DNA from: Auanema rhodensis
Taxonomy: Eukaryota > Animalia > Nematoda
NCBI GenBank assembly: GCA_964057225.1
Contig: OZ059895.1
Location: forward strand, 11,718,001-11,782,000
Direction of reading: 5' to 3'
Length of the DNA stretch: 64,000 nt
Under the pieces are notes generated by a model. It was not told where the DNA came from. It saw only the letters and a list, made by a program, of their open reading frames with translations, and did no database searches. The translations under genes were made by a program, and so were the position numbers. Positions 1 to 64,000 of this stretch are shown here, piece after piece (the stretch's first letter is position 1; the number at the start of each line of letters is the position of its first letter).

Positions 1-399
1 ATGTTTTCAATTTTCAAGCAGTTTTACTTAGATAGCTCAACCCAAGGCAGCAATTTATCTTCAAACTTAACTCTATCTTACAGTTTTAAACCATTAGTTA
101 ATGAACCATCATCTTACCTTTACTATTTCTATCTATTTCCTATCAAAACCAACTTTGTTCAAACACTATACAACTGAGAAGCCTTTTTTAATTTCTTGTA
201 TTTGGAGTTCATAAGATTTGATATCATTGAGGGATCCAGATAGAACGTGGAAAATTACATAACTAACATGAAATTGGGAAAAAATTATAACGAGGATAAG
301 TATGTTGAAACATTGAATATCAGATATTTTCGCTCAGGACCATACCACGTTAAAAGTACGGCATGCGGCTGATTTTCAATTTTAACTCTTCTGTAACAA
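1..399. repeat. Representative satellite monomer (this copy is 399 bp because of one extra T at about 305)
   Basis: The sequence from 1 recurs at 400. Counted 125/399 G+C overall, while the core at 331-371 is 23/41 G+C. Confidence 0.97.
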
Positions 400-3300
400 A
401 TGTTTTCAATTTTCAAGCAGTTTTACTTAGATAGCTCAACCCAAGGCAGCAAATTATCTTCAATCTTATTTCTATCTTACAGTTATAAACCAGTAGTGAA
501 TGAACCATCATCTTACCTTCACTGTTTCTATCTATTTTCTATCAAAAGAAACATTGTTTAAACACTATACAACTGTGACACCTTTTTTAATTTCTTGTAT
601 TTGGAGTTCATAAGATTTGATATCATCGAGGGATCCAGATAGAACGTGGAAAATTACATAACTAACATGAAATTGGGCAAAAACTATGACGAGGATAAGT
701 ATGTGAATCATTGAATATCAGATATTTTCGCTTAGGACCATACCACGTTGAAAGTACGCCATGCCGCTGATTTTCAATTTTAACTCTTTTGTAACAGATG
801 TTTTCAATTTTCAAGCAGTTTTACTTAGATAGCTCAACCCAAGGCAGCAAATTATCTTCAATATTATTTCTATCTCACAGTTATAAACCAATAGTTAATG
901 AACCATCATCTTACCCTTACCGTTTCTATCTATTTCCTATCGAAACCAACTTTGTTCAAAAACTATACAACTGTGAAACCTTTTTTAATTTCTTGTATTT
1001 GGAGCTCATAAGATTTGATATCATTGAGGGATCCAGATAGAACGTGGAAAATTACATAACTACCATGAAATTGGGAAAAAATTGTAACGAGGATAAGTAT
1101 GTAAATCAGTGAATATCAGATATTTTCGCTTAGGACCATACCACGTTAAAAGTATGGCATGCGGCTGATTTTCAATTTTAACTCTTCTGTAACAAATGTT
1201 TTCAATTTTCAAGCAGTTTTACTTAGATAGCTCAACCCAAGGCAGCAAATTATCTTCAATATTATTTCTATCTTACAGTTATAAACCAATAGTTAATTAA
1301 CCATCATCTTACCTTCACTGTTTCTATCTATTTCCTATCGAAAGCAACTTTGTTCAAACACTATACAACTGTGAAACCTTTTTTAATTTCTTGTATTTGG
1401 AGCTCATAAGATTTGATATCATTGAGGGATCCAGATAGAACGTGGAAAATTACATAACTAACATGAAATTGGGAAAAAATTATAACGAGGATAAGTATGT
1501 GAAACATTGAATATCAGATATTTTCGCTCAGGACCATACCACGTTAAAAGTACGGCATGCGGCTGATTTTCAATTTTAACTTTTCTGTAACAAATGTTTT
1601 CAATTTTCAAGCAGTTTTACTTAGATAGCTCAACCCAAGGCAGCAAATTATCTTCAATCTTACTTCTATCTTACAGTTGTAAACCAATAGTTAATGAACC
1701 ATCATCTTACCCTTACCGTTTCTATCTATTTCATATCGAAACCAACTTTGTTCAAAAACTATACAACTGTGAAACCTTTTTTAATTTCTTGTATTTGGAG
1801 CTCATAAGATTTGATATCATTAAGGGATCCAGATAGAACGTAGAAAATTACATAACTACCATGAAATTGGGAAAAAATTGTAACGAGGATAAGTATGTAA
1901 ATCATTGAATATCAGATATTTTCGCTTACGACCATACCACGTTGAAAGAATGCCATGCCGCTGATTTTCAATTTTAACTCTTCTGTAACGAATGTTTCCA
2001 ATTTTCAAGCAGTTTTACTTAGAAAGCTCAACCCAAGGCAGCAAATTATCTTCAATATTATTTCTATCTTACAGTTTTAAACCATTAGTTAATGAACCAT
2101 CATCTTACCTTTACTATTTCTATCTATTTCCTATTAAAACCAACTTTGTTCAAACACTATACAACTGAGAAGCCTTTTTTAATTTCTTGTATTTGGAGTT
2201 CATAAGATTTGATATCATTGAGGGATCCAGATAGAACGTGGAAAATTACATAACTAACATGAAATTGGGAAAAAATTATAACGAGGATAAGTATGTGAAA
2301 CATTGAATATCAGATATTTTCGCTTAGGACCATACGACGTTGAAAGTACGCCATGCCGCTGATTTTCAATTTTAACTCTTCTGTAACAAATGTTTTCAAT
2401 TTCCAAGCAGTTTTACTTAGATAGCTCAACCCAAGGCAGCAAATTATCTTCAATCTTATTTCTATCTTACAGTTATAAACCAGTAGTGAATGAACCATCA
2501 TCTTACCTTCACTGTTTCTATCTATTTCCTATCAAAAGAAACATTGTTTAAACACTATACAACTGTGAAACCTTTTTTAATTTCTTGTATTTGGAGATCA
2601 TAAGATTTGATATCATTGAGGGATCCAGATAGAACGTGGAAAATTACGTAACTAACATGAAATTGGAAAAAACTATAACGAGGATAAGTATGTGAATCAT
2701 TGAATATCAGATATTTTTGCTTAGGACCATACCACGTTGAAAGTACGCCATGCCGCTGAATTTCAATTTTAACTCTTTTGTAACAAATGTTTTCAATTTT
2801 CAAGCAGTTTTACTCAGATAGCTTAACCCAAGGCAGCAAATTATCTTCAATATTATTTCTATCTTACAGTTTTAAACCATTAGTTAATGAACCATCATCT
2901 TACCTTTACTATTTCTATCTATTTCCTATCAAAACCAACTTTGTTCAAACACTATACAACTGAGAAGCCTTTTTTAATTTCTTGTATTTGGAGTTCATAA
3001 GATTTGATATCATTGAGGGATCCAGATAGAACGTGGAAAATTACATAACTAACATGAAATTGGGGAAAAATTATAACGAGGATAAGTATGTGAAACATTG
3101 AATATCAGATATTTTCGCTTAGGACCATACGACGTTGAAAGTACGCCATGCCGCTGATTTTCAATTTTAACTCTTCTGTAACAAATGTTTTCAATTTCCA
3201 AGCAGTTTTACTTAGATAGCTCAACCCAAGGCAGCAAATTATCTTCAATCTTATTTCTATCTTACAGTTATAAACCAGTAGTGAATGAACCATCATCTTA

Positions 3301-3514
3301 CCTTTACTGTTTCTATCTATTTTCTATCAGAACAAATATTGTTCAAACACTATACAACTGTGAAACCTTTTTTAATTTCTTGTATTTGGAGCTCATAAGA
3401 TTTGATATCATTGAGAGATCCAGATACAACGTGGAAAATTACGTAACTAACATGAAATTGGGAAAAAATTATAACGAGGATAAGTATGTAAATCATTGAA
3501 TATCAGATATTTTC

Positions 3515-3551
3515 GCTTACGACCATATCACGTTGAAAGTACGCCATGCCG
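3515..3551 (+). pseudogene. 5S rRNA 5' fragment (nt about 1-37), nematode-like; a homologous segment is present in every monomer at about monomer position 331-367
   Basis: The sequence is GCTTACGACCATATCACGTTGAAAGTACGCCATGCCG. C. elegans 5S as recalled is GCTTACGACCATATCACGTTGAATGCACGCCATCCCG, giving 34/37 identity with the first 23 nt identical. Similarity begins exactly at 5S nt 1. The downstream part is degenerate, so this is not an intact 119-nt gene. Confidence 0.85.
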
Positions 3552-5099
3552 CTGATTTTCAATTTTAACTCTTCTGTAACGAATGTTTTCAATTTTCAAG
3601 CAGTTTTACTTTGAAAGCTCAACCCAAGGCAGCAAATTATCTTCAATATTATTTCTATCTTACAGTTATAAACCAATAGTTAATGAACCATCATCTTACC
3701 TTTACTGTTTCTATCTATTTCCTATCAAAAGCAACTTTGTTCAAACACTATACAACTGTGAAACCTTTTTTAATTTCTTGTATTTGGAGCTCATAAAATT
3801 TGATATTATTGAGGGATCCAGATAGAACGTGGAAAATTACATAACTAACATGAAATTGGGAAAAAATTATAACGAGGATAAGTATGTGAAACATTGAATA
3901 TCAGATATTTTCGCTCAGGACCATACCACGTTAAAAATACGGCATGCGGCTGATTTTCAATTTAAACTTTTCTGTAACAAATGTTTTCAATTTTCAAGCA
4001 GTTTTACTTAGATAGCTCAACCCAAGGCAGCAAATTATCTTCAATCTTACTTCTATCTTACAGTTATAAACCAATAGTGAATGAACCATCATCTTACCTT
4101 CACTGTTTCTATCTATTTTCTATCAAAAGAAACATTGTTTAAACACTATACAACTGTGACACCTTTTTTAATTTCTTGTATTTGGAGTTCGTAAGATTTG
4201 ATATCATCGAGGGATCCAGATAGAACGTGGAAAATTACATAACTAACATGAAATTGGGAAAAAATTATAACGAGGATAAGTATGTGAAACATTGAATATC
4301 AGATATTTTCGCTTAGGACCATACGACGTTGAAAGTACGCCATGCCGCTGATTTTCAATTTTAACTCTTCTGTAACAAATGTTTTCAATTTCCAAGCAGT
4401 TTTACTTAGATAGCTCAACCCAAGGCAGCAAATTATCTTCAATCTTATTTCTATCTTACAGTTATAAACCAGTAGTGAATGAACCATCATCTTACCTTCA
4501 CTGTTTCTATCTATTTCCTATCAAAAGAAACATTGTTTAAACACTATACAACTGTGAAACCTTTTTTAATTTCTTGTATTTGGAGCTCATAAGATTTGAT
4601 ATCATTGAGGGATCCAGATAGAACGTGGAAAATTACGTAACTAACATGAAATTGGAAAAAACTATAACGAGGATAAGTATGTGAATCATTGAATATCAGA
4701 TATTTTCGCTTAGGACCATACCACGTTGAAAGTACGCCATGCCGCTGAATTTCAATTTTAACTCTTTTGTAACAAATGTTTTCAATTTTCAAGCAGTTTT
4801 ACTCAGATAGCTTAACACAAGGCAGCAAATTATCTTCAATATTATTTCTATCTTACAGTTATAAACCAATGGTTAATGAACCATCATCATACCTTTACTG
4901 TTTCTATCTATTTTCTATCAGAACAAATATTGTTCAAACACTATACAACTGTGAAACCTTTTTTAATTTCTTGTATTTGGAGCTCATAAGATCTGATATC
5001 ATTGAGGGATCCAGATAGAACGTGGAAAATTACGTAACTAACATGAATGTGGGAAAAACTATAACGAGGATAAGTATGTGAATCATTGAATATCAGATA

Positions 5100-7800
5100 T
5101 TTTCGCTTAGGACCATACCACGTTTAAAGTTCGCCATGCCGCTGATTTTCAATTTTAACTCTTCTGTAACAAATGTTTTCAATTTTCAAGCAGTTTTACT
5201 TAGATAGCTCAACCCAAGGCAGCAATTTATCTTCAAACTTAACTCTATTTTACAGTTTTAAACCATTAGTTAATGAACCATCATCTTACCTTTACTATTT
5301 CTATCTATTTCCTATCAAAACCAACTTTGTTCAAACACTATACAACTGAGAAGCCTTTTTTAATTTCTTGTATTTGGAGTTCATAAGATTTGATATCATT
5401 GAGGGATCCAGATAGAACGTGGAAAATTACATAACTAACATGAAATTGGGAAAAAATTATAACGAGGATAAGTATGTGAAACATTGAATATCAGATATTT
5501 TCGCTCAAGACCATACCACGTTAAAAGTACGGCATGCGGCTGATTTTCAATTTTAACTTTTCTGTAACAAATGTTTTCAATTTTCAAGCAGTTTTACTTA
5601 GATAGCTCAACCCAAGGCAGCAAATTATCTCTAATCTTACTTCTATCTTACAGTTGTAAACCAGTAGTGAATGAACCATCATCTTACCTTCACTGTTTCT
5701 ATCTTTTTTCTATCAAAAGAAACATTGTTTAAACACTATACAACTGTGACACCTTTTTTAATTTCTTGTATTTGGAGTTCATAAGATTTGATATCATCGA
5801 GGGATCCAGATAGAACGTGGAAAATTACATAACTAACATGAAATTGGGAAAAAATTATAACGAAGATAAGTATGTGAAACATTGAATATCAGATATTTTC
5901 GCTTAGGACCATACGACGTTGAAAGTACGCCATGCCGCTGATTTTCAATTTTAACTCTTCTGTAACAAATGTTTTCAATTTCCAAGCAGTTCTACTTAGA
6001 TAGCTCAACCCAAGGCAGCAAATTATCTTCAATCTTATTTCTATCTTACAGTTATAAACCAGTAGTGATTGAACCATCATCTTACCTTCACTGTTTCTAT
6101 CTATTCCCTATCGAAAGAAACATTGTTTAAACACTATACAACTGTGAAACCTTTTTTAATTTCTTGTATTTGGAGATCATAAGATTTGATATCATTGAGG
6201 GATCCAGATAGAACGTGGAAAATTACGTAACTAACATGAAATTGGAAAAAACTATAACGAGGATAAGTATGTGAATCATTGAATATCAGATATTTTCGCT
6301 TAGGACCATACCACGTTGAAAGTACGCCATGCCGCTGAATTTCAATTTTAACTCTTTTGTAACAAATGTTTTCAATTTTCAAGCAGTTTTACTCAGATAG
6401 CTTAACCCAAGGCAGCAAATTATCTTCAATATTATTTCTATCTTACAGTTATAAACCAATATTTAATGAACCATCATCTTACCTTTACTGTTTCTATCTA
6501 TTTTCTATCAGAACAAATATTGTTCAAACACTATACAACTGTGAAACCTTTTTTGATTTCTTGTATTTGGAGCTCATAAAATTTGATATCATTGAGGGAT
6601 TCAGATAGAACGTGGAAAATTACATAACTAACATGAAATTGGGAAAAAATTATAACGAGGATAAGTATGTGAATCATTGAATATCAGATATTTTCGCTTA
6701 GGACCATACCACGTTTAAAGTTCGCCATGCCGCTGATTTTCAATTTTAACTCTTCTGTAACAAATGTTTTCAATTTTCAAGCAGTTTTACTTAGATAGCT
6801 CAACCCAAGGCAGCAATTTATCTTCAAACTTAACTCTATTTTACAGTTTTAAACCATTAGTTAATGAACCATCATCTTACCTTTACTATTTCTATCTATT
6901 TCCTATCAAAACCAACTTTGTTCAAACACTATACAACTGAGAAGCCTTTTTTAATTTCTTGTATTTGGAGTTCATAAGATTTGATATCATTGAGGGATCC
7001 AGATAGAACGTGGAAAATTACATAACTAACATGAAATTGGGAAAAAATTATAACGAGGATAAGTATGTGAAACATTGAATATCAGATATTTTCGCTCAAG
7101 ACCATACCACGTTAAAAGTACGGCATGCGGCTGATTTTCAATTTTAACTTTTCTGTAACAAATGTTTTCAATTTTCAAGCAGTTTTACTTAGATAGCTCA
7201 ACCCAAGGCAGCAAATTATCTCTAATCTTACTTCTATCTTACAGTTGTAAACCAGTAGTGAATGAACCATCATCTTACCTTCACTGTTTCTATCTTTTTT
7301 CTATCAAAAGAAACATTGTTTAAACACTATACAACTGTGACACCTTTTTTAATTTCTTGTATTTGGAGTTCATAAGATTTGATATCATCGAGGGATCCAG
7401 ATAGAACGTGGAAAATTACATAACTAACATGAAATTGGGAAAAAATTATAACGAAGATAAGTATGTGAAACATTGAATATCAGATATTTTCGCTTAGGAC
7501 CATACGACGTTGAAAGTACGCCATGCCGCTGATTTTCAATTTTAACTCTTCTTTAACAAATGTTTTCAATTTCCAAGCAGTTCTACTTAGATAGCTCAAC
7601 CCAAGGCAGCAAATTATCTTCAATCTTATTTCTATCTTACAGTTATAAACCAGTAGTGATTGAACCATCATCTTACCTTCACTGTTTCTATCTATTCCCT
7701 ATCGAAAGAAACATTGTTTAAACACTATACAACTGTGAAACCTTTTTTAATTTCTTGTATTTGGAGATCATAAGATTTGATATCATTGAGGGATCCAGAT
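5100..7800. repeat. 4-monomer (1591 bp) higher-order repeat nested in the 13-mer, copy set 1
   Basis: Markers GTTTAAAGTTCG, CTCAAGACC, TCTCTAATC, CGAAGATAAG, GTTCTAC and GTGATTGAA repeat at +1591 (ORFs 5889/7480). Confidence 0.88.
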
Positions 7801-8685
7801 AGAATTCGGAAAATTACGTAACTAACATGAAATTGGGAAAAAATTATAACGAGGATAAGTATGTGAATCATTGAATATCAGATATTTTTGCTTAGGACCA
7901 TACCACGTTGAAAGTACGCCATGCCGCTGAATTTCAATTTTAACTCTTTTGTAACAAATGTTTTCAATTTTCAAGCAGTTTTACTCAGATAGCTTAACCC
8001 AAGGCAGCAAATTATCTTCAATATTATTTCTATCTTACAGTTTTAAACCATTAGTTAATGAACCATCATCTTACCTTTACTATTTCTATCTATTTCCTAT
8101 CAAAACCAACTTTGTTCAAACACTATACAACTGAGAAGCCTTTTTTAATTTCTTGTATTTGGAGTTCATAAGATTTGATATCATTGAGGGATCCAGATAG
8201 AACGTGGAAAATTACATAACTAACATGAAATTGGGGAAAAATTATAACGAGGATAAGTATGTGAAACATTGAATATCAGATATTTTCGCTTAGGACCATA
8301 CGACGTTGAAAGTACGCAATGCCGCTGATTTTCAATTTTAACTCTTCTGTAACAAATGTTTTCAATTTCCAAGCAGTTTTACTTAGATAGCTCAACCCAA
8401 GGCAGCAAATTATCTTCAATCTTATTTCTATCTTACAGTTATAAACCAGTAGTGAATGAACCATCATCTTACCTTTACTGTTTCTATCTATTTTCTATCA
8501 GAACAAATATTGTTCAAACACTATACAACTGTGAAACCTTTTTTAATTTCTTGTATTTGGAGCTCATAAGATTTGATATCATTGAGAGATCCAGATACAA
8601 CGTGGAAAATTACGTAACTAACATGAAATTGGGAAAAAATTATAACGAGGATAAGTATGTAAATCATTGAATATCCGATATTTTC

Positions 8686-8722
8686 GCTTACGACCATATC
8701 ACGTTGAAAGTACGCCATGCCG
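8686..8722 (+). pseudogene. 5S rRNA 5' fragment, 5S-like allele (duplicate of 3515-3551)
   Basis: Same 37-mer as 3515-3551, offset 5171 bp. Confidence 0.85.
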
Positions 8723-10269
8723 CTGATTTTCAATTTTAACTCTTCTGTAACGAATGTTTTCAATTTTCAAGCAGTTTTACTTTGAAAGCTCAACCCAAGG
8801 CAGCAAATTATCTTCAATATTATTTCTATCTTACAGTTATAAACCAATAGTTAATGAACCATCATCTTACCTTTACTGTTTCTATCTATTTCCTATCAAA
8901 AGCAACTTTGTTCAAACACTATACAACTGTGAAACCTTTTTTAATTTCTTGTATTTGGAGCTCATAAAATTTGATATTATTGAGGGATCCAGATAGAACG
9001 TGGAAAATTACATAACTAACATGAAATTGGGAAAAAATTATAACGAGGATAAGTATGTGAAACATTGAATATCAGATATTTTCGCTCAGGACCATACCAC
9101 GTTAAAAATACGGCATGCGGCTGATTTTCAATTTAAACTTTTCTGTAACAAATGTTTTCAATTTTCAAGCAGTTTTACTTAGATAGCTCAACCCAAGGCA
9201 GCAAATTATCTTCAATCTTACTTCTATCTTACAGTTATAAACCAATAGTGAATGAACCATCATCTTACCTTCACTGTTTCTATCTATTTTCTATCAAAAG
9301 AAACATTGTTTAAACACTATACAACTGTGACACCTTTTTTAATTTCTTGTATTTGGAGTTCGTAAGATTTGATATCATCGAGGGATCCAGATAGAACGTG
9401 GAAAATTACATAACTAACATGAAATTGGGAAAAAATTATAACGAGGATAAGTATGTGAAACATTGAATATCAGATATTTTCGCTTAGGACCATACGACGT
9501 TGAAAGTACGCCATGCCGCTGATTTTCAATTTTAACTCTTCTGTAACAAATGTTTTCAATTTCCAAGCAGTTTTACTTAGATAGCTCAACCCAAGGCAGC
9601 AAATTATCTTCAATCTTATTTCTATCTTACAGTTATAAACCAGTAGTGAATGAACCATCATCTTACCTTCACTGTTTCTATCTATTTCCTATCAAAAGAA
9701 ACATTGTTTAAACACTATACAACTGTGAAACCTTTTTTAATTTCTTGTATTTGGAGCTCATAAGATTTGATATCATTGAGGGATCCAGATAGAACGTGGA
9801 AAATTACGTAACTAACATGAAATTGGAAAAAACTATAACGAGGATAAGTATGTGAATCATTGAATATCAGATATTTTCGCTTAGGACCATACCACGTTGA
9901 AAGTACGCCATGCCGCTGAATTTCAATTTTAACTCTTTTGTAACAAATGTTTTCAATTTTCAAGCAGTTTTACTCAGATAGCTTAACACAAGGCAGCAAA
10001 TTATCTTCAATATTATTTCTATCTTACAGTTATAAACCAATGGTTAATGAACCATCATCATACCTTTACTGTTTCTATCTATTTTCTATCAGAACAAATA
10101 TTGTTCAAACACTATACAACTGTGAAACCTTTTTTAATTTCTTGTATTTGGAGCTCATAAGATCTGATATCATTGAGGGATCCAGATAGAACGTGGAAAA
10201 TTACGTAACTAACATGAATGTGGGAAAAACTATAACGAGGATAAGTATGTGAATCATTGAATATCAGAT

Positions 10270-13200
10270 ATTTTCGCTTAGGACCATACCACGTTTAAAG
10301 TTCGCCATGCCGCTGATTTTCAATTTTAACTCTTCTGTAACAAATGTTTTCAATTTTCAAGCAGTTTTACTTAGATAGCTCAACCCAAGGCAGCAATTTA
10401 TCTTCAAACTTAACTCTATTTTACAGTTTTAAACCATTAGTTAATGAACCATCATCTTACCTTTACTATTTCTATCTATTTCCTATCAAAACCAACTTTG
10501 TTCAAACACTATACAACTGAGAAGCCTTTTTTAATTTCTTGTATTTGGAGTTCATAAGATTTGATATCATTGAGGGATCCAGATAGAACGTGGAAAATTA
10601 CATAACTAACATGAAATTGGGAAAAAATTATAACGAGGATAAGTATGTGAAACATTGAATATCAGATATTTTCGCTCAAGACCATACCACGTTAAAAGTA
10701 CGGCATGCGGCTGATTTTCAATTTTAACTTTTCTGTAACAAATGTTTTCAATTTTCAAGCAGTTTTACTTAGATAGCTCAACCCAAGGCAGCAAATTATC
10801 TCTAATCTTACTTCTATCTTACAGTTGTAAACCAGTAGTGAATGAACCATCATCTTACCTTCACTGTTTCTATCTTTTTTCTATCAAAAGAAACATTGTT
10901 TAAACACTATACAACTGTGACACCTTTTTTAATTTCTTGTATTTGGAGTTCATAAGATTTGATATCATCGAGGGATCCAGATAGAACGTGGAAAATTACA
11001 TAACTAACATGAAATTGGGAAAAAATTATAACGAAGATAAGTATGTGAAACATTGAATATCAGATATTTTCGCTTAGGACCATACGACGTTGAAAGTACG
11101 CCATGCCGCTGATTTTCAATTTTAACTCTTCTGTAACAAATGTTTTCAATTTCCAAGCAGTTCTACTTAGATAGCTCAACCCAAGGCAGCAAATTATCTT
11201 CAATCTTATTTCTATCTTACAGTTATAAACCAGTAGTGATTGAACCATCATCTTACCTTCACTGTTTCTATCTATTCCCTATCGAAAGAAACATTGTTTA
11301 AACACTATACAACTGTGAAACCTTTTTTAATTTCTTGTATTTGGAGATCATAAGATTTGATATCATTGAGGGATCCAGATAGAACGTGGAAAATTACGTA
11401 ACTAACATGAAATTGGAAAAAACTATAACGAGGATAAGTATGTGAATCATTGAATATCAGATATTTTCGCTTAGGACCATACCACGTTGAAAGTACGCCA
11501 TGCCGCTGAATTTCAATTTTAACTCTTTTGTAACAAATGTTTTCAATTTTCAAGCAGTTTTACTCAGATAGCTTAACCCAAGGCAGCAAATTATCTTCAA
11601 TATTATTTCTATCTTACAGTTATAAACCAATATTTAATGAACCATCATCTTACCTTTACTGTTTCTATCTATTTTCTATCAGAACAAATATTGTTCAAAC
11701 ACTATACAACTGTGAAACCTTTTTTGATTTCTTGTATTTGGAGCTCATAAAATTTGATATCATTGAGGGATTCAGATAGAACGTGGAAAATTACATAACT
11801 AACATGAAATTGGGAAAAAATTATAACGAGGATAAGTATGTGAATCATTGAATATCAGATATTTTCGCTTAGGACCATACCACGTTTAAAGTTCGCCATG
11901 CCGCTGATTTTCAATTTTAACTCTTCTGTAACAAATGTTTTCAATTTTCAAGCAGTTTTACTTAGATAGCTCAACCCAAGGCAGCAATTTATCTTCAAAC
12001 TTAACTCTATTTTACAGTTTTAAACCATTAGTTAATGAACCATCATCTTACCTTTACTATTTCTATCTATTTCCTATCAAAACCAACTTTGTTCAAACAC
12101 TATACAACTGAGAAGCCTTTTTTAATTTCTTGTATTTGGAGTTCATAAGATTTGATATCATTGAGGGATCCAGATAGAACGTGGAAAATTACATAACTAA
12201 CATGAAATTGGGAAAAAATTATAACGAGGATAAGTATGTGAAACATTGAATATCAGATATTTTCGCTCAAGACCATACCACGTTAAAAGTACGGCATGCG
12301 GCTGATTTTCAATTTTAACTTTTCTGTAACAAATGTTTTTAATTTTCAAGCAGTTTTACTTAGATAGCTCAACCCAAGGCAGCAAATTATCTCTAATCTT
12401 ACTTCTATCTTACAGTTGTAAACCAGTAGTGAATGAACCATCATCTTACCTTCACTGTTTCTATCTTTTTTCTATCAAAAGAAACATTGTTTAAACACTA
12501 TACAACTGTGACACCTTTTTTAATTTCTTGTATTTGGAGTTCATAAGATTTGATATCATCGAGGGATCCAGATAGAACGTGGAAAATTACATAACTAACA
12601 TGAAATTGGGAAAAAATTATAACGAAGATAAGTATGTGAAACATTGAATATCAGATATTTTCGCTTAGGACCATACGACGTTGAAAGTACGCCATGCCGC
12701 TGATTTTCAATTTTAACTCTTCTTTAACAAATGTTTTCAATTTCCAAGCAGTTCTACTTAGATAGCTCAACCCAAGGCAGCAAATTATCTTCAATCTTAT
12801 TTCTATCTTACAGTTATAAACCAGTAGTGATTGAACCATCATCTTACCTTCACTGTTTCTATCTATTCCCTATCGAAAGAAACATTGTTTAAACACTATA
12901 CAACTGTGAAACCTTTTTTAATTTCTTGTATTTGGAGATCATAAGATTTGATATCATTGAGGGATCCAGATAGAACGTGGAAAATTACGTAACTAACATG
13001 AAATTGGAAAAAACTATAACGAGGATAAGTATGTGAATCATTGAATATCAGATATTTTCGCTTAGGACCATACCACGTTGAAAGTACGCCATGCCGCTGA
13101 ATTTCAATTTTAACTCTTTTGTAACAAATGTTTTCAATTTTCAAGCAGTTTTACTCAGATAGCTTAACCCAAGGCAGCAAATTATCTTCAATATTATTTC

Positions 13201-13350
13201 TATCTTACAGTTATAAACCAATATTTAATGAACCATCATCTTACCTTTACTGTTTCTATCTATTTTCTATCAGAACAAATATTGTTCAAACACTATACAA
13301 CTGTGAAACCTTTTTTGATTTCTTGTATTTGGAGCTCATAAAATTTGATA
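10270..13350. repeat. 4-monomer (1591 bp) higher-order repeat, copy set 2
   Basis: ORF pairs 11060/12651, 11305/12896 and 11537/13128 are all offset by 1591. Confidence 0.88.
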
Positions 13351-13855
13351 TCATTGAGGGATCCAGATAGAACGTGGAAAATTACGTAACTAACATGAAA
13401 TTGGGAAAAAATTATAACGAGGATAAGTATGTGAAACATTGAATATCAGATATTTTCGCTTAGGACCATACGACGTTGAAAGTACGCCATGCCGCTGATT
13501 TTCAATTTTAACTCTTCTGTAACAAATGTTTTCAATTTTCAAGCAGTTTTACTTAGATAGCTCAACCCAAGGCAGCAAATTATCTTCAATCTTATTTTGA
13601 TCTTACAGTTATAAACCAGTAGTGAATGAACCATCATCTTACCTTTACTGTTTCTATCTATTTTCTATCAAAAGAAACATTGTTTAAACACTATACAACT
13701 GTGAAACCTTTTTTAATTTCTTGTATTTGGAGCTCATAAGATTTGATATGATTGAGGGATCCAGATAGAACGTGGAAAATTACATAACTACCATGAAATT
13801 GGGAAAAAATTGTAACGAGGATAAGTATGTAAATCATTGAATATCAGATATTTTC

Positions 13856-13892
13856 GCTTACGACCATATCACGTTGAAAGTACGCCATGCCG
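13856..13892 (+). pseudogene. 5S rRNA 5' fragment, 5S-like allele
   Basis: GCTTACGACCATATCACGTTGAAAGTACGCCATGCCG. Confidence 0.85.
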
Positions 13893-16800
13893 CTGATTTT
13901 CAATTTTAACTCTTCTGTAACGAATGTTTTCAATTTTCAAGCAGTTTTACTTAGAAAGCTCAACCCAAGGCAGCAAATTATCTTCAATATTATTTCTATC
14001 TTACAGTTATAAACCAGTAGTGAATGAACCATCATCTTACCTTCACTGTTTCTATCTATTTCCTATCGAAAGCAACTTTGTTCAAACACTATACAACTGT
14101 GAAACCTTTTTTAATTTCTTGTATTTGGAGCTCATAAGATTTGATATCATTGAGGGATCCAGATAGAACGTGGAAAATTACGTAACTAACATGAATGTGT
14201 GAAAAACTATAACGAGGATAAGTATGTGAATCATTGAATATCAGATATTTTCGCTTAGGACCATACCACGTTGAAAGTTCGCCATGCCGCTGATTTTCAA
14301 TTTTAACTCTTCTGTAACAAATGTTTTCAATTTTCAAGCAGTTTTACTTAGATAGCTCAACCCAAGGCAGCAATTTATCTTCAAACTTAACTCTATCTTA
14401 CAGTTTTAAACCATTAGTTAATGAACCATCATCTTACCTTTACTATTTCTATCTATTTCCTATCAAAACCAACTTTGTTCAAACACTATACAACTGAGAA
14501 GCCTTTTTTAATTTCTTGTATTTGGAGTTCATAAGATTTGATATCATTGAGGGATCCAGATAGAACGTGGAAAATTACATAACTAACATGAAATTGGGAA
14601 AAAATTATAACGAGGATAAGTATGTGAAACATTGAATATCAGATATTTTCGCTCAGGACCATACCACGTTAAAAGTACGGCATGCGGCTGATTTTCAATT
14701 TTAACTCTTCTGTAACAAATGTTTTCAATTTTCAAGCAGTTTTACTTAGATAGCTCAACCCAAGGCAGCAAATTATCTTCAATCTTATTTCTATCTTACA
14801 GTTATAAACCAGTAGTGAATGAACCATCATCTTACCTTCACTGTTTCTATCTATTTTCTATCAAAAGAAACATTGTTTAAACACTATACAACTGTGACAC
14901 CTTTTTTAATTTCTTGTATTTGGAGTTCATAAGATCTGATATCATCGAGGGATCCAGATAGAACGTGGAAAATTACATAACTAACATGAAATTGGGCAAA
15001 AACTATAACGAGGATAAGTATGTGAATCATTGAATATCAGATATTTTCGCTTAGGACCATACCACGTTGAAAGTACGCCATGCCGCTGATTTTCAATTTT
15101 AACTCTTTTGTAACAGATGTTTTCAATTTTCAAGCAGTTTGACTTAGATAGCTCAACCCAAGGCAGCAAATTATCTTCAATATTATTTCTATCTCACAGT
15201 TATAAACCAATAGTTAATGAACCATCATCTTACCCTTACCGTTTCTATCTATTTCCTATCGAAACCAACTTTGTTCAAAAACTATACAACTGTGAAACCT
15301 TTTTTAATTTCTTGTATTTGGAGCTCATAAGATTTGATATCATTGAGGGATCCAGATAGAACGTGGAAAATTATATAACTACCATGAAATTGGGAAAAAA
15401 TTGTAACGAGGATAAGTATGTAAATCAGTGAATATCAGATATTTTCGCTTAGGACCATACCACGTTAAAAGTATGGCATGCGGCTGATTTTCAATTTTAA
15501 CTCTTCTGTAACAAATGTTTTCAATTTTCAAGCAGTTTTACTTAGATAGCTCAACCCAAGGCAGCAAATTATCTTCAATCTTATTTCTATCTTACAGTTA
15601 TAAACCAGTAGTGAATAAACCATCATCTTACCTTCACTGTTTCTATCTATTTTCTATCAAAAGAAACATTGTTTAAACACTATACAACTGTGACACCTTT
15701 TTTAATTTCTTGTATTTGGAGTTCATAAGATTTGATATCATCGAGGGATCCAGATAGAACGTGGAAAATTACATAACTAACATGAAATTGGGCAAAAACT
15801 ATAACGAGGATAAGTATGTGAAACATTGAAAATCAGATATTTCCGCTCAGGACCATACCACGTTAAAAGTACGGCATGCGGCTGATTTTCAATTTTAACT
15901 TTTCTGTAACAAATGTTTTCAATTTTCAAGCAGTTTTACTTAGATAGCTCAACCCAAGACAGCAAATTATCTTCAATATTATTTCTTTCTCACAGTTATA
16001 AACCAATAGTTAATTAACCATCATCTTACCTTCACTGTTTCTATCTATTTCCTATCGAAACCAACTTTGTTCAAAAACTATACAACTGTGAAACCTTTTT
16101 TAATTTCTTGTATTTGGAGCTCATAAAATTTGATATCATTGAGGGATCCAGATAGAACGTGGAAAATTACATAACTACCATGAAATTGGGAAAAAATTGT
16201 AACGAGGATAAGTATGTAAATCAGTGAATATCAGATATTTTCGCTTAGGACCATACCACGTTAAAAGTATGGCATGCGGCTGATTTTCAATTTTAACTCT
16301 TCTGTAACAAATGTTTTCAATTTTCAAGCAGTTTTACTTAGATAGCTCAACCCAAGGCAGCAAATTATCTTCAATATTATTTCTATCTTACAGTTATAAA
16401 CCAATAGTTAATTAACCATCATCTTACCTTCACTGTTTCTATCTATTTCCTATCGAAAGCAACTTTGTTCAAACACTATACAACTGTGAAACCTTTTTTA
16501 ATTTCTTGTATTTGGAGCTCATAAGATTTGATATCATTGAGGGATCCAGATAGAACGTGGAAAATTACATAACTAACATGAAATTGGGAAAAAATTATAA
16601 CGAGGATAAGTATGTGAAACATTGAATATCAGATATTTCCGCTCAGGACCATACCACGTTAAAAGTACGGCATGCGGCTGATTTTCAATTTTAACTTTTC
16701 TGTAACAAATGTTTTCAATTTTCAAGCAGTTTTACTTAGATAGCTCAACCCAAGGCAGCAAATTATCTTCAATCTTACTTCTATCTTACAGTTGTAAACC

Positions 16801-17038
16801 AATAGTTAATGAACCATCATCTTACCCTTACCGTTTCTATCTATTTCATATCGAAACCAACTTTGTTCAAAAACTATACAACTGTGAAACCTTTTTTAAT
16901 TTCTTGTATTTGGAGATCATAAGATTTGATATCATTGAGGGATCCAGATAGAACGTGGAAAATTACATAACTAACATGAAATTGGGAAAAAATTATAATG
17001 AGGATAAGTATGTAAATCATTGAATATCAGATATTTTC

Positions 17039-17139
17039 GCTTACGACCATACCACGTTGAAAGTACGCCATGCCGCTGATTTTCAATTTTAACACTTCTG
17101 TAACAAATGTTTTCAATTTTCAAGCAGTTTTACTTGGAT
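17039..17139 (+). pseudogene. Degenerate 5S rRNA copy retaining the 5' end and an internal-control-region-like CAGTTTTACTTGGAT
   Basis: Starts GCTTACGACCATACCACGTTGAAAGTACGCCATGCCG and ends with CAGTTTTACTTGGAT, compared with CAGTTAGTACTTGGAT in nematode 5S (recalled). Confidence 0.7.
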
Positions 17140-18464
17140 AGCTCAACCCAAGGCAGCAATTTATCTTCAATATTATTTCTATCTTACAGTTATAAACCAA
17201 TAGTTAATGAACCATCATCTTACCCTTACCGTTTCTATCTATTTCCTATCGAAACCAACTTTGTTCAAAAACTATACAACTGTGAAACCTTTTTTAATTT
17301 CTTGTATTTGGAGCTCATAAGATTTGATATCATTGAGGGATCCAGATAGAACGTGGAAAATTACGTAACTAACATGAATGTGGAAAAAACTATAACGAGG
17401 ATAAGTATGTGAATCATTGAATATCAGATATTTTCGCTTAGGACCATACCACGTTGAAAGTTCGCCATGCCGCTGATTTTCAATTTTAACTCTTCTGTAA
17501 CAAATGTTTTCAATTTTCAAGCAGTTTTACTTAGATAGCTCAACCCAAGGCAGCAATTTATCTTCAATCTTATTTCTATCTTACAGTTTTAAACCATTAG
17601 TTAATGAACCATCATCTTACCTTTACTATTTCTATCTATTTCCTATCAAAACCAACTTTGTTCAAACACTATACAACTGAGAAGCCTTGTTTAATTTCTT
17701 GTATTTGGAGTTCATAAAATTTGATATCATTGAGGGATCCAGATAGAACGTGGAAAATTACATAACTACCATGAAATTGGGAAAAAATTATAACGAGGAT
17801 AAGTATGTGAAACATTGAATATCAGATATTTTCGCTCAGGACCATACCACGTTAAAAGTACGGCATGCGGCTGATTTTCAATTTTAACTCTTCTGTAACA
17901 AATGTTTTCAATTTTCAAGCAGTTTTACTTAGATAGCTCAACCCAAGGCAGCAATTTATCTTCAATCTTATTTCTATCTTACAGTTTTAAACCAATAGTT
18001 AATGAACCATCATCTTACCTTCACTGTTTCTATCAATTTCCTATCGAAAGCAACTTTGTTCAAACACTATACAACTGTGAAACCTTTTTTAATTTCTTGT
18101 ATTTGGAGCTCATAAGATTTGATATCATTGAGGGATCCAGATAGAACGTGGAAAATTACGTAACTAACATGAAATTGGAAAAAACTATAACGAGGATAAG
18201 TATGTGAATCATTGAATATCAGATAATTTCGCTTAGGACCATACCACGTTGAAAGTTCGCCATGCCGCTGATTTTCAATTTTAACTCTTTTGTAACAAAT
18301 GTTTTCAATTTTCAAGCAGTTTTACTCTGATAGCTTAACCCAAGGCAGCAAATTATCTTCAATATTATTTCTATCTTACAGTTATAAACCAATAGTTAAT
18401 GAACCATCATCTTACCCTTACCGTTTCTATCTATTTCATATCGAAACCAACTTTGTTCAAAAAC

Positions 18465-21400
18465 TATACAACTGTGAAACCTTTTTTAATTTCTTGTATT
18501 TGGAGCTCATAAGATTTGATATCATTGAGGGATCCAGATAGAACGTGGAAAATTACATAACTACCATGAAATTGGGAAGAAATTGTAACGAGGATAAGTA
18601 TGTAAATCATTGAATATCAGATATTTTCGCTTACGACCATACCACGTTGAAAGAATGCCATGCCGCTGATTTTCAATTTTAACTCTTCTGTAACGAATGT
18701 TTCCAATTTTCAAGCAGTTTTACTTAGAAAGCTCAACCCAAGGCAGCAAATTATCTTCAATATTATTTCTATCTTACAGTTATAAACCAGTAGTGAATGA
18801 ACCATCATCTTACCTTCAATGTTTCTATCTATTTTCTATCAAAAGAAACATTGTTTAAACACTATACAACTGTGACACCTTTTTTAATTTCTTGTATTTG
18901 GAGTTCATAAGATTTGATATCATCGAGGGATCCAGATAGAACGTGGAAAATTACATAACTAACATGAAATTGGGAAAAAATTATAACGAGGATAAGTATG
19001 TGAAACATTCAATATCAGATATTTTCGCTTAGGACCATACGACGTTGAAAGTACGCCATGCCGCTGATTTTCAATTTTAACTCTTCTGTAACAAATGTTT
19101 TCAATTTCCAAGCAGTTTTACTTAGATAGCTCAACCCAAGGCAGCAAATTATCTTCAATCTTATTTCTATCTTACAGTTATAAACCAGTAGTGAATGAAC
19201 CATCATCTTACCTTCACTGTTTCTATCTATTTCCTATCAAAAGAAACATTGTTTAAACACTATACAACTGTGAAACCTTTTTTAATTTCTTGTATTTGGA
19301 GCTCATAAGATTTGATATCATTGAGGGATCCAGATAGAACGTGGAAAATTACGTAACTAACATGAAATTGGAAAAAACTATAACGAGGATAAGTATGTGA
19401 ATCATTGAATATCAGATATTTTCGCTTAGGACCATACCACGTTGAAAGTACGCCATGCCGCTGAATTTCAATTTTAACTCTTTTGTAACAAATGTTTTCA
19501 ATTTTCAAGCAGTTTTACTCAGATAGCTTAACCCAAGGCAGCAAATTATCTTCAATCTTATTTCTATCTTACAGTTATAAACCAGTAGTGAATGAACCAT
19601 CATCTTACCTTCACTGTTTCTATCTATTTCCTATCAAAAGAAACATTGTTTAAACACTATACAACTGTGAAACCTTTTTTAATTTCTTGTATTTGGAGCT
19701 CATAAGATTTGATATCATTGAGGGATCCAGATAGAACGTGGAAAATTACGTAACTAACATGAAATTGGGAAAAAAGTATAACGAGGATAAGTATGTGAAA
19801 CATTGAATATCAGATATTTTCGCTTAGGACCATACGACGTTGAAAGTACGCCATGCCGCTGATTTTCAATTTTAACTCTTCTGTAACAAATGTTTTCAAT
19901 TTTCAAGCAGTTTTACTTAGATAGCTCAACCCAAGGCAGCAAATTATCTTCAATCTTATTTCTATCTTACAGTTATAAACCAGTAGTGAATGAACCATCA
20001 TCTTACCTTTACTGTTTCTATCTATTTTCTATCAAAAGAAACATTGTTTAAACACTATACAACTGTGACACCTTTTTTAATTTCTTGTATTTGGAGTTCA
20101 TAAGATTTGATATCATCGAGGGATCCAGATAGAACGTGGAAAATTACATAACTAACATGAAATTGGGAAAAAATTATAACGAGGATAAGTATGTGAAACA
20201 TTGAATATCAGATATTTTCGCTTAGGACCATACGACGTTGAAAGTACGCCTTGCCGCTGATTTTCAATTTTAACTCTTCTGTAACAAATGTTTCCAATTT
20301 CCAAGCAGTTTTACTTAGATAGCTCAACCCAAGGCAGCAAATTATCTTCAATCTTATTTCTATCTTACAGTTATAAACCAGTAGTGAATGAACCATCATC
20401 TTACCTTCACTGTTTCTATCTATTTCCTATCAAAAGAAACATTGTTTAAACACTATACAACTGTGAAACCTTTTTTAATTTCTTGTATTTGGAGATCATA
20501 AGATTTGATATCATTGAGGGATCCAGATAGAACGTGGAAAATTACGTAACTAACATGAAATTGGAAAAAACTATAACGAGGATAAGTATGTGAATCATTG
20601 AATATCAGATATTTTCGCTTAGGACCATACCACGTTGAAAGTTCGCCATGCTGCTGATTCTCAATTTTAACTCTTCTGTAACAAATGTTTTCAATTTTCA
20701 AGCAGTTTTACTTAGATAGCTCAACCCAAGGCAGCAATGTATCTTCAATCTTATTTCTATCTCACAGTTTTAAACCATTAGTTAATGAACCATCATATTA
20801 CCTTTACTATTTCTATCTATTTCCTATCAAAACCAACTTTGTTCAAACACTATACAACTGAGAAGCCTTTTTTAATTTCTTGTATTTGGAGTTCATAAGA
20901 TTTGATATCATTGAGGGATCCAGATAGAACGTGGAAAATTACATAACTAACATGAAATTGGGAAAAAATTATAACGAGGATAAGTATGTAAATCATTGAA
21001 TATCAGATATTTTCGCTTACGACCATACCACGTTGAAAGTACGCCATGCCGCTGATTTTCAATTTTAACTCTTCTGTAACAAATGTTTTCAATTTTCAAG
21101 CAGTTTTACTTAGATAGCTCAACCCAAGGCAGCAATTTATCTTCTATATTATTTCTATCTTACAGTTATAAACCAATGGTTAATGAACCATCATCTTACT
21201 CTTACCGTTTCTATCTATTTTCTATCAAAAGAAACATTGTTTAAACACTATACAACTGTGAAACCTTTTTTAATTTCTTGTATTTGGAGCTCATAAGATT
21301 TGATATCATTGAGGGATCCAGATAGAACGTGGAAAATTACATAACTACCATGAAATTGGGAAGAAATTGTAACGAGGATAAGTATGTAAATCATTGAATA

Positions 21401-23772
21401 TCAGATATTTTCGCTTACGACCATACCACGTTGAAAGAATGCCATGCCGCTGATTTTCAATTTTAACTCTTCTGTAACGAATGTTTCCAATTTTCAAGCA
21501 GTTTTACTTAGAAAGCTCAACCCAAGGCAGCAAATTATCTTCAATATTATTTCTATCTTACAGTTATAAACCAGTAGTGAATGAACCATCATCTTACCTT
21601 CAATGTTTCTATCTATTTTCTATCAAAAGAAACATTGTTTAAACACTATACAACTGTGACACCTTTTTTAATTTCTTGTATTTGGAGTTCATAAGATTTG
21701 ATATCATCGAGGGATCCAGATAGAACGTGGAAAATTACATAACTAACATGAAATTGGGAAAAAATTATAACGAGGATAAGTATGTGAAACATTCAATATC
21801 AGATATTTTCGCTTAGGACCATACGACGTTGAAAGTACGCCATGCCGCTGATTTTCAATTTTAACTCTTCTGTAACAAATGTTTTCAATTTCCAAGCAGT
21901 TTTACTTAGATAGCTCAACCCAAGGCAGCAAATTATCTTCAATCTTATTTCTATCTTACAGTTATAAACCAGTAGTGAATGAACCATCATCTTACCTTCA
22001 CTGTTTCTATCTATTTCCTATCAAAAGAAACATTGTTTAAACACTATACAACTGTGAAACCTTTTTTAATTTCTTGTATTTGGAGCTCATAAGATTTGAT
22101 ATCATTGAGGGATCCAGATAGAACGTGGAAAATTACGTAACTAACATGAAATTGGAAAAAACTATAACGAGGATAAGTATGTGAATCATTGAATATCAGA
22201 TATTTTCGCTTAGGACCATACCACGTTGAAAGTACGCCATGCCGCTGAATTTCAATTTTAACTCTTTTGTAACAAATGTTTTCAATTTTCAAGCAGTTTT
22301 ACTCAGATAGCTTAACCCAAGGCAGCAAATTATCTTCAATCTTATTTCTATCTTACAGTTATAAACCAGTAGTGAATGAACCATCATCTTACCTTCACTG
22401 TTTCTATCTATTTCCTATCAAAAGAAACATTGTTTAAACACTATACAACTGTGAAACCTTTTTTAATTTCTTGTATTTGGAGCTCATAAGATTTGATATC
22501 ATTGAGGGATCCAGATAGAACGTGGAAAATTACGTAACTAACATGAAATTGGGAAAAAAGTATAACGAGGATAAGTATGTGAAACATTGAATATCAGATA
22601 TTTTCGCTTGGGACCATACGACGTTGAAAGTACGCCATGCCGCTGATTTTCAATTTTAACTCTTCTGTAACAAATGTTTTCAATTTTCAAGCAGTTTTAC
22701 TTAGATAGCTCAACCCAAGGCAGCAAATTATCTTCAATCTTATTTCTATCTTACAGTTATAAACCAGTAGTGAATGAACCATCATCTTACCTTTACTGTT
22801 TCTATCTATTTTCTATCAAAAGAAACATTGTTTAAACACTATACAACTGTGACACCTTTTTTAATTTCTTGTATTTGGAGTTCATAAGATTTGATATCAT
22901 CGAGGGATCCAGATAGAACGTGGAAAATTACATAACTAACATGAAATTGGGAAAAAATTATAACGAGGATAAGTATGTGAAACATTGAATATCAGATATT
23001 TTCGCTTAGGACCATACGACGTTGAAAGTACGCCTTGCCGCTGATTTTCAATTTTAACTCTTCTGTAACAAATGTTTCCAATTTCCAAGCAGTTTTACTT
23101 AGATAGCTCAACCCAAGGCAGCAAATTATCTTCAATCTTATTTCTATCTTACAGTTATAAACCAGTAGTGAATGAACCATCATCTTACCTTCACTGTTTC
23201 TATCTATTTCCTATCAAAAGAAACATTGTTTAAACACTATACAACTGTGAAACCTTTTTTAATTTCTTGTATTTGGAGATCATAAGATTTGATATCATTG
23301 AGGGATCCAGATAGAACGTGGAAAATTACGTAACTAACATGAAATTGGAAAAAACTATAACGAGGATAAGTATGTGAATCATTGAATATCAGATATTTTC
23401 GCTTAGGACCATACCACGTTGAAAGTTCGCCATGCTGCTGATTCTCAATTTTAACTCTTCTGTAACAAATGTTTTCAATTTTCAAGCAGTTTTACTTAGA
23501 TAGCTCAACCCAAGGCAGCAATGTATCTTCAATCTTATTTCTATCTCACAGTTTTAAACCATTAGTTAATGAACCATCATATTACCTTTACTATTTCTAT
23601 CTATTTCCTATCAAAACCAACTTTGTTCAAACACTATACAACTGAGAAGCCTTTTTTAATTTCTTGTATTTGGAGTTCATAAGATTTGATATCATTGAGG
23701 GATCCAGATAGAACGTGGAAAATTACATAACTAACATGAAATTGGGAAAAAATTATAACGAGGATAAGTATG
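18465..23772. repeat. 7-monomer (2784 bp) tandem higher-order duplication
   Basis: Pairs 19015/21799, 19260/22044, 20208/22992, 20453/23237. Private markers GGGAAGAAATTGT, ACATTCAATATC, CTGCTGATTCTC and GCAATGTATC recur at +2784. Confidence 0.92.
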
Positions 23773-24499
23773 TGAAACATTGAATATCAGATATTTTCGC
23801 TTAGGACCATACCACGTTAAAAGTACGGCATGCGGCTGATTTTCAATTTTAACTCTTCTGTAACAAATGTTTTCAATTTTCAAGCAGTTTTACTTAGATA
23901 GCTCAACCCAAGGCAGCAAATTATTTTCAATCTTATTTCTATCTTACAGTTATAAACCAGTAGTGAATGAACCATCATCTTACCTTCAATGTTTCTATCT
24001 ATTTTTTATCAAAAGAAACATTGTTTAAACACTATACAACTGTGACACCTTTTTTAATTTCTTGTATTTGGAGTTCATAAGATTTGATATCATCGAGGGA
24101 TCCAGATAGAACGTGGAAAATTACATAACTAACATGAAATTGGGAAAAAATTATAACGAGGATAAGTATGTGAAACATTGAATATCAGATATTTTCGCTT
24201 AGGACCATACGACGTTGAAAGTACGCCATGCCGCTGATTTTCCATTTTAACTCTTCTGTAACAAATGTTTTCAATTTCCAAGCAGTTTTACTTAGATAGC
24301 TCAACCCAAGGCAGCAAATTATCTTCAATCTTATTTCTATCTTACAGTTATAAACCAGTAGTGAATGAACCATCATCTTACCTTCACTGTTTCTATCTAT
24401 TTCCTATCAAAAGAAACATTGTTTAAACACTATACAACTGTGAAACCTTTTTTAATTTCTTGTATTTGGAGCTCATAAGATTTGATATCATTGAGGGAT

Positions 24500-27400
24500 C
24501 CAGATAGAACGTGGAAAATTACGTAACTAACATGAAATTGGAAAAAACTATAACGAGGATAAGTATGTGAATCATTGAATATCAGATATTTTCGCTTAGG
24601 ACCATACCACGTTGAAAGTACGCCATGCCGCTGAATTTCAATTTTAACTCTTTTGTAACAAATGTTTTCAATTTTCAAGCAGTTTTACTCAGATAGCTTA
24701 ACCCAAGGCAGCAAATTATCTTCAATCTTATTTCTATCTTACAGTTATAAACCAGTAGTGAATGAACCATCATCTTACCTTCACTGTTTCTATCTATTTC
24801 CTATCAAAAGAAACATTGTTTAAACACTATACAACTGTGAAACCTTTTTTAATTTCTTGTATTTGGAGTTCATAAGATTTGATATCATCGAGGGATCCAG
24901 ATAGAACGTGGAAAATTACATAACTAACATGAAATTGGGAAAAAATTATAACGAGGATAAGTATGTGAAACATTGAATATCAGATATTTTCGCTTAGGAC
25001 CATACGACGTTGAAAGTACGCCATGCCGCTGATTTTCAATTTTAACTCTTCTGTAACAAATGTTTTCAATTTCCAAGCAGTTTTACTTAGATAGCTCAAC
25101 CCAAGGCAGCAAATTATCTTCAATATTATTTCTATCTTACAGTTATAAACCAATAGTTAATGAACCATCATCTTACCTTTACTGTTTCTATCTATTTTCT
25201 ATCAGAACAAATATTGTTCAAACACTATACAACTGTGAAACCTTTTTTAATTTCTTGTATTTGGAGCTCATAAGATTTGATATCATTGAGGGATCCAGAT
25301 AGAACGTGGAAAATTACGTAACTAACATGAAATTGGGAAAAAAGTATAACGAGGATAAGTATGTGAAACATTGAATATCAGATATTTTCGCTTAGGACCA
25401 TACGACGTTGAAAGTACGCCATGCCGCTGATTTTCAATTATAACTCTTATGTAACAAATGTTTTCAATTTTCAAGCAGTTTTACTTAGATAGCTCAACCC
25501 AAGGCAGCAAATTATCTTCAATCTTATTTCTATCTTACAGTTATAAACCAGTAGTGAATGAACCATCATCTTACCTTTACTGTTTCTATCTATTTTCTAT
25601 CAAAAGAAACATTGTTTAAACACTATACAACTGTGACACCTTTTTTAATTTCTTGTATTTGGAGTTCATAAGATTTGATATCATCGAGGGATCCAGATAG
25701 AACGTGGAAAATTACATAACTAACATGAAATTGGGAAAAAATTATAACGAGGATAAGTATGTGAAACATTGAATATCAGATATTTTCGCTTAGGACCATA
25801 CGACGTTGAAAGTACGCCTTGCCGCTGATTTTCAATTTTAACTCTTCTGTAACAAATGTTTCCAATTTCCAAGCAGTTTTACTTAGATAGCTCAACCCAA
25901 TGCAGCAAATTATCTTCAATCTTATTTCTATCTTACAGTTATAAACCAGTAGTGAATGAACCATCATCTTACCTTCACTGTTTCTATCTATTTCCTATCA
26001 AAAGAAACATTGTTTAAACACTATACAACTGTGAAACCTTTTTTAATTTCTTGTATTTGGAGTTCATAAGATTTGATATTATCGAGGGATCCAGATAGAA
26101 CGTGAAAAATTACATAACTAACATGAAATTGGGAAAAAATTATAACGAGGATAAGTATGTGAAACATTGAATATCAGATATTTTCGCTTAGGACCATACG
26201 ACGTTGAAAGTACGCCATGCCGCTGATTTTCAATTTTAACTCTTTTGTAACAAATGTTTTCAATTTCCAAGCAGTTTTACTTAGATAGCTCAACCCAAGG
26301 CAGCAAATTATCTTCAATATTATTTCTATCTTACAGTTATAAACCAATAGTTAATGAACCATCATCTTACCTTTACTGTTTCTACCTATTTTCTATCAGA
26401 ACAAATATTGTTCAAACACTATACAACTGTGAAACCTTTTTTAATTTCTTGTATTTGGAGCTCATAAGATTTGATATCATTGAGGGATCCAGATAGAACG
26501 TGGAAAATTACGTAACTAACATGAAATTGGGGAAAAAGTATAACGAGGATAAGTATATGAAACATTGAATATCAGATATTTTCGCTTAGGACCATACCAC
26601 GTTGAAAGTACGCCATGCCGCTGAATTTCAATTTTAACTCTTTTGTAACAAATGTTTCCAATTTCCAAGCAGTTTTACTTAGATAGCTTAACCCAAGGCA
26701 GCAAATTATCTTCAATATTATTTCTATCTTATAGTTATAAACCAATAGTTAATGAACCATCATCTTACCCTTACCGTTTCTATCTATTTCCTATCGAAAC
26801 CAACTTTGTTCAAAAACTATACAACTGTGAAACCTTTTTTAATTTCTTGTATTTGGAGCTCATAAGATTTGATATCATTGAGGGATCCAGATAGAACGTG
26901 GAAAATTACATAACTAACATGAAATTGGGAAAAAATTATAACGAGGATAAGTATGTGAAACATTGAATATCAGATATTTTCGCTTAGGACCATACGACGT
27001 TGAAAGTACGCCATGCCGCTGATTTTCAATTTTAACTCTTCTGTAACAAATGTTTTCAATTTCCAAGCAGTTTTACTTAGATAGCTCAACCCAAGGCAGC
27101 AAATTATCTTCAATATTATTTCTATCTTACAGTTATAAACCAATAGTTAATAAACCATCATCTTACCTTTACTGTTTCTATCTATTTTCTATCAGTACAA
27201 ATATTGTTCAAACACTATACAACTGTGAAACCTTTTTTAATTTCTTGTATTTAGAGCTCATAAGATTTGATATCATTGAGGGATCCAGATAGAACGTGGA
27301 AAATTACGTAACTAACATGAAATTGGGAAAAAGTATAACGAGGATAAGTATGTGAAACATTGAATATCAGATATTTTCGCTTAGGACCATACGACGTTGA

Positions 27401-30400
27401 AAGTACGCCATGCCGCTGATTTTCAATTTTAACTCTTCTGTAACAAATGTTTTCAATTTTCAAGCAGTTTTACTTAGATAGCTCAACCCAAGGCAGCAAA
27501 TTATCTTCAATCTTATTTCTATCTTACAGTTATAAACCAGTAGTGAATGAACCATCATCTTACCTTTACTGTTTCTATCTATTTTCTATCAAAAGAAACA
27601 TTGTTTAAACACTATACAACTGTGACACCTTTTTTAATTTCTTGTATTTGGAGTTCATAAGATTTGATATCATCGAGGGATCCAGATAGAACGTGGAAAA
27701 TTACATAACTAACATGAAATTGGGAAAAAATTATAACGAGGATAAGTATGTGAAACATTGAATATCAGATATTTTCGCTTAGGACCATACGACGTTGAAA
27801 GTACGCCATGCCGCTGATTTTCAATTTTAACTCTTCTGTAACAAATGTTTCCAATTTCCAAGCAGTTTTACTTAGATAGCTCAACCCAAGGCAGCAAATT
27901 ATCTTCAATATTATTTCTATCTTACAGTTATAAACCAATAGTTAATAAACCATCATCTTACCTTTACTGTTTCTATCTATTTTCTATCAGTACAAATATT
28001 GTTCAAACACTATACAACTGTGAAACCTTTTTTAATTTCTTGTATTTAGAGCTCATAAGATTTGATATCATTGAGGGATCCAGATAGAACGTGGAAAATT
28101 ACGTAACTAACATGAAATTGGGAAAAAGTATAACGAGGATAAGTATGTGAAACATTGAATATCAGATATTTTCGCTTAGGACCATACGACGTTGAAAGTA
28201 CGCCATGCCGCTGATTTTCAATTTTAACTCTTCTGTAACAAATGTTTTCAATTTTCAAGCAGTTTTACTTAGATAGCTCAACCCAAGGCAGCAAATTATC
28301 TTCAATCTTATTTCTATCTTACAGTTATAAACCAGTAGTGAATGAACCATCATCTTACCTTTACTGTTTCTATCTATTTTCTATCAAAAGAAACATTGTT
28401 TAAACACTATACAACTGTGACACCTTTTTTAATTTCTTGTATTTGGAGTTCATAAGATTTGATATCATCGAGGGATCCAGATAGAACGTGGAAAATTACA
28501 TAACTAACATGAAATTGGGAAAAAATTATAACGAGGATAAGTATGTGAAACATTGAATATCAGATATTTTCGCTTAGGACCATACGACGTTGAAAGTACG
28601 CCTTGCCGCTGATTTTCAATTTTAACTCTTCTGTAACAAATGTTTCCAATTTCCAAGCAGTTTTACTTAGATAGCTCAACCCAAGGCAGCAAATTATCTT
28701 CAATCTTATTTCTATCTTACAGTTATAAACCAGTAGTGAATGAACCATCATCTTACCTTCACTGTTTCTATCTATTTCCTATCAAAAGAAACATTGTTTA
28801 AACACTATACAACTGTGAAACCTTTTTTAATTTCTTGTATTTGGAGATCATAAGATTTGATATCATTGAGGGATCCAGATAGAACGTGGAAAATTACGTA
28901 ACTAACATGAAATTGGAAAAAAACTATAACGAGGATAAGTATGTGAATCATTGAATATCAGATATTTTCGCTTAGGACCATACCACGTTGAAAGTACGCC
29001 ATGCCGCTGAATTTCAATTTTAACTCTTTTGTAACAAATGTTTTCAATTTCCAAGCAGTTTTACTCAGATAGCTTAACCCAAGGCAGCAAATTATCTTCA
29101 ATATTATTTCTATCTTACAGTTATAAACCAATAGTTAATGAACCATCATCTTACCCTTACCGTTTCTATCTATTTCCTATCGAAACCAACTTTGTTCAAA
29201 AACTATACAACTGTGAAACCTTTTTTAATTTCTTGTATTTGGAGCTCATAAGATTTGATATCATCGAGGGATCCAGATAGAACGTGGAAAATTACATAAC
29301 TACCATGAAATTGGAAAAAAACTATAACGAGGGTAAGTATGTAAATCATTGAATATCAGATATTTTTGCTTACAACTATACCACGTTGTAAGTACGCCAT
29401 GCCGCTGATTTTCAATTTTAATTCTTTTGTAAAAAATGTTTTCAATTTTCAAGCAGTTTTACTCAGATAGCTTAACCCAAGGCAGCAAATTATCTTCAAT
29501 ATTATTTCTATCTTATAGTTATAAACCAATAGTTAATGAACCATCATTTTACCCTTACCGTTTCTATCTATTTCCTATCGAAACCAACTTTGTTCAAAAA
29601 CTATACAACTGTGAAACCTTTTTTAATTTCTTGTATTTGGAGCTCATAAGATTTGATATCATTGAGGGATCCAGATAGAACGTGGAAAATTACATAACTA
29701 ACATGAAATTGGGAAAAAATTATAACGAGGATAAGTATGTGAAACATTGAATATCAGATATTTTCGCTTAGGACCATACGACGTTGAAAGTACGCCATGC
29801 CGCTGATTTTCAATTTTAACTCTTCTGTAACAAATGTTTTCAATTTCCAAGCAGTTTTACTTAGATAGCTCAACCCAAGGCAGCAAATTATCTTCAATAT
29901 TATTTCTATCTTACAGTTATAAACCAATAGTTAATAAACCATCATCTTACCTTTACTGTTTCTATGTATTTTCTATCAGTACAAATATTGTTCAAACACT
30001 ATACAACTGTGAAACCTTTTTTAATTTCTTGTATTTAGAGCTCATAAGATTTGATATCATTGAGGGATCCAGATAGAACGTGGAAAATTACGTAACTAAC
30101 ATGAAATTGGGAAAAAGTATAACGAGGATAAGTATGTGAAACATTGAATATCAGATATTTTCGCTTAGGACCATACGACGTTGAAAGTACGCCATGCCGC
30201 TGATTTTCAATTTTAACTCTTCTGTAACAAATGTTTTCAATTTTCAAGCAGTTTTACTTAGATAGCTCAACCCAAGGCAGCAAATTATCTTCAATCTTAT
30301 TTCTATCTTACAGTTATAAACCAGCAGTGAATGAACCATCATCTTACCTTTACTGTTTCTATCTATTTTCTATCAAAAGAAACATTGTTTAAACACTATA

Positions 30401-33400
30401 CAACTGTGACACCTTTTTTAATTTCTTGTATTTGGAGTTCATAAGATTTGATATCATCGAGGGATCCAGATAGAACGTGGAAAATTACATAACTAACATG
30501 AAATTGGGAAAAAATTATAACGAGGATAAGTATGTGAAACATTGAATATCAGATATTTTCGCTTAGGACCATACGACGTTGAAAGTACGCCTTGCCGCTG
30601 ATTTTCAATTTTAACTCTTTTGTAAAAAATGTTTTCAAATTTCAAGCAGTTTTACTTAGATAGCTCAACCCAAGGCAGCAAATTATCTTCAATCTTATTT
30701 CTATCTTACAGTTATAAACCAGTAGTGAATGAACCATCATCTTACCCTTACCGTTTCTATCTAATTCCTATCGAAACCAACTTTGTTCAAAAACTATACA
30801 ACTGTGAAACCTTTTTTAATTTCTTGTATTTGGAGCTCATAAGATTTGATATCATTGAGGGATCCAGATAGAACGTGGAAAATTACATAACTAACATGAA
30901 ATTGGGAAAAAATTATAACGAGGATAAGTATGTGAAACATTGAATATCAGATATTTTCGCTTAGGACCATACGACGTTGAAAGTACGCCATGCCGCTGAT
31001 TTTCAATTTTAACTCTTCTGTAACAAATGTTTTCAATTTCCAAGCAGTTTTACTTAGATAGCTCAACCCAAGGCAGCAAATTATCTTCAATATTATTTCT
31101 ATCTTACAGTTATAAACCAGTAGTGAATGAACCATCATCTTACCTTCACTGTTTCTATCTATTTCCTATCAGAAGAAACATTGTTTAAACACTATACAAC
31201 TGTGACACCTTTTTTAATTTCTTGTATTTGGAGTTCATAAGATTTGATATCATCGAGGGATCCAGATAGAACGTGGAAAATTACATAACTAACATGAAAT
31301 TGGGAAAAAATTATAACGAGGATAAGTATGTGAAACATTGAATATCAGATATTTTCGCTTAGGACCATACGACGTTGAAAGTACGCCTTGCCGCTGATTT
31401 TCAATTTTAACTCTTCTGTAACAAATGTTTCCAATTTCCAAGCAGTTTTACTTAGATAGCTCAACCCAAGGCAGCAAATTATCTTCAATCTTATTTCTAT
31501 CTTACAGTTATAAACCAGTAGTGAATGAACCATCATCTTACCTTCACTGTTTCTATCTATTTCCTATCAAAAGAAACATTGTTTAAACACTATACAACTG
31601 TGAAACCTTTTTTAATTTCTTGTATTTGGAGATCATAAGATTTGATATCATTGAGGGATCCAGATAGAACGTGGAAAATTACGTAACTAACATGAAATTG
31701 GAAAAAACTATAACGAGGATAAGTATGTGAATCAATGAATATCAGATATTTTCGCTTAGGACCATACCACGTTGAAAGTACGCCATGCCGCTGAATTTCA
31801 ATTTTAACTCTTTTGTAACAAATGTTTTCAATTTTCAAGCAGTTTTACTCAGATAGCTTAACCCAAGGCAGCAAATTATCTTCAATATTATTTCTATCTT
31901 ACAGTTATAAACCAATGGTTAATGAACCATCATCTTACCTTCACTGTTTCTATCTATTTCCTATCAAAAGAAACATTGTTTAAACACTATACAACTGTGA
32001 AACCTTTTTTAATTTCTTGTATTTGGAGCTCATAAGATTTGATATCATTGAGGGATCCAGATAGAACGTGGAAAATTACATAACTAACATGAAATTGGGA
32101 AAAAATTATAACGAGGATAAGTATGTGAAACATTGAATATCAGATATTTTCGCCTAGGACCATAGCACGTTGAAAGTACGCCATGCCGCTGATTTTCAAT
32201 TTTAACTCTTTTGTAACAAATGTTTTCAATTTTTAAGCAGTTTTACTTAGATAGCTTAACCCAAGGCAGCAAATTATCTTCAATCTTATTTCTATCTTAC
32301 AGTTATAAACCAGTAGTGAATGAACCATCATCTTACCTTCACTGTTTCTATCTATTTCCTATCGAAACCAACTTTGTTCAAAAACTATACAACTGTGAAA
32401 CCTTTTTTAATTTCTTGTATTTGGAGCTCATAAGATTTGATATCATTGAGGGATCCAGATAGAACGTGGAAAATTACGTAACTAACATGAAATTGGAAGA
32501 AACTATAACGAGGATAAGTATGTGAATCATTGAATATCAGATATTTTCGCTTAGGACCATACCACGTTGAAAGTACGCCATGCCGCTGAATTTCAATTTT
32601 AACTCTTTTGTAACAAATGTTTTCAATTTTCAAGCAGTTTTACTCAGATAGCTTAACCCAAGGCAGCAAATTATCTTCAATCTTATTTCTATCTTACAGT
32701 TATAAACCAGTAGTGAATGAACCATCATCTTACCTTCACTGTTTCTATCTATTTCCTATCAAAAGAAACATTGTTTAAACACTATACAACTGTGAAACCT
32801 TTTTTAATTTCTTGTATTTGGAGTTCATAAGATTTGATATCATCGAGGGATCCAGATAGAACGTGGAAAATTACATAACTAACATGAAATTGGGAAAAAA
32901 TTATAACGAGGATAAGTATGTGAAACATTGAATATCAGATATTTTCGCTTAGGACCATACGACGTTGAAAGTACGCCATGCCGCTGATTTTCAATTTTAA
33001 CTCTTCTGTAACAAATGTTTTCAATTTCCAAGCAGTTTTACTTAGATAGCTCAACCCAAGGCAGCAAATTATCTTCAATATTATTTCTATCTTACAGTTA
33101 TAAACCAATAGTTAATGAACCATCATCTTACCTTTACTGTTTCTATCTATTTTCTATCAGAACAAATATTGTTCAAACACTATACAACTGTGAAACCTTT
33201 TTTAATTTCTTGTATTTGGAGCTCATAAGATTTGATATCATTGAGGGATCCAGATAGAACGTGGAAAATTACGTAACTAACATGAAATTGGGAAAAAAGT
33301 ATAACGAGGATAAGTATGTGAAACATTGAATATCAGATATTTTCGCTTAGGACCATACGACGTTGAAAGTACGCCATGCCGCTGATTTTCAATTATAACT

Positions 33401-36317
33401 CTTATGTAACAAATGTTTTCAATTTTCAAGCAGTTTTACTTAGATAGCTCAACCCAATGCAGCAAATTATCTTCAATCTTATTTCTATCTTACAGTTATA
33501 AACCAGTAGTGAATGAACCATCATCTTACCTTCACTGTTTCTATCTATTTCCTATCAAAAGAAACATTGTTTAAACACTATACAACTGTGAAACCTTTTT
33601 TAATTTCTTGTATTTGGAGTTCATAAGATTTGATATTATCGAGGGATCCAGATAGAACGTGAAAAATTACATAACTAACATGAAATTGGGAAAAAATTAT
33701 AACGAGGATAAGTATGTGAAACATTGAATATCAGATATTTTCGCTTAGGACCATACGACGTTGAAAGTACGCCATGCCGCTGATTTTCAATTTTAACTCT
33801 TTTGTAACAAATGTTTTCAATTTCCAAGCAGTTTTACTTAGATAGCTCAACCCAAGGCAGCAAATTATCTTCAATATTATTTCTATCTTACAGTTATAAA
33901 CCAATAGTTAATGAACCATCATCTTACCTTTACTGTTTCTACCTATTTTCTATCAGAACAAATATTGTTCAAACACTATACAACTGTGAAACCTTTTTTA
34001 ATTTCTTGTATTTGGAGCTCATAAGATTTGATATCATTGAGGGATCCAGATAGAACGTGGAAAATTACGTAACTAACATGAAATTGGGGAAAAAGTATAA
34101 CGAGGATAAGTATATGAAACATTGAATATCAGATATTTTCGCTTAGGACCATACCACGTTGAAAGTACGCCATGCCGCTGAATTTCAATTTTAACTCTTT
34201 TGTAACAAATGTTTCCAATTTCCAAGCAGTTTTACTTAGATAGCTTAACCCAAGGCAGCAAATTATCTTCAATATTATTTCTATCTTATAGTTATAAACC
34301 AATAGTTAATGAACCTTCATCTTACCCTTACCGTTTCTATCTATTTCCTATCGAAACCAACTTTGTTCAAAAACTATACAACTGTGAAACCTTTTTTAAT
34401 TTCTTGTATTTGGAGCTCATAAGATTTGATATCATTGAGGGATCCAGATAGAACGTGGAAAATTACATAACTAACATGAAATTGGGAAAAAATTATAACG
34501 AGGATAAGTATGTGAAACATTGAATATCAGATATTTTCGCTTAGGACCATACGACGTTGAAAGTACGCCATGCCGCTGATTTTCAATTTTAACTCTTCTG
34601 TAACAAATGTTTTCAATTTCCAAGCAGTTTTACTTAGATAGCTCAACCCAAGGCAGCAAATTATCTTCAATGTTATTTCTATCTTACAGTTATAAACCAA
34701 TAGTTAATAAACCATCTTCTTACCTTTACTGTTTCTATCTATTTTCTATCAGTACAAATATTGTTCAAACACTATACAACTGTGAAACCTTTTTTAATTT
34801 CTTGTATTTAGAGCTCATAAGATTTGATATCATTGAGGGATCCAGATAGAACGTGGAAAATTACGTAACTAACATGAAATTGGGAAAAAGTATAACGAGG
34901 ATAAGTATGTGAAACATTGAATATCAGATATTTTCGCTTAGGACCATACGACGTTGAAAGTACGCCATGCCGCTGATTTTCAATTTTAACTCTTCTGTAA
35001 CAAATGTTTTCAATTTTCAAGCAGTTTTACTTAGATAGCTCAACCCAAGGCAGCAAATTATCTTCAATCTTATTTCTATCTTACAGTTATAAACCAGTAG
35101 TGAATGAACCATCATCTTACCTTTACTGTTTCTATCTATTTTCTATCAAAAGAAACATTGTTTAAACACTATACAACTGTGACACCTTTTTTAATTTCTT
35201 GTATTTGGAGTTCATAAGATTTGATATCATCGAGGGATCCAGATAGAACGTGGAAAATTACATAACTAACATGAAATTGGGAAAAAATTATAACGAGGAT
35301 AAGTATGTGAAACATTGAATATCAGATATTTTCGCTTAGGACCATACGACGTTGAAAGTACGCCATGCCGCTGATTTTCAATTTTAACTCTTCTGTAACA
35401 AATGTTTTCAATTTCCAAGCAGTTTTACTTAGATAGCTCAACCCAAGGCAGCAAATTATCTTCAATATTATTTCTATCTTACAGTTATAAACCAATAGTT
35501 AATAAACCATCATCTTACCTTTACTGTTTCTATCTATTTTCTATCAGTACAAATATTGTTCAAACACTATACAACTGTGAAACCTTTTTTAATTTCTTGT
35601 ATTTAGAGCTCATAAGATTTGATATCATTGAGGGATCCAGATAGAACGTGGAAAATTACGTAACTAACATGAAATTGGGAAAAAGTATAACGAGGATAAG
35701 TATGTGAAACATTGAATATCAGATATTTTCGCTTAGGACCATACGACGTTGAAAGTACGCCATGCCGCTGATTTTCAATTTTAACTCTTCTGTAACAAAT
35801 GTTTTCAATTTTCAAGCAGTTTTACTTAGATAGCTCAACCCAAGGCAGCAAATTATCTTCAATCTTATTTCTATCTTACAGTTATAAACCAGTAGTGAAT
35901 GAACCATCATCTTACCTTTACTGTTTCTATCTATTTTCTATCAAAAGAAACATTGTTTAAACACTATACAACTGTGACACCTTTTTTAATTTCTTGTATT
36001 TGGAGTTCATAAGATTTGATATCATCGAGGGATCCAGATAGAACGTGGAAAATTACATAACTAACATGAAATTGGGAAAAAATTATAACGAGGATAAGTA
36101 TGTGAAACATTGAATATCAGATATTTTCGCTTAGGACCATACGACGTTGAAAGTACGCCTTGCCGCTGATTTTCAATTTTAACTCTTCTGTAACAAATGT
36201 TTCCAATTTCCAAGCAGTTTTACTTAGATAGCTCAACCCAAGGCAGCAAATTATCTTCAATCTTATTTCTATCTTACAGTTATAAACCAGTAGTGAATGA
36301 ACCATCATCTTACCTTT
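24500..36317. repeat. Displaced block duplication, about 24.5-28.76 kb copied to about 32.5-36.3 kb (offset 7955 then 7557 bp)
   Basis: 25060/33015 (+7955). 26254/33811, 26652/34209, 27050/34607, 27845/35402 and 28560/36117 (all +7557). Confidence 0.88.
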
Positions 36318-39300
36318 ACTGTTTCTATCTATTTTCTATCAAAAGAAACATTGTTTAAACACTATACAACTGTGACACCTTTTTTAATTTCTTGTATTTG
36401 GAGTTCATAAGATTTGATATCATCGAGGGATCCAGATAGAACGTGGAAAATTACATAACTAACATGAAATTGGGAAAAAATTATAACGAGGATAAGTATG
36501 TGAAACATTGAATATCAGATATTTTCGCTTAGGACCATACGACGTTGAAAGTACGCCATGCCGCTGATTTTCAATTTTAACTCTTCTGTAACAAATGTTT
36601 TCAATTTCCAAGCAGTTTTACTTAGATAGCTCAACCCAAGGCAGCAAATTATCTTCAATATTATTTCTATCTTACAGTTATAAACCAATAGTTAATAAAC
36701 CATCATCTTACCTTTACTGTTTCTATCTATTTTCTATCAGTACAAATATTGTTCAAACACTATACAACTGTGAAACCTTTTTTAATTTCTTGTATTTAGA
36801 GCTCATAAGATTTGATATCATTGAGGGATCCAGATAGAACGTGGAAAATTACGTAACTAACATGAAATTGGGAAAAAGTATAACGAGGATAAGTATGTGA
36901 AACATTGAATATCAGATATTTTCGCTTAGGACCATACGACGTTGAAAGTACGCCATGCCGCTGATTTTCAATTTTAACTCTTCTGTAACAAATGTTTTCA
37001 ATTTTCAAGCAGTTTTACTTAGATAGCTCAACCCAAGGCAGCAAATTATCTTCAATCTTATTTCTATCTTACAGTTATAAACCAGTAGTGAATGAACCAT
37101 CATCTTACCTTTACTGTTTCTATCTATTTTCTATCAAAAGAAACATTGTTTAAACACTATACAACTGTGACACCTTTTTTAATTTCTTGTATTTGGAGTT
37201 CATAAGATTTGATATCATCGAGGGATCCAGATAGAACGTGGAAAATTACATAACTAACATGAAATTGGGAAAAAATTATAACGAGGATAAGTATGTGAAA
37301 CATTGAATATCAGATATTTTCGCTTAGGACCATACGACGTTGAAAGTACGCCTTGCCGCTGATTTTCAATTTTAACTCTTCTGTAACAAATGTTTCCAAT
37401 TTCCAAGCAGTTTTACTTAGATAGCTCAACCCAAGGCAGCAAATTATCTTCAATCTTATTTCTATCTTACAGTTATAAACCAGTAGTGAATGAACCATCA
37501 TCTTACCTTTACTGTTTCTATCTATTTTCTATCAAAAGAAACATTGTTTAAACACTATACAACTGTGACACCTTTTTTAATTTCTTGTATTTGGAGTTCA
37601 TAAGATTTGATATCATCGAGGGATCCAGATAGAACGTGGAAAATTACATAACTAACATGAAATTGGGAAAAAATTATAACGAGGATAAGTATGTGAAACA
37701 TTGAATATCAGATATTTTCGCTTAGGACCATACGACGTTGAAAGTACGCCATGCCGCTGATTTTCAATTTTAACTCTTCTGTAACAAATGTTTTCAATTT
37801 CCAAGCAGTTTTACTTAGATAGCTCAACCCAAGGCAGCAAATTATCTTCAATATTATTTCTATCTTACAGTTATAAACCAATAGTTAATAAACCATCATC
37901 TTACCTTTACTGTTTCTATCTATTTTCTATCAGTACAAATATTGTTCAAACACTATACAACTGTGAAACCTTTTTTAATTTCTTGTATTTAGAGCTCATA
38001 AGATTTGATATCATTGAGGGATCCAGATAGAACGTGGAAAATTACGTAACTAACATGAAATTGGGAAAAAGTATAACGAGGATAAGTATGTGAAACATTG
38101 AATATCAGATATTTTCGCTTAGGACCATACGACGTTGAAAGTACGCCATGCCGCTGATTTTCAATTTTAACTCTTCTGTAACAAATGTTTTCAATTTTCA
38201 AGCAGTTTTACTTAGATAGCTCAACCCAAGGCAGCAAATTATCTTCAATCTTATTTCTATCTTACAGTTATAAACCAGTAGTGAATGAACCATCATCTTA
38301 CCTTTACTGTTTCTATCTATTTTCTATCAAAAGAAACATTGTTTAAACACTATACAACTGTGACACCTTTTTTAATTTCTTGTATTTGGAGTTCATAAGA
38401 TTTGATATCATCGAGGGATCCAGATAGAACGTGGAAAATTACATAACTAACATGAAATTGGGAAAAAATTATAACGAGGATAAGTATGTGAAACATTGAA
38501 TATCAGATATTTTCGCTTAGGACCATACGACGTTGAAAGTACGCCTTGCCGCTGATTTTCAATTTTAACTCTTCTGTAACAAATGTTTCCAATTTCCAAG
38601 CAGTTTTACTTAGATAGCTCAACCCAAGGCAGCAAATTATCTTCAATCTTATTTCTATCTTACAGTTATAAACCAGTAGTGAATGAACCATCATCTTACC
38701 TTCACTGTTTCTATCTATTTCCTATCAAAAGAAACATTGTTTAAACACTATACAACTGTGAAACCTTTTTTAATTTCTTGTATTTGGAGATCATAAGATT
38801 TGATATCATTGAGGGATCCAGATAGAACGTGGAAAATTACGTAACTAACATGAAATTGGAAAAAAACTATAACGAGGATAAGTATGTGAATCATTGAATA
38901 TCAGATATTTTCGCTTAGGACCATACCACGTTGAAAGTACGCCATGCCGCTGAATTTCAATTTTAACTCTTTTGTAACAAATGTTTTCAATTTCCAAGCA
39001 GTTTTACTTAGATAGCTCAACCCAAGGCAGCAAATTATCTTCAATATTATTTCTATCTTACAGTTATAAACCAATAGTTAATAAACCATCATCTTACCTT
39101 TACTGTTTCTATCTATTTTCTATCAGTACAAATATTGTTCAAACACTATACAACTGTGAAACCTTTTTTAATTTCTTGTATTTAGAGCTCATAAGATTTG
39201 ATATCATTGAGGGATCCAGATAGAACGTGGAAAATTACGTAACTAACATGAAATTGGGAAAAAGTATAACGAGGATAAGTATGTGAAACATTGAATATCA

Positions 39301-42300
39301 GATATTTTCGCTTAGGACCATACGACGTTGAAAGTACGCCATGCCGCTGATTTTCAATTTTAACTCTTCTGTAACAAATGTTTTCAATTTTCAAGCAGTT
39401 TTACTTAGATAGCTCAACCCAAGGCAGCAAATTATCTTCAATCTTATTTCTATCTTACAGTTATAAACCAGTAGTGAATGAACCATCATCTTACCTTTAC
39501 TGTTTCTATCTATTTTCTATCAAAAGAAACATTGTTTAAACACTATACAACTGTGACACCTTTTTTAATTTCTTGTATTTGGAGTTCATAAGATTTGATA
39601 TCATCGAGGGATCCAGATAGAACGTGGAAAATTACATAACTAACATGAAATTGGGAAAAAATTATAACGAGGATAAGTATGTGAAACATTGAATATCAGA
39701 TATTTTCGCTTAGGACCATACGACGTTGAAAGTACGCCTTGCCGCTGATTTTCAATTTTAACTCTTCTGTAACAAATGTTTCCAATTTCCAAGCAGTTTT
39801 ACTTAGATAGCTCAACCCAAGGCAGCAAATTATCTTCAATCTTATTTCTATCTTACAGTTATAAACCAGTAGTGAATGAACCATCATCTTACCTTCACTG
39901 TTTCTATCTATTTCCTATCAAAAGAAACATTGTTTAAACACTATACAACTGTGAAACCTTTTTCAATTTCTTGTATTTGGAGATCATAAGATTTGATATC
40001 ATTGAGGGATCCAGATAGAACGTGGAAAATTACGTAACTAACATGAAATTGGAAAAAAACTATAACGAGGATAAGTATGTGAATCATTGAATATCAGATA
40101 TTTTCGCTTAGGACCATACCACGTTGAAAGTACGCCATGCCGCTGAATTTCAATTTTAACTCTTTTGTAACAAATGTTTTCAATTTCCAAGCAGTTTTAC
40201 TCAGATAGCTTAACCCAAGGCAGCAAATTATCTTCAATATTATTTCTATCTTACAGTTATAAACCAATAGTTAATGAACCATCATCTTACCCTTACCGTT
40301 TCTATCTATTTCCTATCGAAACCAACTTTGTTCAAAAACTATACAACTGTGAAACCTTTTTTAATTTCTTGTATTTGGAGCTCATAAGATTTGATATCAT
40401 CGAGGGATCCAGATAGAACGTGGAAAATTACATAACTACCATGAAATTGGAAAAAAACTATAACGAGGGTAAGTATGTAAATCATTGAATATCAGATATT
40501 TTTGCTTACAACTATACCACGTTGTAAGTACGCCATGCCGCTGATTTTCAATTTTAATTCTTTTGTAAAAAATGTTTTCAATTTTCAAGCAGTTTTACTC
40601 AGATAGCTTAACCCAAGGCAGCAAATTATCTTCAATATTATTTCTATCTTATAGTTATAAACCAATAGTTAATGAACCATCATTTTACCCTTACCGTTTC
40701 TATCTATTTCCTATCGAAACCAACTTTGTTCAAAAACTATACAACTGTGAAACCTTTTTTAATTTCTTGTATTTGGAGCTCATAAGATTTGATATCATTG
40801 AGGGATCCAGATAGAACGTGGAAAATTACATAACTAACATGAAATTGGGAAAAAATTATAACGAGGATAAGTATGTGAAACATTGAATATCAGATATTTT
40901 CGCTTAGGACCATACGACGTTGAAAGTACGCCATGCCGCTGATTTTCAATTTTAACTCTTCTGTAACAAATGTTTTCAATTTCCAAGCAGTTTTACTTAG
41001 ATAGCTCAACCCAAGGCAGCAAATTATCTTCAATATTATTTCTATCTTACAGTTATAAACCAATAGTTAATAAACCATCATCTTACCTTTACTGTTTCTA
41101 TGTATTTTCTATCAGTACAAATATTGTTCAAACACTATACAACTGTGAAACCTTTTTTAATTTCTTGTATTTAGAGCTCATAAGATTTGATATCATTGAG
41201 GGATCCAGATAGAACGTGGAAAATTACGTAACTAACATGAAATTGGGAAAAAGTATAACGAGGATAAGTATGTGAAACATTGAATATCAGATATTTTCGC
41301 TTAGGACCATACGACGTTGAAAGTACGCCATGCCGCTGATTTTCAATTTTAACTCTTCTGTAACAAATGTTTTCAATTTTCAAGCAGTTTTACTTAGATA
41401 GCTCAACCCAAGGCAGCAAATTATCTTCAATCTTATTTCTATCTTACAGTTATAAACCAGCAGTGAATGAACCATCATCTTACCTTTACTGTTTCTATCT
41501 ATTTTCTATCAAAAGAAACATTGTTTAAACACTATACAACTGTGACACCTTTTTTAATTTCTTGTATTTGGAGTTCATAAGATTTGATATCATCGAGGGA
41601 TCCAGATAGAACGTGGAAAATTACATAACTAACATGAAATTGGGAAAAAATTATAACGAGGATAAGTATGTGAAACATTGAATATCAGATATTTTCGCTT
41701 AGGACCATACGACGTTGAAAGTACGCCTTGCCGCTGATTTTCAATTTTAACTCTTTTGTAAAAAATGTTTTCAAATTTCAAGCAGTTTTACTTAGATAGC
41801 TCAACCCAAGGCAGCAAATTATCTTCAATCTTATTTCTATCTTACAGTTATAAACCAGTAGTGAATGAACCATCATCTTACCCTTACCGTTTCTATCTAA
41901 TTCCTATCGAAACCAACTTTGTTCAAAAACTATACAACTGTGAAACCTTTTTTAATTTCTTGTATTTGGAGCTCATAAGATTTGATATCATTGAGGGATC
42001 CAGATAGAACGTGGAAAATTACATAACTAACATGAAATTGGGAAAAAATTATAACGAGGATAAGTATGTGAAACATTGAATATCAGATATTTTCGCTTAG
42101 GACCATACGACGTTGAAAGTACGCCATGCCGCTGATTTTCAATTTTAACTCTTCTGTAACAAATGTTTTCAATTTCCAAGCAGTTTTACTTAGATAGCTC
42201 AACCCAAGGCAGCAAATTATCTTCAATATTATTTCTATCTTACAGTTATAAACCAGTAGTGAATGAACCATCATCTTACCTTCACTGTTTCTATCTATTT

Positions 42301-43419
42301 CCTATCAGAAGAAACATTGTTTAAACACTATACAACTGTGACACCTTTTTTAATTTCTTGTATTTGGAGTTCATAAGATTTGATATCATCGAGGGATCCA
42401 GATAGAACGTGGAAAATTACATAACTAACATGAAATTGGGAAAAAATTATAACGAGGATAAGTATGTGAAACATTGAATATCAGATATTTTCGCTTAGGA
42501 CCATACGACGTTGAAAGTACGCCTTGCCGCTGATTTTCAATTTTAACTCTTCTGTAACAAATGTTTCCAATTTCCAAGCAGTTTTACTTAGATAGCTCAA
42601 CCCAAGGCAGCAAATTATCTTCAATCTTATTTCTATCTTACAGTTATAAACCAGTAGTGAATGAACCATCATCTTACCTTCACTGTTTCTATCTATTTCC
42701 TATCAAAAGAAACATTGTTTAAACACTATACAACTGTGAAACCTTTTTTAATTTCTTGTATTTGGAGATCATAAGATTTGATATCATTGAGGGATCCAGA
42801 TAGAACGTGGAAAATTACGTAACTAACATGAAATTGGAAAAAACTATAACGAGGATAAGTATGTGAATCAATGAATATCAGATATTTTCGCTTAGGACCA
42901 TACCACGTTGAAAGTACGCCATGCCGCTGAATTTCAATTTTAACTCTTTTGTAACAAATGTTTTCAATTTTCAAGCAGTTTTACTCAGATAGCTTAACCC
43001 AAGGCAGCAAATTATCTTCAATATTATTTCTATCTTACAGTTATAAACCAATGGTTAATGAACCATCATCTTACCTTCACTGTTTCTATCTATTTCCTAT
43101 CAAAAGAAACATTGTTTAAACACTATACAACTGTGAAACCTTTTTTAATTTCTTGTATTTGGAGCTCATAAGATTTGATATCATTGAGGGATCCAGATAG
43201 AACGTGGAAAATTACATAACTAACATGAAATTGGGAAAAAATTATAACGAGGATAAGTATGTGAAACATTGAATATCAGATATTTTCGCCTAGGACCATA
43301 GCACGTTGAAAGTACGCCATGCCGCTGATTTTCAATTTTAACTCTTTTGTAACAAATGTTTTCAATTTTTAAGCAGTTTTACTTAGATAGCTTAACCCAA
43401 GGCAGCAAATTATCTTCAA
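27860..43419. repeat. Displaced block of about 11 monomers, 27.86-32.28 kb copied to 39.0-43.42 kb (offset 11136 bp = 28 monomers)
   Basis: Pairs 29038/40174, 29436/40572, 29834/40970, 30629/41765, 30947/42083, 31345/42481 and 31590/42726 share private variants. Confidence 0.92.
35402..40173. repeat. 3-monomer (1193 bp) higher-order repeat, 4 copies
   Basis: The marker monomer (AATAAACC, AGTACAAAT, TTAGAGCTC) starts at 35402, 36595, 37788 and 38981. Confidence 0.92.
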
Positions 43420-45049
43420 TCTTTTTTCTATCTTACAGTTATAAACCAGTAGTGAATGAACGATCATCTTACCCTTACCGTTTCTATCTATTCCCTATCG
43501 AAACCAACTTTGTTCAAAAACTATACAACTGTGAAACCTTTTTTAATTTCTTGTATTTGGAGCTCATAAGATTTGATATCATTGAGGGATCCAGATAGAA
43601 CGTGGAAAATTACGTAACTAACATGAAATTGGAAGAAACTATAACGAGGATAAGTATGTGAATCATTGAATATCAGATATTTTCGCTTAGGACCATACCA
43701 CGTTGAAAGTACGCCATGCCGCTGATTTTCAATTTTAACTCTTTTGTAACAAATGTTTTCAATTTTCAAGCAGTTTTACTCAGATAGCTTAACCCAAGGC
43801 AGCAAATTATCTTCAATATTATTTCTATCTTACAGTTATAAACCAATGGTTAATGAACCATCATCTTACCCTTACCGTTTCTATCTATTTCCTATCAAAA
43901 GCAACTTTGTTCAAACACTATACAACTGTGAAACCTTTTTTAATTTCTTGTATTTGGAGCTCATAAGATTTGATATCATTGAGGGATCCAGATAGAACGT
44001 GGAAAATTACATAACTAACATGAAATTGGGAAAAAATTATAACGAGGATAAGTATGTGAAACATTGAATATCAGATATTTTCGCCTAGGACCATAGCACG
44101 TTGAAAGTACGCCATGCCGCTGATTTTCAATTTTAACTCTTTTGTAACAAATGTTTTCAATTTTTAAGCAGTTTTACTTAGATAGCTTAACCCAAGGCAG
44201 CAAATTATCTTCAATCTTTTTTCTATCTTACAGTTATAAACCAGTAGTGAATGAACGATCATCTTACCCTTACCGTTTCTATCTATTCCCTATCGAAACC
44301 AACTTTGTTCAAAAACTATACAACTGTGAAACCTTTTTTAATTTCTTGTATTTGGAGCTCATAAGATTTGATATCATTGAGGGATCCAGATAGAACGTGG
44401 AAAATTACGTAACTAACATGAAATTGGAAGAAACTATAACGAGGATAAGTATGTGAATCATTGAATATCAGATATTTTCGCTTAGGACCATACCACGTTG
44501 AAAGTACGCCATGCCGCTGATTTTCAATTTTAACTCTTCTGTATTAAATGTTTTCAATTTTCAAGCAGTTTTACTCAGATAGCTTAACCCAAGGCAGCAA
44601 ATTATCTTCAATATTATTTCTATCTTACAGTTATAAACCAATAGTTAATGAACCATCATCTTACCCTTACCGTTTCTATCTATTTCCTATCGAAACCAAC
44701 TTTGTTCAAAAACTATACAACTGTGAAACCTTTTTTAATTTCTTGTATTTGGAGCTCATAAGATTTGATATCATCGAGGGATCCAGATAGAACGTGGAAA
44801 ATTACATAACTACCATGAAATTGGAAAAAAACTATAACGAGGGTAAGTATGTAAATCATTGAATATCAGATATTTTTGCTTACAACTATACCACGTTGTA
44901 AGTACGCCATGCCGCTGATTTTCAATTTTAATTCTTTTGTAAAAAATGTTTTCAATTTTCAAGCAGTTTTACTCAGATAGCTTAACCCAAGGCAGCAAAT
45001 TATCTTCAATATTATTTCTATCTTATAGTTATAAACCAATAGTTAATGA

Positions 45050-48000
45050 ACCATCATCTTACCCTTACCGTTTCTATCTATTTCCTATCGAAACCAACTT
45101 TGTTCAAAAACTATACAACTGTGAAACCTTTTTTAATTTCTTGTATTTGGAGCTCATAAGATTTGATATCATTGAGGGATCCAGATAGAACGTGGAAAAT
45201 TACATAACTAACATGAAATTGGGAAAAAATTATAACGAGGATAAGTATGTGAAACATTGAATATCAGATATTTTCGCTTAGGACCATACGACGTTGAAAG
45301 TACGCCATGCCGCTGATTTTCAATTTTAACTCTTCTGTAACAAATGTTTTCAATTTCCAAGCAGTTTTACTTAGATAGCTCAACCCAAGGCAGCAAATTA
45401 TCTTCAATATTATTTCTATCTTACAGTTATAAACCAATAGTTAATAAACCATCATCTTACCTTTACTGTTTCTATCTATTTTCTATCAGTACAAATATTG
45501 TTCAAACACTATACAACTGTGAAACCTTTTTTAATTTCTTGTATTTAGAGCTCATAAGATTTGATATCATTGAGGGATCCAGATAGAACGTGGAAAATTA
45601 CGTAACTAACATGAAATTGGGAAAAAGTATAACGAGGATAAGTATGTGAAACATTGAATATCAGATATTTTCGCTTAGGACCATACGACGTTGAAAGTAC
45701 GCCATGCCGCTGATTTTCAATTTTAACTCTTCTGTAACAAATGTTTTCAATTTTCAAGCAGTTTTACTTAGATAGCTCAACCCAAGGCAGCAAATTATCT
45801 TCAATCTTATTTCTATCTTACAGTTATAAACCAGTAGTGAATGAACCATCATCTTACCTTTACTGTTTCTATCTATTTTCTATCAAAAGAAACATTGTTT
45901 AAACACTATACAACTGTGAAACCTTTTTTAATTTCTTGTATTTGGAGATCATAAGATTTGATATCATTGAGGGATCCAGATAGAACGTGGAAAATTACGT
46001 AACTAACATGAAATTGGAAAAAACTATAACGAGGATAAGTATGTGAATCAATGAATATCAGATATTTTCGCTTAGGACCATACCACGTTGAAAGTACGCC
46101 ATGCCGCTGAATTTCAATTTTAACTCTTTTGTAACAAATGTTTTCAATTTTCAAGCAGTTTTACTCAGATAGCTTAACCCAAGGCAGCAAATTATCTTCA
46201 ATATTATTTCTATCTTACAGTTATAAACCAATGGTTAATGAACCATCATCTTACCCTTACCGTTTCTATCTATTTCCTATCAAAAGCAACTTTGTTCAAA
46301 CACTATACAACTGTGAAACCTTTTTTAATTTCTTGTATTTGGAGCTCATAAGATTTGATATCATTGAGGGATCCAGATAGAACGTGGAAAATTACATAAC
46401 TAACATGAAATTGGGAAAAAATTATAACGAGGATAAGTATGTGAAACATTGAATATCAGATATTTTCGCCTAGGACCATAGCACGTTGAAAGTACGCCAT
46501 GCCGCTGATTTTCAATTTTAACTCTTTTGTAACAAATGTTTTCAATTTTTAAGCAGTTTTACTTAGATAGCTTAACCCAAGGCAGCAAATTATCTTTAAT
46601 CTTTTTTCTATCTTACAGTTATAAACCAGTAGTGAATGAACGATCATCTTACCCTTACCGTTTCTATCTATTCCCTATCGAAACCAACTTTGTTCAAAAA
46701 CTATACAACTGTGAAACCTTTTTTAATTTCTTGTATTTAGAGCTCATAAGATTTGATATCATTGAGGGATCCAGATAGAACGTGGAAAATTACGTAACTA
46801 ACATGAAATTGGGAAAAAGTATAACGAGGATAAGTATGTGAAACATTGAATATCAGATATTTTCGCTTAGGACCATACGACGTTGAAAGTACGCCATGCC
46901 GCTGATTTTCAATTTTAACTCTTCTGTAACAAATGTTTTCAATTTTCAAGCAGTTTTACTTAGATAGCTCAACCCAAGGCAGCAAATTATCTTCAATCTT
47001 ATTTCTATCTTACATTTATAAACCAGTAGTGAATGAACCATCATCTTACCTTTACTGTTTCTATCTATTTTCTATCAAAAGAAACATTGTTTAAACACTA
47101 TACAACTGTGACACCTTTTTTAATTTCTTGTATTTGGAGTTCATAAGATTTGATATCATCGAGGGATCCAGATAGAACGTGGAAAATTACATAACTAACA
47201 TGAAATTGGGAAAAAATTATAACGAGGATAAGTATGTGAAACATTGAATATCAGATATTTTCGCTTAGGACCATACGACGTTGAAAGTACGCCTTGCCGC
47301 TGATTTTCAATTTTAACTCTTTTGTAAAAAATGTTTTCAAATTTCAAGCAGTTTTACTTAGATAGCTCAACCCAAGGCAGCAAATTATCTTCAATCTTAT
47401 TTCTATCTTACAGTTATAAACCAGTAGTGAATGAACCATCATCTTACCCTTACCGTTTCTATCTATTTCCTATCGAAACCAACTTTGTTCAAAAACTATA
47501 CAACTGTGAAACCTTTTTTAATTTCTTGTATTTGGAGCTCATAAGATTTGATATCATTGAGGGATCCAGATAGAACGTGGAAAATTACATAACTAACATG
47601 AAATTGGGAAAAAATTATAACGAGGATAAGTATGTGAAACATTGAATATCAGATATTTTCGCTTAGGACCATACGACGTTGAAAGTACGCCATGCCGCTG
47701 ATTTTCAATTTTAACTCTTCTGTAACAAATGTTTTCAATTTCCAAGCAGTTTTACTTAGATAGCTCAACCCAAGGCAGCAAATTATCTTCAATATTATTT
47801 CTATCTTACAGTTATAAACCAATAGTTAATAAACCATCATCTTACCTTTACTGTTTCTATCTATTTTCTATCAGTACAAATATTGTTCAAACACTATACA
47901 ACTGTGAAACCTTTTTTAATTTCTTGTATTTAGAGCTCATAAGATTTGATATCATTGAGGGATCCAGATAGAACGTGGAAAATTACGTAACTAACATGAA

Positions 48001-50205
48001 ATTGGGAAAAAGTATAACGAGGATAAGTATGTGAAACATTGAATATCAGATATTTTCGCTTAGGACCATACGACGTTGAAAGTACGCCATGCCGCTGATT
48101 TTCAATTTTAACTCTTCTGTAACAAATGTTTTCAATTTTCAAGCAGTTTTACTTAGATAGCTCAACCCAAGGCAGCAAATTATCTTCAATCTTATTTCTA
48201 TCTTACAGTTATAAACCAGTAGTGAATGAACCATCATCTTACCTTTACTGTTTCTATCTATTTTCTATCAAAAGAAACATTGTTTAAACACTATACAACT
48301 GTGAAACCTTTTTTAATTTCTTGTATTTGGAGATCATAAGATTTGATATCATTGAGGGATCCAGATAGAACGTGGAAAATTACGTAACTAACATGAAATT
48401 GGAAAAAAACTATAACGAGGATAAGTATGTGAATCAATGAATATCAGATATTTTCGCTTAGGACCATACCACGTTGAAAGTACGCCATGCCGCTGAATTT
48501 CAATTTTAACTCTTTTGTAACAAATGTTTTCAATTTTCAAGCAGTTTTACTCAGATAGCTTAACCCAAGGCAGCAAATTATCTTCAATATTATTTCTATC
48601 TTACAGTTATAAACCAATGGTTAATGAACCATCATCTTACCCTTACCGTTTCTATCTATTTCCTATCAAAAGCAACTTTGTTCAAACACTATACAACTGT
48701 GAAACCTTTTTTAATTTCTTGTATTTGGAGCTCATAAGATTTGATATCATTGAGGGATCCAGATAGAACGTGGAAAATTACATAACTAACATGAAATTGG
48801 GAAAAAATTATAACGAGGATAAGTATGTGAAACATTGAATATCAGATATTTTCGCCTAGGACCATAGCACGTTGAAAGTACGCCATGCCGCTGATTTTCA
48901 ATTTTAACTCTTTTGTAACAAATGTTTTCAATTTTTAAGCAGTTTTACTTAGATAGCTTAACCCAAGGCAGCAAATTATCTTTAATCTTTTTTCTATCTT
49001 ACAGTTATAAACCAGTAGTGAATGAACGATCATCTTACCCTTACCGTTTCTATCTATTCCCTATCGAAACCAACTTTGTTCAAAAACTATACAACTGTGA
49101 AACCTTTTTTAATTTCTTGTATTTAGAGCTCATAAGATTTGATATCATTGAGGGATCCAGATAGAACGTGGAAAATTACGTAACTAACATGAAATTGGGA
49201 AAAAGTATAACGAGGATAAGTATGTGAAACATTGAATATCAGATATTTTCGCTTAGGACCATACGACGTTGAAAGTACGCCATGCCGCTGATTTTCAATT
49301 TTAACTCTTCTGTAACAAATGTTTTCAATTTTCAAGCAGTTTTACTTAGATAGCTCAACCCAAGGCAGCAAATTATCTTCAATCTTATTTCTATCTTACA
49401 TTTATAAACCAGTAGTGAATGAACCATCATCTTACCTTTACTGTTTCTATCTATTTTCTATCAAAAGAAACATTGTTTAAACACTATACAACTGTGACAC
49501 CTTTTTTAATTTCTTGTATTTGGAGTTCATAAGATTTGATATCATCGAGGGATCCAGATAGAACGTGGAAAATTACATAACTAACATGAAATTGGGAAAA
49601 AATTATAACGAGGATAAGTATGTGAAACATTGAATATCAGATATTTTCGCTTAGGACCATACGACGTTGAAAGTACGCCTTGCCGCTGATTTTCAATTTT
49701 AACTCTTTTGTAAAAAATGTTTTCAAATTTCAAGCAGTTTTACTTAGATAGCTCAACCCAAGGCAGCAAATTATCTTCAATCTTATTTCTATCTTACAGT
49801 TATAAACCAGTAGTGAATGAACCATCATCTTACCCTTACCGTTTCTATCTATTTCCTATCGAAACCAACTTTGTTCAAAAACTATACAACTGTGAAACCT
49901 TTTTTAATTTCTTGTATTTGGAGCTCATAAGATTTGATATCATTGAGGGATCCAGATAGAACGTGGAAAATTACATAACTAACATGAAATTGGGAAAAAA
50001 TTATAACGAGGATAAGTATGTGAAACATTGAATATCAGATATTTTCGCTTAGGACCATACGACGTTGAAAGTACGCCATGCCGCTGATTTTCAATTTTAA
50101 CTCTTCTGTAACAAATGTTTTCAATTTCCAAGCAGTTTTACTTAGATAGCTCAACCCAAGGCAGCAAATTATCTTCAATATTATTTCTATCTTACAGTTA
50201 TAAAC
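45050..50205. repeat. 6-monomer (2385-2386 bp) tandem higher-order duplication
   Basis: Pairs 45344/47729, 46138/48524, 46536/48922, 47331/49717. Private TCTTTAATC and TTACATTTAT. Partial third copy at 50910-51500. Confidence 0.9.
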
Positions 50206-53200
50206 CAGTAGTGAATGAACCATCATCTTACCTTCACTGTTTCTATCTATTTCCTATCAAAAGAAACATTGTTTAAACACTATACAACTGTGACACCTTT
50301 TTTAATTTCTTGTATTTGGAGTTCATAAGATTTGATATCATCGAGGGATCCAGATAGAACGTGGAAAATTACATAACTAACATGAAATTGGGAAAAAATT
50401 ATAACGAGGATAAGTATGTGAAACATTGAATATCAGATATTTTCGCTTAGGACCATACGACGTTGAAAGTACGCCTTGCCGCTGATTTTCAATTTTAACT
50501 CTTCTGTAACAAATGTTTCCAATTTCCAAGCAGTTTTACTTAGATAGCTCAACCCAAGGCAGCAAATTATCTTCAATCTTATTTCTATCTTACAGTTATA
50601 AACCAGTAGTGAATGAACCATCATCTTACCTTCACTGTTTCTATCTATTTCCTATCAAAAGAAACATTGTTTAAACACTATACAACTGTGAAACCTTTTT
50701 TAATTTCTTGTATTTGGAGATCATAAGATTTGATATCATTGAGGGATCCAGATAGAACGTGGAAAATTACGTAACTAACATGAAATTGGAAAAAACTATA
50801 ACGAGGATAAGTATGTGAATCAATGAATATCAGATATTTTCGCTTAGGACCATACCACGTTGAAAGTACGCCATGCCGCTGAATTTCAATTTTAACTCTT
50901 TTGTAACAAATGTTTTCAATTTTCAAGCAGTTTTACTCAGATAGCTTAACCCAAGGCAGCAAATTATCTTCAATATTATTTCTATCTTACAGTTATAAAC
51001 CAATGGTTAATGAACCATCATCTTACCCTTACCGTTTCTATCTATTTCCTATCAAAAGCAACTTTGTTCAAACACTATACAACTGTGAAACCTTTTTTAA
51101 TTTCTTGTATTTGGAGCTCATAAGATTTGATATCATTGAGGGATCCAGATAGAACGTGGAAAATTACATAACTAACATGAAATTGGGAAAAAATTATAAC
51201 GAGGATAAGTATGTGAAACATTGAATATCAGATATTTTCGCCTAGGACCATAGCACGTTGAAAGTACGCCATGCCGCTGATTTTCAATTTTAACTCTTTT
51301 GTAACAAATGTTTTCAATTTTTAAGCAGTTTTACTTAGATAGCTCAACCCAAGGCAGCAAATTATCTTCAATATTATTTCTATCTTACAGTTATAAACCA
51401 GTAGTGAATGAACGATCATCTTACCCTTACCGTTTCTATCTATTCCCTATCGAAACCAACTTTGTTCAAAAACTATACAACTGTGAAACCTTTTTTAATT
51501 TCTTGTATTTGGAGCTCATAAGATTTGATATCATTGAGGGATCCAGATAGAACGTGGAAAATTACGTAACTAACATGAAATTGGAAGAAACTATAACGAG
51601 GATAAGTATGTGAATCATTGAATATCAGATATTTTCGCTTAGGACCATACCACGTTGAAAGTACGCCATGCCGCTGATTTTCAATTTTAACTCTTCTGTA
51701 TTAAATGTTTTCAATTTTCAAGCAGTTTTACTCAGATAGCTTAACCCAAGGCAGCAAATTATCTTCAATATTATTTTTATCTTACAGTTATAAACCAATA
51801 GTTAATGAACCATCATCTTACCTTTACTGTTTCTATCTATTTCCTATCGAAAGCAACTTTGTTCAAACACTATACAACTGTGAAACCTTTTTTAATTTCT
51901 TGTATTTGGAGCTCATAAGATTTGATATCATTGAGGGATCCAGATAGAACGTGGAAAATTACGTAACTAACATGAAATTGGAAGAAACTATAACGAGGAT
52001 AAGTATGTGAATCATTGAATATCAGATATTTTCGCTTAGGACCATACCACGTTGAAAGTACGCCATGCCGCTGATTTTCAATTTTAACTCTTCTGTATTA
52101 AATGTTTTCAATTTTCAAGCAGTTTTACTCAGATAGCTTAACCCAAGGCAGCAAATTATCTTCAATATTATTTTTATCTTACAGTTATAAACCAATAGTT
52201 AATGAACCATCATCTTACCTTTACTGTTTCTATCTATTTCCTATCGAAAGCAACTTTGTTCAAACACTATACAACTGTGAAACCTTTTTTAATTTCTTGT
52301 ATTTGGAGCTCATAAGATTTGATATCATTGAGGGATCCAGATAGAACGTGGAAAATTACGTAACTAACATGAAATTGGAAAAAACTATAACGAGGATAAG
52401 TATGTAAATCATTGAATATCAGATATTTTCGCTTACGACCATACCACGTTGAAAGTACGCCATGCCGCTGATTTTCAATTTTAACTCTTTTGAAACAAAT
52501 GTTTTCAATTTTTAAGCAGTTTTACTTAGATAGCTCAACCCAAGGCAGCAAATTATCTTCAATCTTTTTTCTATCTTACAGTTATAAACCAGTAGTGAAT
52601 GAACCATCATCTTACCTTTACTATTTCTATCTATTTCTTATCAGAACCAACTTTGTTCAAACACTATACAACTGAGAAGCCTTTTTTAATTTCTTGTATT
52701 TGGAGCTCATAAGATTTGATATCATTGAGGGATCCAGATAGAACGTGGAAAATTACATAACTAGCATGAAATTGGGAAAAAATTATAACGAGGATAAGTA
52801 TGTGAAACATTGAATATCAGATATTTTCGCTTAGGACCATACCACGTTAAAAGTACGGCATGCGGCTGATTTTCAATTTTAACTCTTCTGTAACAAATGT
52901 TTTCAATTTTCAAGCAGTTTTACTTAGATAGCTCAACCCAAGGCAGCAAATTATCTTCAATCTTATTTCTCTCTTACAGTTATAAACCAGTAGTGAATGA
53001 ACCATCATCTTACCTTCACTGTTTCTATCTATTTTCTATCAAAAGAAACATTGTTTAAACACTATACAACTGTGAAACCTTTTTTAATTTCTTGTATTTG
53101 GAGCTCATAAGATTTGATATCATTGAGGGATCCAGATAGAACGTGGAAAATTACATAACTAACATGAAATTGAGAAAAAATTATAACGAGGATAAGTATG

Positions 53201-56200
53201 TGAAATATTGAATATCAGATATTTTCGCTTAGGACCATACGACGTTGAAAGTACGCCATGCCGCTGATTTTTAATTTTATATCTTCTGTAACAAATGTTT
53301 TCAATTTCCAAGCAGTTTTACTTAGATAGCTCAACCCAAGGCAGCAAATTATCTTCAATCTTATTTCTATCTTACAGTTATAAACCAGTATTGAATGAAC
53401 CATCATCTTACTTTCACTGTTTCTATCTATTTCCTATCAAAAGAAACATTGTTTAAACACTATACAACTGTGAAACCTTTTTTAATTTCTTGTATTTGGA
53501 GATCATAAGATTTGATATCATTGAGGGATCCAGATAGAACGTGGAAAATTACGTAACTAACATGAAATTGGAAAAAACTATAACGAGGATAAGTATGTGA
53601 ATCAATGAATATCAGATATTTTCGCTTAGGACCATACCACGTTGAAAGTACGCCATGCCGCTGAATTTCAATTTTAACTCTTTTGTAACAAATGTTTTCA
53701 ATTTTCAAGCAGTTTTACTCAGATAGCTTAACCCAAGGCAGCAAATTATCTTCAATATTATTTCTATCTTACAGTTATAAACCAATAGTTATTGAACCAT
53801 CATCTTACCTTTACTGTTTCTATCTATTTCCTATCGAAATCAACTTTGTTCAAACACTATACAACTGTGAAACCTTTTTTAATTTCTTGTATTTGGAGCT
53901 CATAAGATTTGATATCATCGAGGGATCCAGATAGAACGTGGAAAATTACATAACTAACTTGAAATTGGGAAAAAATATAACGAGGATAAGTATGTGAAAC
54001 ATTGAATATCAGATATTTTCGCTTAGGACCATACCACGTTAAAAGTACGGCATGCGGCTGATTTTCAATTTTAACTCTTCTGTAACAAATGTTTTCAATT
54101 TTCAAGCAGTTTTACTTAGATAGCTCAACCCAAGGCAGCAAATTATCTTCAATCTTATTTCTCTCTTACAGTTATAAACCAGTAGTGAATGAACCATCAT
54201 CTTACCTTCACTGTTTCTATCTATTTTCTATCAAAAGAAACATTGTTTAAACACTATACAACTGTGAAACCTTTTTTAATTTCTTGTATTTGGAGATCAT
54301 AAGATTTGATATCATTGAGGGATCCAGATAGAACGTGGAAAATTACGTAACTAACATGAAATTGGAAAAAACTATAACGAGGATAAGTATGTGAATCAAT
54401 GAATATCAGATATTTTCGCTTAGGACCATACCACGTTGAAAGTACGCCATGCCGCTGAATTTCAATTTTAACTCTTTTGTAACAAATGTTTTCAATTTTC
54501 AAGCAGTTTTACTCAGATAGCTTAACCCAAGGCAGCAAATTATCTTCAATATTATTTCTATCTTACAGTTATAAACCAATAGTTATTGAACCATCATCTT
54601 AGCTTTACTGTTTCTATCTATTTCCTATCGAAATCAACTTTGTTCAAACACTATACAACTGTGAAACCTTTTTTAATTTCTTGTATTTGGAGCTCATAAG
54701 ATTTGATATCATCGAGGGATCCAGATAGAACGTGGAAAATTACATAACTAACTTGAAATTGGGAAAAAATATAACGAGGATAAGTATGTGAAACATTGAA
54801 TATCAGATATTTTCGCTTAGGACCACACCACGTTGAAAGTACGCCATGCCGCTGAATTTCAATTTTAACTCTTTTGTAACAAATGTTTTCAATTTTTAAG
54901 CAGTTTTACTCAGATAGCTTAACCCAAGGCAGCAAATTATCTTCAATATTATTTCTATCGTACAGTTATAAACCAATAGTTAATGAACCATCATCTTACC
55001 TTTACTGTTTCTATCTATTTCCTATCGAAAGCAACTTTGTTCAAACACTATACAACTGTGGAACCTTTTTTAATTTCTTGTATTTGGAGCTCATAAGATT
55101 TGATATCATTGAGGGATCCAGATAGAACGTGGAAAATTACATAACTAGCATGAAATTGGGAAAAAATTATAACGAGGATAAGTATGTGAAACATTGAATA
55201 TCAGATATTTTCGCTTAGGACCATACCACGTTAAAAGTACGGCATGCGGCTGATTTTCAATTTTAACTCTTCTGTAACAAATGTTTTCAATTTTCAAGCA
55301 GTTTTACTTAGATAGCTCAACCCAAGGCAGCAAATTATCTTCAATCTTATTTCTCTCTTACAGTTATAAACCAGTAGTGAATGAACCATCATCTTACCTT
55401 CACTGTTTCTATCTATTTTCTATCAAAAGAAACATTGTTTAAACACTATACAACTGTGAAACCTTTTTTAATTTCTTGTATTTGGAGCTCATAAGATTTG
55501 ATATCATTGAGGGATCCAGATAGAACGTGGAAAATTACATAACTAACATGAAATTGAGAAAAAATTATAACGAGGATAAGTATGTGAAACATTGAATATC
55601 AGATATTTTCGCTTAGGACCATACGACGTTGAAAGTACGCCATGCCGCTGATTTTTAATTTTATATCTTCTGTAACAAATGTTTTCAATTTCCAAGCAGT
55701 TTTACTTAGATAGCTCAACCCAAGGCAGCAAATTATCTTCAATCTTATTTCTATCTTACAGTTATAAACCAGTATTGAATGAACCATCATCTTACTTTCA
55801 CTGTTTCTATCTATTTCCTATCAAAAGAAACATTGTTTAAACACTATACAACTGTGAAACCTTTTTTAATTTCTTGTATTTGGAGATCATAAGATTTGAT
55901 ATCATTGAGGGATCCAGATAGAACGTGGAAAATTACGTAACTAACATGAAATTGGAAAAAACTATAACGAGGATAAGTATGTGAATCAATGAATATCAGA
56001 TATTTTCGCTTAGGACCATACCACGTTGAAAGTACGCCATGCCGCTGAATTTCAATTTTAACTCTTTTGTAACAAATGTTTTCAATTTTCAAGCAGTTTT
56101 ACTCAGATAGCTTAACCCAAGGCAGCAAATTATCTTCAATATTATTTCTATCTTACAGTTATAAACCAATAGTTATTGAACCATCATCTTACCTTTACTG

Positions 56201-56472
56201 TTTCTATCTATTTCCTATCGAAATCAACTTTGTTCAAACACTATACAACTGTGAAACCTTTTTTAATTTCTTGTATTTGGAGCTCATAAGATTTGATATC
56301 ATCGAGGGATCCAGATAGAACGTGGAAAATTAGATAACTAACTTGAAATTGGGAAAAAATATAACGAGGATAAGTATGTGAAACATTGAATATCAGATAT
56401 TTTCGCTTAGGACCACACCACGTTGAAAGTACGCCATGCCGCTGAATTTCAATTTTAACTCTTTTGTAACAA

Positions 56473-59400
56473 ATGTTTTCAATTTTTAAGCAGTTTTACT
56501 CAGATAGCTTAACCCAAGGCAGCAAATTATCTTCAATATTATTTCTATCTTACAGTTATAAACCAATAGTTAATGAACCATCATCTTACCTTTACTGTTT
56601 CTATCTATTTCCTATCGAAAGCAACTTTGTTCAAACACTATACAACTGTGGAACCTTTTTTAATTTCTTGTATTTGGAGCTCATAAAATTTGATTTCATC
56701 GAGGGATCCAGATAGAACGTGGAAAATTACATAACTAACATGAAATTGGGAAAAATTATAACGAGGATAAGTATGTGAAACATTGAATATCAGATATTTT
56801 CGCTTAGGACTATACGACGTTGAAAGTACGCCATGCCGCTGATTTTCAATTTTAACTCTTCTGTAACAAATGTTTTCAATTTCCAAGCAGTTTTACTTAG
56901 ATAGCTCAACCCAAGGCAGCAAATTATCTTCAATCTTATTTCTATCTTACAGTTATAAACCAGTAGTGAATGAACCATTATCTTACCTTCACTGTTTCTA
57001 TCTATTTCGTATCAAAAGAAACATTGTTTAAACACTATACAACTGTGAAACCTTTTTTAATTTCTTGTATTTGGAGATCATAAGATTTGATATCATTGAG
57101 GGATCCAGATAGAACGTGGAAAATTACGTAACTAACATGAAATTGGAAAAAACTATAACGAGGATAAGTATGTGAATCATTGAATATCAGATATTTTCGC
57201 TTAGGACCATACCACGTTGAAAGTACGCCATGCCGCTGAATTTCAATTTTAACTCTTTTGTAACAAATGTTTTCAATTTCCAAGCAGTTTTACTCAGATA
57301 GCTTAACCCAAGGCAGCAAATTATCTTCAATATTATTTCTATCTTACAGTTATAAACCAATAGTTAATGAACCATCATCTTACCTTTACTGTTTCTATCT
57401 ATTTCCTATCGAAAGCAACTTTGTTCAAACACTATACAACTGTGGAACCTTTTTTATTTTCTTGTATTTGGAGCTCATAAAATTTGATATCATAGAGGGA
57501 TCCAGATAGAACGTGGAAAATTACATAACTAACATGAAATTGGGAAAAAATTATAACGAGGATAAGTATGTGAAACATTGAATATCAGATATTTTCGCTT
57601 AGGACTATACGACGTTGAAAGTACGCCATGCCGCTGATTTTCAATTTTAACTCTTCTGTAACAAATGTTTTCAATTTCCAAGCAGTTTTACTTAGATAGC
57701 TCAACCCAAGGCAGCAAATAATCTTCAATCTTATTTCTATCTTACAGTTATAAACCAGTAGTGAATGAACCATCATCTTACCTTTACTATTTCTATCTAT
57801 TTCTTATCAAAACCAACTTTGTTCAAACACTATACAACTGAGAAGCCTTTTTTAATTTCTTGTATTTGTAGCTCATAAGATTTGATATCATTGAGGGATC
57901 CAGATAGAACGTGGAAAATTACGTAACTAACATGAAATTGGAAAAAACTATAACGAGGATAAGTATGTGAATCAATGAATATCTGATATTTTCGCTTAGG
58001 ACCATACCACGTTGAAAGTACGCCATGCCGCTGAATTTCAATTTTAACTCTTTTGTAACAAATGTTTTCAATTTTTAAGCAGTTTTACTTAGATAGCTCA
58101 ACCCAAGGCAGCAAATTATCTTCAATCTTTTTTCTATCTTACAGTTATAAACCAGTAGTGAATGAACCATCATCTTACCTTTACTATTTCTATCTATTTC
58201 TTATCAAAACCAACTTTGTTCAAACACTATACAACTGAGAAGCCTTTTTTAATTTCTTGTATTTGGAGCTCATAAGATTTGATATCATTGAGGGATCCAG
58301 ATAGAACGTGGAAAATTACATAACTAGCATGAAATTGGGAAAAAATTATAACGAGGATAAGTATGTGAAACATTGAATATCAGATATTTTCGCTTAGGAC
58401 CATACCACGTTAAAAGTACGGCATGCGGCTGATTTTCAATTTTAACTCTTCTGTAACAAATGTTTTCAATTTTCAAGCAGTTTTACTTAGATAGCTCAAC
58501 CCAAGGCAGCAAATTATCTTCAATCTTATTTCTCTCTTACAGTTATAAACCAGTAGTGAATGAACCATCATCTTACCTTCACTGTTTCTATCTATTTTCT
58601 ATCAAAAGAAACATTGTTTAAACACTATACAACTGTGAAACCTTTTTTAATTTCTTGTATTTGGAGCTCATAAGATTTGATATCATTGAGGGATCCAGAT
58701 AGAACGTGGAAAATTACATAACTAACATGAAATTGAGAAAAAATTATAACGAGGATAAGTATGTGAAACATTGAATATCAGATATTTTCGCTTAGGACCA
58801 TACGACGTTGAAAGTACGCCATGCCGCTGATTTTTAATTTTATATCTTCTGTAACAAATGTTTTCAATTTCCAAGCAGTTTTACTTAGATAGCTCAACCC
58901 AAGGCAGCAAATTATCTTCAATCTTATTTCTATCTTACAGTTATAAACCAATAGTTAATGAACCATCATCTTACCTTTACTGTTTCTATCTATTTCCTAT
59001 CGAAAGCAACTTTGTTCAAACACTATACAACTGTGGAACCTTTTTTATTTTCTTGTATTTGGAGCTCATAAAATTTGATATCATCGAGGGATCCAGATAG
59101 AACGTGGAAAATTAGATAACTAACTTGAAATTGGGAAAAAATATAACGAGGATAAGTATGTGAAACATTGAATATCAGATATTTTCGCTTAGGACCACAC
59201 CACGTTGAAAGTACGCCATGCCGCTGAATTTCAATTTTAACTCTTTTGTAACAAATGTTTTCAATTTTTAAGCAGTTTTACTCAGATAGCTTAACCCAAG
59301 GCAGCAAATTATCTTCAATATTATTTCTATCTTACAGTTATAAACCAATAGTTAATGAACCATCATCTTACCTTTACTGTTTCTATCTATTTCCTATCGA

Positions 59401-62400
59401 AAGCAACTTTGTTCAAACACTATACAACTGTGGAACCTTTTTTAATTTCTTGTATTTGGAGCTCATAAAATTTGATTTCATCGAGGGATCCAGATAGAAC
59501 GTGGAAAATTACATAACTAACATGAAATTGGGAAAAATTATAACGAGGATAAGTATGTGAAACATTGAATATCAGATATTTTCGCTTAGGACTATACGAC
59601 GTTGAAAGTACGCCATGCCGCTGATTTTCAATTTTAACTCTTCTGTAACAAATGTTTTCAATTTCCAAGCAGTTTTACTTAGATAGCTCAACCCAAGGCA
59701 GCAAATTATCTTCAATCTTATTTCTATCTTACAGTTATAAACCAGTAGTGAATGAACCATTATCTTACCTTCACTGTTTCTATCTATTTCGTATCAAAAG
59801 AAACATTGTTTAAACACTATACAACTGTGAAACCTTTTTTAATTTCTTGTATTTGGAGATCATAAGATTTGATATCATTGAGGGATTTAGATAGAACGTG
59901 GAAAATTACATAACTAACATGAAATTGGGAAAAAATTATAACGAGGATAAGTATGTGAAACATTGAATATCAGATATTTTCGCTTAGGACTATACGACGT
60001 TGAAAGTACGCCATGCCGCTGATTTTCAATTTTAACTCTTCTGTAACAAATGTTTTCAATTTCCAAGCAGTTTTACTTAGATAGCTCAACCCAAGGCAGC
60101 AAATAATCTTCAATCTTATTTCTATCTTACAGTTATAAACCAGTAGTGAATGAACCATCATCTTACCTTTACTATTTCTATCTATTTCTTATCAAAACCA
60201 ACTTTGTTCAAACACTATACAACTGAGAAGCCTTTTTTAATTTCTTGTATTTGTAGCTCATAAGATTTGATATCATTGAGGGATCCAGATAGAACGTGGA
60301 AAATTACGTAACTAACATGAAATTGGAAAAAACTATAACGAGGATAAGTATGTGAATCAATGAATATCTGATATTTTCGCTTAGGACCATACCACGTTGA
60401 AAGTACGCCATGCCGCTGAATTTCAATTTTAACTCTTTTGTAACAAATGTTTTCAATTTTTAAGCAGTTTTACTTAGATAGCTCAACCCAAGGCAGCAAA
60501 TTATCTTCAATCTTTTTTCTATCTTACAGTTATAAACCAGTAGTGAATGAACCATCATCTTACCTTTACTATTTCTATCTATTTCTTATCAAAACCAACT
60601 TTGTTCAAACACTATACAACTGAGAAGCCTTTTTTAATTTCTTGTATTTGGAGCTCATAAGATTTGATATCATTGAGGGATCCAGATAGAACGTGGAAAA
60701 TTACATAACTAGCATGAAATTGGGAAAAAATTATAACGAGGATAAGTATGTGAAACATTGAATATCAGATATTTTCGCTTAGGACCATACCACGTTAAAA
60801 GTACGGCATGCGGCTGATTTTCAATTTTAACTCTTCTGTAACAAATGTTTTCAATTTTCAAGCAGTTTTACTTAGATAGCTCAACCCAAGGCAGCAAATT
60901 ATCTTCAATCTTATTTCTCTCTTACAGTTATAAACCAGTAGTGAATGAACCATCATCTTACCTTCACTGTTTCTATCTATTTTCTATCAAAAGAAACATT
61001 GTTTAAACACTATACAACTGTGAAACCTTTTTTAATTTCTTGTATTTGGAGCTCATAAGATTTGATATCATTGAGGGATCCAGATAGAACGTGGAAAATT
61101 ACATAACTAACATGAAATTGAGAAAAAATTATAACGAGGATAAGTATGTGAAACATTGAATATCAGATATTTTCGCTTAGGACCATACGACGTTGAAAGT
61201 ACGCCATGCCGCTGATTTTTAATTTTATATCTTCTGTAACAAATGTTTTCAATTTCCAAGCAGTTTTACTTAGATAGCTCAACCCAAGGCAGCAAATTAT
61301 CTTCAATCTTATTTCTATCTTACAGTTATAAACCAATAGTTAATGAACCATCATCTTACCTTTACTGTTTCTATCTATTTCCTATCGAAAGCAACTTTGT
61401 TCAAACACTATACAACTGTGGAACCTTTTTTATTTTCTTGTATTTGGAGCTCATAAAATTTGATATCATCGAGGGATCCAGATAGAACGTGGAAAATTAG
61501 ATAACTAACTTGAAATTGGGAAAAAATATAACGAGGATAAGTATGTGAAACATTGAATATCAGATATTTTCGCTTAGGACCACACCACGTTGAAAGTACG
61601 CCATGCCGCTGAATTTCAATTTTAACTCTTTTGTAACAAATGTTTTCAATTTTTAAGCAGTTTTACTCAGATAGCTTAACCCAAGGCAGCAAATTATCTT
61701 CAATATTATTTCTATCTTACAGTTATAAACCAATAGTTAATGAACCATCATCTTACCTTTACTGTTTCTATCTATTTCCTATCGAAAGCAACTTTGTTCA
61801 AACACTATACAACTGTGGAACCTTTTTTAATTTCTTGTATTTGGAGCTCATAAAATTTGATTTCATCGAGGGATCCAGATAGAACGTGGAAAATTACATA
61901 ACTAACATGAAATTGGGAAAAATTATAACGAGGATAAGTATGTGAAACATTGAATATCAGATATTTTCGCTTAGGACTATACGACGTTGAAAGTACGCCA
62001 TGCCGCTGATTTTCAATTTTAACTCTTCTGTAACAAATGTTTTCAATTTCCAAGCAGTTTTACTTAGATAGCTCAACCCAAGGCAGCAAATTATCTTCAA
62101 TCTTATTTCTATCTTACAGTTATAAACCAGTAGTGAATGAACCATTATCTTACCTTCACTGTTTCTATCTATTTCGTATCAAAAGAAACATTGTTTAAAC
62201 ACTATACAACTGTGAAACCTTTTTTAATTTCTTGTATTTGGAGATCATAAGATTTGATATCATTGAGGGATCCAGATAGAACGTGGAAAATTACGTAACT
62301 AACATGAAATTGGAAAAAACTATAACGAGGATAAGTATGTGAATCATTGAATATCAGATATTTTCGCTTAGGACCATACCACGTTGAAAGTACGCCATGC

Positions 62401-64000
62401 CGCTGAATTTCAATTTTAACTCTTTTGTAACAAATGTTTTCAATTTCCAAGCAGTTTTACTCAGATAGCTTAACCCAAGGCAGCAAATTATCTTCAATAT
62501 TATTTCTATCTTACAGTTATAAACCAATAGTTAATGAACCATCATCTTACCTTTACTGTTTCTATCTATTTCCTATCGAAAGCAACTTTGTTCAAACACT
62601 ATACAACTGTGGAACCTTTTTTATTTTCTTGTATTTGGAGCTCATAAAATTTGATATCATAGAGGGATCCAGATAGAACGTGGAAAATTACATAACTAAC
62701 ATGAAATTGGGAAAAAATTATAACGAGGATAAGTATGTGAAACATTGAATATCAGATATTTTCGCTTAGGACTATACGACGTTGAAAGTACGCCATGCCG
62801 CTGATTTTCAATTTTAACTCTTCTGTAACAAATGTTTTCAATTTCCAAGCAGTTTTACTTAGATAGCTCAACCCAAGGCAGCAAATAATCTTCAATCTTA
62901 TTTCTATCTTACAGTTATAAACCAGTAGTGAATGAACCATCATCTTACCTTTACTATTTCTATCTATTTCTTATCAAAACCAACTTTGTTCAAACACTAT
63001 ACAACTGAGAAGCCTTTTTTAATTTCTTGTATTTGTAGCTCATAAGATTTGATATCATTGAGGGATCCAGATAGAACGTGGAAAATTACGTAACTAACAT
63101 GAAATTGGAAAAAACTATAACGAGGATAAGTATGTGAATCAATGAATATCTGATATTTTCGCTTAGGACCATACCACGTTGAAAGTACGCCATGCCGCTG
63201 AATTTCAATTTTAACTCTTTTGTAACAAATGTTTTCAATTTTTAAGCAGTTTTACTTAGATAGCTCAACCCAAGGCAGCAAATTATCTTCAATCTTTTTT
63301 CTATCTTACAGTTATAAACCAGTAGTGAATGAACCATCATCTTACCTTTACTATTTCTATCTATTTCTTATCAAAACCAACTTTGTTCAAACACTATACA
63401 ACTGAGAAGCCTTTTTTAATTTCTTGTATTTGGAGCTCATAAGATTTGATATCATTGAGGGATCCAGATAGAACGTGGAAAATTACATAACTAGCATGAA
63501 ATTGGGAAAAAATTATAACGAGGATAAGTATGTGAAACATTGAATATCAGATATTTTCGCTTAGGACCATACCACGTTAAAAGTACGGCATGCGGCTGAT
63601 TTTCAATTTTAACTCTTCTGTAACAAATGTTTTCAATTTTCAAGCAGTTTTACTTAGATAGCTCAACCCAAGGCAGCAAATTATCTTCAATCTTATTTCT
63701 CTCTTACAGTTATAAACCAGTAGTGAATGAACCATCATCTTACCTTCACTGTTTCTATCTATTTTCTATCAAAAGAAACATTGTTTAAACACTATACAAC
63801 TGTGAAACCTTTTTTAATTTCTTGTATTTAGAGCTCATAAGATTTGATATCATTGAGGGATCCAGATAGAACGTGGAAAATTACATAACTAGCATGAAAT
63901 TGGGAAAAAATTATAACGAGGATAAGTATGTGAAACATTGAATATCAGATATTTTCGCTTAGGACCATACGACGTTGAAAGTACGCCATGCCGCTGATTT
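56473..64000. repeat. Higher-order repeat with units of 7, 6 and (truncated) 7 monomers
   Basis: The marker monomer (TGTGGAACC, TTGATTTCATC) starts at 56473, 59255 (+2782) and 61640 (+2385). Pair 57267/62434 (+5167). Confidence 0.92.

Follow-up and report, generated by a model that had tools for sequence, protein, structure and literature searches.

The tandem array described here very probably derives, through loss of the gene, from the host's own repeat of 5S rDNA, the one specific to the chromosome on which the array lies, and a deletion of 131 bp would account for its structure. The host, Auanema rhodense, is a nematode, as had been guessed in the original prediction made from the letters of the window (the whole stretch of 64,000 bp that was analysed). 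The window corresponds to 11.72-11.78 Mb of contig OZ059895.1 (24,040,024 bp, named C3 below), in its central repeat block.

One unbroken tandem array fills the window from position 1 to 64000 on the plus strand, in a single orientation throughout, and it extends past both window ends. TRF reported a period of 398 bp, 160.9 copies, 94% matches and 0% indels, which bears out the predicted satellite array of at least 64 kb. An anchored split gave 161 unit starts, with a spacing of 398 bp in 105 cases and 397 bp in 55. Window monomers are on average 96.5% identical to their consensus, with a mean pairwise divergence of 5.3%, and higher-order repeats occur locally, with lengths of 13, 7 and 6 monomers. 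The monomer at 3515-3912, used below as an example, has an identical twin 13 monomers downstream, at 8686-9083 (100% matches at C3:11721515 and C3:11726686). Only two ORFs of at least 90 aa occur in the 64 kb; each is 104 aa long and, since they are separated by 13 monomers, they are copies of a single repeat-borne ORF.

Every unit (161/161) holds the GC-rich head GCTTA[C/G]GACCATA announced in the prediction as a segment of about 40 nt: the GC content is 54.5% over the first 40 nt, compared to 28.9% in the remaining monomer. This head matches nt 1-33 of the host 5S rRNA gene (reference gene: 108.9 bits with RF00001) at 28 to 33 of 33 positions in all monomers. The score of the local alignment, 32, compares with 7.4 +/- 1.0 for 500 dinucleotide shuffles (maximum 12; z = 25.9), so that the shuffling check suggested at the outset is passed by a wide margin. 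The homology had been proposed to cover nt 1-37. Its start at nt 1 holds, but it ends at nt 33, and no significant 5S similarity was detected beyond this point (p = 0.4). The bases that follow are GCCG in the window, and GCAG or ACAG in sister arrays; they come from the flank of a second direct repeat, called R2 below. All 161 monomers lack 5S nt 34-119, and in the window consensus C6 of the 5S head is changed to G.

The other check that had been suggested, a comparison with the Rfam model of 5S, gave a negative answer. A cmscan of the window returned no match at the gathering score and no full-length 5S, and no 5S match was obtained at E <= 10 with three monomers, nor with a stretch cut at the truncation point. 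Membership of RF00001 involves all helices and a gathering score of 38 bits, which the window does not reach, whereas the host genes score about 108 bits. This does not refute the 5S homology, because a stub of 33 nt is too short for a covariance model; the alignment to the host's own 5S gene was therefore used as the homology test in place of cmscan. For the spacer, the search of window monomers at E <= 10 returned two chance-level family matches only, snoR17 (E = 1.2) and Ocean-V (E = 8.7).

True 5S genes (about 108 bits) are found on the same contig, at C3:12.09-13.46 Mb, and the parent 5S rDNA units are located 0.3-1.7 Mb from the window. The functional unit of C3 is 529-530 bp long. In it, the 119-nt 5S gene and a T-run terminator are followed after about 11 nt by the repeat R2, and then by some 365 bp of AT-rich spacer. 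R2 is a partial second copy of 5S nt ~5-33, placed shortly 3' of the gene. Its counterpart within the gene, nt 1-33, was designated R1, and the two share an identical core of 24 nt (nt 10-33). No homology past nt 33 was found that would make of R2 a longer, decayed 5S copy. The 5S genes of contig C1 are without R2 and have flanks unrelated to the C3 unit; R2 is therefore specific to the C3 unit, and it is from this unit that the satellite derives. A further 5S match lies on another contig, at C8:10,319,125. 5S and SL1 genes are linked in some nematodes. A search of the full unit on both strands at E <= 10 for SL1 or another RNA gene in the spacer detected only 5S.

When the satellite consensus is aligned with the 529-bp unit, the alignment runs end to end, with a single gap of 131 bp and 91.2% identity over 398 shared columns. 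The original prediction had offered, among other possibilities, that a 5S rDNA unit was amplified, and had suggested checking whether the remainder of the monomer comes from the non-transcribed spacer; both are supported by this alignment, in which the roughly 365 bp outside the head correspond to non-transcribed spacer and to the gene's 5' flank. The example monomer (3515-3912, plus strand as all its parts) is such a gene-less unit. Its head, at 3515-3547, is a hybrid of R1 on the left and R2 on the right, and is followed at 3548-3560 by the junction flank GCCGCTGATTTTC, which contains a four-T run (3556-3559) and is derived from R2, since in long units it is found after R2, at unit positions 164-176. 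Former non-transcribed spacer occupies 3561-3832 (colinear with unit positions ~177-449). The last part, 3833-3912 (unit positions ~450-529), is the former 5' flank of the gene (about -80 to -1), the one found upstream of intact 5S genes in the host 5S array, and it precedes the next truncated head.

The 131 bp missing between R1 and R2 comprise 5S nt 34-119, the terminator and R2's left flank. Short units resemble R1 (the gene type) in their left flank and nt 1-9, and R2 in their right flank, which would place the crossover within the identical 24-nt core at nt 10-33. Recombination between R1 and R2, either by unequal exchange or by intrachromatid pop-out, would delete 131 bp and produce a unit of 398-400 bp in which only 5S nt 1-33 are left of the gene, between its 5' flank and the spacer. 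Unequal crossing-over, of which the local higher-order repeats are evidence, would then have spread the short units into pure arrays such as the one in the window. The direction from long to short is argued, not proven, by parsimony: a functional gene must precede the deleted unit. The cassette can travel in either direction when short and long units undergo reciprocal exchange.

Intermediate situations are present in the true 5S arrays at C3:12.09-13.46 Mb and at 10.1 Mb, where long and short units are interspersed (for example 529, 529, 399, 529). In a tree of the spacers, units cluster by place and not by long or short type, so that at least eight changes between the two types are required; clades at 99 to 100% SH-aLRT hold both long and short units. 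The bases after GCCAT are also common to the R2 of local long units and to short units, being ACAG on the left and GCAG on the right. Recurrent deletion and a single origin followed by homogenisation both fit these data.

The satellite family extends over C3:11.24-11.80 Mb and C3:9.64-10.1 Mb, with sister arrays differing by 8-10%, and among the matches listed it is found on C3 only (0 on C1 or C2). Pattern counts gave 4,874 unit starts of the C3 type against 2,188 5S bodies genome-wide, at least 760 of which are of the C1 type. It follows that there are at least about 3,400 short units, or some 1.4 Mb, and the gene has been lost from about three quarters of the C3-type units. A second satellite, of 246 bp, forms large arrays at C3:10.7-10.8 Mb and is also cut from the 529-bp 5S rDNA unit. 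It keeps unit positions 65-310, a segment that runs from the 3' half of 5S through the terminator and R2 into the spacer, of which the first ~150 bp are included. As the segment and the breakpoints differ from those of the 398-bp satellite, its birth was a separate event.

The study of DNA elimination in A. rhodense (bioRxiv 10.64898/2026.08.27.747507) reports that the central repeat block of each autosome is germline-restricted and eliminated from somatic cells, names autosomal-central eliminated tandem repeats AC-I to AC-VI with units of 167-504 nt, and mentions germline-restricted 5S arrays. Going by this published map, the block that contains the window is likely to be eliminated from somatic cells as well. 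The present satellite resembles the AC repeats in belonging to the same genome, in lying at the centre of an autosome-sized contig, and in its unit of 398 bp, which falls within the published range; among the matches listed it is confined to C3. By its position in the central block and its unit length it would qualify as an autosomal-central eliminated tandem repeat. A 5S rDNA origin is not stated for any AC repeat in the main text (bioRxiv 10.64898/2026.08.27.747507). The AT-1 FISH probe of the same study has 138,553 matches in the genome, with a period of 176 bp.

One may then ask whether the array is kept for a chromosomal function, for instance as a chromosome-specific central block for homolog recognition. 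The family occurs on C3 only among the matches listed, the array stands at the midpoint of the 24.04-Mb contig, and homolog recognition is the role that the authors of the study speculatively assign to the central repeats (bioRxiv 10.64898/2026.08.27.747507). Such a function is nevertheless quite unlikely: no sequence constraint was detected, the sister arrays have diverged as described above, the apparent confinement to C3 depends on the matches listed, and an origin by deletion requires no function. The array may well be without one.

Absence of detectable constraint holds for the 5S piece as for the rest of the monomer. The proportion of non-consensus bases is 4.1% in the head and 3.4% elsewhere, nothing points to selection acting on the truncated 5S segment, and the least variable window of 20 columns, of the kind that a binding site or a promoter might leave, is not significant (permutation p = 0.29). 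In 5S genes, the internal promoter lies at about +50 to +97 and consists of box A, the intermediate element and box C. The deletion takes all three, so the internal promoter is gone and the unit would be expected to have ceased to function as a TFIIIA/Pol III gene; short units are thus probably transcriptionally silent. In each monomer, the gene's 5' flank and exact start site do survive, with a TTTT run 42-45 nt further downstream, and one could imagine that the short units are active Pol III templates in which the 5' flank drives an RNA of about 41-45 nt ending at T4, with some germline role. We consider this very unlikely, given that the whole internal control region is deleted, that substitutions build up in the head no more slowly than in the spacer, that the window consensus has C6 changed to G, and that no sub-window of the monomer is unusually conserved. 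Satellite words were absent from the contigs of RNA runs, and none of the contigs of one RNA run aligned to the satellite, a weak argument as the runs were small and contigs only were searched.

The prediction had also allowed for a 5S-headed SINE or retro-pseudogene that was captured and then amplified into an array. The head begins precisely at 5S nt 1, as it does in 5S-derived SINEs, but this origin is extremely improbable: colinearity with the rDNA unit, in the same phase, covers the entire 398 bp and also takes in the 5' flank that precedes nt 1, the head stops at nt 33, without the internal promoter on which 5S-SINEs depend, no A-rich or LINE-like tail is present, and all copies are tandem and on C3 among the matches listed, with no dispersed ones. 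For the same reasons (no internal control region, strictly tandem copies on C3 only among the matches listed), the satellite was not assigned to the SINE3-like elements. Finally, long tandem arrays are prone to assembly errors, but we give practically no credence to an array arising from collapsed or mis-joined 5S rDNA, since monomer variation is structured and includes local higher-order repeats, the monomer bearing the junction is found at very high word depth in short-read contigs (Illumina-derived) of three independent studies, and the published assembly is based on HiFi reads, with most long reads mapping uniquely (bioRxiv 10.64898/2026.08.27.747507).

A gene-less derivative of the C3 5S rDNA repeat has all the features of a 5S rDNA-derived satellite, namely a long head-to-tail array, homology to the gene and its spacer, and no intact 5S. 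Such satellites are, as a phenomenon, already well known in frogs and fishes. 5SHindIII of the wolf fish Hoplias malabaricus is a 5S rDNA-derived satellite composed of a truncated 5S gene and spacer-like sequence; it belongs to a different lineage, has a different truncation and is centromeric, apart from the true 5S loci. In A. rhodense, by contrast, parent and derivative are interspersed, and the sequence itself reveals a probable mechanism of deletion, via direct repeats. PcP190 of hyloid frogs is likewise tandem and derived from 5S rDNA, with a segment resembling the 5S transcribed region (PMC11675491). In its unit of ~190 bp, similarity to the whole 5S gene extends over 120 bp, next to a hypervariable region; this satellite is old and is widely distributed among families. 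The A. rhodense satellite differs in its length (398 bp), in keeping only nt 1-33 together with the whole spacer, and in its location beside the parent array; at about 91% identity to the living rDNA unit, it is young. No description of a 5S-derived satellite from a nematode was found in the literature searched.

The birth of a satellite is unusually legible in this case, as the parent unit, the direct repeats that would have caused the deletion, mixed arrays and pure arrays are all found on one contig. The 5S origin also annotates one of the large, probably germline-restricted repeat blocks of A. rhodense, an origin that the main text of the elimination study does not mention. A broader reading is that chromosome-specific satellites are emerging from the decay of a germline-only 5S rDNA cluster, and that the block was perhaps co-opted as a chromosome identity tag for homolog recognition; we hold this to be unlikely, but if true it would connect the decay of rDNA and the birth of satellites with programmed DNA elimination. 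The 5S origin fits the view, put forward in the elimination study, that selection is weak in eliminated regions and lets repeats accumulate there (bioRxiv 10.64898/2026.08.27.747507).

The window is occupied from 1 to 64000 by one array, which Tandem Repeats Finder scored as 160.9 copies of a 398-bp period, free of indels and with 94% matches; no interruption of the satellite was found anywhere in the 64 kb. Splitting at a fuzzy anchor gave 161 unit starts; of the distances between neighbours, 105 were 398 bp and 55 were 397 bp. The GC-rich head that had been described for each monomer was present in every unit, GC content being 54.5% in the first 40 nt and 28.9% elsewhere. Identity of the monomers to the window consensus was 96.5% on average, and their mean pairwise divergence was 5.3%. 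Higher-order repeats with periods of 13, 7 and 6 monomers occur locally in different parts of the window, and are the usual trace of unequal crossing-over. Only two ORFs of at least 90 aa exist in the window; each is 104 aa long and they lie 13 monomers apart, and are therefore copies of one repeat-borne ORF.

The array is real, as the satellite was present in DNA runs from three studies, under three species labels. Two of these labels gave thousands of short-read contigs on the satellite with very high word depth, while one run under the third showed mainly 5S genes of its own with different flanks, plus low-depth satellite traces. In that run (X9, labelled as the third organism), depth against window positions 3515-5900 was high over the 5S head only, and the loose ends at the head ran on into a 5S gene that differs slightly. 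Other contigs of the run, of low depth, were identical to the satellite, and may reflect sample-to-sample carry-over within one study, or low-copy presence.

The Rfam scan proposed in the original prediction returned no RF00001 match at gathering score in the window, no 5S match at E <= 10 on three monomers, and none on a stretch cut at the truncation point, which lets a truncated match score. The 5S identity of the head is nevertheless settled by the host's own gene. Intact 5S genes (approximately 108 bits with RF00001) lie at 12.09-13.46 Mb of C3, the contig that carries the window, and in all monomers the head agrees with nt 1-33 of this gene at 28 to 33 of 33 positions. Its local alignment score was 32, compared to 7.4 +/- 1.0 in 500 dinucleotide shuffles (z = 25.9), so that the suggested shuffle control spoke clearly for the head. 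The match had been expected to cover nt 1-37; it holds to nt 33, beyond which the bases belong to the flank and have no significant 5S similarity. Classification of the unit as a 5S gene was rejected on the Rfam result, and that as a 5S-SINE because the internal promoter is lacking and no dispersed copies occur among the matches listed.

The functional 5S rDNA unit of C3 (529 bp, positions 1501-2029 of the sampled stretch L003) begins with the 119-nt gene and its TTTT terminator. After about 11 nt follow a second, partial copy of the gene 5' end (R2) and then an AT-rich spacer (about 365 bp) that ends in the 5' flank of the next gene. With this unit the satellite consensus could be aligned from one end to the other, with a single gap of 131 bp and 91.2% identity over 398 shared columns, which bears out the proposal that a 5S rDNA unit was amplified together with its spacer. 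R2 occupies unit positions 131-163 and corresponds to nt 1-33 of the gene (R1); the two share an identical stretch of 24 nt (5S nt 10-33), and over nt 5-33 they agree at 28 of 29 positions. In the short, gene-less unit the left side of R1 (5' flank and GCTTACGAC) is joined to the right flank of R2 (GCAGCTGATTTTC). As far as sequence can tell, this junction is the hybrid that would be expected of recombination within the identical core; such an event between R1 and R2 would remove 131 bp and leave the short unit. 5S genes have an internal promoter at about +50 to +97, made up of box A, an intermediate element and box C. The segment lost includes 5S nt 34-119, and the internal promoter is gone as a result; the short unit retains the 5' flank, the start site, the first 33 nt of 5S and, 42-45 nt downstream, a T4 run.

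With INTERMEDIATES preserved, the true 5S arrays of C3 alternate long (529-530 bp) and short units, in series such as 529, 529, 399, 529 at 12.09, 12.8, 12.9 and 13.05 Mb, and there are about two short units per long one at 10.1 Mb. Pure short arrays were found at 9.64-10.0 Mb (unit of 400-401 bp, about 90% identical to the window consensus), and from 11.24 to 11.80 Mb, window included. The 5S arrays are on the plus strand at 12.09-12.92 Mb, on the minus strand at 13.04-13.22 Mb and on the plus strand again near 13.46 Mb, which implies that the block has undergone large inversions, or segmental duplication in inverted orientation. At one array edge (L003:760-880, C3:~12,092,150), the first unit starts part-way into the 5' flank and adjoins a (GA)n/AGAGAT microsatellite, followed by non-repetitive sequence.

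A maximum-likelihood tree built on the shared spacer columns of 99 units clustered these by place, and not by long or short type. The window units formed their own clade (99% SH-aLRT), while a 9.7-10.1 Mb clade and a 12-13 Mb clade (99%) each contained both types, so that at least eight changes of state are required. The bases following GCCAT, which are ACAG on the left (R2 of long units, and short units), GCAG on the right (both) and GCCG in the window, agree with this grouping. The deletion may have recurred in each domain, or the spacers may be kept homogeneous by exchange between long and short neighbours; the data do not distinguish these two.

The C3-type 5' flank with gene start occurred 4,874 times (<=3 mismatches). 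For the gene body, a 28-nt segment (nt 25-52) had 2,188 matches genome-wide, at least 760 of them with the flank found on another contig, C1. No more than about 1,430 C3-type units therefore retain a gene, and the short ones number at least about 3,400, equal to some 1.4 Mb of satellite. Among the matches listed, exact C3-type ones start on C3 and are absent from C1 and C2; the only high-scoring RF00001 match outside C3, again among those listed, is at C8:10,319,125-10,319,243. Similarity between the C1 genes (10.9-12.2 Mb) and the C3 unit is confined to the gene itself and about 14 nt downstream; the flanks on C1 are unrelated, and R2 is lacking there. The C3-type unit thus has R2 as a derived feature, and it is the unit from which the satellite descended. 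The change probably ran from long to short, assuming that a working gene must come first, which is parsimony and not proof. The C1 family (L031-L034, C1:10.91-10.96 Mb; pattern matches from 10.9 to 12.2 Mb) comprises at least 760 intact-looking genes, often paired 360 bp apart, with a period of about 2.1-2.5 kb. A second 5S rDNA satellite, of 246 bp and also present as a 491-bp dimer, was found in samples of C3:10,700,001-10,810,000 (L028-L029). Its monomer covers unit positions 65-310, from the 3' half of 5S through the terminator and R2 to ~150 bp into the spacer, and copies are about 90% identical to the 529-bp unit; one rDNA unit thus gave satellites at least twice.

The satellite gave no sign of function in tests of variation, conserved sub-windows and RNA families. 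The non-consensus rate was 4.1% in the 5S head compared to 3.4% in the rest of the monomer, C6 is replaced by G in the window consensus, and the least variable 20-column window was not significant (column permutation, P = 0.29). Apart from two chance-level matches in the window, no RNA family besides 5S was found by Rfam in three window monomers (E <= 10) or the full rDNA unit, in which 5S itself was detected only in the latter. The satellite might be silent: its words were essentially absent from the contigs of public RNA runs with the same species label, one of which had 0 matching contigs, these runs being small and available as contigs only.

Satellites derived from 5S rDNA are already established as a kind. 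One of them is reportedly 5SHindIII of Hoplias. PcP190 of frogs is another (PMC11675491). The window satellite differs from both in keeping 33 nt of the gene and the whole spacer; it is also young, stands among its parent units and has a mechanism legible from sequence.

According to a 2026 preprint, the germline assembly of A. rhodense spans 180.9 Mb, and the soma loses 61% of the genome, including on each autosome a central block of chromosome-specific repeats of 167-504 nt; germline-restricted 5S arrays are reported too, a 5S rDNA origin of any central repeat not being stated in the main text (bioRxiv 10.64898/2026.08.27.747507). The published 28-nt AT-1 FISH probe had 138,553 matches in the assembly (<=1 mismatch), at intervals of 176 bp that set in right where C1 begins, which identifies the host as A. 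rhodense. Between the 5S-derived arrays of C3, at 9.5 Mb and 10.2-10.6 Mb (L016, L023-L027), stand unrelated satellites built on a 167/168-bp unit with higher-order periods of 336, 504 and 513 bp. The approximately 2,200 5S gene bodies are apparently concentrated in central blocks published as eliminated. The window, C3:11,718,001-11,782,000, lies at the midpoint of this 24.04-Mb contig, in a repeat block whose left edge falls between 9.4 and 9.5 Mb and which extends to 13.46 Mb or beyond; from the published map, we infer that this block would be eliminated from somatic cells.
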